In this document: one piece after another, positions 1-64,000 of the stretch
How positions within the stretch are numbered: position 1 is the first letter of the stretch
Layout: each line of letters opens with the position of its first letter
Made by a program: the position numbers and the translations under genes
Notes under the pieces: model-generated
Told to the model about the DNA's origin: nothing
The model's database searches: none
Seen by the model: the letters and a program-made list of their open reading frames with translations, nothing else
Assembly (NCBI GenBank): GCA_041498295.1
Contig: JBGQIB010000001.1
Coordinates: forward strand, 2,428-66,427
Length of the DNA: 64,000 nt
Reading direction: 5' to 3'
Source: a bacterium
GTDB taxonomy: Bacteria > Myxococcota_A > UBA9160 > SZUA-336

Positions 1-24
1 CTGGGAAGCGACGATTCGTCGAAG

Positions 25-1695
25 GTGACTGCAAAGCTGAAGGGCGCCGCGGCGAACGACGAGCTCGAGGAGCGCCTCGAGGTCGAGCTCGAATGCAGCG
101 AATGCGGCGCGAACTTCGTCGCGGGCGTTTGGGATCACTCGTTCCGCTGCACCTACTGCGGCTCGGTGCTGGCCTGCACGCGGGCGCTCGGCGAGGAGGT
201 GTTCGCGGTCTCCGACGGTGGCTCGAGCCCCTCCGACGCCCTCGCGCTCGTGATCCGCAACGAGACCGAGGGCTACCGCAACATGCTGGTCGGACGCGCG
301 AAGGGCGAGAACGAGGGCGCGGGCGAGATCTCGGCAGCGGCGATCGATGTGCAGGTCGAGGCGCTGCGCGCGAAGCTCGAACGAGAGCTCGTACTCATCG
401 AGGCCGGCGACTTCCTCGTGCCGTACGAGCTGCACGAGCGCACGGTGTTCCAGGGCATCCTGGGCCGGCGCGGCGCCGCGAAGGAGGCGTTCGTGCAGAG
501 CCTCCGCACCGAGGACGTCCAGCGCCGCTACGACCCCGCGCTCTACAACCTGCGCGACCGCGGCCTGAAGCTGCGCTTCGCGCGGGTCGCGCTGCTGCGA
601 CAAGCACACCTGGCGCGCGTCGGGGAGCGCGCCCTCGAAGCGGTCGGCGGGCGCGCGGAAGACGACGATCCCGCCGACCGCACGCGCGTGCGGGTCGACC
701 CGGAGCTCGAGATCATCGGCCGCCTGGAGGGTGTCTGCGCCGAGCGGCGGCTGCGCGTCTGGAAGCAGATGGGCTTCGCGCGCATTCAGCGCGGCGCCGG
801 GCTCGAGGACCATCTGATCGATCACCAGTTCGGGACGATCGCCGGTCGGCTCGAGCCCGAGGAGACCGAGGTCTACCGCGCGCTCGCGCCGCGCCGGCTC
901 GACGAGGTGCTGACGAAGCCGGTGCTGCGCGCGATCGCGTCCGAGTGCCCGAACTGTGGCGTCGAGCTCCAGCTCTCGCCGCGCGCGAAGCTCGCGTTCT
1001 GCGCGACCTGCGCGACCGCGATTCACGTCTCGGCAGACGGGCTGGCCGCCGTCGACTACGAGCTCGCGGCGACGCCGGAGCGCGACGGAGCCGACGCATT
1101 CATCGGCTATCCATTCTGGGCCTTCCCTGCGCGCATACTCGCCGGCGGCCGCGAGTTCCACCGGCTCTGGGATTGGCTCGAGCAAGTGAGTCCACAGCCC
1201 GCGGCGGTGCGCTACCGCGAGACTGATCCCGCGGAGGCGCGCCTGTTCGTGCCCGCGCGCGAGGTCTTCGGCACGCGCGAGCTCGACGATGCCTTCGCCG
1301 CGCTCGCGGCGGTCGCCACCTGGCGCCAACCCGTCACGCAAGTCACTCGTGCGCAGCCGAGCGACGGCGTGCGCCTGCTCGACGTCGAGCTCGAGCCGGA
1401 GCGAGCGGCGCCACTCGCCAAGTTCGCGCTCGTCGCGCTGCACGATCGCCAGAGCACGCGCGCATTGAACGGGCTGTCGTTCAAGACGTGGGTCGCGGAC
1501 GCGCGGCTCTCGCTCGGCGTGCCCCGCCTCGTCGTGTTGCCGCTGCCGCTGCACGCGGACCAGTGGCTGCCCTTGGGTCGCGCGGCGCAGTTCGATCTGC
1601 GCAATGCACCGGTGTATCCGAGGCCGGTGGCGCGCGGGGTGCTCGAGGACTCGGGCCAGCTTGCGCGGCGCTCGAAGCCGTTCTCGCTCCGCTGA
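25..1695 (+). CDS. Double zinc-ribbon protein (two CxxC...CxxC modules), YdjG-like, first gene of a Zn-ribbon/SPFH operon. GTG start at 25; upstream 24 nt are in-frame with no stop, so the gene may be 5'-partial.
   Basis: ORF track. Motifs CSECGANF...CTYCG (aa 24-46) and CPNCGVEL...CATCATA (aa ~313-333). A GAAGGAG RBS precedes the next gene, so co-operonic with downstream genes. Confidence 0.6.
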   Translation: MTAKLKGAAANDELEERLEVELECSECGANFVAGVWDHSFRCTYCGSVLACTRALGEEVFAVSDGGSSPSDALALVIRNETEGYRNMLVGRAKGENEGAGEISAAAIDVQVEALRAKLERELVLIEAGDFLVPYELHERTVFQGILGRRGAAKEAFVQSLRTEDVQRRYDPALYNLRDRGLKLRFARVALLRQAHLARVGERALEAVGGRAEDDDPADRTRVRVDPELEIIGRLEGVCAERRLRVWKQMGFARIQRGAGLEDHLIDHQFGTIAGRLEPEETEVYRALAPRRLDEVLTKPVLRAIASECPNCGVELQLSPRAKLAFCATCATAIHVSADGLAAVDYELAATPERDGADAFIGYPFWAFPARILAGGREFHRLWDWLEQVSPQPAAVRYRETDPAEARLFVPAREVFGTRELDDAFAALAAVATWRQPVTQVTRAQPSDGVRLLDVELEPERAAPLAKFALVALHDRQSTRALNGLSFKTWVADARLSLGVPRLVVLPLPLHADQWLPLGRAAQFDLRNAPVYPRPVARGVLEDSGQLARRSKPFSLR

Positions 1696-1785
1696 TCCTC
1701 CGCTCAAGCCGCTCGCGCGACCGGCCGAATCGACCAGGGATGCGCGCCTGGCGTTCATGACGCGCGCGGGCGAGAAGGAGCGACG

Positions 1786-2274
1786 ATGGCCAAGCTACGA
1801 GACACGCTGCGCGCGGAGCGCGGCAGCCTCGAACGCCTGATCGCACGCGTGCCGGGCTTCCGCGGCTACCTGGGTCGCGAGCAGCGGCGCGAGGCCGACA
1901 AGCTCCTGCGCGATCACGGCGCAACGCGCCTGGAGCGCGTCGTGCATGACTTGAGCGGCGTGATCGCGAAGGCTTCGCTCGAGCAGATCGGCGAGCTCCA
2001 GGAGCTCGTCACCCAGGTCGAGAAGCTGCGCGCGGAGCTCCGCTTCGCAGACCGCGGTTACTCCGGCTTTTTTGACGAGGTGAAGCTCGACGGCGACGCG
2101 GCGCTCGACGCGGTGTACGCGCAGGACGAGCGCATCGTCCTGCAAGTGGAGGAGGTCGCGGCGCAAGCGGCCGAGGTGGACTTTTCGCCGGCGAAGCTGC
2201 GCGGCAGCGTCAAACGGCTCGGGCTCGCGCTCGCCGATCGGCGCAACGCGATCCTCGGCCTGGGATCGAGGTAG
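1786..2274 (+). CDS. Hypothetical 162-aa coiled-coil-like protein, middle gene of the Zn-ribbon/SPFH operon.
   Basis: ATG at 1786 preceded by GAAGGAG; stop 4 nt before gene 3 start. No recognisable family from sequence. Confidence 0.5.
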   Translation: MAKLRDTLRAERGSLERLIARVPGFRGYLGREQRREADKLLRDHGATRLERVVHDLSGVIAKASLEQIGELQELVTQVEKLRAELRFADRGYSGFFDEVKLDGDAALDAVYAQDERIVLQVEEVAAQAAEVDFSPAKLRGSVKRLGLALADRRNAILGLGSR

Positions 2275-2276
2275 TC

Positions 2277-3314
2277 ATGTCGCAGTTCGTCGAAGTCATC
2301 GAGTGCCTCGACCGTTCAGCCGAGACGCTCGTCTCGCGCTTTCCCGAGCAGGGCTCGGCGGAGATCAAGCTCGGGGCGCAGCTCGTCGTGCGCGACAGCC
2401 AGGCCGCGATCTTCGTGCGCGACGGCCGCGCGCTCGACACCTTTGGCGCGGGCCGACACACGCTCACGACCCTGAACGTGCCGCTCCTCTCGAAGGCGCT
2501 GTCGCTGCCGACCGGGTTCAAGAGCCCCTTCCGCGCCGAGGTGTACTTCCTCAACCTGCGCAGCTTCGTGAACCAGAAGTGGGGCACGATGGAGCCGATC
2601 CTGTTCCGCGACAGCGAGCTCGACATGGTTCGGCTGCGCGCCTTCGGGATCTACGCGTACCGCATTTCGAACCCGCAGGTGTTCCTGCACTCGCTCGTCG
2701 GCACGGTGAGTGAGTTCACGACCGAGGCCGTGGCCGACTTCTTCCGCGGGCTCATCGTGACTCAGACGGCGGACTTTCTCGGCGCGCACCTGCAGAGCGT
2801 GCTCGACCTGGCGCAGCATTACGTCGCGCTCTCGGCCGGCATCCAGGCGAAGGTGCTCGCCGACTTCGAGAAGTACGGCGTGACGATCTCGGACTTCAAG
2901 ATCCTGTCGATCTCGCCGCCGGACCACGTGCAGGAGATGATCGACAAGCGCGGCGGCATGGCGGCCGTCGGCTCGCTCGATTCGTTCGTTCGCTACCAAG
3001 CGGCGAACGCCCTCGAGAAGTCGGCTGCGAGCGGAGCCGGAGGAGGCGGCCTCGCGGCCGCGGGCGTCGGCGCCGGCGCGGGCCTCGGACTCGGCGCGGG
3101 CATGGCGGGCATCGTGAGCCAGGCGCTCGGCGCCAAGACGGCCGCGAGTCACTGTGCCGCCTGCGGCGCGGGCGTCGCGAGCGAGGCGAATTTCTGCTCG
3201 AGCTGCGGTGCGAACCAACGTCCCGCGGCGCTGACCTGCCCGAGCTGCAGTGCGCAGAACGCCTCCGCCTCGCGCTTCTGCTCGAGCTGCGGGACTCCGC
3301 TCAACCCCTCCTGA
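2277..3314 (+). CDS. SPFH/band-7 (stomatin-prohibitin-flotillin) domain protein with C-terminal tandem zinc ribbons (COG4260 / YdjI-like).
   Basis: N-terminal SPFH-like region. Gly/Ala-rich linker. C-terminus CAACGAGVASEANFCSSCG and CPSCSAQNASASRFCSSCG (two CxxC-N10-12-CxxC ribbons). Confidence 0.8.
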   Translation: MSQFVEVIECLDRSAETLVSRFPEQGSAEIKLGAQLVVRDSQAAIFVRDGRALDTFGAGRHTLTTLNVPLLSKALSLPTGFKSPFRAEVYFLNLRSFVNQKWGTMEPILFRDSELDMVRLRAFGIYAYRISNPQVFLHSLVGTVSEFTTEAVADFFRGLIVTQTADFLGAHLQSVLDLAQHYVALSAGIQAKVLADFEKYGVTISDFKILSISPPDHVQEMIDKRGGMAAVGSLDSFVRYQAANALEKSAASGAGGGGLAAAGVGAGAGLGLGAGMAGIVSQALGAKTAASHCAACGAGVASEANFCSSCGANQRPAALTCPSCSAQNASASRFCSSCGTPLNPS

Positions 3315-3327
3315 CGACGGATCGCGA

Positions 3328-4128
3328 CTAACTCGCGAAGAGTTCGGAGAGCGTCGTCAGAGCTCGCGGCATGCGCGGGCCGTACCAGGACAAGAGCTCG
3401 CCTTCCAAGATGTGGATGCGGCCGCTGCGTGCGGCCGGGCAGTCGAGCTCGAGCAGCTCGCGGCGGTCGAACTCTCCGAAGCGGTAGGGCTCCGTCGGGA
3501 GCAGGAGGACGTCCGGCGCGGCGGCTTCGAGAGCGCTCCGCTCGATGCGTGGGTAGCGGGCGCCGCCGGCGACGGCGAACGCGTTCTGCGCGCCCGCGCA
3601 CTCGAGCAAGTCACTCGCGAACGTGTCTCCGCCGACGACCATGAGCGGGTCGCGCCAGACGAGCGCCACCGCGCGCGGTCGCGGTGCCACGCGCTTCGCG
3701 AGCGCCGCGAGGCGTGACTCGACTTCGACGCCGATCGCGTCGGCCTCGCCGGCGCGCGCGACGATGCGCCCGAGCGCGCGCATTTCGCGCACCGCCTCGG
3801 CGACGCCGCGCGCGTAAGTCACGAAGACGCGCAGGCCGGCGGCCTCGAGGCGCTCCACGTCGCGCGCGCGATTCTCTTCCTTGTTCGCGATCACGAGGTC
3901 GGGACGCAGCTCGGCGATCGCCCGTACGTCCGGATTCTTCGTGCCGCCGACGCGCGCCACGCGCACGACCTGCTCCGCGGGGTGTACACAGAACTCGGTC
4001 ACTCCGACGATCGCGTCACCCGCGCCGAGCGCGAACAACGTCTCGGTCCATGAGGGCACCAGCGAGACGATCCGCCGAGGCGGCGACGAGAACTCGTGCT
4101 CGCGTCCCAGCGAGTCGCTTTCGAGCAA
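3328..4128 (-). CDS. BtuF/FecB-like (class III periplasmic-binding-fold) cobalamin/metal-binding protein. No obvious signal peptide.
   Basis: RRIVSLVPSWTETLFALGAGDAIVGVTEFC matches the N-terminal core of BtuF-type binding proteins. 32 nt downstream of the ankyrin gene on the same strand. Confidence 0.65.
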   Translation of the reverse strand: MLESDSLGREHEFSSPPRRIVSLVPSWTETLFALGAGDAIVGVTEFCVHPAEQVVRVARVGGTKNPDVRAIAELRPDLVIANKEENRARDVERLEAAGLRVFVTYARGVAEAVREMRALGRIVARAGEADAIGVEVESRLAALAKRVAPRPRAVALVWRDPLMVVGGDTFASDLLECAGAQNAFAVAGGARYPRIERSALEAAAPDVLLLPTEPYRFGEFDRRELLELDCPAARSGRIHILEGELLSWYGPRMPRALTTLSELFAS

Positions 4129-4160
4129 GGCGTCTCTTTACGGCTCGCCGAGCCGCGGCG

Positions 4161-6833
4161 CTAGTGGCGAAGACCGGTATCGAAGAGCAGGTGCACGATA
4201 TCGGGGTGACCGTGCGAGGTCGCTAGCGTAGCGGCGGACAGGCCGTCGGCGGTGCGCGCGTTCGGGTCTGCGCCGCGCTGCAGGAGCAACTGCACGATGT
4301 CGCTGTGGCCAGCGGCGGACGCGTGCAGCAGCGGGGTCCAGCCTTGATCGTCCCGCGCGTCGGCTTGCGCGCCGGCAGCGAGCAGCGCTCGCAGGTACGA
4401 GGTTTGTCCGTCGCGAGCGGCCTTCGCGAGCGCTTGGTTGTTCTCACGCCGGCGGCGCTCGCGGTCGCCGCCGCCCGGCAGCACCGACGCCATCATCAGC
4501 GCCGTGCGTCCATCCTGTGATTTCACGTTCGGGTCGGCGCCCTTCTCGAGCAGCAGGAGCGCAATCGGGCCATGGCCCGCGGCCGACGCGAGCAACAGCG
4601 GCGTCCAGCCGGCGCGATCGCGCACGTTCGGGTTGGCGCCCTTTTCGAGCAAGACCCGAGCGGCGTCGAGATGGCCCTCGCGCACGGCGCGGATCAGGGA
4701 GTTCTGTCCGTCCTCGGCGCTCGCTTCGAGCTTGGCGCCGGCCGCGAGCAGCGCGAGCAGAGCGCGCACCCGGCCCTTCCACGCGGCGTACATCAGCGCG
4801 GTCTGGCCCGTCGCGGAGCGCGCGTCGACCTCCGCGCCGCCGGCCAGCAGCGCGTTCACGACGATGGTGCGGCCCTTCATCGAGGCAAGCATCAGCGGCG
4901 TTTGGCCGCCGCGGGCGCGGCTGTTCGCGTCGGCGCCCGCCTTCAGCAGGGCGAGCGCGACGTCGGTGTGACCCTCTTGAGAGGCGAGCATGAGCGCGGA
5001 CATGCCCTTGCGATCACGCGCGTTCGGGTCGGCGCCCGCGTGCAGCAGCGAGTCGACGGAGTCGAGCTGACCCATCTGTGCGGCGCGAGTCAGTGCGATG
5101 CGCCCGGGCTCGCCGCGCACCCCGAGGCTCGGGTCGTGCTCGACGAGTAGCTCGACGATGCGCACGTGTCCCTCGCGCGCGGCGCGTGCCAGCGCGCTCT
5201 GCCCGTCGCCGGCGCCGATGCGCGGGTCCGCGCCGCCCTCGAGCAGGATGCGGGTGATCGGCTCGTAGCCGTTCGAGGCAGCGACCTGCAGCGGCGTCGT
5301 GCCGACGTTCGTCCTTGCGTTCACGTCCGCGCCTGCGCGCACGAGCATGCGCACGACGTCGGTGCGACCCTCATTTGCGGCGCGGAACAGCGCTGTCTGG
5401 CCCGCGTTGGTGGTGTCGTCGAGGCTGGCGCCCGCGGCGATCAGCGCGCGAACTGACTCGAGCTCGCCGGCGCGCGCGGCCTCGCCGAGTGCCGACGAAC
5501 CGCTGCGGCTGTGCGCGTCGACGTCGACGCCCTTCTCGACCATCGCGCTCAGCAGCTTCTCGTCACCCTTCTCCGCGGCATCGACGAACAAGTCGTTCGC
5601 GACGCGCAGCTCGGGCAGGAGAAATGCCGGATCGGCGCGCGACAGATCGGCGCCCGCGCGCCGCAGCTCGTCGACGACGTCGCGATGGCCCTCGCGCGCG
5701 GCCACCTCGAGTGGCGTCTCGCCCGACGCGTCGGACGCGTCGATCGACGCACCGCTCTCGAGCAGCTTGCGCACGGTGTCACCGCGCCCCTTTTCGGCGG
5801 CCAACAGCAGGGCGGTCTTTCCCTCGCTGGAGCGCGCGTTCACGTCCGCGCCCTTCAGGAGGAGCGCGGAGATCAACGCGCCCGTCGGCGTGCGCGCGGA
5901 GCCTGCGTCCCCGCCCGCGCCGACGTCGGCAAGAGAGGGCTCGTCGGGGCGCAGGCTCGCGAGCAGGCTCACGACGTCGTCGCGCTTCTCGGCCTTCGCA
6001 TAGTCGAGCGCGCTGCGCCCGGCGGCGTCGACGGCGTCGACCTTCGCACCGTCGGCAAGCAGCGCACCGATGGTGTATGTGCGGCCGGCGGAAGCCGCGT
6101 ACATCAAGGCGGTCTCGCCGTCGCGCGCGCGCGCGTCGGCCGTCGCCCCGGCGCGGATCAGGGCGTCTACGACGCCGGTGCGGCCTTTGATGGCCGCGAG
6201 CATGACGGGCGTCTGTCCGAGCGCCGTGGTCCCGTTCGGATCCGCCTTCTGTTGCAACAGCTCGCGCACGATCGCGAGCCGGCCTTCAGCGGCGGCGAAG
6301 TGAAGCGCGCTCAGGCCCGCGGCGTTGCGCGCTGTGACGCTCGCGCCGGCGTCGAGCAGGAGCTTGACGATCGGCGCGTAACCGCGCGCGCTCGCCTGCA
6401 TGAGCGGCGTGAAGCCCTGTTCGTCCGCGAGATCCACGCGCGCGTGGTGCTTGAGCAAGAGCGCAGCGACTTCGCGGGAGCCCTGTGCGCTCGCGTGCAG
6501 GAGCGCGGTCCAGCCGCTCGTGTCGCGCGCGTCTGCCACGGCGCCGCGCGCCAGAAAGAGATCGACGAGCTCGTCAGATCCGAGCTGCGCGCCGATCGCG
6601 AGCGGTGTCGCACCGTCGGCGGCCGTGCACTCGAGCGACGCGCCCGCGGCGAGCGCTGCGCTCGCCGCGTCGACATCTCGCTCGCGGGTCGCGGCGAGCA
6701 ACCGCGCGTCGTTTCCGTGAGCGCTCTCGACCGCGTCGGCCGAGCTCGTGTGCGGTTTGCGGACACCTTCAGGAGAAACTGTGGCCCCGGTGGCTGCCGC
6801 CAGTAGGAGCGCGGAGGCGAGCAGCCGGCGCAC
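4161..6833 (-). CDS. Secreted ankyrin-repeat protein, 890 aa, ~24 ANK repeats. GTG start with AGAGAGGA RBS.
   Basis: N-terminal signal peptide MRRLLASALLLAAATGATV. Dozens of G-TPL--A---GH--IV--LL--GA repeats. 15 nt downstream of the PEP-CTERM gene. Confidence 0.85.
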   Translation of the reverse strand: MRRLLASALLLAAATGATVSPEGVRKPHTSSADAVESAHGNDARLLAATRERDVDAASAALAAGASLECTAADGATPLAIGAQLGSDELVDLFLARGAVADARDTSGWTALLHASAQGSREVAALLLKHHARVDLADEQGFTPLMQASARGYAPIVKLLLDAGASVTARNAAGLSALHFAAAEGRLAIVRELLQQKADPNGTTALGQTPVMLAAIKGRTGVVDALIRAGATADARARDGETALMYAASAGRTYTIGALLADGAKVDAVDAAGRSALDYAKAEKRDDVVSLLASLRPDEPSLADVGAGGDAGSARTPTGALISALLLKGADVNARSSEGKTALLLAAEKGRGDTVRKLLESGASIDASDASGETPLEVAAREGHRDVVDELRRAGADLSRADPAFLLPELRVANDLFVDAAEKGDEKLLSAMVEKGVDVDAHSRSGSSALGEAARAGELESVRALIAAGASLDDTTNAGQTALFRAANEGRTDVVRMLVRAGADVNARTNVGTTPLQVAASNGYEPITRILLEGGADPRIGAGDGQSALARAAREGHVRIVELLVEHDPSLGVRGEPGRIALTRAAQMGQLDSVDSLLHAGADPNARDRKGMSALMLASQEGHTDVALALLKAGADANSRARGGQTPLMLASMKGRTIVVNALLAGGAEVDARSATGQTALMYAAWKGRVRALLALLAAGAKLEASAEDGQNSLIRAVREGHLDAARVLLEKGANPNVRDRAGWTPLLLASAAGHGPIALLLLEKGADPNVKSQDGRTALMMASVLPGGGDRERRRRENNQALAKAARDGQTSYLRALLAAGAQADARDDQGWTPLLHASAAGHSDIVQLLLQRGADPNARTADGLSAATLATSHGHPDIVHLLFDTGLRH

Positions 6834-6848
6834 GGTGATCCTCTCTTT

Positions 6849-7598
6849 TTAGGTATTTCGAACGCGCCGCCCGCTGAGCACAGCGAGCGCCGAGAAGCCG
6901 AGGAGCCATGCAATCGCGGGCTCTGGTACGGCGACGATGTTCGAAACACTCACGATGAAATCGTTGAAGCCGCCGTCGTTGCCGGTCTCGAAGGCGAGGA
7001 GATATTGATTCGTGAGAAACAGGCCGGGTGACTGGCCCGGGAACTTCAAGGTCGTCGTGCCGTTCCCTGCGAACACCTTGACCCGAACCTCGCCGCCGTT
7101 GAGGTCCGCTTCGGTGAACAGATACACAGGCGAGTCACTGTGCGCCGACGCGACCTTGGCGAAGAAGCCGAACGGGCCGTCGAAGCCCGACGCCTTCGCC
7201 TTCGGCGTGAGACCGCCGCGAATCGTGATCGAGCCGTCGTCGCTGAAGCTCACGCTCGCGACATCGTCCGGCGACATGCTGTCGGAGAGCAGGAACGCGT
7301 GGTTCCCCGAATCGTCGGCGGGGTACATGCCGAACCAGAGCGCGTCGGACCGCCCCGTGTAGTCGACCACGACGTTGGCGCTCATCGGCCCCGAGGCATT
7401 GTCCCAGAGGTCGATGTTGGCCGGCGCGCCGGCGTCGATCGCCGGGCCCGACACGACGAGGCCGTCGAGAATTTGCTGCAGGCTCGGAGCGGCCGGGGTC
7501 GGCTTGGGACACCGCGCTGGCTTGGTAATCAGATGTGCGCCCGCGGTTTGGGCGAACAGCACGAGACACACGAGTGCCGGGAGAACCCGCTTGATCAT
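6849..7598 (-). CDS. PEP-CTERM sorting-domain surface protein.
   Basis: Signal peptide MIKRVLPALVCLVLFAQTAGA. C-terminal VPEPAIAWLLGFSALAVLSGRRVRNT (PEP motif + TM + basic tail). Start trimmed to the internal ATG at residue 38 of the ORF. Confidence 0.75.
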   Translation of the reverse strand: MIKRVLPALVCLVLFAQTAGAHLITKPARCPKPTPAAPSLQQILDGLVVSGPAIDAGAPANIDLWDNASGPMSANVVVDYTGRSDALWFGMYPADDSGNHAFLLSDSMSPDDVASVSFSDDGSITIRGGLTPKAKASGFDGPFGFFAKVASAHSDSPVYLFTEADLNGGEVRVKVFAGNGTTTLKFPGQSPGLFLTNQYLLAFETGNDGGFNDFIVSVSNIVAVPEPAIAWLLGFSALAVLSGRRVRNT

Positions 7599-7645
7599 CG
7601 ATATTCGGCCCTGCCGGTCTCGAGTTCCTGACCGGTCTGTCAGCG

Positions 7646-7680
7646 TGGGGCATTCTAAGTGACGTGGGTGATGCCCCACA
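7646..7680. promoter_or_regulatory. Perfect 9-bp inverted repeat GTGGGGCAT-N17-ATGCCCCAC in the Nif3 / PEP-CTERM intergenic region. Candidate operator or RNA hairpin.
   Basis: Seen directly: gtggggcattctaagtgacgtgggtgatgccccac, about 50-80 nt upstream of the PEP-CTERM start codon. Confidence 0.3.
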
Positions 7681-7778
7681 AGCCATAAGTACCCACCGTT
7701 GTACCACAATTACGTTGCTTTCCGAGCCATTCCGTGACGCAAGACATGCGCATCGAGCTGCGAAGGTCGGGTACCACG

Positions 7779-8894
7779 TCAGGTTCTCCGGCTCCACGGA
7801 TCGGCGTCGAGATCGAGCAAGCCGGCGGTCTCGAGACCCTGCGCCGCAATCAGCGCGAGCAGCCGCTCGACCCCGGGCCGCTCCGTCGCGGCGTGGCCGG
7901 CATCGATCGACGCCAGGCCCGCGTCGAGCGCGCGGCGGGTCGCGTGATGCCGCAGATCGCCGGTGACGAAAACATCGGCTCCGGCTTCACGCGCCGCTCG
8001 GGCGAAGTCCTCGCCTGCGCCGGGAAGCACCGCGACGCGCCGAACCCGCTGCCCGGGATCGCCCGCGACCCGAGGCACGGGGCCCTGTAGCGCATCCGCG
8101 ACTCGATCCGAGAGCTCCGCGAGGGAGACTTCGCCCTCGATCCGTCCGATTAGCCCGGCTGGGCGCGCTTCGCCGCGCCGCTCGAACAGATCGAAAGCCG
8201 GTTCCTCGTACGGGTGCGCGCCGACGAGCGCGCGAACCGCCTCGGCCTCACGCGCGGGCGACACCAGAAACTCGAGCCGCACCTCGGGTTCGACCGACAG
8301 CTCGCCGCGCTTGCCCGCGCGCGGGGCGGCGCCTTCGCCCGCGAAGAACGTGCCCGTGCCCTCCGCGCGGAACGAGCAGTGCGTGTAGTTGCCGATGCGC
8401 GCGGCGCCGGCCCCGGCGACCGCGTCGAGCACCGCGTCGGCTGCAGCGCGCGGCACGAATGTGACGAGCTTCTTCGACGCCGCGCCGTAGAGCGGACCGA
8501 AACCCTCGACGTCGGCGAGCTGGAGCGCATCCGCGAGCGCGTCGGCCGTGCCTCCTGGGGCAACGTCGAAATTCGTGTGCACGACGCCGAGCGCGATTCC
8601 GGCGCGCATCAGGCGGAGCGCACGGCCTTCGGGCGTCCGCCCGGCAACGAGGCGCTGGGTCGGCTGAAACAGCAACGGGTGATACGCGACCAACAGATCG
8701 ACCGGATCCGACTCGAGCGCCGCGACGACGGCCTCCGTCACTTCGTGACAGACCGCGATCTTCCGCGCCGGCGCACTCGAATCACCGAGCACGAGCCCGA
8801 CCGGGTCCCACGCGGCGGCGCGTTCGAAGGGCGCGCGCGCGGCGAGCGCCGCAAGAATGTCCGAGATCGCACGAGCTCGACTCACGCGCGCCAT
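7779..8894 (-). CDS. Nif3-like dinuclear-metal-centre protein (YqfO / GTP cyclohydrolase 1 type 2 family).
   Basis: Length 371 aa. Typical N- and C-terminal Nif3 halves with an inserted PII-like domain (HTNFDVAPGGTADALA ... VTGDLRHH). Confidence 0.85.
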   Translation of the reverse strand: MARVSRARAISDILAALAARAPFERAAAWDPVGLVLGDSSAPARKIAVCHEVTEAVVAALESDPVDLLVAYHPLLFQPTQRLVAGRTPEGRALRLMRAGIALGVVHTNFDVAPGGTADALADALQLADVEGFGPLYGAASKKLVTFVPRAAADAVLDAVAGAGAARIGNYTHCSFRAEGTGTFFAGEGAAPRAGKRGELSVEPEVRLEFLVSPAREAEAVRALVGAHPYEEPAFDLFERRGEARPAGLIGRIEGEVSLAELSDRVADALQGPVPRVAGDPGQRVRRVAVLPGAGEDFARAAREAGADVFVTGDLRHHATRRALDAGLASIDAGHAATERPGVERLLALIAAQGLETAGLLDLDADPWSRRT

Positions 8895-8972
8895 GCTATC
8901 GCGCGGCTCCGAACCACTCGTGACGCAGCCGTGAGGACGCTGTGAAGAAACCGCTTCGAGGCGGCGTGGACG

Positions 8973-9080
8973 CTACTCGCGTTCGAGCAGCACCGCGGCG
9001 AACCCGAAGATCACCGGCAGGAATAGGATGCCCAACGTGGCGGCGAACAGGTACATGAGATCGAACGAATTCGGCTGCAT
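8973..9080 (-). CDS. Unannotated small ORF: 35-aa hydrophobic single-TM peptide MQPNSFDLMYLFAATLGILFLPVIFGFAAVLLERE, 21 nt downstream of korB.
   Basis: ATG preceded by GAGGAG at -10. Below the ORF-track length cutoff. Codon usage GC3-rich like its neighbours. Confidence 0.4.
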   Translation of the reverse strand: MQPNSFDLMYLFAATLGILFLPVIFGFAAVLLERE

Positions 9081-9101
9081 CGCGACGGATCTCCTCGGGT
9101 C

Positions 9102-10136
9102 CTAGACGTCCCAGCGGTCGCCTGCGTACAGAAGCTCTTTCAGCGAGCCCTCGCCGCGCGCCGCGATCTGCGCTCGATTCTGCGCGAGCGTCTGGTCTTC
9201 GAAGGTCGGCTCGGACACGGCGCGCAGAACACCGAGCGGTGTCGGGAACTCCGGCGGCGTGCAGCGCGCGAGCAGGAGCGCGAGACCGGGATCCGCGCTC
9301 GCCTCGTCGTGCATGATCTCGACGCCGCCGTCGGCCTCGCCGCGTTTCGCGACGTAGAGCCGCATGTGCGCCGCGTCGAGCTTCACTACCTGAGCGTCGT
9401 CTTTCCCGAAGACGAGCGGCTTGCCTTGCTCGATGAAGAGCAGGTGATCCGACTTCGTCTTTCGGTCCTTCAGCTCGTCGAAGACGCCGTCGTTGAACAC
9501 CGGACAGTTCTGGTAGATCTCGAGCAGCGCGGTGCCCTTGTGCGCGGCCATGCGCGAGATCATCTCCTGCAGGTGTTGCGTCTCCGTGTCGACCGCGCGC
9601 GCGACGAATGTGGCTTCGGCGCCGAGCGCCAGGGACAGCGTGCGGAACGGCCGCGCCACCGAGCCAGCCGGCGAGCTCTTCGTCTTCATGCCGACTTCCG
9701 ACGTGGGCGAGAACTGGCCCTTGGTGAGTCCGTACACCCGGTTGTTGAAGAGCAGGATCTTCAGGTCGACGTTGCGGCGCAGCGCGTGAATCAGATGATT
9801 GCCGCCGATCGAGAGCGCGTCGCCGTCGCCGGTCACCACCCAGACGCTGAGCTCCGGGCGCGCGAGCTTCAGGCCGGTCGCGATCGCGGGCGCGCGCCCG
9901 TGGATCGTGTGGAAGCCGAAGGTGTCCATGTAGTACGGGAAGCGCGAGCTGCAGCCGATGCCGGAGATGAAGACGATCTTCTCCTTCGGGATGCCGAGCT
10001 CGGGCATCACCTTCTGCATCTGCGCGAGGATCGCGTAGTCACCGCAGCCCGGGCACCAGCGCACCGCTTGGTCGGTCTCGAAATCCTTCTTCGTGAGCTT
10101 CTTGGGCTCGCCGCCGTTCGAGATCAGCTGACTCAC
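9102..10136 (-). CDS. korB: 2-oxoglutarate:ferredoxin oxidoreductase beta subunit (TPP-binding).
   Basis: CPGCGDYAI, GIGCSSR, GDGDALSIGGNH motifs. GTG start overlapping the korA stop (GTGA). ORF-track N-terminal extension rejected. Confidence 0.9.
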   Translation of the reverse strand: MSQLISNGGEPKKLTKKDFETDQAVRWCPGCGDYAILAQMQKVMPELGIPKEKIVFISGIGCSSRFPYYMDTFGFHTIHGRAPAIATGLKLARPELSVWVVTGDGDALSIGGNHLIHALRRNVDLKILLFNNRVYGLTKGQFSPTSEVGMKTKSSPAGSVARPFRTLSLALGAEATFVARAVDTETQHLQEMISRMAAHKGTALLEIYQNCPVFNDGVFDELKDRKTKSDHLLFIEQGKPLVFGKDDAQVVKLDAAHMRLYVAKRGEADGGVEIMHDEASADPGLALLLARCTPPEFPTPLGVLRAVSEPTFEDQTLAQNRAQIAARGEGSLKELLYAGDRWDV

Positions 10137-12037
10137 GAGTGCAACCCCTCTCGCGCGCCAATCGACGGCGCGAGCAACTTGCGCACCGCCTCTACGACCT
10201 CGCGCACCTTGAACGGCTTGCCCTGGATCTTGTTCAGGCCCCGAGCGTCGACGAGGAACTTGTCGCGCAGGATCGAGCGCAGCTGGCCGCGGTTCAGCTC
10301 CGCGACGACCACGCGCCGGTAGCGGCGCAGCAGCTCGCCGACGTTCGACTGCAGCGGGTTCAGGTAGCGCAGGTGCAGATGACCGACGGCGTGTCCCTCG
10401 CTGCGCAGCTGCAAGGTCGCCTGGCGCAGCGAACCGTACGTCCCGCCCCAGCCGACCACGAGCACGTCGCCCTGCGGCGGTCCGTCGATCTCCGCGGGCG
10501 GAAGTCGGTCCGCGATGCGGTCGATCTTCGCCTGGCGCGTCCGCACCATGTGCTCGTGGTTCTCCGGGTCGTACGAGATGTTCCCGGTGACGTCTTCCTT
10601 CTCGATCCCGCCGATACGGTGCTCGACGCCCGGCGTTCCGGGAATCGCCCAGGGCCGAACCAAGCGCGCGTCCCGCAGAAACGGCGCGAAGCTCTCCGGG
10701 TCGGTGCGGAACGACACATGAATCGGCTCGAGGTCGTCGGGATCCGGGAGCTGCCACGGCTCGGCGCCATTCGCGAGCGAGCCGTCGGACAGATACGCGA
10801 CCGGGCACATGTGCTCGATCGCGAGCCGCACGGCCTCGATCGCCATGTCGAAACACTCGGCGGGGGTCGCGGGCGCGACGACGGCGATCGGGCTCTCACC
10901 GTTGCGGCCGACGATCGCCTGCAAGAGATCCGCTTGCTCGGTCTTCGTCGGCATGCCGGTCGAAGGGCCCGCGCGCTGCACGTTCACCACGACGAGCGGA
11001 AGCTCGACGGCGACGGCGAGGCCGATGCCCTCCTGCTTCAGCGCGAAGCCGGGTCCGGACGTGCCCGTGACTCCGATGGCGCCGCCGAACGCCGCGCCGA
11101 TGGCCGCACCGACGGCGGCGATCTCGTCCTCCGCCTGGAACGTCGTCGCGCCGAAGCGCGCGTAGCCGGCCAGGTTGTGCAGCACGTCGGAAGCCGGCGT
11201 GATCGGGTAGCTCGCATACACGAGCGGCAGGCCGGCGAGCTTCGCGGCCGTCACGAGTCCGAGCGCGGTGGCCTCGTTGCCGGTGATGTTTCGGTAATGG
11301 CCGCCCTCGAGCCGCGCGGGCGGAACCTCGTAGCGCGCGTCGAACAGCTCGAGCGTCTCGCCGAGGTGATAGCCGGCCTGAAACACCTTGATGTTGGCGT
11401 CCGCGAGCTCCTGGCTCTTGGCGAACTTCTTCTGGATCGACGCGAGCTCCGGCACCGGATCACGCCCGTAGAGCCAGAACAAGAGCCCGAGCGCGAAGAA
11501 GTTCTGCGTGCGCGCGATCTCGCGGCTCGACATGCCCGTGCCCGCGAGCGCCGTCGTGACGTGTTTGCTGAAGTCGATCGGGACCAGGCGGTACTTCGCG
11601 AGGCTGCCGTCCTCGAGCGGGTTCTTCTCGTAACCGGCGAGCTCCAGGTTCTTCGCCTTGAACGCGCCGGTGTTCAGGATCAGCAAACCGCCCGGCTCGA
11701 GATCCTCGAGGTTCGTGCGCAGCGCGGCCGGGTTCATCGCGACCAGAACCTCGGGTGCGTCGCCGGCCGTGAAGATCTCGTTCGACGAGAACTGGAGCTG
11801 GAAGCCCGAGACGCCCGCCAAGCTGCCCGCAGGCGCGCGGATCTCCGCCGGAAAGTCCGGGAACGTCGCGATGTCGTTCCCGTAGAGCGCCGCGGTGCGC
11901 GTGAACTCGGTGCCGGTCAGCTGCATGCCGTCGCCGGAATCGCCTGCGAATCGGATGACCACCGAATCGAGGCGCCGTGTGTGGCCAGGGGAACTTGCGT
12001 TCGAAGACCCGTCCGAATGCCCGTCGTCTTGTGCCAT
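10133..12037 (-). CDS. korA: 2-oxoglutarate:ferredoxin oxidoreductase alpha subunit.
   Basis: Pyruvate/2-oxoacid:ferredoxin oxidoreductase alpha-type sequence. Start set at the internal ATG (MAQDDG), residue 61 of the ORF. Confidence 0.88.
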   Translation of the reverse strand: MAQDDGHSDGSSNASSPGHTRRLDSVVIRFAGDSGDGMQLTGTEFTRTAALYGNDIATFPDFPAEIRAPAGSLAGVSGFQLQFSSNEIFTAGDAPEVLVAMNPAALRTNLEDLEPGGLLILNTGAFKAKNLELAGYEKNPLEDGSLAKYRLVPIDFSKHVTTALAGTGMSSREIARTQNFFALGLLFWLYGRDPVPELASIQKKFAKSQELADANIKVFQAGYHLGETLELFDARYEVPPARLEGGHYRNITGNEATALGLVTAAKLAGLPLVYASYPITPASDVLHNLAGYARFGATTFQAEDEIAAVGAAIGAAFGGAIGVTGTSGPGFALKQEGIGLAVAVELPLVVVNVQRAGPSTGMPTKTEQADLLQAIVGRNGESPIAVVAPATPAECFDMAIEAVRLAIEHMCPVAYLSDGSLANGAEPWQLPDPDDLEPIHVSFRTDPESFAPFLRDARLVRPWAIPGTPGVEHRIGGIEKEDVTGNISYDPENHEHMVRTRQAKIDRIADRLPPAEIDGPPQGDVLVVGWGGTYGSLRQATLQLRSEGHAVGHLHLRYLNPLQSNVGELLRRYRRVVVAELNRGQLRSILRDKFLVDARGLNKIQGKPFKVREVVEAVRKLLAPSIGAREGLHS

Positions 12038-12200
12038 TACCTCTGTGTCGTTCTCCGAGCCGCGGATGAGGCGCCGCTGGAGAGTCCCTGGGGCGGGGTC
12101 GTGATGATTACGCGCACGGGGCCCTCCCACAACAGGCCAGCCTCGTGTGTGACGTACGCCGTGCTCCCCTCCTTGAGCCCCTCTGCCCCGGGCGTGTAGA

Positions 12201-13397
12201 TTGCCGCCGCGAGCCAATCAAGGGGGTCACCACGTGCGTGAAGTTTACATCGTCGAGGCAGTGCGAAGTCCAATCGGCCGGCGTGCCGGAGGCCTGTCGG
12301 GAATGCATCCCGCCGACCTGCTCGGGACGGTCCAGAAGGCGGCTCTAGACCGCAGCGGCGTGCCGGCCGAGGCGATCGGCCAGGTCATCGGCGGCTGCGT
12401 CTCACAGGTCGGCGAGCAGACCTTCAACATCGCGCGCCTCGCGTGGCTTTCGAAGGGCCTGCCGATGGACGTGGCCTCGACGACGGTCGACTCACAGTGC
12501 GGCTCGAGCCAGCAGGCAACGACGCTCGCGGCGGGACTCGTGGGCTCCGGCCTCGAGGACGTCGTGCTCGCGTGCGGCTTGGAGATGATGAGCCGCGTGC
12601 CGCTCGGCGCCGCCATGAAGGGCGGCTCGCCGATCTCCAAGAGTTACATGGAGCACTACCAGCCCACGTCGCAGTTCGCGGGCGCGGAGATGATCGCCAA
12701 CGAGTACGGCATCACGCGCGCAGACGTCGACCGCTTCGGCCTGCGCAGTCAGGAGCTCGCCGCCCGCGCGTGGGAAGAGAAGCGCTACGAGCGCGAAGTG
12801 ATTCCCGTTTCGGCGCCCGGCATGGACAAGGAAGGCAAGTCGACTGGCGAGATCGTGCGCGTCGAGCGCGACGAGGGCCTGCGCAAGACCTCCCTCGAGA
12901 AGCTCGCGGCGCTGCAGCCCGTGCCTGGCCAGAACCTCCACACCGCGGGCACGTCGTCGCAAGTGAGTGACGGCGCGTCCGCGCTGATCCTCGCGTCCGC
13001 GGACGCCGCGAAGCGCCTCGGCATCAAGCCGCGCGCGCGCATCGTCGATTCCGTGCTCGTCGGCTGTGACCCAGTCACGATGCTGAAGGGCCCGATTCCG
13101 GCCACCCGCAAGGTGCTCGGGCGCGCAGGGCTCAGGATCGAGGACATGGACGTGTGCGAAGTGAACGAAGCGTTCGCCTCGGTCGTGCTCGCCTGGATGA
13201 AGGAGTGCAAGGCGATCGAGTCACGCGTGAACCCGAACGGCGGCGCGATCGCGCTCGGTCACCCGACGGGCTGCACCGGGGCGCGCCTGATCACGACGGC
13301 GCTGCACGAGCTGGAGCGAACGGGCGGGCGCTACGCGTTGATCTCGATGTGCTGCGGTGGTGGATTGGGAACCGGAACGATCATCGAGCGGCTGTAG
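12201..13397 (+). CDS. Acetyl-CoA C-acetyltransferase (thiolase). True start may be the GTG at 12234.
   Basis: VREVYIVEAVRSPIGRRAGG, catalytic Cys region (DSQCGSSQQA), C-terminal CCGGGLG/GHP motifs. Confidence 0.9.
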   Translation: MPPRANQGGHHVREVYIVEAVRSPIGRRAGGLSGMHPADLLGTVQKAALDRSGVPAEAIGQVIGGCVSQVGEQTFNIARLAWLSKGLPMDVASTTVDSQCGSSQQATTLAAGLVGSGLEDVVLACGLEMMSRVPLGAAMKGGSPISKSYMEHYQPTSQFAGAEMIANEYGITRADVDRFGLRSQELAARAWEEKRYEREVIPVSAPGMDKEGKSTGEIVRVERDEGLRKTSLEKLAALQPVPGQNLHTAGTSSQVSDGASALILASADAAKRLGIKPRARIVDSVLVGCDPVTMLKGPIPATRKVLGRAGLRIEDMDVCEVNEAFASVVLAWMKECKAIESRVNPNGGAIALGHPTGCTGARLITTALHELERTGGRYALISMCCGGGLGTGTIIERL

Positions 13398-13556
13398 CAT
13401 CGAGGTGACTCGCCGCCCGTGCGGCGGCCGGTGCCTCCTCGCGGGTACCCTTCTCGCTCGCGGACTCGCTGCGAAACCCACTCGTCGGCATCCGGCCTCC
13501 GCACGAGCTCCGCTTTCAGGATCCTGTGGCGCCGCGCGCGGTGACGCGAGCTCTCG
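13398..13556. repeat. Local repeat copy A, ~160 nt, beginning immediately after the thiolase stop with GTGACTCGCCGCCCGTGCGG.
   Basis: Shares >85% identical segments with 14344-14430 (direct, with a ~60-nt internal deletion) and 14505-14550 (inverted). Confidence 0.6.
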
Positions 13557-14273
13557 CGAGGAGGCCGGCCACGAGCAGGAGAACGACCCAGGAGAAGCTC
13601 GCGGGCTCAGGGATCGGTCGGCTCGAGAACGAGGTCACGTTGCCTCCGAGTGACCAGATGCCCAGCGTCTCGTTCGTGGCGAACATGTTGAACTGGGCCG
13701 AGGTCCACGGCGGCGTCCCGGGATTCACCTGCGATGGGAATGCGTCGGAATCGAGGGCGGCGGGGGTCAGGCCCAGGAGCAGATCCTGAAAGAAGAGGCT
13801 CGCGTGGATCCGGTCGGTCGCCAAGGCCGGCGTGTACCAGTACCGGTCACTCGCAAAGCTCAGAAAGTCGCGCACCTGGTCGGGTGGCGGCGGGGGCGCG
13901 GGCGGTGGACCGACGTCGGGTCCGGGCGGGATGTGCTCGTCGTTCCTGACGGTCAGCTGCGTGCCGTCGGTCCACGTGTGCGTCTCCGGCCCGCCGAAGC
14001 TCACCGTCATGGACTCGAGCGTATAGATTCCGAGCGACTCAGCCGCGCTGTCCGAGCAGCCCCCCCCGCACTGGTCGGGAACGCCCTCGTCGAAGACGAA
14101 TACACATCCCCATTCTGAACCGACGCGAACACCGGCGCCGGAGGCGCATCCTGGGTCGTCTCGACCGCGAGGGCGGTTCCGCCGAACGTGAATTCGACGC
14201 GTGCGGCCCGCGCGGCGGACGAGACACTGACTGCCGTCGCGAAGACGGATTCCCTCCGCCGCGATACTGGCAC
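13516..14273 (-). pseudogene. PEP-CTERM surface protein gene split by a +1/-2 frameshift at a C8 (G8 on the coding strand) homopolymer at 14060-14067. Possibly phase-variable.
   Basis: Upstream frame (GTG ~14273 to stop 14007) encodes signal peptide MPVSRRRESVFATAVSVSSAARAA plus a VEFTFGGTALAVETTQ motif. Downstream ORF 13516-14010 encodes paralogous TVSFGGPETHTWTDGTQ and C-terminal IPEPASFSWVVLLLVAGLLARAR. One extra G would fuse the frames. Confidence 0.5.
14060..14067. repeat. Homopolymeric C8/G8 tract inside the disrupted PEP-CTERM gene.
   Basis: cagcccccccgcactgg. Confidence 0.8.
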
Positions 14274-14343
14274 AAGGCGATCCGCGGCTACAAGGAAAAC
14301 GTCAGTGAGTGCGGCCGGAGAGTCATGGCTGTCTCTGATCGGG

Positions 14344-14430
14344 GTGACTCGCCGCCCGTGCGGGGGCGGGCGCCTCCGCACGGGCTGCATTTCTCGGATC
14401 CTGTCGCGCCGCGCGGGTGACGCCAATGCC
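14344..14430. repeat. Local repeat copy B (direct, internally deleted relative to copy A).
   Basis: gtgactcgccgcccgtgcgggggcgggcgcctccgcacgggctgcatttctcggatcctgtcgcgccgcgcgggtgacgcc. Confidence 0.55.
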
Positions 14431-14504
14431 AGCAAGATGCTCTTACACTAAAAGATAGTGGAAGAACGACTCACTGCTCGAATCAGCGAAAGGCCGGCGC
14501 TTCG

Positions 14505-14550
14505 GCGGGACGCGGACGAGTGGGTTTCGCAGCGAGTCCGCGAGCGAGAA
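14505..14550. repeat. Local repeat copy C (inverted), matching the segment deleted from copy B.
   Basis: Its reverse complement contains cccttctcgctcgcggactcgctgcgaaacccactcgtc, identical to 13451-13489. Confidence 0.55.
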
Positions 14551-14606
14551 GGGACCCACGAGTCGGCGCCCGCCGAAGCGCCGGCCGCTGCGATCCGATC
14601 CGTGCG

Positions 14607-15083
14607 CTACGGCTTGGCGTCGGGCGCGGACGCGGGCACACCGAACGACGCGTGGTCGACGACGTACTGCCAGCCGGAGGACGTCTTCATGATCACTTCG
14701 GTCGCGCGTAGCGGCGTCGTCATCGGCTTTCCGTCGGGGCCCGGGCCCGTCGCGTTCCAATCGCCGAGCGCGGCGATCACGGTGTGCGTCGCGTCGACCC
14801 AGATCGCGCGATAGCCGACGAGCTCGAACTTCGGTCCGCCCTTCGCGCAGGTCTGCGCCACGATGTGGCGCAGCTCGGCCTTGTTCGCGGCCGACTGACC
14901 CGCGCCGGGATACACGACGCGCGCGTCGTCGCGGTACAGCGCGAGCACGGTGTTCACGTCGCCGGCGTCACACGCGGAAGCGAATTTCTCGCCCACGGTG
15001 CGCGCGATCGCCGACGGGTCGTCGGCGGCGGCCGCCGCGGAAGCGGCTACACAGAAAAGTGCTGCAAGGATCGCTCGCTTCAT
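14607..15083 (-). CDS. Secreted SnoaL-like/DUF4440-like (NTF2-fold) protein.
   Basis: Signal peptide MKRAILAALFCVAASAAAA. ATG overlaps the stop of the upstream acyl-CoA synthetase gene (ATGA). Arg-rich N-terminal ORF extension rejected. Confidence 0.6.
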   Translation of the reverse strand: MKRAILAALFCVAASAAAAADDPSAIARTVGEKFASACDAGDVNTVLALYRDDARVVYPGAGQSAANKAELRHIVAQTCAKGGPKFELVGYRAIWVDATHTVIAALGDWNATGPGPDGKPMTTPLRATEVIMKTSSGWQYVVDHASFGVPASAPDAKP

Positions 15084-16696
15084 TTGTACTCTCCCGCGGC
15101 GAACTGCTGCGCCGACTTGTAGTCCGCCTTGCCGTTCGGCGCGCGAAACATGGCCGGCACCGCGAGGACGCGCTTCGGCACCTTGTAGCCCGCGAGCCGC
15201 TCCTTCACGTGCGCACGGAGCTTCTCCTCGTCGGTCACCGCGCCGCCGCGCAGCTGCACGACGCCCACGACCGCGTTGCCCCAGCGGTCGTCGGGCACGC
15301 CGACCACGAGCGCGTCCTCGACGTCGGGATGCGTCTTCAGCGCCTCCTCGACCTCCTCGGGGTAGATCTTCTCGCCGGCGGAGTTGATGCACGCGCTACC
15401 GCGCCCGAGCAAGGTCAGCGTTCCGTCCGCCTCGACGATGCACCAGTCACCCGGGATCGAGTAGCGCACGCCGTTGATCGTCGGAAACGTCTTCGCGGTC
15501 TTCTCGGGGTCCTTGTAGTAGCCGACGGGGATCGGGCCGCTGCGCGCGACGAAGCCCTTCTCGCCGCTTCCGGGAGTCACTTCGCGGTGATCCTCGCTGA
15601 ACACCTTGCAGCGATCGCCGATCGTGAACTTCGCGGTGCGCGCTTCGCCGGCCGCCGACATCACCGAGACGCCGAAGCCCACGGCTTCGGACGAGCCGAA
15701 CGAGTCGGTGAGCAGCATGCCCGGGTGATGCCGCAGGAGGCCCTTCTTCACCTCGGTGCTCCACATGACCCCGGACGAGACGATCAGCTTCACCGACGAC
15801 AGGTCCCAGCGACCCGGGTTTTCGTCGAGCGCGTTCAGCATCGGCTTCGCGAACGCGTCGCCGACGATCACGAGTGAGTTGGCCTGTTGACGCTGAACGG
15901 TGTCGAACAGCTCTTCGCAATCGAATTTGCTTCCCGCGAGCGTGATCACGCAGCCGCCGGCGATCATCGTGCCGATCGCCGTGAACAGCCCCGTGCCGTG
16001 CATCAGCGGGCAGCACGGGATTTGGCGCGTCGTCGAGCCGGCCTTCCGCGCGTTCGCGACATGCTGTTCGAGCGTGGCCGGCGCGACTCCGCCGTTCGCG
16101 GGCGCATTCGCGCCCGCGCCCAGCGCGTGCCAGAGATCGTTCGCGGTCCACATCACGCCCTTGGGCATGCCGGTGGTGCCGCCGGTGTAGAGGAAGAGCA
16201 TGTCCTCGCCACTGCGGCGGATGCCGAGCGGGCGACCGTCGCCGCTGGTCGCGAGGGTCTCGTAGGACTCACCGAGCTGCGGGCCGTCGCCGACCCGGAT
16301 CCAGGCGGCGACGCGCGGCAGGCGCGGGCGCAGCAGCTCGACCCTTTCCGCGAACTCGGCGTCGAACAGCACCACCTTCGCATCCGAGTTGTCGAGGATG
16401 TAGCGGAGCTCCTCGTCCAGATAGCGGTAGTTCACGTTCACCTGGACGAGCCGCGCCTTGAAGCAGGCGGCGAGCGCCTCGGTGTACTCGGGTCGGTTGC
16501 GCAGGTAGAACGCGACCTTGTCGCCCGGCTCGGCGCCGCGCGCGAGCAGCGCCGCCGCGAGGTTGTTCGAGCGTCGCCCGAGCTCGCGCCACGTGACCGT
16601 GCGCTCGCCGTGGATCAGCGCCGGCGCGTCGCCCGGAAACGACGCGTCGAGCGCGTCGAGAATGTCACCGAAGTTCCAGTTTGGAGCCGTCGTCAT
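15080..16696 (-). CDS. AMP-dependent acyl-CoA synthetase/ligase.
   Basis: LYTGGTTGMPKGV AMP-binding motif, YGSSE-like and C-terminal lysine region. Start set at MTTAPNW, residue 64 of the ORF. Confidence 0.85.
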   Translation of the reverse strand: MTTAPNWNFGDILDALDASFPGDAPALIHGERTVTWRELGRRSNNLAAALLARGAEPGDKVAFYLRNRPEYTEALAACFKARLVQVNVNYRYLDEELRYILDNSDAKVVLFDAEFAERVELLRPRLPRVAAWIRVGDGPQLGESYETLATSGDGRPLGIRRSGEDMLFLYTGGTTGMPKGVMWTANDLWHALGAGANAPANGGVAPATLEQHVANARKAGSTTRQIPCCPLMHGTGLFTAIGTMIAGGCVITLAGSKFDCEELFDTVQRQQANSLVIVGDAFAKPMLNALDENPGRWDLSSVKLIVSSGVMWSTEVKKGLLRHHPGMLLTDSFGSSEAVGFGVSVMSAAGEARTAKFTIGDRCKVFSEDHREVTPGSGEKGFVARSGPIPVGYYKDPEKTAKTFPTINGVRYSIPGDWCIVEADGTLTLLGRGSACINSAGEKIYPEEVEEALKTHPDVEDALVVGVPDDRWGNAVVGVVQLRGGAVTDEEKLRAHVKERLAGYKVPKRVLAVPAMFRAPNGKADYKSAQQFAAGEYK

Positions 16697-16733
16697 GCGC
16701 GTCCCCTCCCGCGCGGCGCATGATACCCGAAAG

Positions 16734-17996
16734 ATGGAGGTGCGCTTCGTGACACGTAGAGCTGCGCTCGGGGTGCTTCTGGTTTGCGTGAGCTCGGCTT
16801 GCGCACACGCGCCGGTGGAGGATCTCGACACGCGCGCGCGGCGTGTGCACCGCGACGCGATCGTGCTCGACACGCACGCGGACACTACCCCGCGCTTTCA
16901 GTCGCCGGACTTCGATTTTGCCGCGCGGCACGACAAGTCGGACGTGCGCATCGATCTGCCGCGCGCGCGTGAGGGCGGCCTGGACGTGCAGTTCTGGTCG
17001 ATCTGGGTGGGCAAGGTCGAGGGCGACGGGCGCGCGATCCGCGAAGCGCTCGAGCGCATCGACGCAGTGTGGGAGATGGCGCGCCGCTATCCGAACGACG
17101 TCGTGGTGGCGACCGACGTCGCCTCGATCCGGCGCGGCGTCGCCGAGGGCAAGCTCGTCTCGCTGATGGGCGTGGAGGGCGGCCACATGATCGAGGACAA
17201 GCTCTCCATCCTGCGCGACTTCTACCGGCTCGGCGTCCGCTACATGACGCTCACGCACGCGTTCCACACGTCCTGGGCCGACTCGGCGGGCACGGGCCAG
17301 CCGCTGCCTCCCGGGAACGGCGGACTCACACCATTCGGTGTAGAGGTCGTGCACGAGATGAATCGCCTCGGGATGATGGTCGACGTCTCGCACGTCTCGG
17401 ACCAGACGTTCTGGGACGCGCTGAAGGCGTCGCGCGCGCCGGTGATCGCTTCGCACTCGTCGTGCCGAGCGATCTACGATCACCCGCGCAACCTCACCGA
17501 CGACATGCTGCGCGCGCTCGCCGAGAAGGGCGGCGTGGTGATGATCAACTACTACCCGGGCTACACGGATCCGGAAGCGGCGCCGCGCATCGCGGCGTGG
17601 TTCGCGCGCCATGCGACCGAGCTCGGCGCGCTGCGCGAAAAATACGGGACCGACATGCGCGCGCTCGGCGAGGCGATGAAGGCGATCGCCGCGTCGGACC
17701 CGGTTCCACAGGGCACGCTCGACCGCCTGCTCGACCACTTCGACCACGCGCTGCGCGTCGCCGGCGAGGACCACGTGGGCCTCGGCTCGGACTTCGACGG
17801 CGTCGCGAGCTTCCCGGTCGGCCTCGACGAGGTGAGTCTCTTGCCGAACCTGACCCGTGGCCTGCTCGCGCGCGGCTGGTCCGAGGAGGTCGTGAAGAAG
17901 GTCCTCGGCGAGAACCTGCTGCGCGCGATGCGCGAGGTCGAGCTCACGGCCGCGCGCATCAGCGCCGAACCCGCAGCACCCCCGAGCCCGCGATGA
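16734..17996 (+). CDS. Membrane dipeptidase (peptidase M19, renal-dipeptidase family), secreted or lipoprotein.
   Basis: HxD metal site (LDTHADT), GVEGGH, DVSH motifs. Signal peptide MEVRFVTRRAALGVLLVCVSSAC. Confidence 0.85.
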   Translation: MEVRFVTRRAALGVLLVCVSSACAHAPVEDLDTRARRVHRDAIVLDTHADTTPRFQSPDFDFAARHDKSDVRIDLPRAREGGLDVQFWSIWVGKVEGDGRAIREALERIDAVWEMARRYPNDVVVATDVASIRRGVAEGKLVSLMGVEGGHMIEDKLSILRDFYRLGVRYMTLTHAFHTSWADSAGTGQPLPPGNGGLTPFGVEVVHEMNRLGMMVDVSHVSDQTFWDALKASRAPVIASHSSCRAIYDHPRNLTDDMLRALAEKGGVVMINYYPGYTDPEAAPRIAAWFARHATELGALREKYGTDMRALGEAMKAIAASDPVPQGTLDRLLDHFDHALRVAGEDHVGLGSDFDGVASFPVGLDEVSLLPNLTRGLLARGWSEEVVKKVLGENLLRAMREVELTAARISAEPAAPPSPR

Positions 17997-18963
17997 GCCC
18001 GCTCTTCAGCGCAAGCAATGCCTCGTTCGCGCGCGCAAACTCGAAGGCGGTCGTGCGCGGGCGCAGCGGGATTTCGGCCGCGAGCGCGAGCAGCTCGCGG
18101 CCGTCGGCGCGCGTGTTCGCGGTGACACTCGTCAGTGTTCGCTCCTCGAAGAGGTGGCGCGCGTAGTCGAGCGCGGGGACGTCACTCATGTGGATGCCCG
18201 CGCAGGCGAGCGTCGCGCCCGGCGCGAGCGCTTCGAGCGCGGGCGGCACGAGCGCACCGACGGGCGCGAACAGCACGGACGCGTCGAGTTTCTCCGGCGG
18301 CAGCGCGTCGAGATCGCCCGCCCACTCGGCGCCGAGCGCGAGCGCCAGCGCGCGGTGCGACGCCTCGCGCGTCACGACGAAGACGCGCGCGTTCCAGTGT
18401 CTCGCGACCTGCAGGGCGATGTGCGCGGACGAGCCGAAGCCGTACAGGCCGAGCTTCTCTCCGGGCCGGATGCCGCTGCGCCGGAGCGCGCGGAAGCCGA
18501 TGATCCCCGCGCACAGGAGCGGCGCGGCGGACTCGTCGTCGAGTGACTCGGGCAGCGCGTAGGCGAAGTCCTCGGGCACGCGCACGCGCTCCGCGAAGCC
18601 GCCGTTCTCGTGCCAGCCGGTGAACGACGGCGCGCGGCACAGGTTCTCGTCGCCGCGCAGGCAGTACGCGCAGGCGCCGCACGCGCGCCACAGCCAGGCG
18701 ACTCCGACGCGCGCGCCGAGCGCGAAGCGCCGCGCGCCCGCGCCCAGCGCGGCGACCCGGCCGACGACCTGATGTCCGGGCACGATCGCGGGGCGCTGCC
18801 TCGCGAGCTCACCTTCGATCACGTGCAGATCGGTGCGGCACAGCCCGCAGACCGACACGTCGACCGCGATCTGGCCCGGCCCCGGCGCGGGATCGGGAAG
18901 CTCGCGCAGCGCGAGCGGCGCGCTCTCGATCGGTCCGGGCTCTTGGAGCACCCACGCGCGCAT
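17959..18963 (-). CDS. Zinc-dependent medium-chain alcohol dehydrogenase/reductase.
   Basis: GHQVVGRV, CGACAYC structural-zinc motif, GxGxxA Rossmann region. Confidence 0.85.
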   Translation of the reverse strand: MRAWVLQEPGPIESAPLALRELPDPAPGPGQIAVDVSVCGLCRTDLHVIEGELARQRPAIVPGHQVVGRVAALGAGARRFALGARVGVAWLWRACGACAYCLRGDENLCRAPSFTGWHENGGFAERVRVPEDFAYALPESLDDESAAPLLCAGIIGFRALRRSGIRPGEKLGLYGFGSSAHIALQVARHWNARVFVVTREASHRALALALGAEWAGDLDALPPEKLDASVLFAPVGALVPPALEALAPGATLACAGIHMSDVPALDYARHLFEERTLTSVTANTRADGRELLALAAEIPLRPRTTAFEFARANEALLALKSGLIAGSGVLRVRR

Positions 18964-18990
18964 CGCGCGCAGATCTTACACTCGCGCGCG

Positions 18991-19698
18991 TTGAACGTTC
19001 TTCTCTTCGACGAGAGCGACGAGCTCGCGCCGGGACGCGTGCGCGTGGCGGGCCGCCGCTTGCGCCACGTGCGCGAGATACTTCGCGCGAAAACCGGCGA
19101 CGAGCTCGTCGTCGGCAAGCTCGACGACCGGCTCGGACGCGGCCGCATCGCGCGCCTGGACGCGGAGGCGCTCGACCTCGAAGTCACTCTCGAACGCGAT
19201 CCGCCGCCGCCGCACGGCGCCGTGCTCGCGGTCGCGCTGCCGCGGCCGCCGAGCCTGCGCAAGGTGCTGCAGCAGGCGACCGCGCTCGGCGTGAAGCGCC
19301 TCGTGTTCTTCGCCAGCGCGCGCGTAGAGAAGAGTTACTGGCAGAGCTCGGCGCTGCGCCCGGACGCGCTGCGCGAGCAGCTACTGCTCGGGCTCGAGCA
19401 AGCGGGGGATACGCGCGTTCCGCGGCTCGACTTCGCGCGCAGCTTCCGCCACTTCGTCGCCGAAACGTTGCCCGCACTGGCGGACGGCGCGCCCATCTTC
19501 GCGGCGCACCCGGGTCATGCGCCCATCGCGCTCGGCGCGGCGCCGCGCTGCGCGCTCGTGGTCGGGCCCGAGGGCGGCTTTCTCGACGACGAGCTCGCCG
19601 AGCTCGAGCACGCGGGCGCGCGTGCCGTCGGACTCGGGCCGCGCGTGCTGCGCATCGAGACGGCCGTCGTCGCGCTCCTGTCTCGCGTCGCCGGTTGA
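18991..19698 (+). CDS. rsmE: 16S rRNA (uracil1498-N3)-methyltransferase RsmE. TTG start inferred.
   Basis: C-terminal LVVGPEGGF...GPRVLRIETA SPOUT motif. No ATG/GTG between the convergent ADH start and the conserved N-terminus. Confidence 0.7.
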   Translation: MNVLLFDESDELAPGRVRVAGRRLRHVREILRAKTGDELVVGKLDDRLGRGRIARLDAEALDLEVTLERDPPPPHGAVLAVALPRPPSLRKVLQQATALGVKRLVFFASARVEKSYWQSSALRPDALREQLLLGLEQAGDTRVPRLDFARSFRHFVAETLPALADGAPIFAAHPGHAPIALGAAPRCALVVGPEGGFLDDELAELEHAGARAVGLGPRVLRIETAVVALLSRVAG

Positions 19699-19732
19699 CA
19701 CTGAAACGCGTCATTGGGATAGTCGCCGGCCC

Positions 19733-21040
19733 ATGATGGATCTGATGGAAAAGCTGGTCGCGCTCTGTCTGAACCGCGGCTTCATCTATCCGTCGAGCGA
19801 GATCTACGGCGGCATCGCGGGCTTCTGGGACTACGGTCCACTCGGCGTCGAGCTGCGCGCCAACATCAAGAGCGCGTGGTGGCAGACGATGGTGCGCGAC
19901 CGCGACGACGTCGTCGGTCTCGACTCGTCGATCATCGCGAATCCGCAGACATGGATCGCGTCGGGTCACGTCGCGAACTTCCACGATCCGATGGTCGACT
20001 GCCGGGCGTGCAAGCGCCGCTTCCGCGCAGGACAGATCGACGCCGACGACCACTGCGCCGCGACGTCGAGCGGCAAGCACGATCTCACCGAGCCGCGCCA
20101 GTTCAACCTGATGCTGAAGACGCGCGTCGGCGCGTCCGACGACACCGCCGGCGACGCCTATCTCAGGGCCGAGACGTGCCAGTCGATCTTTCTCGACTTC
20201 AAGCGCGTGATGACCTCGGCGCGCATGCGCCCACCGTTCGGCATCGCGCAGATCGGCAAGGCGTTCCGCAACGAGATCACGCCGCGCAACTTCATCTTCC
20301 GCTCGCGCGAGTTCGAGCAGATGGAGCTCGAGTTCTTCACGCCGCCCGCGGAGGCGATGGACTGGTTCGAGCGCTGGCGCGAGGTGCGCATGAACTGGCA
20401 TCGGTCGATCGGCCTCGATCCGGCGAAGCTGCGCTGGAAGGCGCACGGCCCCGACGAGCTCGCGCACTACGCGAAGGCGGCGTACGACGTCGAGTTCGAG
20501 TTCCCGTTCGGCTGGCACGAGCTCGAGGGCGTGCACCACCGCGGCGACTTCGACCTGCGTCAGCACAGCGAGCACTCCGGCAAGGATCAGTCGTACACCG
20601 ACCCCGACACCAAGGAGCGTTATACGCCGACGGTGATCGAAACCTCCGTGGGCGTCGACCGCAGCTTGCTGGCGCTGCTCGCGAGCGCCTATGCGGAGGA
20701 CGAGGTCGGCGGCGAGAAACGCGTCGTGCTGCGCTTCACGCCCCGACTCGCGCCGATCAAGGTCGCCCTGCTGCCGCTCTCGAAGAAGCTCTCCGAGCCG
20801 GCCGAAAAGCTCGCTGCCGATCTGCGCCGGCGCTTCGCGCTCGATTTCGACGTCTCGGGCAGCATCGGCAAGCGCTACCGCCGCCAGGACGAGGTGGGCA
20901 CGCCGTTCTGCGTGACGTTCGACTTCGAGTCGCTCGAGGATCACAAAGTCACCGTGCGCGAGCGCGACACGACGCTGCAGGAGCGCATCGCCGTAGACCA
21001 GCTGGGCGCCTACCTTTCCGAGCGGGTGCTGGGCTTCTAG
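19733..21040 (+). CDS. glyQS: Glycine--tRNA ligase, dimeric class II (GlyQS type).
   Basis: MMDLMEKLVALCLNRGFIYPSSEIYGG..., class II motifs, C-terminal anticodon-binding domain. Confidence 0.9.
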   Translation: MMDLMEKLVALCLNRGFIYPSSEIYGGIAGFWDYGPLGVELRANIKSAWWQTMVRDRDDVVGLDSSIIANPQTWIASGHVANFHDPMVDCRACKRRFRAGQIDADDHCAATSSGKHDLTEPRQFNLMLKTRVGASDDTAGDAYLRAETCQSIFLDFKRVMTSARMRPPFGIAQIGKAFRNEITPRNFIFRSREFEQMELEFFTPPAEAMDWFERWREVRMNWHRSIGLDPAKLRWKAHGPDELAHYAKAAYDVEFEFPFGWHELEGVHHRGDFDLRQHSEHSGKDQSYTDPDTKERYTPTVIETSVGVDRSLLALLASAYAEDEVGGEKRVVLRFTPRLAPIKVALLPLSKKLSEPAEKLAADLRRRFALDFDVSGSIGKRYRRQDEVGTPFCVTFDFESLEDHKVTVRERDTTLQERIAVDQLGAYLSERVLGF

Positions 21041-21050
21041 ACTCCGCGCC

Positions 21051-21947
21051 ATGCGCCGCGCCCTCCCCCACCCGAGCCTCGCCGTCGGGCTTGCGCTCAT
21101 GGGTGCGATCTGGGCGTCCGGCTACGCCGCGCTCGGTGAATGGAACGTTCATCCGAGCATTCCGTTCGGCGTCGGCGCCTTGCTCGCGCTCTATGCGCTC
21201 GCGGTCGGCCCGCTGCGCGAGGCGCGTGCTCTCGGCCCTCCGGTGCCCGTCGAGCAGTGGCTCTCGTTCGTGACCGGCGCCGTCGTGCTGTTCGTCGCGC
21301 TCACGGGTCCGGTGCACGACCTGTCCGACTCGTATCTCTTCTCCGCGCACATGATCCAGCACCTGCTGATCACTTTGCTCGCGCCACCTCTCTTGCTGAT
21401 CGGCACGCCGGCTTGGCTCGTGCGCTATCTCGTGCGACCCGCACCGGTGCACCGGGTCGCGCTCTTTCTGGGTCACCCGACGGTCGCGTTCATCGCTTGG
21501 AACGGAACCTTGCTTCTCTGGCACCTGCCGCCGCTCTACAACGCGACGCTCGTCGATCTCGACGTGCACATCTTCGAGCACCTGCTGTTCATCGTGACCG
21601 CGACGATGGCGTGGTGGCCGACCTTGGCGCCCGCGCACGAGCTGCGCGCGCCGATGGTGTTCCAGCTGATCTATCTGCTGTTGCTGCCGATCCCGATGAA
21701 GGTGCTCGGCATGATGCTGACGTTCTCGACCGGCGTTCTGTACCCGGCCTATGCGATCGCGCCGCGCATCTGGGACATCTCGCCGACGGTCGATCAGCAG
21801 ATCGGCGGGATCATCATGTGGGTGCCCGCGGGCTTCGTCATCTGGATCAACCTCGCCGCACACTTCTTCCGCTGGTACCGCGAGAGCGCGCGCCAGGACC
21901 GCGGCGAGACGAACGTCGTCCCCCTGACACGCGAGCGTGTCACGTGA
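21051..21947 (+). CDS. ctaG: Cytochrome c oxidase caa3-type assembly factor CtaG (Caa3_CtaG family), polytopic membrane protein.
   Basis: Multiple TM helices with HxxxHxH-like motifs (HMIQHLL, HIFEHLLF). Confidence 0.75.
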   Translation: MRRALPHPSLAVGLALMGAIWASGYAALGEWNVHPSIPFGVGALLALYALAVGPLREARALGPPVPVEQWLSFVTGAVVLFVALTGPVHDLSDSYLFSAHMIQHLLITLLAPPLLLIGTPAWLVRYLVRPAPVHRVALFLGHPTVAFIAWNGTLLLWHLPPLYNATLVDLDVHIFEHLLFIVTATMAWWPTLAPAHELRAPMVFQLIYLLLLPIPMKVLGMMLTFSTGVLYPAYAIAPRIWDISPTVDQQIGGIIMWVPAGFVIWINLAAHFFRWYRESARQDRGETNVVPLTRERVT

Positions 21948-22759
21948 GGAGCAGAGCGCTCGCCGCCGCCGCGCTCGTGTTCGCGCTCGCCGCCTGCGGG
22001 CTCGAGCGCGAGCAGACCTACGAAGTGACTGGCTTCGTGCAGGCCGTCGACGTGCCGAACAAACAAGTGACGATCTCGCACGAGGAGATTTCCGGCTTCA
22101 TGCCCGCGATGACGATGAACTTCGACGTGGCCGACGCCGGCCTGCTCGAGGGCGTCGCGCCCGGCGCGCGCGTGGCGTTCGGTCTGCACCGCAGCGCGAG
22201 CTTGTTGCGCATCGAGAGCCTGCGCGTCGTCGTGCCCGCGCTGGCCGGAGACGTCGCGCCGCCTGCGCTCGAGGAGCTCGAGACTGCGCCGGAGTTCGCA
22301 CTCGTCGATCAGGACGGGCGCACGACGAAGCTCTCCGATTGGCGCGGCCGCGCGGTGTTCGTCGACTTCGTGTTCACGCGCTGTCCCGGCCCGTGCCCAA
22401 TCCAGACGGCGCGCTTGGTCGACGTGCAGCGCCAGATCCCGCCGGAGCTCGCGCCGCGCGCGCAGTTCGCCTCGATCACGCTCGACCCCGAATACGACTC
22501 ACCCGAGCGCCTGCGCGAGTACGCCGAGCAACACCGCGCGCGGCTCGACAACTGGTCGTTCCTCACAGGCGACGCCGCGCAGGTGCAAGCGGTGCTCGAC
22601 GCCTACCGAATCGGCACGATCCGCAAGCCGGACGGCACGCTCGACCACGTGGTCGCCACGTTCCTGATCGCGCCCGACGGGAGCATCGCGCACCGCTATC
22701 TCGGACTCACCGGCAGAGCGAGCGAGATGCTCGATGATCTGCGCAAGACGCTCTCGTGA
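21944..22759 (+). CDS. SCO1/SenC copper chaperone (thioredoxin fold, CPGPCP) fused to an N-terminal CusF-like MxM copper-binding domain. Lipoprotein.
   Basis: Lipobox LAACG. MPAMTMNF motif. FTRCPGPCP. GTG start overlapping the ctaG stop (GTGA). Confidence 0.8.
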   Translation: MRSRALAAAALVFALAACGLEREQTYEVTGFVQAVDVPNKQVTISHEEISGFMPAMTMNFDVADAGLLEGVAPGARVAFGLHRSASLLRIESLRVVVPALAGDVAPPALEELETAPEFALVDQDGRTTKLSDWRGRAVFVDFVFTRCPGPCPIQTARLVDVQRQIPPELAPRAQFASITLDPEYDSPERLREYAEQHRARLDNWSFLTGDAAQVQAVLDAYRIGTIRKPDGTLDHVVATFLIAPDGSIAHRYLGLTGRASEMLDDLRKTLS

Positions 22760-23136
22760 ACCGTTTCGCGCGCGCGCTGCTGCTCTCGCTCGCGCTCGTC
22801 GCCGCGCCCGCGTGCGAGCGCGCGACCGGCTCGGACGCGCGCGCCGCGTCGATCGAGCACAAGCTGCTCGCGTCGTGCTCGTGTCACCCGAAGAAGATCG
22901 CCGGCCTGCCGCTCGAGAAGGAAATCCGCAGCGCGATCCGCGAAGGCATGGCGGAAGGCCTCGACGACGACGCGGTTCTGTGGCGGGTCTTGCAGACACA
23001 CGGCACCGCGCTGCTCGCCGCGGGCATTCAGGATCTCGAAGCGCGCGCGGCCGCGTTCGCGGCCGAGACCGGCGTGGTCATCGTCGCGGGGCTCGGCGTC
23101 CTGCTCTTGCAGCTGCGCCGCCGCGACGCGGACTAA
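22756..23136 (+). CDS. Small membrane-anchored periplasmic protein with a CSCH motif, last gene of the ctaG-sco1 operon.
   Basis: Signal/anchor MNRFARALLLSLALVAAPACE, C-terminal TM. ATGA overlap with the sco1 stop. Confidence 0.5.
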   Translation: MNRFARALLLSLALVAAPACERATGSDARAASIEHKLLASCSCHPKKIAGLPLEKEIRSAIREGMAEGLDDDAVLWRVLQTHGTALLAAGIQDLEARAAAFAAETGVVIVAGLGVLLLQLRRRDAD

Positions 23137-23789
23137 GTCCGCTCGCGCTTGCGCGCGAAGAGCAGCGGATGTGACTCGCGTTTTCGGGGCTCGCTCGCGT
23201 CGTAGCCGTGCCCGATCGCACTCGTCTCCAGGAGCTCGAAGTCGAGGCGCGCGAGCATCTGCACGTAGTCTTCGCGCGACCAGTTGCTCCGGTACATGCG
23301 CACGCCGAAGAAGCCGTCCTCCGTGTAGGCGTCTTCGCGGAAGTGACTGACGGTCGCGGCGAGATATCCGCCGGGCACGAGCCAGCGCGCGAAGCGGCGG
23401 AACAGCGCCTCGTGCTCCTCGCGCGGGAGGTGAAAGACGGCATAGAAGGAGACGACCGCGTCGAAAGACGCCTCCGGGAGCTCGACGGACATCGCGTCGG
23501 CGAGCAGGAACGCCGCGTTCGGGACGTTCTCGCGCGCCCGCCGGATCTGCTCGGGCGAGACGTCGACACCGGTCACTCGGTGCTCGCACGCGAGCGCAGC
23601 GGCGATCGGAACGCCCGAGCCGCAGCCGACGTCGAGCACGCGCGAGCCGGGCGCCAAGCGCGCGACGAGCGCTGCGAGCTCGCGGCCGAGCTCACGGCGA
23701 CGCGCTTCGGTGTAGGTCGCGGAGCAGCGGTCGTACCCGTCGCGAACGAGCCCGCGGTAGTCGACCGTCGGGTCGTCCGCGGGCTTCAT
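23133..23789 (-). CDS. Class I SAM-dependent methyltransferase.
   Basis: VLDVGCGSG motif I. 218 aa counted from MKPADDP. ATG overlaps the upstream ADH stop. Confidence 0.8.
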
Positions 23790-24949
23790 TCGTACTTGAT
23801 CACCGTGCGGATCGCCGAGCCGTCGTGCATGCGCTCGAACGCAACGTTGATGCGCTCGAGCGGCAGCTCCAGGGTCACCATCTCGTCGAGCTTGATGCGC
23901 CCGCTCATGTAGCGATCGACGAAGCGCGGCAGCTGCGTGCGCCCCTTCGTGCCGCCGAACGCGGTGCCGCGCCACGAGCGGCCGGTGACGAGCAGGAACG
24001 GGCGCGCATGAATCTCCTGGCCCGCGCCCGCGACGCCGATGACGATCGACTGACCCCAACCGCGCTGCGTGCAGGCGAGCGCTTGGCCCATCACGTCGAC
24101 GTTGCCGATGCACTCGAACGAGTAGTCGACGCCGCCGTCGGTCAGCTCCACGATCGCGGCCGCGACGTCGGCGGTCTCCCCGGGGTTCAGGAACTCGGTC
24201 GCGCCGAACGCCTTCGCGAGCTGGAACTTCCGCGGGTTCGTGTCGATGCCGATGATGCGCTCCGCGCCCGCCAGCACCGCGCCTTGGATCACGGAGAGAC
24301 CGATGCCGCCGAGCCCGAACACCGCCACGCTCGAGCCGGGCTCGACCTTCGCGGTGTGCAACACCGCGCCGATGCCGGTCGTGACTCCGCAGCCGAGCAG
24401 ACAGATGCGATCGAGCGGCGCGTCGGCGCGCACCTTCGCGAGCGCGATCTCGGGAACGACCGTGTACTCGGCGAACGTCGACGTGCCCATGTAGTGGTGC
24501 AGCGTCTTGCCGCGCGCCGAGAGTCGGCTCGAGCCGTCGGGCATGAGTCCCTTGCCCTGGGTCGCGCGGATGCGGACACAGAGGTTGGTCTTGCCCGAGA
24601 GGCAGTATTTGCACTCCCTACACTCCGGAATGTAGAGCGGGATGACGTGGTCGCCGACCGCGAGCGAGCGCACGCCCGCGCCCAACTCGACCACGACGCC
24701 GGCGCCCTCGTGCCCGAGCACCACGGGGAACAGGCCCTCGGGGTCCTTACCCGAAAGTGTGTAGGCGTCGGTGTGACACACGCCGCTGGCGGCCAACTTG
24801 ACCAAGCATTCGCCCGCGCGCGGCCCTTCGAGCTCCATTTCCTCGATCTCGAGCGCGCGTCCCGCTGCCCATGCAACCGCCGCTTTAACCTTCACAAACG
24901 CGATTATACGAGGTTTGGCAGCGTGCTTTGACCGAACTTTGACCCACAA
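23786..24949 (-). CDS. Class III alcohol dehydrogenase / S-(hydroxymethyl)glutathione dehydrogenase. True start probably the internal GTG (VKVKAAVAW).
   Basis: [21 protein letters not shown] motifs. High similarity pattern to FrmA/AdhC. Confidence 0.85.
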
Positions 24950-25005
24950 CCCGCCGCGCCGCGCCGATGCGGTCGATAGTCTGTTTGCCAGGGGGAAGGG
25001 ACCAG

Positions 25006-26097
25006 ATGTCAGCCGAAGTGCAGATCGCGGGCGCGCCCGACCTGGAGGTCGGCCCCAGCATCGGCGACGTAATCGCGATTCTGCCGGACAGCGTCTACGA
25101 GAACCCGACGGCGCTCGGTCTCGCGTACTTCGCGCGCGACGTCGTGATCTACGGCATCGCGGTCACCGCGCTCGTGTTCGCGCATCACCCGCTCGTCATC
25201 CTCCCGTTGTGGATCTTCACCGCGCTCGTGATCAGCGCGCTCTTCATCGTCGGACACGACGCCGCCCACGGCGCGCTCTTCAAGAGCAAGCGGCTCTGCT
25301 ACGTGATCGGGCAGCTCGCGATGCTGCCGTCCCTGCACGTGTACGAAGCCTGGGTGTTCGGGCACAACCGAATCCATCACGGTCACACCGTGCGCGAGGT
25401 GATGGACTACGTTTGGCATCCGATCAGCCCGGACGGATATCGCGCGATGTCGCTGCCGCAGCGCCTCGTTCACCGGCTGAAGTGGTCGTGGCTCGGCGCG
25501 GGCGTGTACTACGGTTGGGACATCTGGTGGCGCAACATGATGCGCTTCTCGCCGCCGGAAAAGATCGCCGCCGACGTGCGGCGCGATCGACGCATCGTGC
25601 TCGTCTACGCCGCGATCGTGAGCAGCGCCCTGCTCGCGCTCGGCGCACACATGTACGGGGGCGTGAGTGGTGCGCTGTGGATGTGGACCAAGGTGTTCGC
25701 CGTTCCGTTCGCGCTCTGGAACTACTCGATCGGTATCTCGGTCTACGTGCACCACATTTCGCCCGACATCGCCTGGTACGGCCGCCGCGAGTGGACGCGC
25801 TTCAAGGGTCAGATGGAAGGCACGACGATCCTACACGTCCCGGTGTGGCTGAACTTCTTCTACCACAACATCTTCCTGCACGTGCCGCACCACGTCGACA
25901 TGCGCATCCCGTTCTATCACCTCGACGAAGCTTCGGAGGCGATCCTCGCGAAATTCGGGAACGTCGTGCGCGAGCGCAGCTACGGCTTCGCCGACTATCT
26001 CCGCGCGACGCGCACATGCAAGCTCTACGACTTCACGGCGCACGAGTGGCGCGGCTACGACGCCGCCGCGGTGACCGTGCCCTCAGTCGCCGCGTAG
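25006..26097 (+). CDS. Membrane fatty-acid desaturase family protein.
   Basis: His boxes [29 protein letters not shown] upstream of the ATG at 25006. Confidence 0.85.
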
Positions 26098-27870
26098 CAG
26101 AAGCCCGAGCTCCTTGAGCTGCGCCGCGTCGACTGGAGTCGGCGACTCCATGAGCAGGTCCTGCGCGCGCTGAGTCTTCGGGAACGCGAGCACGTCGCGC
26201 AGGCTATCGCCGCCCGCCAGCATCAGCGCAAAGCGGTCCATCCCGAACGCGAAGCCGCCGTGCGGCGGCGCGCCCGTGTCGAGCGCGTCGAGCATGAAGC
26301 CGAACCGCTCGCGCGCCTCTTGCTCGCTATAGCCCATGATCGACAGGATCTTGAGCTGCAGATCCGAGCGGTGATTGCGCAGGCTCCCCGAGCCGAGCTC
26401 CACGCCGTTCACTACCAGGTCGTAGTGAGTCGCCACGACGCTCTTCGGATCGGTGTCGAGCTTCTCGATCTCGCTCTCGAGCGGCGCGACGAACGGCATG
26501 TGCATGTACGTGAGCTTGCCGTCGTCGGTCTCCTCGAAGAGGGGGAAGCCGACTACGAAATGGGGGTCCCACGCGCGCCCATCCCAGCGCCCGAGCTTCG
26601 CGCCGAGCTCCAGCCGAATCCGGCCGAGCACGTCGCAGACCAGCTTCTCGCGATCCGCGCCGAACAGAATCACGTGCCCCGGGCGGAGTCCCGCGCGCTT
26701 GGCGATCGCGACGCGCTCCGCGTCGGAGAGAAATTTCGCGATCGGGCTCTGCCAGCTACCGTCGGGCTGAATGCGCGCCCACGCGAGGCCCTTCGCGCCG
26801 AAGCCGCGCGCCAGATCGTTCAGGCGGTCTAGCTCGCTGCGCGAGAGCGCGTCGGCGTCTGGTACCGGCAGCCCGCGCACCACGCCACCCGACGCGAGCG
26901 CGCCGGCGAAGACCTTGAACTCAGTGTTCGCGAGTGTGTCGGAAAGCTCGACGAGCTCGAGCGCGATGCGCCGCTCCGGCTTGTCGGAGCCGTAGCGCAA
27001 CATCGCTTCCGCGTGCGGCAAGCGCGGGAACGGTCGCTCGAGCTCGACGCCGAGCACGTCGCGAAACGCGCGCACCGTGATGTGCTCGAGCAGCTCGAGC
27101 ACGTCCTCCACGCCCACGAACGACATCTCGAGGTCGAGCTGCGTGAACTCGAGCTGGCGGTCGGCGCGCTGATCCTCGTCGCGGAAGCAACGCGCGATTT
27201 GGAAGTAGCCGTCGAAGCCCGCGACCATCAGCATCTGCTTCATGATCTGCGGTGACTGAGGCAGGGCGTAGAAGCTGCCGTGGTGGACCCGGCTCGGGAC
27301 GAGGAAGTCGCGCGAGCCCTCGGGAGTCGCGCGCGCGAGGATCGGCGTCTCGATCTCGACCAGGCCGCGAGCGTCGCAGCTCGCGCGGAGTGACTGCGCG
27401 AGCTTGTGCCGCACGAACAGGCGCTTCTGCATGATCGGCCGCCGCAGGTCGTGGATGCGGTACTGGAGGCGGACGCCGTCGTCGATCTCCGCGTCGTCCT
27501 CGATCGCGAACGGCGGGGTCGACGCCGAGTTCAAGATGCGCAGCTCCTGCGCGACGAGCTCGACCTCGCCCGTCGGCAGGTTCGGATTCGCCGCGTCCTG
27601 CTCGCGCCGCTCGAGCCGCCCGCGCACCGCGAGCACGAACTCGGAGCGCACCGCCTGCGCGCGCTCGTGCGCCTGCGGCGCGGAATCCGGCTTGATCACC
27701 ACCTGCGCGATCCCCGTGCGGTCGCGCAGATCGACGAAGATCACGCCGCCGTGGTCGCGGCGCTTGCGCACCCAGCCGCACAGCACGATCTCGCGGCCGA
27801 CGTCGCTCGCGCGCACGTCGCCACAGAAGTGTGTTCGGCGAAGGTCGCCCAATGGATCGAGTCGCAGCAC
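26083..27870 (-). CDS. aspS: Aspartate--tRNA ligase (bacterial type).
   Basis: N-terminal OB fold, class II motifs, FGxDR, 595 aa. Confidence 0.95.
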   Translation of the reverse strand: MLRLDPLGDLRRTHFCGDVRASDVGREIVLCGWVRKRRDHGGVIFVDLRDRTGIAQVVIKPDSAPQAHERAQAVRSEFVLAVRGRLERREQDAANPNLPTGEVELVAQELRILNSASTPPFAIEDDAEIDDGVRLQYRIHDLRRPIMQKRLFVRHKLAQSLRASCDARGLVEIETPILARATPEGSRDFLVPSRVHHGSFYALPQSPQIMKQMLMVAGFDGYFQIARCFRDEDQRADRQLEFTQLDLEMSFVGVEDVLELLEHITVRAFRDVLGVELERPFPRLPHAEAMLRYGSDKPERRIALELVELSDTLANTEFKVFAGALASGGVVRGLPVPDADALSRSELDRLNDLARGFGAKGLAWARIQPDGSWQSPIAKFLSDAERVAIAKRAGLRPGHVILFGADREKLVCDVLGRIRLELGAKLGRWDGRAWDPHFVVGFPLFEETDDGKLTYMHMPFVAPLESEIEKLDTDPKSVVATHYDLVVNGVELGSGSLRNHRSDLQLKILSIMGYSEQEARERFGFMLDALDTGAPPHGGFAFGMDRFALMLAGGDSLRDVLAFPKTQRAQDLLMESPTPVDAAQLKELGLLLRGD

Positions 27871-27931
27871 ATCGCCCCAACGCGCGTCGGCTCGCGCGGA
27901 GCGCGGAGCTTAACAGGGGGCCGGCGGAGGG

Positions 27932-29347
27932 TCAAAGGCCCGAGCCGGATCCCTGCGGGCGCGGCTGCGACAGATCGTCGGCAGAGCAGACGAGATTCCG
28001 GCCGAGCGCCTTCCCGAGATACATCGCCTTGTCGGCCAGATCGAGCAGCCGCTCGCGGCTCTCGCCGTGCATCGGGAACGTGGCGACGCCGATGGAGATG
28101 GTGAGTCGAACGTCGAGACCGCGCTCGGCGCCGAACGGGTGATCGGCGACCGATTGGCGGATGCGGTCGGCGACGGAGAGCGCGCCGTCGAGGCCCGTGT
28201 CGACGAGCAGGATCGTGAACTCGTCACCGCCGTAGCGGCCGACGGTATCGATCGCGCGCACTGAATCCTGCAACAGCGCGCCCAGCTCGCGCAGCACGCG
28301 CGAGCCGATCAGGTGACCGAAGCGGTCGTTCACCGCCTTGAAGCGGTCGAGGTCAAGGAACAGCACGGAGAGCTTGCTCTGTGCGCGCGACGCGCGATTC
28401 ACTTCCCGGTCGAGCGCCGCGAGCAGATAGCGCGCGTTGTACAGGCCGGTGACGTCGTCGACGAACGCCTTCTCGCGCGCCTGAAGGAAACGCTCCGAGT
28501 TGATGAGCGCGAGCTCGGCTTGCTCGACGACGAGCTCCGCTCGCTCCAAGTCGTCGCGCGCGAACGCCCGGCCGTCGGAGAAGAGCCAGATGCCGCCCGC
28601 GATGCGGCCCTCGACGCGCACTGGAAGCGCGAGCAGCTGGCCCTCCTCGAGACCGAACTGCGCGAGCGCCGGCGACATGTCTTCGAGCGCCGAGACGGCC
28701 GTACGCTCGAGCTCCGTCGGATCGAAGAGCTTCCCCTCCTCGATCAGGCCGCGCAGCTCGCCCGTGCGCTCCGTCGCGAAGCCGCGCAGCTCGACGCCTT
28801 CGCCCACGTGCGACGGCAGATCGACCAGCCGCGCGATCGCACGCGTGCGCCCAGTGACTCGTAGGACGATGTCGAGCGCGAGCGGTAGGACATCGCCACT
28901 CTCGAGACAGGACGCGAGCGGGCGCGCCGCCTCGAACGCCTGGATGCAACCCCGGAGTGACTCGTTCTCGTCGATCAAGCGGCGGCGAAGCAAGGTGCGC
29001 TTCACCCCGTAGGTGATCTCGGGCGCCGACACCGGCTTGCGCAGGTAGTCGGCCGCGCCGAGGCGCATCGCCTGCAGCGCGCTCTCGAGCGACGCGTAGC
29101 CGGTGAGCACGATGACCTCGGTGTGCGGCGAGGCGCGCTTCACGCGCTCGAGCAGCTCCAGCCCGTCCATCTCGCGCATCGAGAGGTCGGTGATGACCAG
29201 GTCGAACGGGCCTTCGTCGCCCAGGCGCGACAGCGCCTCGCGGCCCGAGGCGGCGGTGGCGACGCGGAAGCCCTCCTGGACGAGCGCGTCTCGCGTCATC
29301 TCGCGAATCAGGCGGTCGTCATCGACCACCAGCACACGCTTGTCCAC
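27932..29347 (-). CDS. Response regulator with REC-GAF-GGDEF architecture (diguanylate cyclase).
   Basis: VLVVDDD...DLVITDLSM receiver. GAF-like middle. RYGGDEF active site. GTG start at VDKRV. Confidence 0.85.
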   Translation of the reverse strand: MDKRVLVVDDDRLIREMTRDALVQEGFRVATAASGREALSRLGDEGPFDLVITDLSMREMDGLELLERVKRASPHTEVIVLTGYASLESALQAMRLGAADYLRKPVSAPEITYGVKRTLLRRRLIDENESLRGCIQAFEAARPLASCLESGDVLPLALDIVLRVTGRTRAIARLVDLPSHVGEGVELRGFATERTGELRGLIEEGKLFDPTELERTAVSALEDMSPALAQFGLEEGQLLALPVRVEGRIAGGIWLFSDGRAFARDDLERAELVVEQAELALINSERFLQAREKAFVDDVTGLYNARYLLAALDREVNRASRAQSKLSVLFLDLDRFKAVNDRFGHLIGSRVLRELGALLQDSVRAIDTVGRYGGDEFTILLVDTGLDGALSVADRIRQSVADHPFGAERGLDVRLTISIGVATFPMHGESRERLLDLADKAMYLGKALGRNLVCSADDLSQPRPQGSGSGL

Positions 29348-29404
29348 GCCTGGGCCCCTCCGCTCGCGAGTCTCCGTTGCGCAGAATCGGCCCCGAATAG
29401 AGCG

Positions 29405-29426
29405 GAGTTGAGACACCGTTCGGTGT
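29405..29426 (-). terminator. Candidate terminator hairpin downstream of purN (GACACCG-TTC-GGTGTC).
   Basis: Perfect 7-bp stem seen in sequence, followed on the transcribed strand by a moderately U-rich stretch. Confidence 0.35.
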
Positions 29427-29453
29427 CGCTGGCGCGGGCGAACCGGGGCGTCG

Positions 29454-30068
29454 TCAGGGGCGGATCCTGACGCGCCTGCCCACGATCGAGAGGCGCCCCT
29501 CCGCGTGCAGCTGCACGGCGCGGGGGTAGAGCTCGTACTCGACCGCCGCGACGCGCTCGGCAAGCGTTGCGGGCGTGTCGTTCTCACGCACGTCGATCGC
29601 TTGTTGCAGGATGATCGGCCCCGAGTCGTACTGCTCGTCGCAGTAGTGAATCGTCGCGCCGGTCACCTTCGCGCCGTAGTCCAGCACCGCTCGATGGACT
29701 CGCTCGCCGTAGAAGCCCTGGCCACAGAACGCCGGGATCAGCGCGGGGTGAGTGTTCATCGCGCGCCCGTTGTAGCCGCGCAGCTCGATTCTCGAGAGAA
29801 AGCCCGCCAGCACGAGAAGCTCGGGCGGATCCTTTGCGAGCACGGCATGGAGCGCGTCGTTGAACGCGCGCTCTTCGCGGTGCTCCTTGCGAGACACGAC
29901 GTGCGCGGTGATTCCATGTCGGCGCGCCCGCTCGAGTCCTGGGGCCTCTGGCTTGGACGAGATCACCGCGGTGAACTCGACGTCGAGGGCGCCCTTCGCG
30001 CGCTCGGCGACGAGGCGCTCGAAGGTCGTGCCTCGGCCGGAGAGCAGTACCGCGATGCGGAGGGTCAC
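29454..30068 (-). CDS. purN: Phosphoribosylglycinamide formyltransferase.
   Basis: GTG start. Formyl-transferase motifs (NTHPALIP, HYCDEQYDSGPII). Confidence 0.9.
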   Translation of the reverse strand: MTLRIAVLLSGRGTTFERLVAERAKGALDVEFTAVISSKPEAPGLERARRHGITAHVVSRKEHREERAFNDALHAVLAKDPPELLVLAGFLSRIELRGYNGRAMNTHPALIPAFCGQGFYGERVHRAVLDYGAKVTGATIHYCDEQYDSGPIILQQAIDVRENDTPATLAERVAAVEYELYPRAVQLHAEGRLSIVGRRVRIRP

Positions 30069-30125
30069 TCGCGAAGCCTAGCGGACGGAGCGTGGGCAGG
30101 GTGCCCACGCGATGATCGGGAAGCG

Positions 30126-30162
30126 GAGGCGCCTTCCGACTCGTCACCGGAAGGCGCCTCAC
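30126..30162 (-). terminator. Strong GC-rich hairpin (14-bp stem GGAGGCGCCTTCCG/CGGAAGGCGCCTC), then a second 7-bp hairpin (30098-30114), downstream of the giant OMP gene.
   Basis: Seen directly in the 114-nt spacer between the OMP stop and the purN start. Confidence 0.45.
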
Positions 30163-30182
30163 TCATCCCTTCCCGAAGGAAG

Positions 30183-33100
30183 CTACCAGGTGTAGCGGAA
30201 GCGGAGCTCCGCCTGATCGCGGTTCAGCACGGGTGCGGCGCCGCGGCCGAGAACCGCGCTGTTGTATTGCTCGATCGACCCATACTGGGCGATCGGGAAG
30301 TACGCGCCCTGCGCGGTGGATACGTGACCGAAGAAGTTCGAATACCCGATGCTGGTCGAGAACGCGTCATTCCACCGGTACGAGAGACCCGTGAGTACGG
30401 CCGCCTGTTCCTCCAGCGGCCAGTACACCATCGACACGCGCGGCGCGAGCCGATCCTGGAAGTAGCCGGTGAAGAACGTGAGCACCATCTGGGTCGAGAA
30501 CGGACCCACCGAGGTCTGATACATCCCGTCGTTGTTGCGCCTGCCGCCGACGTAGTTCGGGAGGTAGCGCACGAACATCTGGAAGTTCAGGAAGAAGCTG
30601 CGGTTCGGGTTCAGGAAGTTGAAGAACGTCGGGCGGTCGACGGAGAGCGAGAGCACCATCTCGTCGGACTGCGACAGACCCGAGAACTCCTGAGTGTTCG
30701 CGAACAGCTTGCGCGCCATCCACGAGAACTCGACGCCCCAGCTCGTCTTCGTGACGTCCTCCGCGAAGTCGAGACCGAACCCGAACACGTTCTTCTTCTG
30801 GTAGCGCAAGGACACCTGGCGGCCGCCCTGCCACAGGAAGTCGCGGCGCCCGAAGCGACCGTCGCCGCCCGCCTTCTTGATCGGCAGTGTCTGGGTCGTG
30901 CCGCCGACGATTCCCGCGACCGTCTTGCAGAACACTGGTGAGCGCGGCGGCAGGCCGTTCGGGAACTTCGCCTTGAACTTCGCGCTGCCGGGCGCTTCGT
31001 CGAGCCGGTACGGATCGTACTGCGCCGCGTCCTGGAGGACGTCGCCGCGCAGGCCGCTGCCGCACAGGATGTTGTCATCCGTAATCGGGCCAGAGCTGTA
31101 GTCGTCGAGGCCGTCCCAGATCCCGTCCTTGTCCTGGTCGAGGTCGCTTATGCCATCGGCGTTGATATCGCGCGGCAGCTTCACAGTCACTTCGCTCCTT
31201 CCGAAGAGCTCTTCGCGCTGCGGCTTGGTCATCTGCACGTGGTGCTCTACCCCTGCGGAGTCGACGACGCTGACGATTTGGCCGGAGAAGAGCAGGCTCA
31301 GCTTCTTGAGATCCGCCTGCTGGAGGGCCGCGAGATTCACCTTGCGCGCTCCGATGGTGGTCGGCGGGAGGTTCGGGTCGTTCGGCTCGTCGACCTCCGC
31401 GACCGTGAAGCCGATCGGCAGGTCGATCACGAGCGGCAGCTTGGACTTTGTGTCCGTGGGATCGTGCAGGGTCGCGCTGACGTCGTAGAGACACTGCGCG
31501 GTCCTCTTGCACTCGACGTTCGGGTCGAAGGTCAGGAGGCGGGTGAGGGCCTCTTGCTTGTCGGCCGGGGCCACGATCAGAGCGTTGTCTCCCACGCGCC
31601 GCGCGGGCATGACCTCGAAGTCGACCTCGTCGTCTCGGAACACCATCTGGTTTCGCGTGAAGATGCCGTCCGGGCCAGAGATCGGGTCCCCGTGGGCTTG
31701 CTTCGCGGTGCTGCCGCTGCCCCAGTTCGAGAGCTCGGTGAGGCTCTCGGGTGGATCGAAGATGCGATCGAAGCCGATGATCTCGCCCGCGATCAGCAGG
31801 CGTTCGAAGTTCGCCGACGCGGTCTCGAGCGCCGTGCAGCCGTGGTTGAAGGGGGTGCTCGAGACGGCGGCATCGAGGGTGTTCATCCAGCGCCCGCAGT
31901 ACTCGCCGTCGATCTGAGAGTAGGACGTCGCTGCCCCGGTCTGGTTCTTGTCGATGAAGTTCCACTGGTTGAGCGGGCTCGAGAGATCGAACGGGTTGTT
32001 CGGGTCGTTCTCGAAGACGATGGCTCCGAACTTCTTCCTGGCCTCCGGGTCCACCTTCCACGGCATCGGCTCGACCCAGCCGTCGGCCTGCTTCGGGTCG
32101 TTCGGGTCGTTCTGGAACTCCGCGCGGCCGACCCGGCCCAAGTCGATCACTTGCTGGGGCGTGATGTCGAGGTAGTGGCCGCGCTCGATTTGTGCGGGGG
32201 GGAGCCCTGGAATCGGGATGAACACTACGGTGCCGTCGCGGCTGTAGTTGATCCCGGGCTCGTACACGAGCTGTCCCTTCGGGCCCACCCGCGTTCCGAC
32301 CAGGGCACCCGGCGAGACCGCCTTCAGGCCGGTGAACTCCTGCGTAACGACGCTGGCGTCGGCGTTCATCAGATCGATGCCACCGAACTGATCACCGGGG
32401 CGGCGCTTCAGGGACGCCAGGATCGCCGGGTCGAGCGCCCAGACTTGTGCCTGTGCCGAGCTGCAAGGGGATGCGTATGCCGCGCCGCAGCCGAGTAGAG
32501 CCGCCTGTTCGGGCAGGAGGTTGAGTCCGAGGTCCTGATCGAATGAGTCCTGACGCCCCTTCGGATTGACCGCCAGGAACTCGGTCTCCAGGAAGGAACC
32601 GAGCTGCTGCCCGACGTTGTCGTAACCGTTGGGCTGGGTGCGAATCGTGTCGGTGCCGTCGAGCACGAGGGCGCCGAGACCGCCCAGGCCACCGAGGATA
32701 TTGGAAATGAAGCCGAACGTACCCGGGTTGTTCAGGCGGTCGAAGGCGCAGTAGCCCTCGTCCTGGTCGAACGTGTAGGCGCAGATCGAGTGGAAGAGTG
32801 TCTGGTTTACGTTGTGCAGCGAGGCGATCGCCTCGGGAGCGCGCAGGTGCTGGCGGCCGTTCTCGGGATTATTGGGGTCGTTCGGGTCGTTGAACGGGTT
32901 GCCCCAGAGCAAGCAATGGCCACCGCTCGCGAAGGTGTCGTCGCCATCGCCCGGGATACCGTTCGGACCGACGGCCTGTCCTTTCGCGTTCTTGCGGATG
33001 GTGCACTGCCCGCCCGCGCGCGTGGCCGTCGAGAGCGGGGCGCCCGTGGAAAAATCCGCCGTTCGCTCGTACTGCTGTACCAAGTTGAGATAGAAGCCAT

Positions 33101-35543
33101 CATCCCAGCCCCAGAAGTCGGAGACCGCGAACGTGAAGCGATCCAAGCGACCCTCGAGGCGGGCGCCGTAGTCCCAGGTCGCCCAGCTGTTGTAGTCGTG
33201 GTTGGGCCGCTGTTCGCCGGCGACGCCGATGGCCGCGAGGCCTGACGCCATCGCGCCGAAGCTCTTCAGGCAGATCAAGTCGACGGCGCCGCCTTCGCCG
33301 CACTTGCCGAGGTCGGTGGGCGTGAATTTGTTGAAGATCCAAAGAAGCTCGAGACGCAGGTCCTCGATTGGACCTACCCGCATGAACATCTCGGGCGAGA
33401 TCGTGACGTCTGCCGCCCACTGACCGACGCGCTGCTCTTCGAGCGGACCGAACAGGCCGTTGCCGATGTCGAGCGGGTTGTTGCGGTCCTGGTTGCGGAA
33501 CAGCTCGGTCTTGCCCCAGATCACGATCAACTTGCCGACACGCGCGAACACCTGGCTGTCCGCCATCTCGAACTCGAGATAGCCCTCGGCGAACTCGTGC
33601 TCCTGCTGGCTCGCGCCGTGGTTCCACGCCAGCTCGTCCTCGTTGAATTTCAGGTCGAGCTGCGACACCACGGCCTTGTGAGTGGCATAGAAGTTGGCCG
33701 TGCCCGGCGCCTGGAAGTCGATCCCGTTGCCCTTCTGCCGCGGCCGCGCGGGAATCTGGAAGCCGTCGCTGTCGCTGTAGAGGAGGAGGTCCGTGGCGTC
33801 GAGCGGTTCGTTGGAGGCCTGCGCCGGGCGAGCGCGGATATCTGCCAAGAGACTCAGCACCTCGTACTGAACCTGCCTTGATTTGGTGGCGTTGACCTGG
33901 ATGCAGCGGCCGTCGCCGTTGACGCCGATGTTGGGTGTCGAGGTGAAGTTCGCGCGCGAGAGCGCGCCGCAGCCGGCGGCAGACGCTTGCGCGGTGATGT
34001 CGGCGCCATTGGTTGCCGTGCACTTCTTCGTCACCAGGTTGAACGTGCCGCCGATCCCGCCGGTTGAGGTCTGGCAGCCCTGTAGGGTCACGTAGTCAGG
34101 GTTGTACTCACCGTACAGCTCGACTGTCTTGGAGATGCTCGGGTTGTTCGCCGTCGGCACCGTGATCTGAGCCGTATCCGAGAACACGTGGATTCCGCTG
34201 TCGCTCACGTTGAATCGATCGGTCGGGATCGGCGCTGCGAGCGTGTAGCCCGCGGCCTGCCCGGTTGGGTTGTTCGCGACGAACGGCAGATCGTCCGCGG
34301 TGTCGCGAATGCCATCGGGCCCGATGAAATACGGATCCGACCTCTTCACCGTGATGGAAGGAACGATGATCTTATTCCCGTCCGCGTCGATAATCGTCGG
34401 CGCGCCGACGACGTCCGCGCTGAGATCATCCGCGACACCAGTCTCGTACTGTCCGAACCAGTTCAGGCCTCCGGCATTCGCGAAGTAGCCCTTCGGATTG
34501 ATCGGGGTGTTGATCGTGGCCAGGAACGGCGTAATCGCGCTCCCGATCTTGTTCGAGCCCCACTTCGCCGTGAGCAGCTGCGGGGACAGCGCCTTCGAGA
34601 AGATCGCGAAGCGGTTGGGATCGGGGCGGGTGCCGAGAAGCTCCGGGATGTTGGCGTCGAAGGTGGTCTGTGTCGTGCCGAGAATCGCGTCGGCCTCCGC
34701 GGTCGCCGCCTGCGCCGCGGCCTGGTCGCCGGCTTTCTGGGCCAGCGAGGCCTGGACGATCAACGTGCGCCGCAGCGACTCCTGCGTGATCGAGAGCGTA
34801 TTGCCTCCGATCAGGAGGTTCCGCAGGCGGTTGAACTCGCCTTCACCGATCGTCGGGCGCGCCGAGCTGAGCAGTGACTCGCGCGAGAGGCGCGAGAAGT
34901 CGCCGCTGCGAACCTCGATGAACTGAGGTAGACCCGGCTTCAGCGGGCCGTCGAGCGGTGTGCGCTGATTCAGGTTGCAGAAGGCCGCCAGCGGGAACGG
35001 GTTCTGGAAGATGCCCGGCGGGTTCTCGCACTCGCGGTAGCGCCGCCCCGGGTTGTACTCCTTCCGGGCGTCCGTGAGCGTTCCGGGAACGTAGATCTGT
35101 TTCAGCAAGCCGCCGAAGAACGGGGACGGGTTCTGGACGCCCGCCTGCAGGCTCGCGGGTTGGCGAACGGCTTTGCGCGAGGCGTCGCCGTACGAGTCCG
35201 CGGCGTTGAACAGGCCGCAGGCTCGCGTATAGATGCAGTCGTAGCTCGCGAGCACGCGCGTGAACATGAACATCGAGTCGAACGGCCCGAAGCCGTCCGG
35301 GAAGAGCGACAACTCGAACTCGACCGAGAGCACGTGCCGGAACTGCGAGAACGTGACGGAGTTTGCCGGCAGGTCTTCGCCAGTGAACAGCAAGCGCGCC
35401 TCGTAGAAGCCGTGAATCGAGAACTTCCGCTCTCCGGGCAGATCCCACTCGAACGCCTTCGCGCGGTTCGCCAGGCCGACGCCCGTGATCAGGATACCGA
35501 GGACCAGAGCAGCAAGTCTGCCCGCAGCTAGCCTTCCCCTCAT
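30183..35543 (-). CDS. Giant (1786-aa) outer-membrane protein. DUF1302/AupA-like N- and C-terminal beta-barrel segments flank a ~1400-aa Gly/Asp/Asn/Pro-rich insertion carrying thrombospondin-type-3-like DPNDPN calcium-binding motifs.
   Basis: Signal peptide. N-terminal FSIHGFYEARLLF. C-terminus ...AELRFRYTW (aromatic terminal residue). Motifs NDPNDPNNPENG, NDPNDPKQADGW, ENDPNNPFD, DQDKDGIWDGLDDY. Confidence 0.7.
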   Translation of the reverse strand: MRGRLAAGRLAALVLGILITGVGLANRAKAFEWDLPGERKFSIHGFYEARLLFTGEDLPANSVTFSQFRHVLSVEFELSLFPDGFGPFDSMFMFTRVLASYDCIYTRACGLFNAADSYGDASRKAVRQPASLQAGVQNPSPFFGGLLKQIYVPGTLTDARKEYNPGRRYRECENPPGIFQNPFPLAAFCNLNQRTPLDGPLKPGLPQFIEVRSGDFSRLSRESLLSSARPTIGEGEFNRLRNLLIGGNTLSITQESLRRTLIVQASLAQKAGDQAAAQAATAEADAILGTTQTTFDANIPELLGTRPDPNRFAIFSKALSPQLLTAKWGSNKIGSAITPFLATINTPINPKGYFANAGGLNWFGQYETGVADDLSADVVGAPTIIDADGNKIIVPSITVKRSDPYFIGPDGIRDTADDLPFVANNPTGQAAGYTLAAPIPTDRFNVSDSGIHVFSDTAQITVPTANNPSISKTVELYGEYNPDYVTLQGCQTSTGGIGGTFNLVTKKCTATNGADITAQASAAGCGALSRANFTSTPNIGVNGDGRCIQVNATKSRQVQYEVLSLLADIRARPAQASNEPLDATDLLLYSDSDGFQIPARPRQKGNGIDFQAPGTANFYATHKAVVSQLDLKFNEDELAWNHGASQQEHEFAEGYLEFEMADSQVFARVGKLIVIWGKTELFRNQDRNNPLDIGNGLFGPLEEQRVGQWAADVTISPEMFMRVGPIEDLRLELLWIFNKFTPTDLGKCGEGGAVDLICLKSFGAMASGLAAIGVAGEQRPNHDYNSWATWDYGARLEGRLDRFTFAVSDFWGWDDGFYLNLVQQYERTADFSTGAPLSTATRAGGQCTIRKNAKGQAVGPNGIPGDGDDTFASGGHCLLWGNPFNDPNDPNNPENGRQHLRAPEAIASLHNVNQTLFHSICAYTFDQDEGYCAFDRLNNPGTFGFISNILGGLGGLGALVLDGTDTIRTQPNGYDNVGQQLGSFLETEFLAVNPKGRQDSFDQDLGLNLLPEQAALLGCGAAYASPCSSAQAQVWALDPAILASLKRRPGDQFGGIDLMNADASVVTQEFTGLKAVSPGALVGTRVGPKGQLVYEPGINYSRDGTVVFIPIPGLPPAQIERGHYLDITPQQVIDLGRVGRAEFQNDPNDPKQADGWVEPMPWKVDPEARKKFGAIVFENDPNNPFDLSSPLNQWNFIDKNQTGAATSYSQIDGEYCGRWMNTLDAAVSSTPFNHGCTALETASANFERLLIAGEIIGFDRIFDPPESLTELSNWGSGSTAKQAHGDPISGPDGIFTRNQMVFRDDEVDFEVMPARRVGDNALIVAPADKQEALTRLLTFDPNVECKRTAQCLYDVSATLHDPTDTKSKLPLVIDLPIGFTVAEVDEPNDPNLPPTTIGARKVNLAALQQADLKKLSLLFSGQIVSVVDSAGVEHHVQMTKPQREELFGRSEVTVKLPRDINADGISDLDQDKDGIWDGLDDYSSGPITDDNILCGSGLRGDVLQDAAQYDPYRLDEAPGSAKFKAKFPNGLPPRSPVFCKTVAGIVGGTTQTLPIKKAGGDGRFGRRDFLWQGGRQVSLRYQKKNVFGFGLDFAEDVTKTSWGVEFSWMARKLFANTQEFSGLSQSDEMVLSLSVDRPTFFNFLNPNRSFFLNFQMFVRYLPNYVGGRRNNDGMYQTSVGPFSTQMVLTFFTGYFQDRLAPRVSMVYWPLEEQAAVLTGLSYRWNDAFSTSIGYSNFFGHVSTAQGAYFPIAQYGSIEQYNSAVLGRGAAPVLNRDQAELRFRYTW

Positions 35544-35611
35544 CGCATTCCCCTCTCTACCTTCCTTGCACTTGCGACCGCGGCGCTTCCCTCACACCGC
35601 GATTGCGACGT

Positions 35612-38600
35612 TCAGCCTGCTCTGGCCGCAATTGGAAGCGGCTCGGAGTTACCCAAGTGATGTTGCTGCGTGACCTCGCTAAGTGACGCGGCGAAGAATT
35701 TCGGGCGAAAGATCGAGAAGCACGCCGGGACCAGATAGATCGCCCCGAGCATGTTCACGAACATCAGGATCGAGAGGAGTTGCGCCATCTCGGCCTGAAA
35801 ACGGAGGCCGCTGAAGGCCCATGCGACGATCCCGCCGATCACGGTCGTCGCGGTAAACGACACGGCCATGCCCGTGGTTCGGATCGCGCGCCGGATCGCC
35901 TCGTCCAGATCGCCGAGCCAGGAGTACTCCTGGCGAATGCGATCGGTGGTGTAGAAGGCGTAGTCGACGCCCACCCCGACACCGACCGATTGCACCGGCA
36001 ACGTCTGGATCGTGAGCCCGGTCTCGCGCCACGCCATCCAGGCGAGCGAACCGATGGTCGCAGTCGCGAGGCTGAACACGATCACGAGCCCCGCGATGTT
36101 CGAGCGGTAGCTGATTGCGACGAACAGGTAACAGATCAGGAAGATCAACAGGATGTTCGCGACGTGTCCGCGCTCGACTTCCTCGTTCACGGCCGCGTAC
36201 ACGCCCATGATGCCGCCCGCGAGCACGAACTCCGCGCCGCGCGTGTAGGTGTTCGTGCGCTGCGGGTCGAACGACTTGTCGTTGAACTTCGTGTTCCGAG
36301 TCCAGAGCTCGTACCCGCAGTACGTCCGGCAGTAGCGGAGTGTCTGCGCGGTGATGTTGCCCTCGTCGTTCTTCCATTCTTCGTCGACGTAGAACTTGCT
36401 GCGCTCGACGATGTAGTGGACGAGCTCGCCGACGGTCGCGAAGCGCGAGATCGCGTCGCCCGCGGAGCGATCGACCGTCTCGATGCGGTAGTCGTGGTCC
36501 GCGGAGAGTTTCTCGGCGACTTTCTCCAGGCGCTCCGAGTCGAACTCGAGATCCTTGAAGCGGTCACTCGCGGTGACGGGACCGAGCTTTCTTCGCGACT
36601 CCGCTTGGAGCGCCGCGGCGACCTCAGTGAGGACGTCGTCGGCTTTCACGGGCTCCGACCACTTCCCGACTCGGATCGGCTGCTTCGACTGGTAGCCCGT
36701 GATCTTCTGGTCTTCGTTGATGTCCGCGACCTGTACGGTCATCTGCGAGTGTCTCGGGAACAGGATCGGCCCGACGAGGTAGTACGCGGCGTCGAACGGC
36801 TCGCCGCGGTCCTGCACGAGGCGCACGTTGATCCGCCCCATCGGATTCTTCTCGATGAACTCCTGCGCGTAGTGGACCGCGCGCTTGATCGTCGCTCCCT
36901 TGTGATCGCGGAAGTAGAACGTGATGTTCGCGTCCTCGGCGTCGTCCGTGAGATACGGGCGCAGGAAGCCGGGCGCACTGTTCTGCTGCAGCTGAAAGAC
37001 GATCCCGCCGATGGTCTGCGCGGCGTCGGGGACGAAGCCCCATTTCGGATCGTTGTAGTGATTCACGAGCCAGTACTGCTTGATGACGTCGACGAGCGAG
37101 ACGGTCTGGCCGACGTCCACGTAGCGCTTCATGTAGCGCTGCATCGCTTCCATGCGCTGCAGGACCGCACCGTCCGAGCTCGCGCTCTTGCCGTCGCCGT
37201 CGACGAAGATCGTCATCTGATCCACGCCGCCGAAGGTCTCGCCGATCTTCCCGGTCGCGACGTTGTACGGGTGATCGGGCCAGAAGACCGGTGAACCGGG
37301 GCGACTCTCTCCGATCGTCGTGTGATACAGCACGTACCAGGTCGCGAGCACGAGACCGAGCGCCGTACCGCCGACGAGCGCCCACTTACTGACTGGGCCG
37401 GTGGCGATGCGCCCGGTCGTCGTCAGGAAACGCTGCATCCACGCCGGGGTGAAGTGATGGAAGTCGTGCGGCGGCGGCAGGTACGAGATCATGATCGGGT
37501 GGAGCATGATCACGTTGAAGATGATCGCGACGACCCAGAACGAGCCGAAGATCGACAGGTCGCGCATGGTCTGGATCGTCGTGAGGAAGCAGACCCCGAG
37601 GCCCGCTGCGTCGGCCAGGATGCCGAGCATGCCGGGCAGCATTAGCTTGGCCATCGCGGTAGTCGCGGTCTCGACCTTCGCGGCCTCGAGTTCTTCGGCG
37701 CTGAGTGAGCGGCCGAGCCTGTGCTCGCCCGCCTTGCACGCCATCTCGTAGTCTTCGAAGAAGCGCTCCGCCATCTGGATCGTGTGCGAGATGGAGCGCG
37801 CCGTGATGAGCAGCGGAATCACGAGCACGAGCGGATCGAGCGTGATTCCGACCCAGGCGCAGAAGCCCAAGCCCCAGATCGAAGTCGCCAGACCCGCGAC
37901 CATCGGGATCGCCACGCCGTGCAGCCGGCGGAAGTAAGCCAGCAACAGGAAGAACAGCGCGACGATCGTGACGAGCAGGTAGTAGACGATCTGGAACTGC
38001 GAATCGATCACGTAGCCCGTCGCCATGGGCGCGCCCGAGATGTAGATTTCTGCGGTGCCGTCGGCCTCTTCCTCCGCCTTCAGGTTCCGGAGGTAGTTGA
38101 AGAGCGCCGTGTAGGCCTCGCGGTTGTCGAGGTTCTGCGTGATGAAGCCGGCGGTGATGAAGCACGCGCGGTGATCGCGCGACACGAGCTGTCCGTAGAT
38201 CGGGCCGGGATTCTCGAGGACCTTCTGCTTGAGCTTCGCGAGCTCCCCCGGTTCCTCGGGAGTCTCCTCGATCAGCGGCGTGGCTTCGATCGCGCCGTCG
38301 GGCTGGATCGTCATCACGCGCGTGTTGATGTGCGTGAGGCTCCGAACCTGGTAGTGATTGACGTTCGGCGCCTGGTCGAGCTTGTCCGTGATGCGAGAGA
38401 CTTTCTGCAGAAAGTCGTAGTCGTAGATCTCGCCGTCCTTCTTGATCGCGACGATCGCGATCGTGGAGGCGGATCCGAACTTCCCCGCGAACTTGTCCTG
38501 CGCGTGGATGTACGGGTGCTCGGGGAAGGTCTTACGCACGTTCGCGTCCATGCGGAAACGCGCCGGCGACCCGAACAGGAGCTTGCCTTCACCGGTCTCG

Positions 38601-38788
38601 CTGCGCTGCGCGGTGAAGTTGTAGTAAGCGGCGTTGACGAGCGGGAACACGAAGAAGAGCGCGAGACTCAGGAGAGTCATCAGAGTCGCAAACCGGTACT
38701 TCATGATGAGCCGCCCGAAGCGCATCGAGAACGCGCTCTCCGGGAGGTTCTCCTCCATGAAGTCCGGCGGTCGCTGACCCTCGGGCAC
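35612..38788 (-). CDS. RND-superfamily (MMPL/COG1033-type) exporter with two 6-TM bundles and two large periplasmic domains. GTG at the ORF start; MRFGRL or MKYRF ATGs are alternatives.
   Basis: Twelve predicted TM segments in two repeats. Architecture typical of the transporters that accompany DUF1302/DUF1329 genes. Confidence 0.8.
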   Translation of the reverse strand: MPEGQRPPDFMEENLPESAFSMRFGRLIMKYRFATLMTLLSLALFFVFPLVNAAYYNFTAQRSETGEGKLLFGSPARFRMDANVRKTFPEHPYIHAQDKFAGKFGSASTIAIVAIKKDGEIYDYDFLQKVSRITDKLDQAPNVNHYQVRSLTHINTRVMTIQPDGAIEATPLIEETPEEPGELAKLKQKVLENPGPIYGQLVSRDHRACFITAGFITQNLDNREAYTALFNYLRNLKAEEEADGTAEIYISGAPMATGYVIDSQFQIVYYLLVTIVALFFLLLAYFRRLHGVAIPMVAGLATSIWGLGFCAWVGITLDPLVLVIPLLITARSISHTIQMAERFFEDYEMACKAGEHRLGRSLSAEELEAAKVETATTAMAKLMLPGMLGILADAAGLGVCFLTTIQTMRDLSIFGSFWVVAIIFNVIMLHPIMISYLPPPHDFHHFTPAWMQRFLTTTGRIATGPVSKWALVGGTALGLVLATWYVLYHTTIGESRPGSPVFWPDHPYNVATGKIGETFGGVDQMTIFVDGDGKSASSDGAVLQRMEAMQRYMKRYVDVGQTVSLVDVIKQYWLVNHYNDPKWGFVPDAAQTIGGIVFQLQQNSAPGFLRPYLTDDAEDANITFYFRDHKGATIKRAVHYAQEFIEKNPMGRINVRLVQDRGEPFDAAYYLVGPILFPRHSQMTVQVADINEDQKITGYQSKQPIRVGKWSEPVKADDVLTEVAAALQAESRRKLGPVTASDRFKDLEFDSERLEKVAEKLSADHDYRIETVDRSAGDAISRFATVGELVHYIVERSKFYVDEEWKNDEGNITAQTLRYCRTYCGYELWTRNTKFNDKSFDPQRTNTYTRGAEFVLAGGIMGVYAAVNEEVERGHVANILLIFLICYLFVAISYRSNIAGLVIVFSLATATIGSLAWMAWRETGLTIQTLPVQSVGVGVGVDYAFYTTDRIRQEYSWLGDLDEAIRRAIRTTGMAVSFTATTVIGGIVAWAFSGLRFQAEMAQLLSILMFVNMLGAIYLVPACFSIFRPKFFAASLSEVTQQHHLGNSEPLPIAARAG

Positions 38789-38790
38789 GT

Positions 38791-40245
38791 CTACTCACCG
38801 GCACCCGTCGCCGGAGCCTGTTCCGGCTTCGGAAGCACCTCGTACCAGCTCGTGCCCGCGTCGGTGGAGCGCAGCACGTTTCCGCCCTGCCCCACCATCC
38901 AGCACACGCTCGGCGTGCCGCAGGTCAGGTCGCGGAAGTAGCCGTGTTTCTCGGGCGGGAAGCGACCGTAGCCACCCTCGTCGCCCAGCTTCTGCCACGA
39001 CTTACCGCCGTCGAGACTCACGCGACGCAGGCCCTTCTCACCGACGGCGATCAACTTGGAGTCCGCGAACGCGGCGGCGAACAGCGCCTGCTTCGAACCC
39101 GTCTGGAGATACTCCCAGTTGCGACCGCCGTCCGTGCTGGTGAGTGCCACGCCGCCGAGGCCGGTGATCATCCCGTGATCGAGATCGCGGAACTTCACGT
39201 CGAACAGGAACGGTGTCTCGATGACCTCGATCTTCACGACCGGCTCGGCCTGGACCTTGGTCTGTGCGAACGCCTTCATGTCGACGCCCTCCTGATCCAG
39301 TGGCGTCGGGTGTTTGATCTTGATGCGGTCCTGGTTGATGCCTTCGTTCTCGAGAAACTTCTGGATCTCGTCGGCGCGCTCGTCTGTGAGGAACGTGTCC
39401 TTGCGCTGGTGCAGCTCGTCGGCGGTGAGATAGCCCTCGATCTCGACCTTCAGATAGGGGCGCTCCGCGAGCACCTCGGCCGCCTTGAAGATCTGGTCCC
39501 AGCGATCCTTGGGGACCTTCTTCTCGCTCTTCGGGAACGAGATGTCGTCGAAGTGCACGGTGCCCTTGATGCGACCGCGCTCCCAGGTCTGCCCGCCGTC
39601 CTCGGTGCGGAAGATGAAGCCGTACTCGCCGGCCATCCATCCGTGGTCCTTGTCGGCGAAGTAGACGTCGTTCAGGAAGATGTCGTCGTAGATCTTGTCG
39701 CCGCGCTCGAACGCCGCGAGCTCGTCCTCGGAGAGATACTTGAAGCTCGGGTGGTCGCGGCCGACGAGGAACGAGCGGTCCTCCCAGGTCTTGCCGCCAT
39801 CGGCCGTGTAGTAGCGACCGCCCCAGTCACCGACCGCCCACGCGGTGTTCGCGTCGACGGCGCGCACCGCGAACAAGTGCTGCGCGGGCTTGCGCGGGAT
39901 CGTCTGCTGCTCCCACGTGTCGCCGCTGTCGGTCGTGTGAATCACGAAGCCGCGGCGACCGACCGCCCAACCGTTCTTCTCGTCCGCGAACGAGATGTCA
40001 TAGATCGACTGGTCGGTGAGTCCGTTGAGCTTGCGCCAGTTCTTTCCGCCGTCGGCCGTGCGGTAGATCGCGCCGAAATAGCCCGCCGCCCAAAGGTGGT
40101 CGGCGCCGATGGCCGTGACTGCGTAGAGGTCGTCCGGGAGGTCGATCTGACCTTCCGCGAACTTCTCCTCGTACTTCTCCTGACTGCACGCGCTCGACAC
40201 GAACGCGACCGCGAGCAGCAAAATCAGGGCGCGCGTCGCGCGCAT
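38791..40245 (-). CDS. BNR/Asp-box repeat, Ycf48-like beta-propeller lipoprotein.
   Basis: Signal peptide MRATRALILLLAVAFVSSAC. Repeated SxDGGxTW motifs (TADGGKNW, TDSGDTWE, TADGGKTWE, TEDGGQTWE, STDGGRNWE, SLDGGKSWQ, STDAGTSW). Confidence 0.8.
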   Translation of the reverse strand: MRATRALILLLAVAFVSSACSQEKYEEKFAEGQIDLPDDLYAVTAIGADHLWAAGYFGAIYRTADGGKNWRKLNGLTDQSIYDISFADEKNGWAVGRRGFVIHTTDSGDTWEQQTIPRKPAQHLFAVRAVDANTAWAVGDWGGRYYTADGGKTWEDRSFLVGRDHPSFKYLSEDELAAFERGDKIYDDIFLNDVYFADKDHGWMAGEYGFIFRTEDGGQTWERGRIKGTVHFDDISFPKSEKKVPKDRWDQIFKAAEVLAERPYLKVEIEGYLTADELHQRKDTFLTDERADEIQKFLENEGINQDRIKIKHPTPLDQEGVDMKAFAQTKVQAEPVVKIEVIETPFLFDVKFRDLDHGMITGLGGVALTSTDGGRNWEYLQTGSKQALFAAAFADSKLIAVGEKGLRRVSLDGGKSWQKLGDEGGYGRFPPEKHGYFRDLTCGTPSVCWMVGQGGNVLRSTDAGTSWYEVLPKPEQAPATGAGE

Positions 40246-40509
40246 TCGTCCGAGCGTGCTCAATGCCCCTCCCCGTCGGGCCCCGAGCGCAACGCGCGCA
40301 GGTCCCTGAGCCGCAAATTTCCCGTCTCCCGGTTCAGTGCGTCGCGCAGAAAGCATGCCGCGGAGGTCCACGACCAGCGCCGACCGGTGGCCGGTTCTAC
40401 GACGAGCGCTGACCCAGTGTCAAGCTTCGGCGGAAATTCCGGCACCGATGTGCAGCAGACGCGCAATTCGGTGAGCCATTCGCAGCGACAGGTCGGGCCG
40501 GCAGATAGA

Positions 40510-41817
40510 ATGCGCGCGGTGTCTTACGGGAGAAGTCTCACGATTCGGCCGAAATCGGCCGGGCGAACGCTCGCGCGCACCGCGCTGCTCGTCGCGCTGC
40601 GCGACTTCGGCCCGCTCGGGGCGCGCCGGTCACGCGCCGAGCGCGACACCGCGGCGGGTCAACGGGTCGCCGAGGCGCTCGGGTCACTCCGCGGGCTCTA
40701 CACCAAACTGGGCCAGCATCTCGCCACGCGCGTCGACGCACTTTCGGATGAGTTTCGTGCGCCGCTCGACGCGCTGCACGAGGCGGCCCCACGGGTTCCC
40801 TTCTCGTTGATCCGGGCCGAGATCGAGCGCGGCCTCGGCTCGCTTCAGGGCTTCGCCTGGATCGACCCGGAGCCGCTCGGCACGGCCTCGATCGCCCAGG
40901 TGCACCGCGCGCGGCTGCGCAGCGGCGCGGAGGTAGCGGTCAAGGTGCGGCACCCGGAGCTGACGCCGGAGCGCGTCGCCCGCGATCTGCGAGCCCTGCA
41001 CCGCGCGCTGCCCCTCGTGCGGCCATGGCTCCGCCCGAGCGACGCGCGCGCGCTGCTCGACGAGGTCGGCCACGCGCTGCGGCGCGAGCTCGACTTCGAG
41101 CTCGAGGGCCGCACCGCTGAGCAGATCGCCGCGTACTTCGCAAGTGACTCACGCGTGCTAGTGCCGCGCGTACACTGGGAGGCGAGCGGGCGCAACGTGC
41201 TCACGCTCGACTACGTGCCGCGCGTGCGCCTGGACGACGCGGCGGCGCTCGCGGCGCGCAATGTGTCACCCGAGGCGTGTCTGGCGATCGTCGTGGACGC
41301 GTACGGTCGCCAGGTCTTCGGCGACGGACTGTTTCACGCGGACCCACACATCGGTAATTTGTATCTCGTCGACGCTCCCGAGCCGCCGCCGCGCGTCTTG
41401 TTTCTCGACTTCGGCCTCGCCGAGCGACTCGGCCCCGAGGTTCGCGAAGAGCTGCGTCTCGGATTGCAATCACTGCTCAAGCGCGACGTCGACGCGCTGC
41501 TCGCGGGCCTCGTCCGGCTCGGCGCGGTGCTGCCCGGACGCGAGGTCGAAGCCCGCGCGGCGCTCGAAGCCGCGCTCGCCGCCGGCGCCGCGGGCGCGCT
41601 CGGCGCGAACGTCGCCGCAATCCAGTCACTGAAACAACTCGGCAAGCGACTCGTGCGCGACAGCCGCGCCTTTCGCATCCCGCGCGAGCTCCTGCTCTGG
41701 GCGCGCACGCTGGCCTACGTCTACAACCTCGCCGAGCGCATCGCCCCTGGAGCCGACCCGATGCGGCTCTTCCTGCCTCACCTCCTCCGGTTCGTGACTG
41801 GGTCCCGGCGCGGCTGA
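40510..41817 (+). CDS. UbiB/ABC1 (AarF-domain) atypical kinase.
   Basis: ABC1 kinase-like motifs (ASIAQVHRARL, VAVKVRHP, HADPHIGN, DFG). Only the C-terminal 435 codons of the 957-aa track ORF are genic. Confidence 0.85.
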   Translation: MRAVSYGRSLTIRPKSAGRTLARTALLVALRDFGPLGARRSRAERDTAAGQRVAEALGSLRGLYTKLGQHLATRVDALSDEFRAPLDALHEAAPRVPFSLIRAEIERGLGSLQGFAWIDPEPLGTASIAQVHRARLRSGAEVAVKVRHPELTPERVARDLRALHRALPLVRPWLRPSDARALLDEVGHALRRELDFELEGRTAEQIAAYFASDSRVLVPRVHWEASGRNVLTLDYVPRVRLDDAAALAARNVSPEACLAIVVDAYGRQVFGDGLFHADPHIGNLYLVDAPEPPPRVLFLDFGLAERLGPEVREELRLGLQSLLKRDVDALLAGLVRLGAVLPGREVEARAALEAALAAGAAGALGANVAAIQSLKQLGKRLVRDSRAFRIPRELLLWARTLAYVYNLAERIAPGADPMRLFLPHLLRFVTGSRRG

Positions 41818-41880
41818 GCCGCGCTACCCAGCCTTCGCTCGGCTTCGCCTCGCTGCGCGCGCCGCGCCCGCCGCTTGCCT
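41818..41880 (+). repeat. Stop-codon-abutting repeat family, partial copy (3' box CGCTCGGCTTCGCCTCGCTGCGCGCGCC) immediately after the ubiB-like stop.
   Basis: Matches the 3' half of the copies at 57389-57470 and, inverted, the 5' box of the other copies. Confidence 0.5.
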
Positions 41881-41939
41881 CTAGCCTCACCTCCTCCGGT
41901 TCGTGACTACGGACGCTGCGTCGATGCCCCGCAAGGCGA

Positions 41940-42024
41940 GCGCGGAGCGCGAAGGCGCGCAGTGAGCCGCAGGCGAACGAAGAGCGGGTGGGCGGGCTTC
42001 GCCCGCCCGGGTCCCGCTAAGGGC
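41940..42024 (-). repeat. Stop-codon-abutting repeat, full copy at the argG stop (CTTAGCGGG... on the transcribed strand) with hairpin GGGCGGGC-TTC-GCCCGCCC.
   Basis: Conserved boxes GCGCAGTGAGCCGCAGGCGAACGAAGAGCGGGTGG and CCCGCTAAG. The TAG of CTAAG is the argG stop codon. Confidence 0.6.
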
Positions 42025-43210
42025 GGAGCTTGAGGCGGAGTGCGTTCAGCTTGATGAAGCCCGTGGCGTCGCGCTGGTCGTAGCTGCCACCGGCCTCGAA
42101 CGTCGCGATGTCCTCGCGGTACAGCGAGTGCGGCGAGCGGCGGCCGCGCACCATGACGGCGCCCTTGAACAGGCGCATGCGCACCTCGCCGCTCACGTGC
42201 TCCTGACTCTTGTCGATCGCCGCGCGCAGAAATTCCATCTCGGGCGAGAACCAGAAGCCGGCATAGATGAGTTGCGCGATGCGGGGAATCAGTCGGTCGC
42301 GCTCGAGCATGACTTCGCGGTCGAGCGTGATCGACTCGAGCGCGCGGTGCGCGCCGTGCAGCACGGTTCCACCCGGTGTCTCGTAGACGCCGCGCGACTT
42401 CATGCCCACGGCGCGATCCTCGACGAGATCCACGCGACCGACGCCGTGCTCCGCCGCGAGCTCGTTCAAGCGAGTCAGTAACTCGACCGGTCCGAGCGGC
42501 CGCCCGTCGACCTTCACCGGCACCCCGCGCTCGAACTCGATCTGGAGCTCGCTCGGCTGGTCCGGCGCGTCGGCGACGGCGTTCGTCCACTCGAACATCT
42601 CCTCGTCGGGCGCGCGCCACGGATCCTCGAGAATCCCGCCCTCGTAACTGATGTGGTAGATGTTCCGATCCAGCGAGTAAGGCTTGCGCAGGGTCGCGTC
42701 GACGGGAATGTCGTGCTTGCGCGCGTAGGCCATGAGCTCGGTGCGGCCGCCCATGTCCCAGGTGCGCCAGGGCGCGATGATCTGGAGATCCGGCGCGAGC
42801 GCGTGGAAGGCGAGCTCGAAGCGCATCTGGTCGTTGCCCTTGCCCGTGCAGCCGTGCGCGACCGCGTCCGCGCCGACTTGGCGCGCGATCCGCACCTGCT
42901 CCTTCGCGAGCACCGGCCGCGCGAGAGACGTGCCGAGCAGATAGCTGCCCTCGTAGACCGCGTTCGCGCTGATCGCCGGGAACACGAAGTCGCGCACGAA
43001 CTCCTCGCGCAGGTCCGAGATCACACAGTCGACGGCGCCGGTCGCGAGCGCCTTCTTGTGCACGGCGTCGAGGTCCTCGCCCTGCCCCACGTTGCCGACG
43101 TAGCAAACCACTTCCGCCGCGTACGTCTCGATCAGCCAGCGCAGGATCACCGAAGTGTCGAGCCCGCCGCTGTACGCCAACACGATCCGCTTGATGTCGC
43201 CCTTGCTCAT
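42017..43210 (-). CDS. argG: Argininosuccinate synthase.
   Basis: MSKGDIKRIVLAYSGGLDTS..., typical ArgG throughout. Upstream ORF extension lies within a repeat element and is rejected. Confidence 0.95.
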   Translation of the reverse strand: MSKGDIKRIVLAYSGGLDTSVILRWLIETYAAEVVCYVGNVGQGEDLDAVHKKALATGAVDCVISDLREEFVRDFVFPAISANAVYEGSYLLGTSLARPVLAKEQVRIARQVGADAVAHGCTGKGNDQMRFELAFHALAPDLQIIAPWRTWDMGGRTELMAYARKHDIPVDATLRKPYSLDRNIYHISYEGGILEDPWRAPDEEMFEWTNAVADAPDQPSELQIEFERGVPVKVDGRPLGPVELLTRLNELAAEHGVGRVDLVEDRAVGMKSRGVYETPGGTVLHGAHRALESITLDREVMLERDRLIPRIAQLIYAGFWFSPEMEFLRAAIDKSQEHVSGEVRMRLFKGAVMVRGRRSPHSLYREDIATFEAGGSYDQRDATGFIKLNALRLKLRP

Positions 43211-43254
43211 GAACGGCATCATAGCGAGCACGCCGTTCCGAGGTAGGGAGCAAG

Positions 43255-43372
43255 CCGCGGGCGCGCGGCGCGCAGCGAGCCGCAGGCGAGCGAAGAGCGG
43301 GTGGCGCGGCTTAGCCCGACACCGGCGCGCGGGCCGGTGTCCCGCGGGAGCGGGCCCCGCTAAGTCACTCGA
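43255..43372 (-). repeat. Stop-codon-abutting repeat, full copy starting at the TGA of the DUF4388 gene. Hairpin GACACCGGC-N-GCCGGTGTC.
   Basis: GCGCAGCGAGCCGCAGGCGAGCGAAGAGCGGGTGG...CCCCGCTAAG-TCA(stop). Confidence 0.6.
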
Positions 43373-44114
43373 CGACTCCCTCGCGGACGAGCTTGGCAAT
43401 GATCTCGAGCGTGCGGACGCGGTCGGCGGTGGAGACGGAGAGGAGGTCGGCGATCGACATGCGGCCGTCGATCTGGGAGAGCATGAAGCCTTCGTCCGGC
43501 TGCAGGCGCAGCTTCATGACCTGCTGAGTCGTGACCTTCAGGCGCAGCACGTGGCCCTGGTCGCCGAGCTCCTTGGCCCACGCCTGCGCTCGCTCGGTGC
43601 GCACGAGCTGCAGGTAGCCCTGCACGTCGAGGCGGTCGGGCTCGTCCTTCGCGAGCTTTCGCAGCTCCGTGAAGGCGTCGTCGTAGCGCCCTTCCTTGTA
43701 CGCCTGGAGCGCGGACTGAATCTGCGTGTCCGGGTCGTCGTCCGCGTCGAACTCGATCACCGGGCCGCTCTTCGGTGTGTCGTCCTCGTCGGTGACCGGG
43801 CGCGCGCCCCTACCGGCGGGCTTCGCGGACGCGGCCTTCGGCGCGGGCTTCGGGACAGAGCCCTTCGGCGTCGAGCTCTTGGCGGGCGCGCTCGGCGGCT
43901 TCGCGGCCTTCGGCGGCGCGCCCTTCTTCTTGCTCGCGTTCCCGCCCTGCTCCTCGTAAGCGGTCTCGAGATAGTCGTGCACGGCCTGGTTCTCGGGGTC
44001 GAGCGCGCGCGCCTGCTCCCAGCACGAGATGGCGGCCTCGAGGTCGCCCAACCCGTAGTGATTCAGGCCGCGCTTGAGCAGCCGAGTGACTTCAGCGTGT
44101 CTCGCGTCGTCCAC
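43365..44114 (-). CDS. TPR-like N-terminus plus DUF4388-like C-terminal domain protein with a Lys/Pro/Ala-rich linker.
   Basis: C-terminal GHVLRLKVTTQQVMKLRLQPDEGFMLSQIDGRMSIADLL resembles the DUF4388 (PatA-N-like) domain common in Myxococcota. Directly downstream of the Hsp70 gene (4-nt gap). Confidence 0.55.
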   Translation of the reverse strand: MDDARHAEVTRLLKRGLNHYGLGDLEAAISCWEQARALDPENQAVHDYLETAYEEQGGNASKKKGAPPKAAKPPSAPAKSSTPKGSVPKPAPKAASAKPAGRGARPVTDEDDTPKSGPVIEFDADDDPDTQIQSALQAYKEGRYDDAFTELRKLAKDEPDRLDVQGYLQLVRTERAQAWAKELGDQGHVLRLKVTTQQVMKLRLQPDEGFMLSQIDGRMSIADLLSVSTADRVRTLEIIAKLVREGVVE

Positions 44115-44117
44115 GAC

Positions 44118-45695
44118 TCAGCCTTTGACGGCGACCTCGTCGCCCTGCTGGTACATATTCGCGAGGCGCTCGATTTCTTCCGGCGTCAGCGTGCCGCGCG
44201 GATTCACCTGGATCGAATGAGCGCGGCCGGTCGCGAGATCGCGCGCCGAGACCGACACGATGCCGTTCGCATCGATGTCGAACGTGACCTCGATCTCCGG
44301 CTGGCCCTTCGGTCCGGGCGGAATGCCGGCGAGCACGAATTCGCCGAGCAGATCGTTGTCGTCCGCGCGCTCGCTCTCGCCCTGCAGCACGCGGATCTTC
44401 ACCGCGGTCTGATTGTCACGCGTGGTGGTGAAGATCTCCTGGCGCGATGTCGGCACCGTGGTGTTGCGCTCGATGAGCTTCGCGAAGTGACCGCCGAAGG
44501 TCGCGATGCCGAGCGACAGCGGAGTCACATCGACGAGGAGCGGGCCCTCCTTCTCCTCGCTGAGCATCGCCGCCTGGATCGCGGCGCCGACCGCGACGAC
44601 TTCGTCGGGATTCACGCCCTTGTGCGGGGTCTTCCCGAAGAACGACGCGACCGTCTTCTGCACCATCGGCATGCGTGTTTGACCGCCGACCAGCAGCACC
44701 TGGTCGATCTGCTTCACGGTGAGCTTCGCGTCGTCGAGAGCGCGCTGCACGATCGGCTGAGTGCGGAGGACGAGCTCGCCGACGAGCTCCTCGAGTTTCT
44801 CGCGCGTGAGCAGCACGCTCATGTGCAGCGCGTTCTCTTCCGCGTCCGCCGCGATGAACGGCAGATTGATCTCGGTCGAGCCGAGCTGCGAGAGATCGCA
44901 CTTCGCCTTTTCCGAGGCATCCTTCAGCCGCTGCAGCGCCATCGTGTCGCCGCGCAGCGAGAGCTTTTCCTTCTCCTGGAAGGTCGCGAGCAGGTGATCG
45001 ACGATCTTGCGGTCGAAGTCCTCGCCGCCGAGCTGTGTGTCGCCGGAGGTCGCGAGCACCTCGATCACGCCCTTGCCCATTTGCAGGATCGAGATGTCGA
45101 ACGTGCCGCCGCCGAGGTCGTAGACCGCGATGATCTCGGTCTTGTCACGGCCGAAGCCGTAGGCGAGCGCCGCCGCCGTCGGCTCGTTGATGATGCGCAA
45201 GAGCTCGAGGCCCGCGATGCGCCCGGCGTCGCGCGTCGTCTGGCGCTGCGCGTCGTTGAAGTAGGCGGGCACTGTGATGACGGCCTGCTGCACGGTGTCT
45301 CCGAGATACTCCTCGGCGACGCGCTTCATCTCGCGCAGCACGATGCCCGAGATCTCGGGGATCGTGTACACGCGCCCCGCGACGCGCACGCGCACGTCGT
45401 TGTTCGGGCCCTGGACCAGCTCGTACGGCAGCAGCTCCTTGAACTTGGAGACGTCCTGCGAATCGAAGCTGCGTCCGATCAAGCGCTTCGCCGCATAGAC
45501 CGTGTTCTTCGCGTTCGTGACGGCCTGGCGCTTGGCGAGGTGACCCACCAGGCGCTTGCCCTCCTCCGTGACGGCGAAGATCGACGGCGTCGTCTTGTAC
45601 CCGCCCGTGTTGGGAATCACGACGGGCTGGCCATCCTCGAGGATGGCCACGCAGGAGTTCGTGGTTCCCAGATCGATTCCGATTACTCGACTCAT
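44118..45695 (-). CDS. Hsp70-family chaperone lacking the C-terminal helical lid (525 aa, HscC-like).
   Basis: [25 protein letters not shown] motifs. Substrate-binding beta domain present. Ends ~110 aa short of canonical DnaK. Confidence 0.9.
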
Positions 45696-45716
45696 TTCGT
45701 TCCCTTCGCGGCGCAG

Positions 45717-45732
45717 GACACTCTAGAGTGTC
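45717..45732. promoter_or_regulatory. Perfect 16-bp palindrome GACACTCTAGAGTGTC overlapping the J-protein stop codon, 25 nt upstream of the Hsp70 start.
   Basis: Seen directly. The self-complementary sequence spans the TAG stop. Confidence 0.4.
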
Positions 45733-46760
45733 TGGAGCGCCTGGCGGATCTCCTTGTCCATCGGATCGAGCTCCCACGCGCGCTGCAGGTGCTTGCGCGC
45801 CTTTTGTGAGTCGCCGGCCTTGCGGTAGACTTCGCCGGCGAGCTTACGGAACGGAATGCTCTCTTCGTCCAGCGCGACGGCGCGCTCCGCGTAGAGCGCC
45901 GCCTTCTCGAGACCGCCCTCGAGCCCGGCGAGTAACTCGGCGAGCTTTTGCGCGAGCTCCGCGTCGGTCGGAGAGAGCTGCGCGGCCTCCTCGAGCAGCT
46001 CGGCGGCGCCCGCGCGGTCGCCGGAGAGCAGCATCTCGGCCTTGCGGCGCACCGCGGCCGCGCGTTCCGCGTTCGCGCGCGGGAGGATCTCGGCGAGCTC
46101 GTCGTGGTAGCGCTTTTCGCGCGGGTCGAACGCGAGCGCGAGCTCGACGAGCTGCGCGGCTCGCGCCCAGTCACCGTTCTGTTTCTGCAGCATCGCGGCG
46201 TCGAATTGCTTGCTCGCGCGCGCGCGGCTCTGTTCGAGCTGGCGCTGCAGCGAGATGAGCATCAGGCCGGGTGACTTGAGACCGAGTCGGCCGCGCAGCG
46301 ACGCACCGCGGCCGGAGGTGGGCGCGCGTGACAAGGGCACGGCAGGCGGCGGGATCGTGACCGGACGTGACTCGGTGGTCGTCGGCGAGAGCGAGCGATC
46401 GTACGCGCCGCGCAGCTTCGGATCGCGGAGCACGTCGTGCGCGGCGACGATGCGCTTGTACACCTCGTTCAACAGGTCCGCGTACGGACCGAGCTCCTTC
46501 TTGAAGTAGCGATCGGGGTGGTAGGTCTTCGAGCGCTGGAAGAAGGCGTCGCGAATGTCGGCGGACTCGGCTTCGCGCGGGACGCCGAGCACGTCGTAGT
46601 ACGTGAGCGTGGCGAGTGAGCGCGCGAACTCGCGGACATCGCGCTGAAACGCTTCGGGCAAATCCACGCGAGCGCCCGCGTTCGCTGCCTCGTTCGAGGC
46701 CGCTTCGCCGTCGGTGCTCGAACTCATCCCGCCTCCACGCCGATGCGCAATTCGCCCCAC
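45723..46760 (-). CDS. J-domain (DnaJ-like) co-chaperone with C-terminal TPR repeats.
   Basis: YYDVLGVPREAESADIRDAFFQRSKTYHPDR (HPD motif). TPR-like helices in the C-terminal 200 aa. Start may be the internal ATG (MSSSTDG). Confidence 0.8.
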   Translation of the reverse strand: MGRIAHRRGGGMSSSTDGEAASNEAANAGARVDLPEAFQRDVREFARSLATLTYYDVLGVPREAESADIRDAFFQRSKTYHPDRYFKKELGPYADLLNEVYKRIVAAHDVLRDPKLRGAYDRSLSPTTTESRPVTIPPPAVPLSRAPTSGRGASLRGRLGLKSPGLMLISLQRQLEQSRARASKQFDAAMLQKQNGDWARAAQLVELALAFDPREKRYHDELAEILPRANAERAAAVRRKAEMLLSGDRAGAAELLEEAAQLSPTDAELAQKLAELLAGLEGGLEKAALYAERAVALDEESIPFRKLAGEVYRKAGDSQKARKHLQRAWELDPMDKEIRQALQTL

Positions 46761-46836
46761 AAGCTATCGGGGGGCCTCGGCGGGAAATTGAGGCGCGCGG
46801 ACGCGAAGCGGCGCGGCTGTCGCGCGTGTCGCGCGG

Positions 46837-47781
46837 CTAGCGAGCGATCAAAAGCTCGAGGATCGCCTTCTGCGCGTGCAGGCGATTTTCAGCTTGATCG
46901 AACACGATCGCGCGCGCGGATTCGAACACGTCCGCGGTGATCTCTTCGCCGCGGTGCGCGGGCAGGCAGTGCAGGATGCGCGCCCCGGGCGCGAGCGCGA
47001 CGAGCTCCGCGTTCAGCTGATACGGGCGAAAGATGCGCCGCCGCGCCTCGGCTTCGCTCTCCTGTCCCATGCTGGCCCACACGTCCGTGTAGAGGAAGGC
47101 GGCGCCCTTCACCGCCTCGCGCGGATCGGCGACGAAGCGGATCTGCGCGCCCGTCTGCGCCGCGCGCTCGAGCGCCGTGCGCACGAGCGCTGGGTCGGGC
47201 GCGTAGCCCGGCGGGGTGCTCACCACGAGCGACATGCCGAGGCACGCGGCGAGATTGATCAGCGAGTGACACATGTTGTTGCCGTCGCCGATGTAGCTGA
47301 CTTGGTCTCGGCGCAGGTCACCGTGCTCGAGGATCGTGAGCGCGTCCGCCATGGCCTGACACGGGTGCAGCCAGTCGGTGAGCGCGTTGATCACCGGTAC
47401 ACTCGCGTGTGTCGCCAGGGTCTGTACGACGTCGTGGCCATACGTGCGCGCGACGATCCCGTGGCACCAGCGCGAGAGGTTGCGGGCGACGTCCTCGGGC
47501 GGTTCGCGCTCGCCGATCTGCACCTGCCCGGGCGGGAGATACACCGGAAACCCGCCCAGCTCGACGACGCCTACTTCGAAGGTCACGAACGTGCGCAGAC
47601 TCGGCTTCGCGAAGTAGAGCAGAATCGAGCAGCCGTCGAGCGAGCGCACCGGCACGCGCCGGCGGCGCAGGTCCTTCAGCTCGAGCGCGCGCGCGAGAAT
47701 CTCCTCGATCGCGTCGCGGGGCCACTCCGCGATCGACAGGAAGTCCTTGGGGACGCGGCGCTCAGGCCTTTGAGCGGACAA
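46837..47781 (-). CDS. argF: Ornithine carbamoyltransferase (start possibly the GTG at ~47754 to avoid a 20-nt overlap with argB).
   Basis: SLRTF carbamoyl-phosphate motif, HPCQ, HCLPA motifs. Confidence 0.85.
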   Translation of the reverse strand: MSAQRPERRVPKDFLSIAEWPRDAIEEILARALELKDLRRRRVPVRSLDGCSILLYFAKPSLRTFVTFEVGVVELGGFPVYLPPGQVQIGEREPPEDVARNLSRWCHGIVARTYGHDVVQTLATHASVPVINALTDWLHPCQAMADALTILEHGDLRRDQVSYIGDGNNMCHSLINLAACLGMSLVVSTPPGYAPDPALVRTALERAAQTGAQIRFVADPREAVKGAAFLYTDVWASMGQESEAEARRRIFRPYQLNAELVALAPGARILHCLPAHRGEEITADVFESARAIVFDQAENRLHAQKAILELLIAR

Positions 47782-48628
47782 GTTTCGTTCCCACGCCGCC
47801 GTCGGTGAAGATCTCGAGCAAGAGCGCGTGCGGCACGCGCCCGTCGATGATGTGCGCCGCGGTGACTCCGCGCTCCATCGCGCGCACGGCGCACTCGAGC
47901 TTCGGAATCATGCCGCCCTTCACCGTACCGTCCGCGATCGAGCGCCGCACCTCCGCCTCGGTCATCTGGTGGATGAGCTGCCTCGCGTCGTCGAGTACGC
48001 CCTCGACGTCGGTGAGCAGGATCAGCTTCTCGGCCGCGAGCGCCTCGGCGATCGCGCCCGCGGCGGTATCGGCGTTGACGTTGTAGGTGACTCCCTGCGC
48101 GTCCACGCCGACGGGCGCGACGACGGGAATGAAGCCGTCCTTGGTGAGTGTCTTGATCAGCGAGACGTCGACACGCTCTGGTGTACCCACGAGGCCCAGG
48201 TCGCGGCCGGCCGGGCCGAATAGGCGCTTCACGCGCAGGAAGCCGCCGGCGTCCTTGCCGGTGAGGCCGATCGCCTGGCCGCCGGCGGCGCCGATGAGTG
48301 ACACGATCTCGGCGTTGATCTGACCGCCGAGCACCATCTCGACGACCTCCATCGTCTCCTGGTCGGTGACTCGAACACCGTCGACGAACTCGGACTTCTT
48401 GCCGAGTCGCGCGAGCAGCTGGCCGATCTGGGGACCGCCGCCGTGCACGATCACCGGGCGCAGCCCGATGAAGCGCAGCAAGGTCACGTCGGTCGCGAAC
48501 GAGGCTTTGAGCGCGTCGTTCTCCATCGCGGCGCCGCCGTACTTGATCACCACCGTCTTGTCGAAGAACGCGCGGATGTAGGGCAGCGCCTCGACCAGCG
48601 TGTTTGCCTTGCGAATCAGCTCTTCCAT
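47762..48628 (-). CDS. argB: Acetylglutamate kinase.
   Basis: VIKYGGAAM, VHGGGPQI motifs. Confidence 0.9.
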   Translation of the reverse strand: MEELIRKANTLVEALPYIRAFFDKTVVIKYGGAAMENDALKASFATDVTLLRFIGLRPVIVHGGGPQIGQLLARLGKKSEFVDGVRVTDQETMEVVEMVLGGQINAEIVSLIGAAGGQAIGLTGKDAGGFLRVKRLFGPAGRDLGLVGTPERVDVSLIKTLTKDGFIPVVAPVGVDAQGVTYNVNADTAAGAIAEALAAEKLILLTDVEGVLDDARQLIHQMTEAEVRRSIADGTVKGGMIPKLECAVRAMERGVTAAHIIDGRVPHALLLEIFTDGGVGTKLVRSKA

Positions 48629-48634
48629 CGCCGC

Positions 48635-49957
48635 CTACAAGATGAAGCGCGAGAGCTCTCGGTCTCCCGCGATGTCCGAGAGTCGCTCGCGCACGCGCGC
48701 GGCGTCGAAGACTTCGCTCGAGCCTCCGCGGTCGGGCGCTTCGAAGAGCGCGTCGTCGAGGAGTCTCTCGAGCACGGTATGCAAGCGCCGCGCGCCTATG
48801 TTCTCGGTCGAGCGATTCACTTCCGCCGCGATGCGCGCGATCTCGCGAATCGCGTCCGGCTTGAACTCGAGCCGCACGTTCTCGGTCGCGAGCAGCGCTT
48901 GATACTGCTTCACGAGCGCATTGTGCGGCTCCTCGAGGATCCGCACAAATGCCGCCTCGTCCAGATCCTCGAGCTCGACGCGGATCGGGAAGCGCCCCTG
49001 CAACTCCGGGATCAGGTCGGAGGGCCGCGAGACGTGAAACGCCCCGGCCGCAATGAACAGAATGTGGTCGGTGCGCACCGTGCCGTGCTTCGTCTGCACG
49101 CTCGTACCCTCGACGATCGGCAGTAAGTCGCGCTGCACGCCCTCGCGAGAGACGTCGGCGCCGTGTGTCTCGCGGCGCGCGATCTTGTCGATCTCGTCGA
49201 TGAACACGATGCCGGTCTGCTCGGTGCGCTGCAGCGCGCGCTCGCGCACGGCGTCTTGGTCGATCAAGCGGCCCGCCTCCTCGTCGCGCAGGAAGTCGCG
49301 CGCCTGCGCGACCTTCACGCGCCGCGAGCGCGTCCGCTTGGGCATCAGGTTGCCCATCAGATCCTTCAGTGAGACGCCCATTTCCTCGATGCCCTGCGGC
49401 GAGAAGATCTCGAGCGTCGGACCCGAGCGCTCGGGCATGTCGATCTCGACCTCGCGCTCCTCGAGCTCGCCGGAGCGCAGCTTCGCGCGCATGCGTTCGC
49501 GGGTCGAATCCGATCCCTCGCTCGTGCCCTTCATCTCCGGGGTTCGCGGGTACAGCGCGTCGAGCAGCCGCTCCTCGGCGATCCGCTCCGCGGAGGCTTG
49601 CACCTTCGCGAGCTCCTCGTCGCGCACCAGCTTGATGCCGACCTCCATCAGGTCGCGCACGATCGAGTCGACGTCGCGCCCTACGTAGCCGACCTCGGTG
49701 AACTTCGAGGCTTCGACCTTCACGAACGGCGCGGCCGCGAGCTTCGCGAGCCGGCGCGCGATCTCGGTCTTTCCGACGCCGGTCGGGCCGATCATCAGGA
49801 TGTTCTTCGGGTGAATCTCGTCCTTGAGATCACCCGACACATTTTGGCGTCGCCAGCGATTGCGCAGCGCGATGGCCACCGCGCGCTTCGCGGCGTGCTG
49901 GCCGACGATGAAGCGATCGAGCTCCGAGACCACCTCGCGCGGAGTGAAGGTTCTCAA
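48635..49957 (-). CDS. hslU: ATP-dependent protease ATPase subunit HslU. TTG start overlapping the hslV stop (TTGA).
   Basis: [35 protein letters not shown] Walker A. The long upstream ORF extension overlaps hslV in another frame and is rejected. Confidence 0.9.
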
Positions 49958-50496
49958 AGCGCGAGCTCCTCGATGCTGATTTGGTCGTTTGTGTACAAGC
50001 AGATCTCCGCGGCGATGCGCAAGCTGCGCTCCGCGATCTCGCGCGCCGAGAGCTCCGTCGCGTCGAGCAGCGCGCGCGCGGCGGCGAGCGCATACGCGCC
50101 CCCGGAGCCGATTGCGGCCACTCCGCCATCGGGCTCGATCACGTCGCCGTTGCCGGAGATGACGAGCATGTCCTGCACGTCGGCGACGATCAGCAGCGCC
50201 TCGAGGCGGCGCATCGAGCGATCGGTGCGCCAGTCCTTCGCCAGCTCGACGGCGGCGCGGCGCAGGATGCCGCCGCGCTCCTCGAGCTTCGCCTCGAAGC
50301 GCTCCGCGAGCGCGAACGCGTCGGCGGTCGAGCCCGCGAAGCCCGCGAGCACCTTGCCGCCGCGCAGCCGCTGGATCTTCTTCGCGGTCCGCTTCATCAC
50401 CATCTCGCCGAACGTGACTTGGCCGTCGCCGGCGATCACCACGCTGGCGCCTCGCTTCACGGCGATCACGGTCGTGGCGTGAAACTGCGCCGTCAT
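49954..50496 (-). CDS. hslV: ATP-dependent protease subunit HslV.
   Basis: TTVIAV N-terminal threonine protease signature, GSGGAYA. Confidence 0.9.
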
Positions 50497-50581
50497 GGCG
50501 GGTTAGCGGCGGGCAAAGCTCGCCTGCCCGCACGGCAGTGCGGCGCACCGCCTTCGGTGCTCGTGGCCAGGGCTCGTGTCA

Positions 50582-51484
50582 CTAGTCTTCCTTCGCGCGC
50601 GGGTGGGCGGCGCGGTAGACGCGCGCCAGTCGCTCGGCGGAGACGTGGGTATAGCGCTGAGTGGTGGAGAGCCGCTCGTGGCCCAGGAGCTCCTGGATCG
50701 CGCGCAGGTCGACGTCCGCGTCGAGCAGATGCGTCGCATAAGAGTGTCGCAGGGTGTGGGGGCTCGCGGGCCGCGCGATCCCAGCCACGAGCATGCGCCG
50801 GCGCAGGATCACGCGCACGCCGCGGTCCGACAGCGCCCCGCCGCGCGCGTTCGTGAACATCGGCTCTGCGAGCAGGCCTTCGGCGGGGCGCAGTTTCAGC
50901 CAGGCGTCGAGCGCGCCGCGCGCTTCGGAGGGCACCGGCACGACACGCTCCTTGTTGCCTTTGCCCGAGACGCGCAGCTCGCGGCGGTCGTGGTCCCAGT
51001 CGCGCACGCGCAGCGCCGCGAGCTCGCCCACGCGCAGCCCCGTTCCGTAAAGCAGCTCGAAGAGCGCCTTGTCGCGCAGCGCGAGCGAGGGCGCGCGGGT
51101 CGGGTCCTCGCTCTCGACCAGCTGCTCGCAGTCCTCGGCCGAGAGTGGCGAGGGCAGACGGCGTTCGCGCTTCGGCCCGGGCAGCCCCTCGGTCGGGTCC
51201 GCGCCGCGCGCGCCGATCTTCACGCGGAAGCGGAAGAACGCGCGCAGGGCCGCGAGCCGACGGTTGCGCGTCGACGCCTTGTGCACGCGGTGAAAGCCGG
51301 CGAGGTAGGTGCGCACCGCCAGTGACTCGATGCGATCGAGTCCTCCGGCGCGCGCGCACTCCGGGCTCTCGGCGAGCTGGCGCGCTTCGCCCAGATACGC
51401 GCGCGAGGTGTGCGGCGAGAGACCGCGCTCGGCGACGAGGTGGCGTTCGAAGGCCGTGATGGCGCGCGCGTCGGCCGGAGTCAC
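50582..51484 (-). CDS. xerC: Tyrosine recombinase XerC/XerD family. GTG start overlapping the trmFO stop.
   Basis: R...HxxR...Y catalytic residues (LRHSYATHLL, TQRYTHV). 300 aa counted from VTPADARAI. Confidence 0.85.
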   Translation of the reverse strand: MTPADARAITAFERHLVAERGLSPHTSRAYLGEARQLAESPECARAGGLDRIESLAVRTYLAGFHRVHKASTRNRRLAALRAFFRFRVKIGARGADPTEGLPGPKRERRLPSPLSAEDCEQLVESEDPTRAPSLALRDKALFELLYGTGLRVGELAALRVRDWDHDRRELRVSGKGNKERVVPVPSEARGALDAWLKLRPAEGLLAEPMFTNARGGALSDRGVRVILRRRMLVAGIARPASPHTLRHSYATHLLDADVDLRAIQELLGHERLSTTQRYTHVSAERLARVYRAAHPRAKED

Positions 51485-52821
51485 GCGCGCTCCGCGGGCG
51501 GCGCGCCGACCGCGCGCAGCCACGGCCCGAGATCCTCGTGCGCGCGCGCGGCGAGCCGCGCGTGTCGGTCGCGCCGCGGCCCACGCGCCTGGCGTCCCTC
51601 GAACGGCGGGAAGAGACCGAAGTTCACGTTCATCGGCTGGAAGTGGCGCGGGTCCGCGTTGCGCAGATGCGCCAGCAGCGCGCCCAGCGCGGTCGTCGCC
51701 GGCGGCAGGGGCGCCGAGTCGCCCGCGGCCTTCGCTGCCACGAACAGGCCGGCGAGCAGGCCGAGCGCCGCGGATTCGACGTAGCCCTCGACCCCGGCCA
51801 TCTGGCCGGCGAAGTGGAGGCCGGGACGCGCTCGGTGCTGCAGGCGCTCGTCGAGCAGCTCGGGCGCGCGGATGAACGTGTTGCGATGCACCGATCCGAA
51901 GCGCGCGAAGACCGCCTCCTCGAGACCCGGAAGCGTCCGGAAGATCCGCTTCTGCTCGCCGATCCGCAGCTTCGTCTGAAACCCGACCAGGTTGTAGAGC
52001 GAGCCCGCCTTGTCCTCCTGGCGCAGCTGGACGACCGCGTAGGCCGGGGCGCCCCCGCGAGGGTCCTCGAGGCCGACGGGCTTCATCGGTCCGAACGCGA
52101 GTGTCTCGGCGCCGCGCTCCGCCATCACCTCGATCGGCAGACAACCCTCGAAGTAGACCGCCTTTTCGAACGCGTGCAGCGGCACCTTCTCGGCCGCGAC
52201 CAGCTCGGCGACGAACGCGTGGTACGCGTCGCGCGAGAGCGGCGAGTTGAGATAATCGCCCTCGCCGTCGTCTCTGCTCTGCCAGCGCGAGGCTCGAAAC
52301 AGCCGCTCGTGCGCGAGGCTGTCGGCGTAGACGACCGGCGCGATCGAGTCATAGAAGTAGAGTGAGTCACCGCACAGCTCGCGCACGCGCTCGGCCAGCG
52401 CGTCGGAAGTGAGTGGCCCGGTCGCGAGGATGACCAGGCCCTCGGGCAGCTCGCGCACTTCGCGGCGCACGAGCTCGATGTTCGGCTCCGCCTCGATGCG
52501 GACGCCGATCTCGCGCGCGAATGCGCCGCGATCGACGGCGAGCGCCGAGCCGGCGGGCACGCGATTCGCGTCTGCGGCGGAGAGGACGAGCGAGCCCGCG
52601 CGGCGCAGCTCTTCGTGCAGCAGACCGATCGCGTTCTCCGGCGTGTCGGAGCGCAGGCTGTTCGAGCAGACCAGCTCCGCGAGCTCGTCCGTGTTGTGCG
52701 CGGGAGAGCGCCGCTCGGGGCGCATCTCGAAGAGCTGCACGGAGACCCCTCGCCGGGCGAGCTGCCAAGCTGCCTCGCAGCCTGCGAGCCCGCCGCCGAT
52801 AACCTGCACGCGCATCGCCAT
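51481..52821 (-). CDS. trmFO: Methylenetetrahydrofolate--tRNA-(uracil-5-)-methyltransferase TrmFO (Gid). Start MAMRVQV; 52815 and 52836 are alternatives.
   Basis: VIGGGLAGCEAAWQLARRG FAD-binding motif. Remainder typical of Gid. Confidence 0.85.
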   Translation of the reverse strand: MAMRVQVIGGGLAGCEAAWQLARRGVSVQLFEMRPERRSPAHNTDELAELVCSNSLRSDTPENAIGLLHEELRRAGSLVLSAADANRVPAGSALAVDRGAFAREIGVRIEAEPNIELVRREVRELPEGLVILATGPLTSDALAERVRELCGDSLYFYDSIAPVVYADSLAHERLFRASRWQSRDDGEGDYLNSPLSRDAYHAFVAELVAAEKVPLHAFEKAVYFEGCLPIEVMAERGAETLAFGPMKPVGLEDPRGGAPAYAVVQLRQEDKAGSLYNLVGFQTKLRIGEQKRIFRTLPGLEEAVFARFGSVHRNTFIRAPELLDERLQHRARPGLHFAGQMAGVEGYVESAALGLLAGLFVAAKAAGDSAPLPPATTALGALLAHLRNADPRHFQPMNVNFGLFPPFEGRQARGPRRDRHARLAARAHEDLGPWLRAVGAPPAERA

Positions 52822-52844
52822 TCCGGCACGGAACATAGCCGGGC

Positions 52845-52960
52845 GCCGCAGCAAGCGAAGCGCGCAGCGAGGCGCAGCCGAGCGAAGAGGGGGTGGCGGC
52901 GGCCGGACATCGGCCCGCCGGCCGATGTCCCGCGGGGGCGCCGGGGCCACTAAGACCTCA
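52845..52960 (-). repeat. Stop-codon-abutting repeat, full copy at the dprA stop. Hairpin GGACATCGGC-N-GCCGATGTCC.
   Basis: GCGCAGCGAGGCGCAGCCGAGCGAAGAGGGGGTGG...GGGGCCACTAAG with the TAG of CTAAG serving as the dprA stop. Confidence 0.6.
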
Positions 52961-54047
52961 GGCTGAGCCGCGAGCCCTCGCGGCGGAGCGCTCCGTCGAG
53001 CTCGAGCTCGAGCAACACGCGCGCCAGCTCGGCCGGGCTCCGCCCGAGCGCGCGGGTGAGCGTGTCGAGATCGCACGGCCCGTCGGCCAGATGCTCGAGC
53101 ACCGCGCGCGCCGCCGGCGTCGCATCGCTCGCTTGCACGGGCACGCGAGGCTTCGCGGCGAGCGGGCCGAGCACGGCCTCGCGCAGGTCGTCCGCATCGA
53201 GGATCGGAATCGCGCCGTCACGCAACAGGCGATTGGAGCCGCGACACAGATCGGCGTCGATCGGCCCGGGCACGACCGCGACGTCGCGTCCCTGCTCGAG
53301 TGCGTGGCGTGCGCTCCACAGGGTGCCGCTCTTTTCGCGCGCCTCGACGATCAGGGTCAGGCGCGCGAGTCCGCTGATCAGCCGATTGCGCTCCGGGAAG
53401 TGGTGAGGGTGGGCGTCGGCGCCGGGATTGCGCTCCGACAGCCATGCGCCGCCGCCCGCGAGAATCCGCTCCGCGAGCCGCCGCTGACCCGCGGGAGTCA
53501 CTCGATCGAGGCCCGAAGCGAGCACCGCCACCGTGCAGCCCGCCCCCGCGAGCGCGCCCTCGTGCGCCGCTGCATCGATGCCATAGGCGAGACCCGAGAC
53601 GATCGCGACGCCGGAGCGCGATAGCTCCCCGGCGAAGGCGTGCGCGGTTGCAACGCCCCTCCCGGTCGGACGCCGCGAGCCGACGATCGCGATCGCCGGT
53701 CCGGTCGGGAGCTCGCCGCGCAGCCACAGCAAGAGCGGCGGATCGGGGATCTCGCGCAGCGCGGCCGGGAACTCGAGTGACTCGGGCGCGACCGCGCGCA
53801 CGCCGGACGCCGCTCCGAGCGCGAGCGCGCGTTCGCCCGCGCTCGCGTCGACGGCGCGCGCAACCGCCGACGCGAGCTTGCGCGGAACGTGCGCGGCAAG
53901 CCGCGCCGAGCTGGCGCCGAGCAGCGCGCTCGCCGATCCGTACAGCGCAATGAGTCGGCGCGCGTGTGCGCGCGAGAGACCGGGAACGGCGCCGAGTGCG
54001 GCGCGGGCAACGAGCTCGTCGTTCACGGAAAAACTCCGCGGGACCAC
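52950..54047 (-). CDS. dprA: DNA-processing protein DprA (Smf).
   Basis: Rossmann-like DprA core (IAIVGSRRPTGRG, VVSGLAYGIDAAAH), C-terminal winged-helix region. Confidence 0.85.
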   Translation of the reverse strand: MVPRSFSVNDELVARAALGAVPGLSRAHARRLIALYGSASALLGASSARLAAHVPRKLASAVARAVDASAGERALALGAASGVRAVAPESLEFPAALREIPDPPLLLWLRGELPTGPAIAIVGSRRPTGRGVATAHAFAGELSRSGVAIVSGLAYGIDAAAHEGALAGAGCTVAVLASGLDRVTPAGQRRLAERILAGGGAWLSERNPGADAHPHHFPERNRLISGLARLTLIVEAREKSGTLWSARHALEQGRDVAVVPGPIDADLCRGSNRLLRDGAIPILDADDLREAVLGPLAAKPRVPVQASDATPAARAVLEHLADGPCDLDTLTRALGRSPAELARVLLELELDGALRREGSRLSLRS

Positions 54048-54077
54048 GCGGGGCGAGCGCGGCTAGAGTAGCCGGCC

Positions 54078-54776
54078 ATGCCCAACTCGCCCGCGCGCTC
54101 GCCGAGCTCACTCGCGCTGCCCTACGTCGTCCCGTACGTCGTCTACGTCGTGCTCGGCTCGCTCGTGGACGTGCGCACTCACGCCGAGCTGATCTACGCG
54201 GCGCGCCTGGTGGCGGTGGGCGGGGCGCTGGCGTTCTTCAGGCGCGACTACTTGCCGCTGCGCGGGCCGCGCTCGCCGTGGGCGTCGCTCGCGCTCGGTG
54301 CGGCTGCGGGTCTCTTGGGCGCAGCCCTATGGGTCGCGCTGCGCGCGCGCTTCACCGCGGGTGCTGCGCCCGCGTGGTCCGACTCGGCCTGGGCCGCGCG
54401 CGCGCTCGGCTCGGCGCTCCTCCCGCCGTTCGTCGAGGAGCTGCTCTTCCGCGGCTGGGTGTTGCGCACGGTGCTGCTCTTCGAGCGCGCGCGACGCGCG
54501 GGGAGCGCCGCGCCGTTCGCGGACGCGCTCGACCGTTCGGCGCTGGCCGACGTCGCGCCCGGCGCCTGGAGCGCACTCTCGGTCGCGGTCTCGAGCGCCC
54601 TGTTCGCGGCGGGCCACCTGCCCGGTGAGTGGCCGGCCGCCTGCGTCTACGGCGTCCTGATGTGCACGCTCTGGATCGCGCGCGGCGACCTCGTATCATG
54701 CATTTCCGCTCATGCGGTCACGAACGCGGCGCTCGCGCTGTTCGCGCGTGCGAACGGATCATGGGGAAGTTGGTAG
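54078..54776 (+). CDS. CPBP-family (CAAX protease/Abi) intramembrane metalloprotease.
   Basis: EELLFRG motif 1, FAAGH motif 2, HAVTN motif 3, multiple TM segments. Confidence 0.75.
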   Translation: MPNSPARSPSSLALPYVVPYVVYVVLGSLVDVRTHAELIYAARLVAVGGALAFFRRDYLPLRGPRSPWASLALGAAAGLLGAALWVALRARFTAGAAPAWSDSAWAARALGSALLPPFVEELLFRGWVLRTVLLFERARRAGSAAPFADALDRSALADVAPGAWSALSVAVSSALFAAGHLPGEWPAACVYGVLMCTLWIARGDLVSCISAHAVTNAALALFARANGSWGSW

Positions 54777-54778
54777 CG

Positions 54779-57388
54779 ATGTCCGAGCTCCCGCAAAGCT
54801 ACGAGCCCGACAAAGCCGAGGGCCGCTGGGCCGAGCGCTGGGAACGCGAGGGCGTATACCGCTGGGATCCGGCGCGCCGCCGCGACGAGACGTTCGTCAT
54901 CGACACACCGCCGCCCACGGTGTCCGGGTCGCTGCACATCGGCCACGTCTTCAGCTACACGCACGCGGATCTGATCGCGCGCTTCCAGCGCATGCGCGGC
55001 AAGAACGTCGCGTTCCCGATCGGCTGGGACGACAACGGACTGCCGACGGAGCGGCGCGTGCAGATCGTGCTCGGACTGCGCCCGAATACGAAACTCGCGT
55101 ACGACCCGCACTGGCAGCCGCGCCGCGACAAAAAGGCCGACGAACCGCTCGAAGACGTCTCGCCGCAGAACTTCATCGAGGCCTGCAAGCTCGTGATGAG
55201 CGAGGACGAGGCAGTATTCGAGGCGCTCTGGCGGCGGCTCGGTCTCTCGTACGACTGGACGCAGCTCTACCGCACGATCGCGGATCACCCGCGGCGCATC
55301 GCGCAGCTCTCATTTCTCGACCTCTACGCGAAGCGCGAGGCGTACTCGAAATTCGCCCCCACGATGTGGGACGTCGACGACCAGACCGCGGTCGCGCAGG
55401 CGGAGACGGAGGACCGCGAGCAGCCCGGCGCGTATCACGATCTACGCTTTTCGGTGTTGGGCGGCGGCGAGCTCACGATCTCGACGACGCGGCCCGAGCT
55501 GCTCGGCGCCTGCGTCGCGGTGGTCGCGCATCCCGACGACGAGCGCTACCGCGCGCTCTTCGGCAAGACGGCGCGCACACCCCTCTTCCACGCGCCGGTG
55601 CCGATCGTGGCCAGTGCGCACGCCGATCCCGAGAAGGGCACGGGCATCCTGATGGTGTGCACGTTCGGCGATCAGGCCGACGTGGAGTTCTGGCGCGCCC
55701 AGAGCCTGCCGCTGCGCCAGCTGATCGGCCCCGACGGGCGCATGCGCCGCGTGGTCTTCGGCGAAGCGCCCTTCGCCAGCGAGGATGCGGCGCGCGCGCG
55801 CGCCGCCTGGGCCGAGCTCGAGGGAAAAACGGTCAAGCAGGCGCGCGCGAAGATCGTCGAGCTGCTGCGCGCCGACGGCGCGCTCGTCGGCGAGCCGCGC
55901 GCGATCACGCATCCGGTGAAGTTCTACGAGCGCGGCTCGCGCCCGCTCGAGTTCTTGCCCACGCGCCAGTGGTTCGTGCGCATCCTGGTACACAGAGATG
56001 CGTTGCTCGAGCAGGGCCGGAAGATCGAGTGGCACCCGGCGCACATGCGCGCGCGCTACGAGAACTGGGTGCAAGGCTTGAATCAGGACTGGTGCGTGAG
56101 TCGCCAGCGCTTCTCGGGCGTGCCCTTCCCGGTCTGGTACCGGCTCGACGCACAGGGCCGGCCCGACCATGAGCGCCCGCTGCTCGCGCGCGCCGAGGAG
56201 CTTCCCGTCGACCCGCGCCTGCAGCCGCCGACGGGCTACGGCGAGGCGCAGCGCGGCCAGCCGGGCGGATTCATCGGCGATGCGGACGTCATGGACACCT
56301 GGGCGACGTCGTCGATGTCGCCGCAGATCATGAGTCACTGGACGCTCGACCCCGCGCGTCACGCACAGCTGTTCCCGATGGACATGCGCCCGCAGGCGCA
56401 CGAGATCATCCGCACCTGGCTCTTCTACACGGTCGTGAAGGCGTATCTGCACGAGCGCGAGATCCCGTGGAAACACGCTGTGATCAGCGGCTGGATCCTC
56501 GACCCGGACCGCAAGAAGATGAGCAAGTCGAAGGGCAACGTGACTACGCCCGCGCACTTGCTCGACCAGCACTCGGCCGACGCGGTGCGCTACTGGGCGG
56601 CGCGCGCGCGGCTGGGCGTCGACACGACCTTCGACGAGCAGGTGATGAAGCTCGGCAAGCGCCTCGCGACGAAGCTCGTGAACGCCGGCCGCTTCGCGAT
56701 CCTGCAGCTCGAGCGCGCCGGCGCCACGCCGGAGACACATCCGGCGAGCGCGATCTCGCACCCGCTCGACGTCGACTTCGCGGCGCGCCTGCGCGAACTG
56801 GTCGCGCGCGCGACCGCGTCGTTCGAGGAGTTCGAGTACGCCGCCGCGCTGCAGGCCACGGAAGAGGCATTCTGGGACTTCTGCGACAACTATCTCGAGA
56901 TCGTGAAGGTGCGCGCGTACGCGGAGTCACCCTCGCCCGAGCAGCGCTCGGCGCTCGCGACGCTGCAGCTCGCGCTGCGCGTCTTCCTGCGGCTGTTCGC
57001 GCCTGCGCTGCCGTTCGTGAGCGACGAGATCTGGTCGTGGCGCTTCGCGGCGAGCGCGGGCGGCCGTTCGATTCACTCGGGTCCGTGGCCGAGCGTCGAG
57101 GAGTTCGCCGGTATTTCGCTCGAGCGCGCGGGCCGCGCGTATGCGGCCGCGTGCGAGATATCGACGCGGATTCGCGGCGCGAAGACGAGCGCGAAGAAGA
57201 GCCTGCGCTGGCCGGTCGCGCGCCTCGAGGTGCGCGGCGCGGAGCCCGACCTCGCCGCTCTGCGCACGGTGCTACCCGACGTCCTCGCCGCCGGCGTGGT
57301 CGACACCGCTGGGTGTCGCCTCTCCGCGGGTGCGCCCAGCGACGGAGCGATCTTCGCGACCGAGGTAGAGCTGGCTACGGCGTCTTAG
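54779..57388 (+). CDS. valS: Valine--tRNA ligase (compact type lacking the C-terminal coiled coil).
   Basis: PPPTVSGSLHIGH (HIGH), KMSKSKGNV (KMSKS), editing-domain sequences. ATG at 54779 just after the CPBP stop. Confidence 0.9.
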   Translation: MSELPQSYEPDKAEGRWAERWEREGVYRWDPARRRDETFVIDTPPPTVSGSLHIGHVFSYTHADLIARFQRMRGKNVAFPIGWDDNGLPTERRVQIVLGLRPNTKLAYDPHWQPRRDKKADEPLEDVSPQNFIEACKLVMSEDEAVFEALWRRLGLSYDWTQLYRTIADHPRRIAQLSFLDLYAKREAYSKFAPTMWDVDDQTAVAQAETEDREQPGAYHDLRFSVLGGGELTISTTRPELLGACVAVVAHPDDERYRALFGKTARTPLFHAPVPIVASAHADPEKGTGILMVCTFGDQADVEFWRAQSLPLRQLIGPDGRMRRVVFGEAPFASEDAARARAAWAELEGKTVKQARAKIVELLRADGALVGEPRAITHPVKFYERGSRPLEFLPTRQWFVRILVHRDALLEQGRKIEWHPAHMRARYENWVQGLNQDWCVSRQRFSGVPFPVWYRLDAQGRPDHERPLLARAEELPVDPRLQPPTGYGEAQRGQPGGFIGDADVMDTWATSSMSPQIMSHWTLDPARHAQLFPMDMRPQAHEIIRTWLFYTVVKAYLHEREIPWKHAVISGWILDPDRKKMSKSKGNVTTPAHLLDQHSADAVRYWAARARLGVDTTFDEQVMKLGKRLATKLVNAGRFAILQLERAGATPETHPASAISHPLDVDFAARLRELVARATASFEEFEYAAALQATEEAFWDFCDNYLEIVKVRAYAESPSPEQRSALATLQLALRVFLRLFAPALPFVSDEIWSWRFAASAGGRSIHSGPWPSVEEFAGISLERAGRAYAAACEISTRIRGAKTSAKKSLRWPVARLEVRGAEPDLAALRTVLPDVLAAGVVDTAGCRLSAGAPSDGAIFATEVELATAS

Positions 57389-57470
57389 CGGGTTACGCGC
57401 GAGGGCGGCCGCGCGCTCCCGCCTACGCTCGGCTTCGCCTCCCTGCGCGCCTTCGGCTTGCGAGTCCTAG
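57389..57470 (+). repeat. Stop-codon-abutting repeat copy starting at the valS TAG (TCTTAGCGGG...).
   Basis: 5' CTTAGCGGG, variable middle, 3' CGCTCGGCTTCGCCTCCCTGCGCGCC. Confidence 0.55.
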
Positions 57471-57471
57471 C

Positions 57472-58359
57472 TCAGGCGGTCTCTCCCGCCATGGCCAGGA
57501 CTCGCTCTGCTTGGGTCAGATGCGGCTTGTCGAGCATCTGGCCGTCGAGGCCGACGGTGCCGGCGCTGGGATTCGCGCGGAATGCGGCGACGACGCGGCG
57601 CGCGCGCGCAACCTCTTCCTGGGTCGGGCTGAACGCGCGCTGAATCACGGGGACCTGGTCGGGGTGAATCGCGATCTTGCCCGTGAAGCCGTCCATGCGC
57701 GCGCGCGCGCAGGTCTTCTCGAGACCGGCCGTATCGCGGAAGTCCGGATACACCGTGTCGATCGGCTGCACGCCGGCGGCGACGGCGCCCGCGAGACACA
57801 GCGCTCTCGCGAGTTGGTAGACGAATGCGAGCTCGCCGTCGGGACCGCGGTTCGTGCTCGCGCCGAGCGCCGCGGGCAAGTCCTCGGCGCCCCACGTGAG
57901 CCCCGCGAGGCGCTGACTCACTCCGCCGTAGGTGTGCAGATGGAACAGCGCGCGCGCCGTCTCCGTCGCGACCGGTAGGATGCGCGTGCGCCCGTCCGCG
58001 AGCCCCTCGCGCGCCTCGAGCGCCGAAAGGAAGTGCGCGAGCTGCACGACCGCCTCGCCGGAGTCCGCCTTCGGCAGCACGATGCCGTCGGGCGCGCCCG
58101 GCATGACTCCGGCGAGATCGGCGAGCGACTCGCCGGACGCGAGCGGATTGATGCGCACCCAGAGCTCCGGTCGGCGCGCGCCCGACGCGCCGCGCCGCGA
58201 CGACAGGTACTCGCGTACGAGCGTGCGTCCCGCGGGCCTGCGCTCCGCAGCGACGGCGTCTTCGAGATCGAGGATCAGCACGTCCGCGCCGATCCCCTCG
58301 GCCTTCGCGAGCTTGCGCTCGCTGTCGCCTGGAACGAAGAGCCAAGCCCTGGAGACCAC
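57472..58359 (-). CDS. HpcH/HpaI aldolase / citrate-lyase beta subunit (CitE)-like / (3S)-malyl-CoA lyase-like protein. GTG start at VVSRAWLFVPG.
   Basis: LFVPGD...ILDLEDAV, GIVLPKA, C-terminal motifs. The ATG at 58410 would overlap the divergent LLM gene start (CATG), so the internal GTG is preferred. Confidence 0.7.
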   Translation of the reverse strand: MVSRAWLFVPGDSERKLAKAEGIGADVLILDLEDAVAAERRPAGRTLVREYLSSRRGASGARRPELWVRINPLASGESLADLAGVMPGAPDGIVLPKADSGEAVVQLAHFLSALEAREGLADGRTRILPVATETARALFHLHTYGGVSQRLAGLTWGAEDLPAALGASTNRGPDGELAFVYQLARALCLAGAVAAGVQPIDTVYPDFRDTAGLEKTCARARMDGFTGKIAIHPDQVPVIQRAFSPTQEEVARARRVVAAFRANPSAGTVGLDGQMLDKPHLTQAERVLAMAGETA

Positions 58360-58408
58360 GCGCGGAGCGTACCCCAACTCCGATAGACTCGCGCCGAAGG
58401 AGCCTTGC

Positions 58409-59578
58409 ATGTCCGAGTTCGCGCTGCGCAATGGGATCTTTCTCGCGCCGTTCCACCCCGTCGACGAGGATCCGACACGCGCGCTGCGGCGCGACCTCGA
58501 GCTCGTCGAGTTTCTCGACAAGATCGGGTACGAGGAAGCCTGGATCGGCGAGCACCACTCCGCCGGCTACGAGATCATCGCGTCGCCCGAGCTGTTCATC
58601 GCCGCGGCGGCGGAGCGCACGCGCCGCATCCGACTCGGCACCGGCGTGATCTCGCTCCCGTATCACAATCCGCTGATGGTCGCGGACCGCATGATCCAGC
58701 TCGACCACATGACGCAGGGCCGCGCGATGTTCGGCGTCGGCCCAGGTCTACTGCCCTCCGACGCGCACATGCTCGGGATCCCGGTTGCGAAGCAGCGCGA
58801 CCGCATGATCGAGTCTCTCGAAGTGATTCTGCGTCTGCTCGCCGGCGAGACCGTGAGCGCGAAGACGGAGTGGTTCGAGCTGCACGACGCGCGCTGTCAA
58901 CTGCGCCCGTACACGCGGCCGCGTCCGCACATCGCCGTGGCGAGCACGGTGACTCCGTCGGGCGGGCGCGCGGCCGGGCGCTACGGGCTCGGCATGCTCT
59001 GCGTAGCCTCGACGCAGCCCGACGGCTTCGACGCGCTCGGGGTGAACTGGAAGATCGCCTGCGAGTTCGCGGCGGAGCGAGGCGCCGAGATGAACCGCGA
59101 CGAGCTGCGGCTCGTCGCGCCGATCCATGTCGCGGCCACGCGCGACGAGGCGCGCAAGAACGTGAAGTTCGGCATCGAGAAATGGGCGGCGTACTTCAAT
59201 CGCATCAGCCCGGCGGGCTTCGGCAATCCCGCGCCGAGCGGCGATCTCGTCGACGGCATGATCGAATCCGGACGCGCCGTGATCGGCACGCCCGACGACG
59301 CGGTCGAGCTGATCGAGCGGCTCGAGAAGAAGTCGGGCGGCTTTGGCGCGTTCCTGCAGCTCGCGCACAACTGGGCCGACTTCGAAGCGACGAAAAAGTC
59401 CTACGAGCTGATCGCGCGTCATGTGACTCCCCGTCTCCAGGGCGCCAATCGCGCGCGCGAAGCCTCACTCGCGTTCGCGGGCGACGGCAGCGCCAAGTTC
59501 ATGGGCGACGCCATGGCCGCCGCCACCGCCTTCATCCAGCGCCACGCCCAGGAAGAGGCCGCCAAGAAGCGTCCCTGA
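58409..59578 (+). CDS. LLM-class (luciferase-like) flavin-dependent oxidoreductase.
   Basis: GAAGGAG RBS 7 nt upstream. LLM fold motifs (EAWIGEHH, GVGPG). Confidence 0.85.
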   Translation: MSEFALRNGIFLAPFHPVDEDPTRALRRDLELVEFLDKIGYEEAWIGEHHSAGYEIIASPELFIAAAAERTRRIRLGTGVISLPYHNPLMVADRMIQLDHMTQGRAMFGVGPGLLPSDAHMLGIPVAKQRDRMIESLEVILRLLAGETVSAKTEWFELHDARCQLRPYTRPRPHIAVASTVTPSGGRAAGRYGLGMLCVASTQPDGFDALGVNWKIACEFAAERGAEMNRDELRLVAPIHVAATRDEARKNVKFGIEKWAAYFNRISPAGFGNPAPSGDLVDGMIESGRAVIGTPDDAVELIERLEKKSGGFGAFLQLAHNWADFEATKKSYELIARHVTPRLQGANRAREASLAFAGDGSAKFMGDAMAAATAFIQRHAQEEAAKKRP

Positions 59579-59866
59579 TCGCGGTCACCGCAGCCAAGAC
59601 TCACGCCTATTCGCGCGCGGGCGCCCCCGTCCTCCGCTCTCGCGAGAGTGACCCGATGGCCGCCCCCACCGCCTTCCCCTGGCGCCCCGCCCAAGAAGCA
59701 GACGCGGACGCGAGCGTCACAAGACTCATGCCTGTTCGCGCGCGGGGCGCGGGCGCGCAGCTCGACGAGGAGGGTCGAGCGCGTACCCGCGCGAAGGGGA
59801 CCCCCGAGGAGAGCTGCGCGACCGCGCCCCGCGCGCTCCTGGTGTCCGGCTCCCTAGAGTGACTCG

Positions 59867-60991
59867 CTAGCGCGAGTTCCTAAAGCTATCGCCGACGTGC
59901 AAGTCCCGCTCTGACTTCATCACGAGCGCGAGCGACGTTCCGTCGCCCGCCTTCACGACGAAGAGATCGCCGATCACGTCGTCGGGAACCATCAGCAGCT
60001 CCTTCGTCAGCGGATCGCGCACTTCGCGCGACGGCCGATACACCACGAGCCGTCGGCCCGCAACCATTCCTTGCCGCGTGCCCGCGTCCAGGATCACGAA
60101 GTCACCCGCGCCGGTTCGTTGGCGATACGGCTGAAAGGCGACGATCTGTCCCTGCACGGCCTCGCCGCTGCGCACCTCGGTGATCGCCGGCGGTTCCTCG
60201 ACGAACGGAATCACGCGGTCACCGGGCTGGATCTCGGAATACGAGGTGATGATCTTCGCCCAGCTCGTCTCGGGATAGAGCTGAGTGATCTCGGCCTTGC
60301 CCAGGACCTGGACGAAGTAGCCGATCGTCTCGCCCGTCTTCGGGTGGCGCAGCGCGCGCCGCACGCGGAAGACCGTGAACGCGTCGCCGACGTGTCCCTG
60401 ACCCTCTCCCACGGATATGATCGTGCGCTGGCCCTGTGAGACCCACACGTTCTCTTCGTGGTTCCCCATGACGGCGCCAGCGGCCTTCAGCTCGTCGCTC
60501 GTGACGAAGCTGACACCTTGCAGTGTTGGGACCTCGATCTTCACGTCGCCAGTCACGTCCGCCGCGTCGAGCGAAGCGAATGGATCGCTCTCGTCCTGCG
60601 CAGGCTGCGGGGCCTTTGCGGCCTCCGGCGACGCCGGGACTTCGGGCGCGGCGAGCGCCTCGGGCGTGACCTGCCCGGCGGCGGCCAGTCGCGCCGCCTC
60701 CTCGGGCGTCAGCTTGCGCATCGACCCCGCGGAGATCCAGATCAGGTCACCCGGATAGATCAGGTGAGGATTGACGAGCTTGGGCTCGTTCTCCTTCCAA
60801 ACGGAGGGCCAGATCCAAGGCGTACCGAGATACTTCTCGGAGATCGCCCAGAGCGTGTCACCCTTCTGGACCTTGTAGATCTGTCCTTTTCGGCCGTCGG
60901 GAGTGACACCCTCGCCTTGCTCCTGCGCGAGGCAGAGCGTAGGCAGGATCAGCAAACCGATGGCGAGCGTGATGGGGCGCAGCGAGGACAT
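59867..60991 (-). CDS. Secreted LysM-domain peptidoglycan-binding protein.
   Basis: Signal peptide. YKVQKGDTLWAISEKYLG...YPGDLIWI LysM motif. Pro/Ala-rich linker. Confidence 0.8.
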   Translation of the reverse strand: MSSLRPITLAIGLLILPTLCLAQEQGEGVTPDGRKGQIYKVQKGDTLWAISEKYLGTPWIWPSVWKENEPKLVNPHLIYPGDLIWISAGSMRKLTPEEAARLAAAGQVTPEALAAPEVPASPEAAKAPQPAQDESDPFASLDAADVTGDVKIEVPTLQGVSFVTSDELKAAGAVMGNHEENVWVSQGQRTIISVGEGQGHVGDAFTVFRVRRALRHPKTGETIGYFVQVLGKAEITQLYPETSWAKIITSYSEIQPGDRVIPFVEEPPAITEVRSGEAVQGQIVAFQPYRQRTGAGDFVILDAGTRQGMVAGRRLVVYRPSREVRDPLTKELLMVPDDVIGDLFVVKAGDGTSLALVMKSERDLHVGDSFRNSR

Positions 60992-61084
60992 GGATTCCCC
61001 CTTCTGCGCCGCGCATCGGCACGTGGCCAGTGCGCCTTTACCCGAGCGCGCGCGGAGCCGCGAAGGCGCGCCCTGGCGCGCCGC

Positions 61085-63532
61085 TCAGCCGGTTTGAAGC
61101 TCCTTGAGGAGCTTCTCGGCCTCGGCGCGTTCGTTGAACTGCGCCGCTTCGTCGAGCGCGCGCTTGAGCTCCGCGACGGCCCGGTCGCGCTCGCCGTTCT
61201 TGTCATAGGCCTTCGCCAGGTGGTAGCGGACGGTGCCGCGCAGCGGATGGCCCTCGGGGTAGCCCTCGATCGCCTCCTTGAAGAGCGCGATGGCCGCGGC
61301 GGAGATGCCCTTCTTGTACATGATCCAGCCGAGCGTGTCCGCGACGCTGGGCTCGTTGGGCAGCGCGTTCTTCGCGTCCTGCGCGAGCTGCAGCGCGCGA
61401 TCCAGATCGGCGGGGCTCGGGTTGTCCACGTTCGCCAGCAACCAGGCGAGATTGTTCTTTGCGGCGGCCTGGTCCTGGTCGATGCGCAGAACGGCCTCGT
61501 AGTACTCCTTCGCCTGCGCGGTCCTGCCGGCAGACTCACAGAGCTGCGCGAGCTCGAGCGAGATAGCGGCGTTGTCCGGCTGCAGCGCGTGCGCCTTGTC
61601 GAACGTGCTGATCGCCTGGTCCAGGCGCTTCTCGCCGCCCTCTTTGCGCCACAGCTCGCGGTGCAGCTTGCCGAGCGTCATCAGTGACTCGACCCGCTTC
61701 GGGTCCTTCTGGACGGCGATCAGCAGGTCGGCTTCGGCCTTCTCGAACGTGTCCGGCTTCTGATCGGGGCTGCCGAGTCGGATCTTCGCGCGCATCTCGT
61801 AGAGCGCGGCGTTGTCGGGCTGCTCGGCGATCCAGCCGTCGATCTTCTTCATCGCCTGTTCCGGCTGGCGCTCGTCCAGATCCGCTTGCGCGATCTCCGC
61901 CATCACCGCCCCGTTGGTCGGGTCTTGCTGGTGGAGCTTCTCGAGGATCGGCGCGGCGAGCTTCGGCTCGCGCGTGCGCCGGTAGAGCTGCGCGATCTTG
62001 AGCTGGACCTCGGGCGAAGTGCCGTCGGGAATCGAGATCGCGTGCAGAGCCTCGCGCGCCTCGTGGATGCGCTTCAAGCGCACGAGCGCCTCGGCGTAGA
62101 CCAAGGTCACCCGCAGGTCGCCATGGGCTTGATCGAGCGCCGCCTTCGCCTCGCGCGCCGAGTTCTCGTTCTCGTTGGCGTCGAGATACAGAGCGGAGAG
62201 CTGGCTGCGCGCGGGCAAGTTCTGCGCGTCGAGCTGCAGCGCCTGCTGGAACTCACTGCGCGCCAGCTCGGTCTGGTGCTGCGCGAGATACGCGGTGCCG
62301 AGTAACACGTGCGCGCCGGCGTTGGGCTGCTCGTCGATCACGCGCCGCAGGCTGGTCGCCGCCTCGGCGTACTTCTTGTCGAGCAGATAGAACTTCCCCT
62401 CAGTGAACAAGCCGAGGACGCTCTTGGGGTTTTCCTTCAGCACGTCGCGCACGATGGCCCACGCCTCGGGAGTGGGCGTCGCGGACTCGCCCTTCTGATC
62501 GACCATCAGCTCGGCGCGGCGCAAGCGCGCGGACTCGTTCTTCGGCTCGAGCACGATCGCGCGATCGACGTCGGCGAGCGCCTTGTCCATGGCGCCCGTG
62601 CGCCGGTGGTAGTCGGCCAGCACGAGCAGTGGGTCGACGGAGTCGGGCTTCGCCTTCACGCCCTCCTCGAGCATCTCCTCCGCCTTCTCCGCTTTGCCCG
62701 CCGAGTAGTAGAAGCGCGCGAGCGTCAGCAGCACGTTCGTGTCGGCCGGCGCGTCGTCTCGCGCTTGCAACAAAACCTGCTCGGCTTTGTCGTTCTGCGA
62801 CTGATTCATGTAGAAGTTCGCTAGGAAGAGGCGCACCGACGTGCGGTCTTGCGGCGTATCCGCGACGGAGATCGCGGTCTCGAGCTCCTTCAACGCCTCG
62901 TCGTTCTTTCCGATGATCGCGAGAAAGCGCGCGAGGCTCGTGTGATTCGCGGCGGAACCCTTCGCCTCGACCAGCTTGCGCAGCGCTTCCTCGGCGCCGG
63001 CCACGTCGCCTTTGCGCCCGAGCGCCTGGGCCTTGAGCGCGAGCGCCGCCTCGTGCTGAGGGTCCACCTCGAGCGCCGCGTCGACGTCCTCGAGCAAGCC
63101 GTCGACATCGCCCTTCACCGACTTCAGCCCGCCGCGCAGAAGCAGCGCTTCGATGTTCTTCGGATCTTTGTCGAGAAGCACAGTGACTTGCTCGAGCGAG
63201 CCGTCGTAGTCGCGCGCGACGAACAGGACCTGCGCGAGCTTCAGCTTCCACGGCTCGTTGTCAGGCGCGAGCCGGGCCGCTTCCTTGTACTGCCAGAGCG
63301 CTTCGCCGTACTCCTGGAGCGCCCAGAGCGTCTCGGCCATCTGGTAGTGCGCTTCCGCGTCGTTGGGCGCGAGCTTGAGCAGGTTGAGGAGCGCGATCTT
63401 CGCCTCGCTCCATTCCTTTTTGTCGTAGTACTCGGTCGCCGCCTTGCGGCTTTCGGCGATTCGCGTTTCGCGCGAGGTGCAGCCGCCGATGGCAGCGAGC
63501 AGAAAAACGGCAACGAGGACGGCGGCGCGCAT
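61085..63532 (-). CDS. TPR-repeat lipoprotein, PrsT-like (PEP-CTERM system TPR-repeat protein).
   Basis: Lipobox LLAAIGGC. ~20 TPR units across 815 aa. Size and architecture match TIGR02917-type PrsT. Start set at MRAAVL. Confidence 0.7.
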   Translation of the reverse strand: MRAAVLVAVFLLAAIGGCTSRETRIAESRKAATEYYDKKEWSEAKIALLNLLKLAPNDAEAHYQMAETLWALQEYGEALWQYKEAARLAPDNEPWKLKLAQVLFVARDYDGSLEQVTVLLDKDPKNIEALLLRGGLKSVKGDVDGLLEDVDAALEVDPQHEAALALKAQALGRKGDVAGAEEALRKLVEAKGSAANHTSLARFLAIIGKNDEALKELETAISVADTPQDRTSVRLFLANFYMNQSQNDKAEQVLLQARDDAPADTNVLLTLARFYYSAGKAEKAEEMLEEGVKAKPDSVDPLLVLADYHRRTGAMDKALADVDRAIVLEPKNESARLRRAELMVDQKGESATPTPEAWAIVRDVLKENPKSVLGLFTEGKFYLLDKKYAEAATSLRRVIDEQPNAGAHVLLGTAYLAQHQTELARSEFQQALQLDAQNLPARSQLSALYLDANENENSAREAKAALDQAHGDLRVTLVYAEALVRLKRIHEAREALHAISIPDGTSPEVQLKIAQLYRRTREPKLAAPILEKLHQQDPTNGAVMAEIAQADLDERQPEQAMKKIDGWIAEQPDNAALYEMRAKIRLGSPDQKPDTFEKAEADLLIAVQKDPKRVESLMTLGKLHRELWRKEGGEKRLDQAISTFDKAHALQPDNAAISLELAQLCESAGRTAQAKEYYEAVLRIDQDQAAAKNNLAWLLANVDNPSPADLDRALQLAQDAKNALPNEPSVADTLGWIMYKKGISAAAIALFKEAIEGYPEGHPLRGTVRYHLAKAYDKNGERDRAVAELKRALDEAAQFNERAEAEKLLKELQTG

Positions 63533-63623
63533 CTCGAAGATCCTCCATCGGTGCGGTTTCGCCCGAACCTCTAGCATAGCCCGAGTCAGGCCGTACCGGC
63601 GGTAGGTTCGCGAGCGAGAGGTC

Positions 63624-64000
63624 TTAGCTCTCTGCGTCCGCGGACGGGACGAGGTAGCGCTTGCCCTCTTGCTCGAGCCAGCCCTCGTCCTTCAGCTCTT
63701 TGACGACGCGCGTGATGGTCTCTCGGCTGGTGCCGACGAGATCGGCGAGCTGCTGGTGGGTGATCGGAGACGTGGCCATCCGGTCGTCGCGACCGGCGAC
63801 CGGTTCCTTGGCCAGGCGCGCGAGCAGGCGGCGCGTGCGGCCCTCGACGCGCTCGAAGAGCAGACCCTTGATCTGCTCGTCGGTCTCGCGCAGGCGGCGC
63901 GCGAGAACGCGGATCAGCTCGAGGGTCACTTCGTGGTTCTGCTTCAGGAGACCCAGAAAGTCCTGGCGCGAGAGCGCGAGCAACACGCACGGCGTCGTCG
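63624..64000 (-). CDS. Crp/Fnr-family transcriptional regulator, C-terminal HTH part only; gene continues past the window end.
   Basis: HTH segment ITHQQLADLVGTSRETITRVVKELKDEGWL. Upstream cNMP-binding-like sequence runs to position 64000. Confidence 0.7.
   Translation of the reverse strand, partial: TTPCVLLALSRQDFLGLLKQNHEVTLELIRVLARRLRETDEQIKGLLFERVEGRTRRLLARLAKEPVAGRDDRMATSPITHQQLADLVGTSRETITRVVKELKDEGWLEQEGKRYLVPSADAES

Follow-up and report, generated by a model that had tools for sequence, protein, structure and literature searches.

A three-gene operon encoding a Ycf48-like BNR lipoprotein, an RND permease and a giant outer-membrane protein represents an atypical form of a transport system that is known but poorly understood. 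We found it in a 64,000-nucleotide stretch of DNA (the window) from an uncultured Myxococcota bacterium and hold, with somewhat better than even confidence, that it derives from the Ame-type (DUF1302/DUF1329/COG4447/HAE3-RND) envelope transporter and is a three-component form specific to its lineage. The DUF1302/DUF1329/BNR/RND module occurs widely among Gram-negative bacteria, and its mutants have strong phenotypes in growth on Tween 20 and in monoterpene tolerance, along with pleiotropic effects on the envelope; to our knowledge, it has neither a solved structure nor a known substrate. The variant is a natural experiment in which three components were kept, DUF1329 was dropped and all three remaining proteins were enlarged. 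For this reason it can reveal the contacts that the system needs and whether it can do without DUF1329 as a shuttle.

Operon layout and genomic setting

The operon consists of three neighbouring minus-strand open reading frames, found where the initial annotation had placed them, followed by a hairpin region:

38791–40245, minus strand: BNR gene, Ycf48-like BNR β-propeller lipoprotein, 484 aa
35612–38788, minus strand: RND gene, HAE3/MMPL-type inner-membrane permease, 1058 aa
30183–35543, minus strand: giant gene, 1786-aa outer-membrane protein, ATG start
30090–30176, minus strand: terminator-like hairpins 3′ of the giant stop codon, no U-run in the window copy

The intergenic gaps are 2 nt (BNR-RND) and 68 nt (RND-giant), and no terminator was found in the operon before the end of the giant gene. 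Translational coupling of the BNR and RND genes, asserted in the initial annotation, is plausible judging by their spacing, although the stop codon and the GTG start do not overlap. Downstream of the giant gene, hairpin 1 has a 14-bp stem (30126–30160) nested in an outer stem (30116–30176), while hairpin 2 has a 9-bp stem (30090–30110); the region folds with an energy of −62.8 kcal/mol (z = −4.15). At orthologous loci a hairpin with a different stem sequence occupies the same place and is followed by U4–5. The strong hairpins proposed to end the operon are thus present 3′ of the giant stop codon, but the U-run is missing from the window copy.

Of 17 informative loci, 13 keep the BNR-RND-giant order, even where the giant protein is only 36% identical. 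About 25 full-length orthologs of the giant, 36–80% identical, were recovered from Myxococcota MAGs. Since 25 of them are colinear and come from independent assemblies, the giant open reading frame is not a collapsed assembly of two genes, an artefact that had initially been considered. Elsewhere, the giant sits in the same syntenic slot with BNR and RND missing (L017), a locus lacks the RND gene (L008), or paralogs occur solo (L003 and L010). Housekeeping genes (dnaJ-dnaK, argG, a purN-like gene and aspS) flank the operon in a neighbourhood that is syntenic among relatives, and hydrocarbon catabolic genes are not among them. The same BNR-RND-OMP order is seen in the unstudied YCF48-MMPL-DUF1302-DUF1329 cluster on plasmid 2 of Aromatoleum aromaticum EbN1 (NC_006824.1, L084). 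Homology to this cluster and the shared gene order bear out the proposed relationship to the DUF1302/DUF1329/COG4447/COG1033 module.

Architecture of the giant outer-membrane protein

The giant, which public records list merely as “hypothetical protein”, is, as initially noted, about three times as long as usual: canonical DUF1302 proteins have 556–605 aa. It begins with a signal peptide (residues 1–30, cleaved between AKA and FEW) and ends in a C-terminal β-signal (...LRFRYTW); its 18 predicted barrel strands are spread over three blocks, and it has 11 conserved Cys pairs. Instead of the single ~1400-aa insertion between terminal barrel pieces that had been envisaged, we found three blocks of similarity (residues 1–140, 629–1100 and 1533–1786) separated by two insertions:

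35124–35453, minus strand: N-terminal barrel block, residues 31–140, strands b1 39–52, b2 66–79 and b3 88–105 (AF2)
33660–35123, minus strand: insertion A, residues 141–628, predicted extracellular loop L2
32244–33659, minus strand: core block, residues 629–1100, strands b4–b9 (654–824), then a Cys-rich loop region
30948–32243, minus strand: insertion B, residues 1101–1532, within predicted extracellular loop L5 (825–1574)
31041–31169, minus strand: Asp-rich TSP3/EF-hand-like putative Ca-binding site, residues 1459–1501, DINADGISDLDQDKDGIWDGLDD...DDNILC
30186–30947, minus strand: C-terminal barrel block, residues 1533–1786, strands b10–b18

The N-terminal block aligns with residues ~1–130 of ~1000-aa DUF1302-like paralogs, and BLAST blocks show that the Cys-rich loop region of the core is common to the giant and these shorter proteins. 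Where the giant has insertions A and B, the paralogs have ~100–130 aa and ~45–80 aa, respectively. Insertion A comprises a helical bundle followed by an α/β domain, contains three Cys pairs and was modelled by AF2 with pLDDT 65–92 at residues ~220–580. A search of 1.84 billion proteins with an insertion A profile yielded only 69 representatives, each a member of the same family or a fragment of one; the insertion B profile gave 19 matches, every one a fragment of the same family. Structure comparison of the insert folds yielded no match. No Ser or His is invariant in either insertion among the aligned orthologs, and a hydrolase site is therefore not evident there.

According to two partial structure models of moderate to low confidence (pLDDT 64 and 53), over which the 18 strands were counted, the giant is a secreted 18-strand barrel whose best fold matches are the 18-strand barrels Occ and AlgE. 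The OprD/Occ channels and AlgE/Wzi share 7–11% identity with it but are 370–440 aa long and have no large loop domains. In the models, short turns at b4/5, b8/9, b10/11, b14/15 and b16/17 put insertions A and B in the odd-to-even connections, which, going by strand parity in these partial models, would be extracellular. A giant barrel with ~500-aa domains inside single extracellular loops would be an unusual outer-membrane architecture.

The window giant itself has no Pfam or NCBIfam match at E ≤ 1, and its similarity to DUF1302 is therefore indirect. PF06980 (DUF1302; gathering score 23.2 bits) matches 13 of 26 giants at E ≤ 1, with P0008 (26.3 bits) and P0025 (29.7 bits) above the cut-off among five orthologs scanned individually. 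The sole direct match in the orthologs covers residues ~650–720 and profile positions 146–217. The giant shares three colinear blocks with the ~1000-aa paralogs (E 1e-14 to 1e-59), all eight of which, out of eight scanned, exceed the PF06980 gathering score (40–58 bits). An alignment of the paralogs matched the EbN1 DUF1302 protein over residues 30–556 (hhalign 81%, E 1.2e-5); the figure for the giant profile against the single EbN1 DUF1302 sequence was 8.6%. By this transitive profile comparison, the giant is a very distant DUF1302 relative. DUF1302-like segments had been placed at its termini; the terminal blocks do match the paralogs, but the direct Pfam match lies mid-protein and in orthologs only. 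Pfam does not detect the giant, and a dedicated family model would improve the annotation of Myxococcota MAGs.

A regular-expression search of the giant found one strict DxDxDGxxDxxD motif (1469–1480) and an adjacent D/N loop (1459–1466). D1469, D1473, D1477, D1480, D1481, D1489, D1490, N1491 and C1494 do not vary across 26 sequences. PF02412 does not match the window giant; precomputed annotation records PF02412 or PF00404 on the homologs P0031, P0036, P0037, P0044 and P0045. The description of the insertion as “full of” TSP3 motifs was overstated, given the one strict motif and the lack of conservation of the NDPNDP strings.

The permease, the propeller lipoprotein and the absence of DUF1329

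Both partner proteins, confirmed as members of the families initially assigned to them, contain an additional domain:

36254–36838, minus strand: RND insertion, ~195 aa, residues ~651–845, periplasmic TM7–TM8 loop
39220–39582, minus strand: BNR propeller insertion, ~120 aa, residues ~222–342, OmpA-like domain (peptidoglycan-binding type)

The permease is an MMPL/HAE3 protein (PF03176, E 1.4e-17), with PDB matches to MmpL3 (3e-7) and HpnN and an 86-bit match to TIGR00921 (HAE3) that is below the cut-off of that model (351.9). It is colinear with the EbN1 MMPL protein (791 aa; 33–38% identity), the ~195-aa insertion appearing as a gap in the BLASTP alignment. The insertion matches no known family, and no Pfam family recurs in it across 13 orthologs; a weak ACP-like match (NF002150, E 0.03) was not reproduced. 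Because conservation begins only at residue 12 in an alignment of 13 orthologs, the true start may be ATG 38758 rather than the annotated GTG 38788.

PF14870 (E about 2e-34 to 3e-34) identifies the BNR protein as Ycf48-like; its best PDB match is Ycf48 (8am5; E 1.5e-23), and it shares 29% identity with its YCF48-related counterpart in the EbN1 cluster. Its gene starts at ATG 40245, with an alternative TTG at 40263, and the product has a signal peptide and a lipobox Cys at residue 20 that is conserved in 14 of 14 orthologs. The ~120-aa insertion is missing from the canonical EbN1 protein in the alignment. PF00691 passes marginally in the window protein (27.8 bits against a gathering score of 27.2) and matches 11 of 14 orthologs (best E 2.4e-8), and this OmpA-like domain is probably a peptidoglycan anchor.

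No DUF1329 gene lies in or near the operon; its absence from the operon had been noted from the outset. A DUF1329 profile HMM run in all six frames over the window and 25 orthologous loci (470 kb) found none, while positive controls scored 780–790 bits, and tblastn of 21 myxococcal DUF1329 proteins against the window gave a best E of 0.07. Nor does the giant contain a hidden DUF1329 domain (hhalign <1%).

Related systems, proposed mechanism and alternative readings

Among characterised systems it is AmeABCD of Castellaniella defragrans 65Phen, a DUF1302/DUF1329/COG4447/HAE3 exporter (PMC6394551), that comes closest, not AupAB. Like it, the operon has an HAE3 RND permease, a COG4447 Ycf48-like propeller adjoining the RND gene and a DUF1302-type barrel; unlike it, the operon lacks DUF1329/AmeB and encodes an outer-membrane protein of 1786 rather than 556–605 aa, with two family-specific loop insertions. 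Compared with Ame and EbN1, the RND protein has ~195 additional residues and the BNR protein ~140, among them the OmpA-like domain. The setting also differs, with housekeeping genes in Myxococcota here and a catabolic island in Proteobacteria there. The same families form the Pseudomonas and Shewanella module (PP_0765 DUF1302, PP_0766 DUF1329, PP_2018 BNR, PP_2019 RND; Sama_1588-1591). In Pseudomonas stutzeri and P. putida its genes form two pairs that are unlinked but still cofit. The module has been proposed to serve envelope transport, and a published model casts DUF1329 as the periplasmic adaptor that connects the barrel with BNR-RND (PMC10866462). The partner of DUF1302 in the split module is invariably DUF1329, whereas in the window the DUF1302-like gene accompanies BNR-RND. 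The Myxococcota paralogs (950–1400 aa; for example L031, L034, L056 and L066) have the same three barrel blocks as the giant, at 30–44% identity, and already possess the Cys-rich L5 extension, but most of insertions A and B is missing from them. They lie in tandem arrays by DUF1329, a two-component system and β-oxidation genes, not with BNR-RND.

The AupA/alkane-uptake label of the initial annotation is not supported. AupA of Marinobacter hydrocarbonoclasticus is FadL-like (21% identity to FadL), and the paper describing it never mentions DUF1302 (PMC5989066). AupB is described as an inner-membrane protein, and growth of the aup mutants on Tween 20 is normal (PMC5989066). AupA/AupB, whose genes share an operon, resemble the present system in pairing an outer-membrane protein with a partner to handle hydrophobic compounds; no BNR or RND protein is mentioned (PMC5989066). 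The literature searched held no link between AupA and DUF1302. The giant as a FadL-family AupA was also rejected, as it has no FadL/Toluene_X match and a FadL fold only at Foldseek E 0.1, AupA being compared by description only.

We propose that the proton-driven HAE3 permease would draw its cargo out of the inner membrane; this would be hydrophobic or amphiphilic, most likely a lipid-like component of the envelope or cell surface. The permease may act with the propeller lipoprotein and its OmpA-like, probably peptidoglycan-anchoring domain, and the cargo would pass through, or be inserted by, the 18-strand DUF1302-type barrel. This barrel would have gained ~1,200 aa of disulfide-rich, putatively Ca-binding, family-specific domains in loops L2 and L5, probably a surface cap or binding platform. 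Bridging by the LolA-like DUF1329 may be dispensable, or may have been assumed by the extra periplasmic domains of RND (~195 aa) and BNR (~120 aa). Proton-dependent export of hydrophobic compounds is an Ame-type trait and, by analogy, may be the direction in which the window operon works. Co-function of the three proteins is likewise suggested by the shared gene order.

An ordinary four-component Ame-type system, with its DUF1329 gene elsewhere in the genome, for instance by a shorter DUF1302-like paralog, seems to us fairly unlikely. The split yet cofit Pseudomonas modules are consistent with it, as is DUF1329 itself, which is widespread in Myxococcota (at least 825 matches) and adjoins shorter DUF1302-like paralogs at 19 loci. 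However, the split proteobacterial cases keep DUF1302 with DUF1329, DUF1329 is missing from all 25 orthologous giant loci, and no assembly holds both the giant and a paralog+DUF1329 locus among 80 of 267 loci.

We consider it improbable that the operon serves uptake of hydrophobic substrates (alkanes, fatty esters, prey or soil lipids), with surface domains capturing them and the barrel admitting them. P. putida DUF1302/DUF1329/BNR/RND mutants do not grow on Tween 20 or butyl stearate, a phenotype also interpreted in terms of uptake or hydrolysis; β-oxidation genes flank the EbN1 cluster and the myxococcal paralog+DUF1329 loci, and large extracellular domains would fit substrate capture. Yet characterised RND, HAE3 and MmpL pumps export, and HAE3, HpnN and MmpL transporters move lipids outward. 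The Aup precedent concerns a FadL-like protein with normal growth of mutants on Tween 20, the flanking genes are housekeeping rather than catabolic, and the insertions lack an invariant Ser or His. Slightly more improbable still is a giant that acts mainly as a surface adhesin or coat protein, anchored by its DUF1302-type barrel and functionally independent of the BNR-RND pump. The ~1,200 aa outside the barrel, the 11 Cys pairs and the putative Ca-binding motif suit such a role, and so do the solo copies and the loci lacking RND or both partners, whereas gene order matching the canonical module, its retention at most informative loci, the 2- and 68-nt gaps and the lack of a terminator before the end of the giant gene all argue for a common function.

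Within the favoured Ame-type reading, we put forward as a doubtful but specific version that the HAE3 transporter was rebuilt without its LolA-like shuttle. The peptidoglycan-anchored propeller and the enlarged RND periplasmic domain would join the barrel directly, and two extracellular barrel loops would make up new surface domains of ~1,200 aa, stabilised by Ca and disulfide bonds and without relatives outside the family. If true, this would be a hitherto undescribed way to build a large surface structure, using porin-like barrel loops and linked to the export of lipids or other hydrophobic compounds.

Operon architecture and genomic neighbourhood

Three successive minus-strand ORFs make up the operon at the positions assigned to them in the initial annotation, within a window of high GC content (0.64-0.73). 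Their window coordinates, and those of the hairpins that follow them, are:

38791-40245, minus strand: BNR, a Ycf48-like lipoprotein of 484 aa (ATG 40245, end 38791)
35612-38788, minus strand: RND, an HAE3/MMPL-type permease of 1058 aa
30183-35543, minus strand: the giant protein, a secreted outer-membrane protein of 1786 aa
30126-30160: 14-bp hairpin, 3' of the giant stop, inside an outer stem at 30116-30176
30090-30110: 9-bp hairpin, 3' of the giant stop

Only 2 nt separate the BNR stop codon (TAG) from the RND GTG, and an alternative BNR start, TTG 40263, has GGAGGGG closely upstream. Because RND is conserved only from residue 12 onwards among the 13 orthologs compared, ATG 38758 is also a possible start of this gene. 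The 68-nt spacer between the RND stop and the giant ATG contains the Shine-Dalgarno-like GAGAGGGG. The RNA after the giant stop has a fold energy of -62.8 kcal/mol (z = -4.15), and no U-run follows the hairpins in the window copy. In orthologous loci an equally long hairpin with another stem sequence occupies the same site and is followed by U4-5, which supports a terminator role for the hairpins. Scanning this region for sigma-70 promoters reported none. In the 255 bp that separate the BNR gene from its divergent neighbour ABC1, the sequence TTGACA, 18 nt, TAGAAC (40395-40424, minus strand) is a candidate operon promoter with weak sigma-70 resemblance; it is absent from the consensus-scan output.

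The operon lies in a syntenic housekeeping neighbourhood comprising dnaJ, dnaK, a TPR gene, argG, ABC1, the operon itself, a purN-like formyltransferase, a response-regulator diguanylate cyclase, aspS and a fatty-acid desaturase. Within window positions 30000-40000, the operon genes have a lower GC content (0.637-0.652) than their flanks (0.69-0.72); horizontal transfer is an unlikely reason, since the synteny is conserved in relatives. The purN-like formyltransferase and response-regulator/GAF/GGDEF diguanylate cyclase genes (27935-29416 and 29484-30068, both minus strand) come after the giant gene in almost every orthologous locus (clusters 7 and 1, with 15 and 28 loci), and a regulatory link from the cyclase to the operon is conceivable. 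A plus-strand ORF at 43155-45809 matches PF10712, ‘NAD-specific glutamate dehydrogenase’ (E 3e-126); we rejected it as a gene, the match being spurious and the ORF simply running antisense to dnaK, which occupies 44121-45695 on the minus strand (HSP70 E 6e-212).

Family membership and predicted structure of the giant protein

The giant protein itself had no Pfam or NCBIfam match at E ≤ 1, and its family profile had no match among PDB sequences; the DUF1302 similarity proposed in the initial annotation therefore stands through its orthologs and paralogs and not through the protein directly. An ortholog search returned 31 matches, of which about 25 were full-length (1779-1959 aa, 36-80% identity), all from Myxococcota or ‘Deltaproteobacteria’ MAGs and every one unnamed or hypothetical. 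With 25 colinear full-length orthologs of conserved block lengths, assembly collapse or a two-gene fusion is excluded, and the ORF can be taken as a single gene, as initially annotated. PF06980 (DUF1302) was matched at E ≤ 1 by 13 of 26 family members, and two of the five scanned one by one exceeded the gathering score; each time the match fell mid-protein, at residues ~650-720, equivalent to profile positions 146-217 of 541. Scanning GTDB genomes yielded 267 relatives in two tiers, which are listed together with the two extra segments of the giant protein:

Tier 1: orthologs of ~1800 aa
Tier 2: paralogs, ~950-1400 aa long, frequently arranged two to four in tandem
Insertion A: giant residues ~141-628
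Insertion B: giant residues ~1101-1532

Paralogs and the giant protein align colinearly over three blocks, which cover residues 1-140, 629-1100 and 1533-1786 of the latter (E 1e-14 to 1e-59). All eight paralogs tested passed the DUF1302 Pfam threshold (40-58 bits), and the paralog alignment matched DUF1302 of Aromatoleum aromaticum EbN1 almost from end to end (hhalign 81%, E 1.2e-5). On the basis of these sequence comparisons, the giant protein is a DUF1302-superfamily member with two lineage-specific insertions. A Cys-rich loop extension is already found in the paralogs, insertions A and B being additional to it, and in family members of intermediate size insertion A is represented by its C-terminal half only. 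Profile searches against all 1.84 billion representatives gave 69 matches for insertion A, and the search with insertion B gave 19, all of them family members or fragments. The tandem DUF1302-like arrays (2-4 genes, about 950-1400 aa), represented by L056 (2535-17739), L031, L034, L049 and L060, usually lie downstream of topA.

Owing to a 1200-aa limit, the giant protein was modelled as two overlapping pieces with ~27 homologs each. The model of residues 587-1786 reached pLDDT 64 and pTM 0.58, and that of residues 31-1200 pLDDT 53 and pTM 0.36. Across the two models 18 strands were predicted, with long ones at 39-52, 66-79, 88-105, 654-671, 709-736 and 791-824 and nine between 1575 and 1784, and with tight turns at b4/5, b8/9, b10/11, b14/15 and b16/17. 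Judged from these strands and turns by the usual outer-membrane-protein rule, the insertions would lie in extracellular loops, namely L2 for insertion A and L5 for insertion B. The insertions are predicted to be mixed alpha/beta with local confidence, and their models had no significant match in the PDB. Cysteines number 22, forming 11 consecutive conserved pairs. A single invariant Asp-rich site (1459-1501) includes a strict DxDxDGxxDxxD, and the NDPNDP strings cited in the initial annotation are not conserved. A hydrolase site in the insertions was rejected, neither Ser nor His being invariant there.

Partner proteins and DUF1329

RND matches MMPL (PF03176, E 1.4e-17) and scores 86 bits against HAE3 TIGR00921, under the cut-off; among proteins of solved structure, MmpL3 and HpnN are closest to it. 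For the RND insert, an ACP-like domain (NF002150, E 0.03) was rejected, since none of the 13 orthologs examined showed it. BNR matches Ycf48 (PF14870, E 2e-34; PDB 8am5, E 1.5e-23) and holds an OmpA-like stretch (PF00691, 27.8 bits; cut-off 27.2), which is also present in 11 of 14 orthologs. The lipobox cysteine is kept in 14 of 14. The residue after this cysteine is Ser (CSQEK; residues 20-21), neither Asp nor Lys, so by sorting rules taken solely from other species BNR could be an outer-membrane, Pal-like peptidoglycan-associated lipoprotein instead of an inner-membrane one.

Using RND as the query in a tblastn search of plasmids, we located a canonical cluster on EbN1 plasmid 2, in the order YCF48-related (321 aa), MMPL (791 aa), DUF1302 (556 aa) and DUF1329 (417 aa), flanked by beta-oxidation genes. 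RND is colinear with the EbN1 MMPL protein at 33-38% identity and, unlike it, has ~195 aa more in the periplasmic TM7-TM8 loop. BNR shares 29% identity with the YCF48-related protein and has an extra ~23 and ~120 aa, the larger carrying the OmpA-like domain.

The absence of a DUF1329 gene near the operon, claimed initially, was confirmed by negative tblastn and profile HMM searches of the window. The best tblastn match with 21 myxococcal DUF1329 proteins had E 0.07, and the HMM found none in six frames of the 64-kb window or of 470 kb from 25 orthologous loci, with positive controls at 780-790 bits. A DUF1329-like domain hidden in the giant protein was likewise rejected (hhalign probability <1%). 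The mature N-terminus of the giant protein, AFEWDLPGER (residues 30-39; window 35427-35456), resembles a conserved segment, AFEWxLxGER, that myxococcal DUF1329 proteins carry near residues 316-335, and several tblastn matches fall on this stretch. The likeness is not significant (hhalign 0.45%) and may reflect chance or a shared contact motif.

Proposed function and locus variants

The operon is a variant of a known module. In Shewanella, Kangiella and Pseudomonas, cofitness connects the DUF1302, DUF1329, COG4447 BNR and COG1033 RND genes, and export of an envelope component was proposed for this four-gene module (bioRxiv 10.1101/072470). According to AlphaFold co-folding, DUF1329 may serve in the periplasm as an adaptor touching both the barrel and BNR-RND (PMC10866462). 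The AupA/AupB label of the initial annotation is not supported: AupA is described as FadL-like (PMC5989066), and our literature search found no AupA-DUF1302 link, nor any paper connecting DUF1302 with Myxococcota.

The most likely reading, which we hold with modest confidence, is a three-component derivative of an Ame-type HAE3 transporter. The cargo that it exports would probably be hydrophobic or lipid-like and destined for the cell surface or the outer membrane, and its outer-membrane barrel would bear large surface-exposed domains stabilised by Ca and disulfides; the DUF1329 role would be dispensable or taken by the periplasmic inserts of RND and BNR. Export of hydrophobic compounds is what the sole study devoted to such a module supports, for AmeABCD of Castellaniella defragrans (PMC6394551). 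P. putida needs the module to grow on Tween 20 and butyl stearate (10.1101/2020.07.04.188060); an uptake system is, in our estimate, improbable. We give somewhat more weight, still as a doubtful option, to a four-component system that is split, its DUF1329 gene lying at another place in the genome. At no fewer than 19 loci, a DUF1329 gene (PF07044, E 9e-22) lies directly downstream of the shorter paralogs, usually convergent, and is followed by histidine kinase, response regulator, PAC2, acyl-CoA dehydrogenase and thiolase genes.

Least probable among these alternatives is that the giant protein acts independently, in the manner of an adhesin. The BNR-RND-giant order is found in 13 of 17 loci with upstream sequence, at giant identities down to 36%; L017 has the giant gene in the same syntenic slot without BNR-RND, and L008 has BNR and giant without RND. 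Solo paralogs occur in L003 (10001-15607), next to a Trans_reg_C/AAA_16/TPR regulator, and in L010 (9794-15344), the latter being a second copy in the MAG that contains L011, split into ORFs of 292 and 1561 aa. In L004 (10001-21695) two tandem giants of 1915 and 1919 aa follow BNR-RND.

Follow-up and report, generated by a model that had tools for sequence, protein, structure and literature searches.

Among the non-coding features of bacterial genomes, small hairpin repeats such as REPs rank with the most common. Elements of the IS200/IS605 type insert without target duplication and in a single fixed orientation relative to their target. Integron attC sites consist of conserved boxes around a variable, always palindromic centre; they are recognised as a folded single strand and lie, always in one orientation, immediately 3' of the stop codon that ends the ORF before them. 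The defining feature of REPs is a tetranucleotide at the hairpin foot (PMC6006769). Most characterisation of such repeats has been in Gamma- and Alphaproteobacteria and Cyanobacteria (PMC3733652), and Myxococcota are not mentioned in the main text of that paper.

The window examined here, the whole 64,000-nucleotide stretch of Myxococcota DNA, contains five copies of a repeat. We think it probable that they are members of a mobile DNA family, small, non-coding and rich in hairpins, that resembles REP, BIME and REPIN sequences. The family is a lineage-specific variant of REP-like repeats and not a new kind of biology: a clade of uncultured soil Myxococcota has its own version of the hairpin repeat. 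The first-pass annotation of the window had already recognised a lineage-specific repeat family, and its term 'REP-like' is the best description.

Structure of the repeat

All five copies share the 25-nt core CGYTCGSCTKCGSCTCNCTGCGCGC, Table 1, for which 0.01 matches were found by chance in shuffled sequence, and a longer box gave 3 matches in the window versus 0 expected. When the window was scanned with a covariance model, R1, the five copies scored 46-52 bits, the next-best match scored 14 bits and no other copies were detected. These values confirm the five copies originally noticed. All are intergenic or overlap only the last codons of a gene, and the coordinates place the TAG of argG, dprA and valS inside CTTAG as previously described. 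The TGA at 43365-43367 does directly precede CTTAGCGGGG as claimed, but the gene that it terminates, 43365-44114, matches Pfam TPR families and is not a DUF4388 gene. The element bounds had to be redrawn; copy A starts at approximately 41797-41800 instead of 41818, and the real 3' extent passes beyond the ends first proposed to take in a third hairpin followed by a conserved TTGC and a short tail. Of the two convergent spacers, only one has a tail-to-tail pair, the inverted doublet A/B; the valS/HpcH spacer holds copy E alone.

Table 1. Coordinates of the repeats, their parts and adjoining gene ends in the window.
Feature	Position	Strand	Remarks
Copy A, full element	41797..41884	+	R1 51.3 bits; H1 folds
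Copy A, H1	41798-41831	+	TGA stop of ABC1-kinase ORF (41815-41817) in loop
Copy A, CTT and H2 core	41833-41860	+	Core 41836-41860
Copy A, H3	41859-41874	+	
Copy A, TTGC	41875-41878	+	Followed by tail CTCTAG
Left copy of perfect 25-nt direct duplication GCCTCACCTCCTCCGGTTCGTGACT flanking copy A	41775..41799	+	3' end of ABC1-kinase CDS
Right copy of the 25-nt duplication	41884..41908	+	
Copy B	41907..42022	-	R1 51.6 bits
Copy B, H1	41983-42016	-	
Copy B, H2 core	41955-41979	-	Followed by H3
Copy B, TTGC	41931-41934		GCAA on + strand; followed by 21-nt tail ending TAG
argG stop TAG	42017-42019		Within CTTAG of copy B
Copy C	43244..43364	-	TPR gene stop on one side, argG start on the other; R1 52.3 bits
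Copy C, nested palindromic module GACACCGGC...GCCGGTGTC	43318-43341		Inside H1
Copy C, H2 core; TTGC	43268-43292; 43250-43253	-	
Copy D	52835..52954	-	Between dprA stop and start of trmFO/GidA-family gene; R1 50.5 bits
dprA stop TAG	52950-52952		Within CTTAG of copy D
Copy D, nested module GGACATCGGCC...GGCCGATGTCC	52905-52930	-	
Copy D, H2 core; TTGC	52860-52884; 52851-52854	-	
Copy E	57384..57470	+	3' of valS; R1 45.9 bits
valS stop TAG	57386-57388		Within CTTAG of copy E
HpcH-family gene stop	57472-57474		Convergent with valS and copy E
Copy E, H2 core; TTGC	57426-57450; 57458-57461	+	Tail ends CCTAG

Read on the strand starting CTTAG, the element is ∼45-120 nt long across the family, non-coding, and made up in order of H1 (optional), CTY, the 25-nt core (H2), H3, TTGC and a short tail. 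H1 is a compound hairpin with an outer stem GCGGGN/NCCCGC, a CCC bulge and a hypervariable inner stem; in copy A it reads CTGGGT-CCC-GGCGCGGC-TGA-GCCGCGCT-ACCCAG. The inner stem of some copies contains a nested module, GACAYCGGCC-NGCG-GGCCGRTGTC, which is a separate palindrome set inside another hairpin, and core-less variants of the element exist alongside nested modules. H2 is a small imperfect hairpin (G-Y / tandem T-C mismatches / G-S-C, T-N-C loop, G-S-C / R-C), and the G-rich strand of the core has tandem G-A mismatches and a GNA triloop. H3 is a hypervariable, mostly perfect stem beginning in the last GC of the core; it lies as a perfect stem directly against the invariant TTGC in 123 of the 147 listed copies, with 45 distinct arm sequences.

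H2 had been taken for an unstructured conserved 5' box and is instead the most strongly covarying hairpin of the element. In the 147 listed copies two pairs covary almost perfectly. Pair 7-13 is C-G in 84 copies and G-C in 62, with 1 unpaired; pair 3-17 is C-G in 127 and T-A in 17, with 3 unpaired. The two pairs occur in free combination with one another and with the loop base. The proportion of paired cells was 98.9% versus 86.8% in shuffles (0/500 shuffles), and the pairing collapsed in every slid register. The earlier statement that the hairpins keep their pairing while their sequence changes is supported. Copies beyond the search pattern provided a further compensatory pair, the third, with C-G changed to T-A in L002, and two examples of the loop swapped for a longer hairpin. 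The H2 structure is maintained across at least 45 species. The hairpins GACACCGGC/GCCGGTGTC, GGACATCGGC/GCCGATGTCC and GGGCGGGC/GCCCGCCC are present and predicted to fold. Folding energies were no better than those of shuffles (z -2.0 to +0.9). The variable hairpins probably did not arise by stepwise compensatory substitution alone; orthologous copies in genomes with 95% identical ArgG have wholly different stems, and one 'central hairpin' is a nested palindromic module.

Distribution, orientation and empty sites

At least 147 exact-core copies were found in at least 114 8-kb blocks from at least 45 species-level MAGs of uncultured soil Myxococcota. Most stand alone or in direct arrays; L099, L092 and L082 have tandem arrays, those of L099 being head-to-tail without TA between units, and inverted doublets occur in the window and in L031 (a 290-nt doublet; doublet sites 2985-3275 and 6350-6625). 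All copies of the window and of its closest relatives start at the stop of the upstream gene, with the CTTAG strand running in the sense of that gene. The strict orientation that this had suggested does not extend to the family, where 19 copies in co-directional spacers are oriented with the upstream transcript versus 37 opposite, and where stop codons adjoin elements at either end (TAG followed by CGGG, and TTGC followed by TAG). Convergent spacers hold 27 copies versus 9 in divergent spacers. Some copies lie downstream of tRNA genes (L016, L055, L066) and some 5-15 nt 5' of start codons (L029, L028, L021, L094). A proposed influence on the choice of stop codon was not borne out, TAG making up 44% of stops beside elements versus 40% elsewhere in the same MAGs (p = 0.45).

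The first-pass annotation had suggested looking for absence of the repeats at orthologous sites in relatives, and empty sites were found for copies A, B, C and D. The argG/ABC1 spacer has no element in L121, L123 and L125/L126 (ArgG 94-95% identical), where the window has B and A. The site of copy B is empty in L121 and L123, that of copy C is empty in L123 and holds different hairpins in L122, and that of copy D is empty in L126 and carries two tandem elements in L127/L128. Given that the sites of A-D are empty in relatives with 94-95% identical ArgG, the elements are insertions, gained and lost at orthologous sites among close relatives. Differences between strains that are 99.9% identical cluster in copy D.

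Insertion was precise at stop codons, including inside the overlap of two convergent genes, and copy B, flanked by TAG...TAG, is located exactly at the ancestral argG stop position. The junctions were not consistent, with TA(G)...TA(G) on either side of some insertions, the 25-nt duplication (2 matches versus 0 expected; also present in same-species contigs L115-L118) around copy A and, around one element in L127, an imperfect ∼20-nt duplication; a general flanking duplication of 6 nt or more was not found across copies.

Relation to described elements

REP, BIME and REPIN sequences, found in Enterobacteria such as E. coli and in Pseudomonas and mobilised by RAYT/TnpA-REP, are likewise short, non-coding, intergenic and multi-copy. 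They too form imperfect hairpins that have a conserved tetranucleotide at their foot (as defined in PMC6006769), are found singly, in tandem mosaics and, for some of the copies here, as inverted doublets, lie preferentially in spacers at gene 3' ends and vary in presence between related genomes. The Myxococcota element is a short imperfect palindrome with many dispersed extragenic copies but lacks the GT[AG]G found 0-2 nt 5' of the hairpin foot in REPs. The tag here is YTAG or GCAA: CTTAG precedes H1 in the window copies, CTAG or TTAG predominates family-wide with a few GTAG, and the foot of H3 on the other strand is an invariant GCAA (TTGC). In classical REPs the stems are conserved across a genome, whereas here two hairpins out of three are hypervariable in sequence and length even between orthologous copies; REPs are typically species-specific, whereas the 28-nt core, with its 3+2 bp mismatched hairpin, is common to at least 45 species; and no RAYT gene could be linked to the element in the window or the 8-kb blocks. 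In GTAG-tagged REP families (Di Nocera et al. 2013, PMC3733652) the end of the element also overlaps the stop of a flanking ORF and some ORFs run into the element, as with the TGA in the hairpin loop of copy A, but in the present family both ends can adjoin a stop.

The subterminal hairpins of IS200/IS605 elements and their transposase-less derivatives offer a second comparison, being asymmetric and imperfect, without terminal inverted repeats, read as single-stranded DNA and inserted beside a specific tetra- or pentanucleotide. A resemblance between the element end and its target would also explain the head-to-tail arrays. In place of a fixed target sequence and orientation without duplication, the left flank here is usually xTAG or CTTG, duplications of 2-3, ∼20 and 25 nt occur and either end may face the stop; a TnpA or TnpB gene was not found here. 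Integron attC sites resemble the element in the boxes around a variable palindromic centre and the position after a stop, and may share with it the recognition as a folded strand. However, the element adjoins housekeeping genes in conserved synteny and not cassettes, both orientations occur family-wide, there is no integron integrase or attI, and the R/L box consensus (GTTRRRY) is absent.

Proposed mobility and rival explanations

A trans-acting protein, encoded by one gene per genome, may read, in folded single-stranded DNA, the core together with the TTGC/GCAA at the foot of H3. The likeliest candidate would be an HUH tyrosine (Y1) transposase of RAYT or IS200-IS605 type which copies or moves the element. 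Only insertions outside coding sequence would survive, for which compact genomes of 70% G+C would leave few bases, at stop codons, and TAG could be regenerated in either insertion orientation because each element end appears to start with G after TA. No transposase of any kind was found in the window or the 8-kb blocks around elements, and therefore we infer the mobilising enzyme; six-frame translations of the window and of 767 kb of element flanks contained no HUH-type motif, and the flanks also had no recurrent non-metabolic neighbour gene. Effects on host mRNA would be plausible side effects and not the reason why the family exists. The 3' hairpin might shield transcripts from exonucleases, and a hairpin within 15 nt of the stop might stall the terminating ribosome.

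A distinctly unlikely alternative is that the repeats form a separate class of single-stranded DNA mobile element, not a RAYT-moved REP, with an enzyme not yet described. Its hallmark would be the 28-nt core hairpin, kept unchanged across the Myxococcota clade, and the element would home to stop codons. Variable target duplications (2-25 nt) and new perfect palindromes (H1, H3) would be produced at each copying event, for example by an enzyme with a hairpin-forming or template-switching step.

The mobile REP-like reading has to be weighed against three others. Functional 3'-end RNA signals, maintained by selection where they stand and carried on the transcript of the upstream gene, would be terminators lacking a U-tract, mRNA stabilisers or translation attenuators, and the covariation would reflect selection on RNA structure. 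The sense orientation and stop-codon start of all copies in the window and closest relatives are consistent with this, as are the excess of convergent over divergent spacers, the copies after tRNA genes and the report, cited in PMC12306157, that in E. coli a REP located within 15 nt of a stop causes ribosomes to stall and reduces translation. We nevertheless consider it unlikely, given the presence and absence of copies at the same housekeeping gene ends, the prevalence of the opposite orientation in co-directional spacers, the copies just before start codons and the shuffle-like folding energies. No Rfam match was obtained in the window at the gathering score, and none overlapped the elements at E up to 1, nor in L031. 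In the window copies the stability-type loops (GNA triloops, tandem G-A) are on the strand antisense to mRNA. The terminator role suggested by the first-pass annotation is not supported, and the elements do not have the form of an intrinsic (Rho-independent) terminator: they have no T-tract, the sequence after H3 being TTGC and G/C-rich, no terminator-like site overlaps any of the five window copies, and orientation is mixed family-wide.

The repeats might instead be MITEs of a TA-targeting DDE transposon (IS630/Tc1-mariner style), moved by cut-and-paste with TA duplication, stop codons being merely where non-coding TA occurs at 70% G+C. Copies B and E and the second L127 element have TA on both sides, with a single TA in the empty sites, TA follows TTGC directly in 11 of 131 copies versus a dinucleotide frequency of 0.9% and lies 3-21 nt after TTGC in all five window copies, and the ends of the 290-nt L031 unit are inverted element copies like terminal inverted repeats. 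This origin is improbable, however, as the terminal inverted repeats of single elements do not exceed 4 nt (TAGC/GCTA) and TA duplication is not seen at every copy; 92% lack TA directly after TTGC, where GG is the commonest continuation, the left junction of copy A has the 25-nt duplication and no TA, the L099 units abut without TA and no DDE transposase was seen beside any copy. Very unlikely is a double-stranded site for a dimeric host protein (nucleoid-associated, regulatory or replication-linked), with the covariation arising from dyad symmetry. The covarying positions are indeed symmetric about the core centre, and in at least 45 species the core is invariant amid variable surroundings. 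Against this, the near-even exchange of C-G and G-C at the central pair is tolerable for a stem and not for a base-reading protein, two positions per arm are never complementary, two copies have a longer hairpin for a loop with the flanking arms kept, and copies are gained and lost between close relatives at housekeeping genes.

As a system for study, the family can be searched by its core across at least 45 species with a single 25-nt pattern and offers clear filled and empty sites between near-identical genomes with precise insertion at stop codons. If the mobilising enzyme were found, the system could be used to test how hairpin elements choose stop codons. In practice, the repeats will break short-read assemblies and can mimic regulatory RNA motifs in covariation screens, and annotated gene ends are shifted because ORFs read into the elements.

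Five copies in the window and their neighbours

Read on the strand that begins with CTTAG, the core of the element, CGYTCGSCTKCGSCTCNCTGCGCGC, has five exact matches in the 64-kb window as against 0.01 in shuffled sequence, and the longer box of the first-pass annotation has three matches with none expected. The family is also recovered by an independent repeat finder (repeats D14, I1 and I3). A covariance-model check was carried out with a model built for the element, R1, which scored five copies (A–E) at 46–52 bits and everything else in the window at 14 bits or less. Thus the window contains exactly five copies, all within 41.8–57.5 kb, and the five related repeats originally reported are borne out.

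Copies of the element and neighbouring genes in the window; genes were called from codon-position G+C and identified with Pfam
Feature	Position	Strand	Basis
ABC1 kinase gene	ends 41817	+	codon-position G+C, Pfam
Copy A	41797–41884	+	
Copy B	41907–42022	-	
argG	42017–43222	-	codon-position G+C, Pfam
Copy C	43244–43364	-	
TPR protein gene	43365–44114	-	codon-position G+C, Pfam (no DUF4388 match)
Copy D	52835–52954	-	
dprA	52950–54047	-	codon-position G+C, Pfam
GidA/TrmFO-family gene		-	codon-position G+C, Pfam
valS	54629–57388	+	codon-position G+C, Pfam
Copy E	57384–57470	+	
HpcH-family lyase gene		-	codon-position G+C, Pfam

As first described, the copies in the window start at stop codons: CTTAG contains the TAG stops of argG, dprA and valS, and the TGA of the TPR gene is immediately 5' of CTTAGCGGGG. 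The gene upstream of copy C had been taken for a DUF4388 gene, which the Pfam result corrects. Copy A had been drawn too short; its real start is at ∼41797, it has a complete 5' hairpin and the TGA of the kinase ORF sits in the loop of that hairpin.

An 895-aa ankyrin-repeat protein (Ank_2, E = 2e-169), encoded at 4161–6848 on the minus strand, accounts for the largest families of direct repeats in the window, which are coding repeats with a 99-nt period. A second repeat system, 13404–14553, has 50-nt inverted arms (13448–13497 and 14504–14553, 94% complementary) and a direct repeat, GGTGACTCGCCGCCCGTGCGGCGGCCGGTGCCTCC (13404–13442 and 14343–14381), which itself contains a hairpin. Arms and direct repeat enclose an ORF, 13516–14010 on the minus strand, with a PEP-CTERM-like C-terminus and no Pfam match. 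The arm contains CTCGCTCGCGGACTCGCTGCG, which is faintly like the core (9 bits with R1), and a 17-nt piece of the arm was absent from all loci compared. This inverted repeat was rejected as a master element since it encloses the PEP-CTERM-like ORF and not a transposase.

Distribution, anatomy and pairing of the core

The core was scanned against a species-representative genome collection and, among the matches listed, was found in more than 114 stretches from at least 45 assemblies. It is kept over at least 45 species, with ArgG identity to that of the window falling to ∼77% (e.g. contig CBDFGR010000002.1). The MAGs carrying it are labelled Myxococcota, Deltaproteobacteria, Proteobacteria or Spirochaetales (‘binchicken’ bins). 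Blocks of 8 kb around core matches are numbered L001–L114 below, and contigs of the same species or of relatives L115–L128. Many element-bearing MAGs are labelled ‘uncultured Spirochaetales bacterium (binchicken_...)’ (L003, L005, L007, L011, L020 and others; CAZUYC, CAYPSI, CAYTJA, CAZCTH, CAZZFT and similar assemblies), and L094, a block from one such bin, has 78% DNA identity to the Hsp70–argB region of the window. The Spirochaetales label on these bins is probably wrong. A plasmid database search with copy C gave no match, and Rfam gave nothing on the elements of the window and L031 at gathering or E-value thresholds.

An alignment of 147 copies (among the matches listed) on the CTTAG strand gave the order of parts as an optional variable 5' module (the compound hairpin H1), CTY, the 25-nt core with its hairpin H2, a 3' hairpin (H3) and TTGC. 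The widely conserved part does not coincide with the boxed segment of the first-pass annotation. C at −3 and T at −2 are present in 142 of 145 copies, and the TTGC after H3 is invariant. H3 varies in length and sequence, and its 5' arm begins in the last GC of the core; in 123 of the 147 copies it is a perfect stem abutting TTGC, with 45 different arms. Its triloops (n = 77) are TNC in at least 28 and up to 61 cases, corresponding to GNA on the G-rich strand, unlike the loops of H1 (GAA, AGA, ACA, TGA), which are purine-rich on the CTTAG strand. H1 in the window lineage is built of the outer stem AGCGGG/CCCGCT, a bulge of CCC and an inner stem that varies. In copies C and D its inner part contains a perfect palindrome of its own, GACAYCGGCC-NGCG-GGCCGRTGTC, found again only in the species of the window and its nearest relative. 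Singletons, head-to-tail arrays (L099, L092, L082), inverted doublets, nested modules and core-less derivatives all occur. Two inverted core elements around a ∼120-nt palindromic centre are seen at L031 2985–3275 and 6350–6625, a near-perfect palindrome of ∼290 nt present twice within 8 kb and having no Rfam match.

Four positions of the core were unconstrained in the search pattern. In the 147 copies among the matches listed, core pair 7–13 was C-G in 84, G-C in 62 and non-complementary in 1, and pair 3–17 was C-G in 127, T-A in 17 and non-complementary in 3; every combination of the two pairs, and of either with the loop base, is represented. In a non-redundant alignment 98.9% of cells pair vs 86.8% in column shuffles, a level reached in 0 of 500 shuffles, and all slid registers of the pairing fail. 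Copies caught by the model and missed by the pattern bring a third compensatory pair (C-G to T-A), the loops TAC and TCC and, in two of them, a longer hairpin in place of the H2 loop. Thus H2 is kept as a structure, and the core is a small hairpin in which 2 bp, a 2x2 T-C/T-C mismatch and 3 bp lead up to a 3-nt loop. In the G-rich complement, H2 reads GCGAGCCGCAGGCGAGC, with tandem G-A in a C-GA-G context where the mismatches lie and GCA or GAA as the loop. Sheared tandem G-A pairs and the d(GCGAAGC) mini-hairpin are known nucleic-acid structures, and the G-rich strand of the core would appear to be the more stable one. Folding energy on either strand (z −2.0 to +0.9) did not separate elements from shuffles because shuffles of 75–80% G+C fold equally well, so the case for structure is one of covariation and not of energy. 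Assignment of the strand of H3 from G-T vs A-C mismatches was abandoned as there were only 9 mismatches in 54 distinct stems, 2 T-G vs 2 A-C.

Filled and empty sites in relatives

The source of the window is a MAG population from soil, with >99.6% identity to GCA_041494925.1 and to JGI metagenomes. Contigs of relatives were found via ArgG homologues (ArgG 94–95% identical, same gene order). Comparison of orthologous sites, the mobility check proposed at the outset, showed copies to be absent at A/B, C or D in some lineages, a pattern confirmed with R1.

Occupancy of the argG–ABC1 kinase (A/B), TPR–argG (C) and dprA–trmFO (D) spacers
Source	Site A/B	Site C	Site D
Window	copies B and A in 199-nt spacer	copy C	copy D
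L121, L125/L126	empty	core-less variant	empty (61-nt spacer in L126)
L123	empty	empty (48-nt spacer)	not covered
L122, L127/L128	core-less variant at B, nothing at A	one element	two tandem elements

Where site A/B is empty, argG either abuts or overlaps the kinase gene (...CCG TAG (CGG) TCACGAAC...). Copy B of the window lies exactly at the argG TAG, with a second TAG after it. The 3' end of the kinase gene is perfectly duplicated over 25 nt on the two sides of copy A, which encodes a new 5-residue C-terminal tail for the kinase (...RFVT-GSRRG-stop). At site C, the element of L122/L127/L128 has the flanks seen in the window, a different H1 stem and H3, and an H2 of GGC-TAC-GCC vs GCC-TGC-GGC. 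At site D in L127/L128, a ∼20-nt imperfect copy of the dprA 3' end separates the two tandem elements. Between the window and L115, strains 99.9% identical over 21.6 kb, 10 of the 23 differing positions are inside copy D (4 substitutions and one 6-nt deletion in a hairpin), unlike copies A–C, which have no such cluster; gene conversion may have left this patch. As insertions at stop codons, the elements have been gained and lost at fixed sites and remodelled there rapidly.

The called argG and kinase genes converge and overlap by 38 nt in relatives without elements at this site (L121 4169–4206; L123 4151–4188), and the insertion of copies A and B has put 199 nt between them. Insertion into this overlap would have required either duplication of the shared segment or a new C-terminus made from element sequence. 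The core-less variants at L121 2909–3000 (site C) and L122 4195–4290 (site B), where the window has full copies, read H1 then ...CTCT-GCGCTCGCC-TTGC or ...CGCGCTTCGCGCTCGCCTAAGC. Such variants point to internal deletion or to a family assembled from modules.

Gene ends, junctions and relation to REP sequences

Coding strand and frame on each side of copies among the matches listed were called from codon-position G+C. Convergent spacers held 27 copies vs 9 for divergent ones. In co-directional spacers the CTTAG strand was sense 19 times and antisense 37 times, therefore the orientation with the upstream transcript, first noted for the five copies, is a pattern of the window and not a family rule. 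Among 54 copies preceded by a gene on the same strand with its stop ahead of the core, 14 have this stop 6–13 nt before the core (e.g. TGACTT then CGTTCG), and most of the others have a 5' module beginning at the stop (TAGCGGG, TAGCCGGG). In about ten copies the TAG of a converging gene is fused to TTGC (TTGCTAG). Some copies precede a start codon of the opposite strand by 5–15 nt, with GGAG supplied by the complement of the core (L029, L028, L094). Copies are also found directly 3' of tRNA genes (L016, L055, L066, L077; in L016 ...GGGCGCCGCCTCCAATTCAATTTTTCTT followed by CGCTCG), so the genes followed by the family include RNA genes and not only protein genes.

TAG makes up 44% of stops next to elements vs 40% in these MAGs (p = 0.45, not significant), so the suggested influence of the element's start on stop-codon choice is not detectable. 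Stops of coding-like ORFs in L001–L114 and the window (70% G+C MAGs) are TAG ∼40%, TGA 56% and TAA 4%; ∼40% TAG seems a high share for such genomes.

REP, BIME and REPIN sequences have been defined (PMC6006769). The element resembles them in being a short non-coding hairpin unit with a conserved tetranucleotide at the hairpin foot, in its singletons, head-to-tail arrays and inverted doublets (including the L031 palindrome), in its nested modules and core-less derivatives, in its preference for gene 3' ends and in presence or absence differing between near relatives. It differs in that its tag is not GT[AG]G. No gene for RAYT, the HUH (Y1) tyrosine transposase of REP systems, is tied to it within the window and the 8-kb blocks around copies, though a single-copy gene may lie elsewhere in the genome. 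It is set apart further by its hypervariable H1 and H3 stems, its core conserved across at least 45 species and its mixed junction types. The element is a lineage-specific REP-like mobile repeat family, one of the readings first offered; the initial observation is confirmed with corrections and its interpretation partly supported. It makes a clean system, unusual in its conservation and its junctions, and no new principle is shown. Literature searches on REP/RAYT/REPIN in Myxococcota turned up nothing relevant.

A selected 3'-end RNA signal would share the covarying hairpin and the position at gene ends, and fits the evidence, including the antisense copies, less well than the REP-like reading. 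The terminator role once suggested finds no support, as no terminator-like site overlaps any element. An exapted RNA-level effect on some genes may nevertheless exist. A site bound by protein as duplex, for which the conserved core might be cited, is likewise the poorer fit, the core being kept as a hairpin. TA follows TTGC in 8% of copies vs a dinucleotide frequency of 0.9%, as a TA-targeting DDE MITE might leave it; some junctions agree with a TA-duplication model, which covers only those 8% of copies, and the MITE too fits less well than a REP-like repeat. A general target-site duplication was rejected as repeats of at least 6 nt that start immediately 3' of TTGC occur no more often than at control offsets; the long repeats in the flanks are in most cases partial additional modules.

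For the REP-like family, a trans-acting enzyme would recognise the folded core and GCAA/TTGC on single-stranded DNA and copy the element, and selection would purge insertions inside genes. Both termini would start with G after TA, so that insertion either way round would restore a TAG stop. A six-frame regex search for the HUH motif found none in the window and 767 kb of flanks (the 8-kb blocks around elements), and no transposase was present among ORFs between the inverted pairs in L029, L040 and L031. Clustering of 761 coding-like ORFs within these blocks gave no recurrent non-metabolic neighbour; the recurrent neighbours were acyl-CoA dehydrogenases, SDRs, enoyl-CoA hydratases, thiolases and CoA-transferases.

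Follow-up and report, generated by a model that had tools for sequence, protein, structure and literature searches.

A Lidless, DnaK-Derived Hsp70 with a J-Domain/TPR and a TPR/Winged-Helix Partner Gene: A Probable Specialised Chaperone Module of Uncultured Myxococcota

Three Genes and Their Products

Three co-directional open reading frames (ORFs) were read on the minus strand of the window, the 64,000-nt stretch of bacterial DNA that was analysed: a J-domain/TPR gene (the J gene), an Hsp70 gene, and a third gene designated as gene 3. Pfam recognizes a DnaJ domain and TPRs in the first product, HSP70 in the second, and TPRs in the third. Gene 3 starts 3 nt past the Hsp70 stop codon, where the first-pass annotation had counted 4 nt. 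The features of the locus are listed in Table 1.

Table 1. Features of the locus, in the direction of transcription, with positions in the window
Feature	Position	Strand	Residues	Basis
Bipartite promoter-like box TCAATTT-N14-CCGAT, J-gene leader	46766..46791	-		alignment of relatives (A6)
TTGCGCATCG box, between promoter-like box and ribosome-binding site	46741..46750	-		kept in relatives
J gene, class-C J-domain protein, 334 aa	45723..46727	-		Pfam, gene calls
J domain	46398-46604	-	42-110	Pfam DnaJ, E = 8e-14
HPD tripeptide	46512-46520	-	70-72	read from sequence
Pro/Ser-rich linker, between J domain and TPR array
C-terminal TPR array of J protein	about 45735-46193	-		several Pfam TPR models
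16-bp palindrome GACACTCTAGAGTGTC, with J-gene TAG (45723-45725) at its centre	45717-45732	.		exact match
Shine-Dalgarno-like GAAGGGA of Hsp70 gene	45701..45707	-		read from sequence
Hsp70, DnaK-derived, 525 aa	44118..45695	-		Pfam, NCBIfam, alignment to DnaK
Nucleotide-binding domain			1-384	alignment A1
Linker PLLVD			385-389	alignment A1
SBD-beta			390-503	alignment A1
Helix A			504-519	alignment A1
Terminal hexapeptide EVAVKG, conserved			C-terminal end
Gene 3, TPR/winged-helix protein, 249 aa	43365-44114	-
N-terminal TPR-like three-helix unit	43941-44114	-	1-58
Disordered Pro/Ala/Lys linker			59-127
Second TPR-like unit	43560-43733	-	128-185
C-terminal winged-helix domain	43368-43559	-	186-249
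GC-rich hairpin GACACCGGC-N6-GCCGGTGTC, downstream of gene 3	43318..43341	.		inverted repeat I22

The J gene most likely starts at the ATG at 46727, which is preceded by GGAGG at 46732-46736 and from which gene callers obtain 334 aa. The GTG at 46760, taken as the start in the first-pass annotation, sits within the conserved non-coding leader. DnaJ models are matched by the J domain alone, with all scores far under the equivalog cut-offs, and no Gly/Phe region, zinc-finger region or DnaJ C-terminal domains of class A or B proteins were found. Since nothing beyond the J domain matches the DnaJ models, the protein is assigned to class C with TPRs. No transmembrane-like segment is seen in it (the highest 19-residue Kyte-Doolittle mean is 0.78), which agrees, together with the Pfam TPRs, with its earlier description as a soluble J protein with C-terminal TPRs. 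A total of 129 homologues were found; the few annotations among them that name a taxon say Myxococcota MAG.

The Hsp70 covers profile positions 1-516 of 599 in Pfam HSP70 (E = 6e-212), and its matches to solved structures stop at DnaK residue 517. It scores 770.2 with the NCBIfam DnaK model NF001413, above the cut-off of 648, and 746.7 with the stricter TIGR02350, below the cut-off of 822.55. In alignment A1, it is 55% identical to E. coli DnaK and 40% to HscC, and it is the counterpart of DnaK residues 1-523, with 524-632 skipped. The skipped part comprises lid helices B-E and the disordered tail; helix A is the sole part of the lid that is present. This confirms the first-pass annotation of a 525-aa protein with the ATPase and beta-sandwich domains and without the lid. 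The lid helices look as if they had been lost through an internal deletion.

A sequencing error can be ruled out as the source of the truncation. The first-pass annotation had named a lid encoded in another frame as the finding that would overturn its reading, and tblastn with the DnaK lid found no lid-like sequence in any frame of the window and 1.5 kb past the stop codon. Lengths of 519-529 aa are shared by about 115 of the 120 closest homologues. Of the two long homologues, P0014 (716 aa) was discounted because its contig is riddled with frameshifts; the other, P0011, has 646 aa. The missing lid-like sequence and the uniform family length together indicate that the loss of the lid is natural.

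The residues needed for the Hsp70 cycle are largely retained. The catalytic D8, K70, E171, D194, T199 and D201 are identical to those of DnaK in alignment A1, and the residue audit found the J-domain docking residues R167/N170/T173 and the substrate cleft I401, F426, V436, I438 and I472. Also retained are the hydrophobic linker between the domains and the K55/R56-D/E salt bridges, a typical feature of DnaKs that depend on GrpE, with K55, R56 and E267 all present. Both residues of the substrate arch are altered, DnaK M404 to F and A429 to T (F400/T425 of this Hsp70). Across the family the C-terminus follows the pattern [D/E]-E-V-x-V/L-K-G/E, and the proteins end in EVAVKG or YEVQLKE.

The protein of gene 3 had been annotated as TPR/DUF4388. 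The TPRs are recognized by Pfam, whereas DUF4388 (PF14332) matches neither the whole protein nor its C-terminal part at E ≤ 10, nor any of 58 sequences (gene 3 and 57 homologues) at E ≤ 5. The DUF4388 identity is thus rejected, and the C-terminus, which conforms to the winged helix-turn-helix fold, is regarded as a distinct, unnamed winged-helix domain. Among 146 proteins with this type of winged helix, the domain co-occurs with J domains in 8, with TPRs in 33, and with DUF4388 in 6, where DUF4388 is a separate N-terminal domain. A sequence search against solved structures gave no meaningful match. The winged helix matches best to versions that bind peptides or proteins (NPRL2, RiPP recognition elements), and with a pI of 8.5 it is only mildly basic.

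Signals in the Leader, at the J Stop Codon and after Gene 3

The bipartite promoter-like box is conserved. Its T/A/A/T/T and CCGAT columns do not vary among 15 distinct relatives (A6), and the box is present as a single copy in each of 23 loci and nowhere else in those loci. It is also unique within the window, where 0 copies are expected. The G6 run that had been noticed in the leader at 46771-46776 is there, and corresponds to a variable C-run immediately 5' of CCGAT. The TTGCGCATCG box stands in 2-3 tandem copies in three relatives (L021, L064 and L010) and could be an operator or a 5'-UTR element. Reading the leader box by eye as a sigma-54 or sigma-32 promoter was abandoned because the spacing is inconsistent among relatives, and a scan for sigma-70 promoters and intrinsic terminators returned nothing useful. 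No known RNA family was matched in the region.

The operon transcript probably ends at the hairpin after gene 3. In most relatives (for example L029, L012, L011, L021, L064, L016 and L020) its place is taken by another GC-rich hairpin, and that of L020 carries a classic T-tract; no T-run terminator after gene 3 was found by the scan of the window.

The perfect 16-bp palindrome reported earlier on the TAG of the J gene was located as described, and it occurs once within the window. The spacer of 25 nt given for it needs correction: the Hsp70 ATG lies 21 nt from the end of the palindrome and 27 nt from the end of the TAG. The Shine-Dalgarno-like sequence of the Hsp70 gene is GAAGGGA or GAGGGAA in relatives. 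As RNA, the palindrome would form a 6-bp stem with a CUAG loop and with GGCGC/GCGCC as an optional extension. The perfect form is limited to the lineage of the window itself and to L009 and L010. The commonest form in relatives, GACACTCTAGGGTGTC, has an A to G change which makes the DNA dyad imperfect and keeps the RNA pairing as U.G. A total of 14 distinct junctions, many of them retrieved by the motif search itself, retain the non-coding 3' arm GTGTC, and their sixth stem pair is U.G in 10 and U-A in 3. The arm is limited to one subclade and is lost in sister lineages that retain the operon. This wobble form and the lineage-limited retention fit a lineage-specific RNA hairpin better than an operator. 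The palindrome is thus most likely, as far as sequence comparison goes, a small RNA hairpin straddling the J stop codon in one subclade. Between the J and Hsp70 cistrons, such a hairpin may adjust re-initiation or the stability of the mRNA; a role in processing or stability with an effect on the Hsp70:J ratio is possible.

The main competitor of the RNA hairpin, less probable but to be taken seriously, is a palindrome without function, its coding half being dictated by the protein and its other half matching by chance or through recent shared descent. The 5' arm is indeed under coding constraint (Q-T-L-stop). Perfect palindromes of at least 16 bp are common in this DNA: 13 are present in the window against about 5.9 expected from first-order Markov simulations, 200 of 200 simulations contained at least one, and the Hsp70 gene itself contains one of 22 bp. 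The fold of the 65 nt around the palindrome (-20.8 kcal/mol) is not significantly better than that of shuffled sequences (z = -1.09), and no double compensatory change was observed in the inner stem. The element is also lost or replaced in several relatives with the operon unchanged, being absent from L011, L018, L020, L015 and L017. Against a lack of function, GTGTC is unchanged in L010, L064, L065 and L097, although their J proteins are only 65-67% identical and the adjoining non-coding bases differ. Moreover, L021 keeps the GACAC/GTGTC arms around another loop and another stop codon (TGA), and L013 has another 5-bp hairpin (CAGGC/GCCTG) over the same stop codon. In either case, judging from the loci in which the operon persists without it, the palindrome is dispensable for the three-gene module and is itself of little importance.

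The first-pass annotation had proposed the palindrome as a candidate operator, and a dimeric regulator, even the winged-helix protein of gene 3, might be imagined to set Hsp70 expression through it. This is improbable. The usual form in relatives is asymmetric at the DNA level, the site is intercistronic, with nothing resembling a promoter close to it, and the five loci without the element keep the operon. In a metagenome-wide scan, 71 of the 80 matches listed are in unrelated contexts, mostly of low GC, and none of those listed is another myxobacterial regulatory region; the collection that was scanned may lack the source samples. The binding partners of the best winged-helix matches and a pI of only 8.5 speak against the protein of gene 3 in particular. 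A search of the window for the CIRCE/HrcA operator TTAGCACTC-N9-GAGTGCTAA, allowing up to 3 mismatches, found none, and the spacing between the CACTC/GAGTG halves of the palindrome is 2 nt, versus 9 in CIRCE. Transcription is more probably controlled, as the conservation of the leader suggests, by the box TCAAyTT-N14-CCGAT and the TGCGCA box than by the palindrome. The scan called no Rho-independent terminator at the palindrome, where CCTGCGCC follows the stem.

Sites of the form GACAC...GTGTC number 6 in the window against 1.2 expected, for a pattern that was picked post hoc; at least two of them apparently lie inside a long ORF. The count does not help the operator, the choice being post hoc and the copy after gene 3 not being conserved.

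Gene Order and Likeness to Known Systems

The order argB-argF-[J/Hsp70/TPR-winged helix]-argG is common to Myxococcota metagenome contigs with Hsp70 identities of 71-100%, and the upstream neighbours xerC-hslV-hslU are also kept in order down to 71%. Within the same loci the partner proteins drift faster than the Hsp70: in the closest relatives the Hsp70 is 93-98% identical and the partners 67-90%, and in L010 the values are 93.5% versus 67% and 70%. No compositional island was detected at the operon. An anti-phage defence module was considered and rejected, as there is no PADLOC match, the neighbours are housekeeping genes, and the GC content is uniform. Judged from sequence comparison, the three genes probably make up an operon that a lineage of uncultured Myxococcota has inherited vertically, and their products a specialised, DnaK-derived Hsp70 machine.

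The position of the module, always between argF and argG, raised the proposal that it serves arginine biosynthesis or the neighbouring HslUV protease, and the deep conservation of the order from xerC to argG would agree with this. However, synteny within a single lineage can be plain inheritance, and the module is equipped with a promoter-like box of its own, which is conserved, and with a hairpin downstream of gene 3. In L018 and L021 an ABC1 kinase gene follows gene 3, and argG is absent from the stretch fetched. The possibly related MXAN_2747 of Myxococcus xanthus has cvpA (MXAN_2744) and a glutamine amidotransferase gene (MXAN_2748) in its vicinity, not arg genes. A dedicated service to these neighbours is accordingly improbable, and the specialised machine with its own partners is preferred.

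MXAN_2747 is DnaK-like with a "much shorter" SBD-alpha and has the J protein MXAN_2745 nearby; deletion of the gene is possible and is reported to affect sporulation and resistance to oxidative stress (PMC8265645, PMC11019930). It resembles the Hsp70 described here in being a DnaK derivative of myxobacteria, in its shortened lid and in the J gene nearby, and an equivalent of gene 3 is unreported for it. Up to 15 DnaK-derived proteins are encoded by myxobacteria, and their roles are mostly unknown (PMC8265645, PMC13580251).

With DnaK of the E. coli DnaK-DnaJ-GrpE system, the Hsp70 shares all residues for ATPase activity, those for J docking, the linker, the salt bridges of the GrpE type, and the substrate-cleft core. 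The Hsp70 differs from DnaK in the absence of lid helices B-E and the long tail, in the arch (F/T instead of M/A), and in the lack of a four-residue insert around D211. Its partner is a class-C J-TPR protein, there is no adjacent grpE, and a TPR/winged-helix gene is added.

Engineered lidless DnaK variants (for example, those of Slepenkov & Witt 2002 and Moro et al. 2004, as cited in PMC12642450) and natural lidless DnaK-like domains have likewise lost the lid and retained the ATPase and the beta-sandwich. The natural domains are fused to EACC1-protease defence modules, whereas the Hsp70 here is a separate protein, shows very strong conservation, comes with a J protein of its own, and matches no defence model. 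The likeness to lidless DnaKs suggests a role in fast substrate exchange or sensing.

Membership of the HscC/DjlC type, to which the first-pass annotation had likened the lidless Hsp70, is very improbable: HscC has a lid, helix B of which carries a deletion of 9 residues (PMC8215388; also seen in alignment A1), and the identity of the Hsp70 is clearly higher to DnaK than to HscC. HscC is further characterized by deletion of DnaK 76-101 in lobe I, an L1,2 insertion, and loss of the GrpE salt bridges (PMC8215388), whereas the Hsp70 keeps the lobe-I segment and K55/R56/E267 and has no L1,2 insertion. What the two share is the arrangement, in that HscC with DjlB/DjlC is also a specialised Hsp70 of the non-essential type encoded next to a J protein of its own, and in E. 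coli the hscC locus carries the TPR-like Sel1 genes YbeQ and YbeT. DjlB and DjlC carry a tail anchor in the membrane, whereas the J protein here has no hydrophobic segment.

A Possible Mode of Action

In the proposed mechanism, the J-TPR protein would select one or a few clients and fire the ATPase. The lidless Hsp70 would bind and release fast and could accommodate bulky or folded clients, in the manner of engineered lidless DnaK. The protein of gene 3 would be an adaptor or scaffold, the TPR units or the winged helix of which could dock on the Hsp70 tail, the J protein or the client, and nucleotide exchange would be left to the GrpE of the cell. A more specific version, in which the three proteins form an obligate three-part chaperone and a TPR or winged-helix module docks on the C-terminal peptide of the Hsp70 (EVxVKG), is tentative and rather unlikely. 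If it were true, the docking would take the place of the absent lid or tie the machine to a single client, the system would be a bacterial counterpart, of independent origin, of the eukaryotic Hsp70-tail/TPR co-chaperone system, and the winged helix would define an unnamed family of Hsp70-system adaptor domains widespread in Myxococcota.

The module is a clean case for study, with a natural and strongly conserved loss of the lid, two dedicated partner genes, and a fixed operon. It could reveal how a lidless Hsp70 is used in a cell and whether TPR proteins of bacteria recognise an Hsp70 tail in the way that those of eukaryotes do, and it draws attention to the unnamed winged-helix domain that travels with J domains. 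Eukaryotic Hop, CHIP, PP5 and SGT bind EEVD, whereas the tail here is EVAVKG or EVQLKE. The residues of the two-carboxylate clamp are not evidently conserved; in an alignment made by eye, the clamp positions are offset by one residue. The J protein has the J domain followed by TPRs, the reverse of the order in DNAJC3/P58IPK and DNAJC7, to which no homology is claimed.

The chaperone module and its gene neighbourhood

Three closely packed ORFs on the minus strand lie between argF and argG, and Pfam assigns to them, in order, a J domain followed by TPRs, an Hsp70, and TPR-like repeats. This module is a real, conserved and uncharacterised variant of the DnaK system. The GC content is uniform over the module region (68.5% in the window), and models of anti-phage defence gave no match.

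Features of the chaperone module and its surroundings (window coordinates)
Feature	Position	Strand	Remark
argF	46837-47781		flank of the module
Bipartite box TCAAyTT-N14-CCGAT	46766-46791	minus	J leader
TTGCGCATCG box	46741-46750	minus	J leader, after the bipartite box
J-TPR gene	45723-46727	minus	
Palindrome GACACTCTAGAGTGTC	45717-45732		exact; J-gene TAG at its centre
Hsp70 gene	44118-45695	minus	525 aa
Palindrome TGGCCATCCTCGAGGATGGCCA, 22 bp	45628-45649		inside the Hsp70 ORF, encoding ..VAILEDGQP..
Gene 3	43365-44114	minus	249 aa
argG	about 42017-43222		other flank of the module
GACAC/GTGTC sites with N6	21926-21941, 29412-29427, 45717-45732, 57302-57317		
GACAC/GTGTC sites with longer spacing	43318-43341, 54902-54924		

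An identical Hsp70 is present in several MAG and metagenome contigs. The order (xerC-hslV-hslU-)argB-argF-J-Hsp70-gene 3 is kept in contigs whose Hsp70 identity ranges from 98% down to 71%, with argG mostly next after gene 3, and the few source annotations giving a taxon indicate uncultured Myxococcota. The same-locus identities are 93-98% for Hsp70, 67-90% for the J protein and 70-84% for gene 3. The chaperone operon sits within an arginine-biosynthesis cluster adjoining hslVU, and the arrangement xerC-hslV-hslU-argB-argF-module-argG is kept over wide divergence (window about 42017-50500; related loci L001, L013-L018 and L020). At 71% Hsp70 identity, the module of L017 (7585-9254) is the most distant; its J protein is longer, at 416 aa, and one more gene, of 324 aa and without a Pfam match, stands between gene 3 and argG.

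The first-pass annotation started the J ORF at GTG 46760, which falls within leader kept as non-coding DNA in relatives. Gene callers instead use ATG 46727, which has GGAGG upstream, giving a J protein of 334 aa. Gene 3 starts with a GTG at 44114, 3 nt past the Hsp70 stop, and this spacing is kept in relatives.

A DnaK-like Hsp70 and its missing lid

The description of a lidless Hsp70 beside J-TPR and TPR genes was largely right. The Pfam HSP70 profile was matched only up to position 516 of 599, the alignment to solved DnaK and mortalin chains ends at DnaK residue 517, and a residue audit against DnaK found helix A and no counterpart to DnaK 524-632. In the same audit all catalytic residues, the J-docking residues R167, N170 and T173, the interdomain linker PLLVD, K55/R56 with their acidic partners, and the core of the substrate cleft were retained, the arch residues being F400 and T425. 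MAFFT aligned the terminal hexapeptide EVAVKG with the DnaK C-terminus EEVKDKK.

Truncation by a sequencing error had been raised as an alternative, under which lid-coding sequence would follow in another frame. With the DnaK lid as query, no frame of the window gave a match (the best, E 0.14, fell at an unrelated position), nor did the 1.5 kb 3' of the Hsp70 stop. The length is 519-529 aa in about 115 of the best 120 database homologues, and these share conserved C-terminal ends, one clade having ...DEVAVKG and another ...YEVQLKE. Judged from this uniformity and the absence of a lid in any frame, the lid loss is natural and old in this Hsp70 family. The 716-aa "Hsp70" P0014 is a fusion of gene calls on locus L021 (ERZ25039492 contig_43751), where many calls are split or fused, such as hslU joined to argB, and it is therefore an assembly artefact and not another architecture.

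The likeness to HscC proposed for the Hsp70 was rejected. HscC is a protein of 550-580 aa with a lid in which helix B has lost 9 residues (PMC8215388). This deletion is also seen in our alignment of the window Hsp70 with E. coli DnaK and HscC, in which the identity is 55% to DnaK and 40% to HscC and the window Hsp70 shares no HscC-specific deletion or insertion. Beside djlB and djlC, the E. coli K-12 hscC locus (L023, 676000-690000) has two DUF1266 genes as well as ybeQ and ybeT, which encode Sel1 (TPR-like) repeats; TPR-like genes by a specialised Hsp70 are a loose parallel to the module.

Truncated DnaK derivatives are already known in general in myxobacteria (PMC13580251). In Myxococcus xanthus, MXAN_2747 (WP_011552814.1) is described as having a "much shorter" SBD-alpha; a gene for a J protein is close by, and deletion of MXAN_2747 is possible and affects sporulation and oxidative-stress resistance (PMC8265645). 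For this possible relative of the window Hsp70, the neighbours, cvpA and an amidotransferase gene, are unlike those of the module.

The J-TPR protein and the product of gene 3

The J protein carries HPD at residues 70-72, a Pro/Ser-rich linker and a TPR array at the C-terminus, and no hydrophobic segment was found in it. It belongs to the class-C "DnaJ-TPR" proteins, whose architecture is common (PMC10410713).

Gene 3 had been labelled as encoding a DUF4388 protein, a label that was not borne out: DUF4388 gave no match in gene 3 at E ≤ 10, none in 58 scanned sequences (gene 3 and 57 homologues) and none in the isolated C-terminus. The AlphaFold2 model includes confident three-helix TPR-like units at residues 2-58 and 128-183, a disordered Pro/Ala/Lys linker between them and a compact C-terminal domain. 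This winged-helix domain of 64 residues has no Pfam model. An exhaustive search with it as the query retrieved 147 proteins, 146 of which were scanned for other domains; TPRs were found in 33, J domains in 8 and DUF4388 in 6. The winged helix is N-terminal to the J domain, sometimes twice, in the J proteins P0384, P0413, P0429 and P0449, and C-terminal to a separate DUF4388 domain in P0447, P0467, P0480 and P0481, P0480 combining DUF4388, winged helix and J domain. The co-occurrence with DUF4388 may be the source of the earlier label. Because of these co-occurrences, the domain is regarded as an unnamed one that repeatedly accompanies parts of the Hsp70 system, and it appears to be an as yet undescribed adaptor in the Hsp70 systems of myxobacteria. 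Its presence in one chain with J domains and with TPRs is an argument that the gene 3 and J proteins work together.

The residue-level comparison shows the ATPase, J-docking surface, linker and peptide cleft intact and the lid absent, in an Hsp70 with a dedicated J-TPR partner. In a possible mechanism, the J-TPR protein would bring a narrow set of clients, and the lidless Hsp70 would cycle fast and could clamp bulky segments. The gene 3 protein may scaffold or target the machine, possibly via the conserved Hsp70 tail, and nucleotide exchange would be performed by the GrpE of the cell.

The stop-codon palindrome and the J leader

The reported palindrome spanning the J-gene TAG is exact. Finding a perfect 16-bp palindrome in the window is no surprise: 13 of at least 16 bp were observed where about 5.9 were expected, and no simulation was without one. 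The longest perfect palindrome of the window is TGGCCATCCTCGAGGATGGCCA. The RNA fold of 65 nt at the J-gene stop was not better than that of shuffles (z = -1.09). The evidence for function comes from conservation.

Thirteen distinct J/Hsp70 junctions were gathered by protein similarity alone. GACAC...GTGTC is kept in seven (the window, L007, L008, L009, L010, L012 and L021), another 5-bp hairpin (CAGGC/GCCTG) lies across the same stop codon in L013, and the hairpin is absent in the other five (L011, L018, L020, L015 and L017), the J gene of L011 extending to overlap the Hsp70 start (ATGA). The commonest form in relatives is GACACTCTAGGGTGTC. The sixth RNA pair is U.G in 10 sequences and U-A in 3, and the U.G form breaks the DNA dyad yet pairs in RNA. 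In L021 the arms are retained, the loop differs and the stop is TGA. Three or four bases 3' of the 3' arm vary freely. A scan of metagenomes for this motif returned 103 stretches, and among the 80 matches listed 9 are orthologous junctions, some with a J protein only 65-67% identical, while 71 are in unrelated contexts, mostly low-GC. This conservation pattern speaks against the operator suggested by the first-pass annotation and is better explained by a small RNA hairpin that selection maintains in a single subclade; across the junctions compared, it shows the element to be dispensable for the module. Such a hairpin may affect processing, stability or re-initiation.

The pattern GACAC-N(0-14)-GTGTC, picked post hoc, has 6 sites in the window (1.2 expected; 0 of 100 shuffles reached 6), at least two of which appear inside a long open reading frame. 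The site at 43318, where conservation was checked, is not conserved.

Two boxes in the J leader are better regulatory candidates than the palindrome. The bipartite box does not vary across 15 distinct relatives, the distant L013, L015 and L020 among them; each of 23 loci has exactly one copy, in this leader, and the box is unique within the window. The G6 run noted earlier in this leader corresponds to a C-run directly 5' of CCGAT whose length differs among relatives. In L021, L064 and L010 the TTGCGCATCG box is repeated, as 2-3 copies in tandem. A GC-rich hairpin of varying sequence follows gene 3 in most relatives and is likely to be the transcript end.
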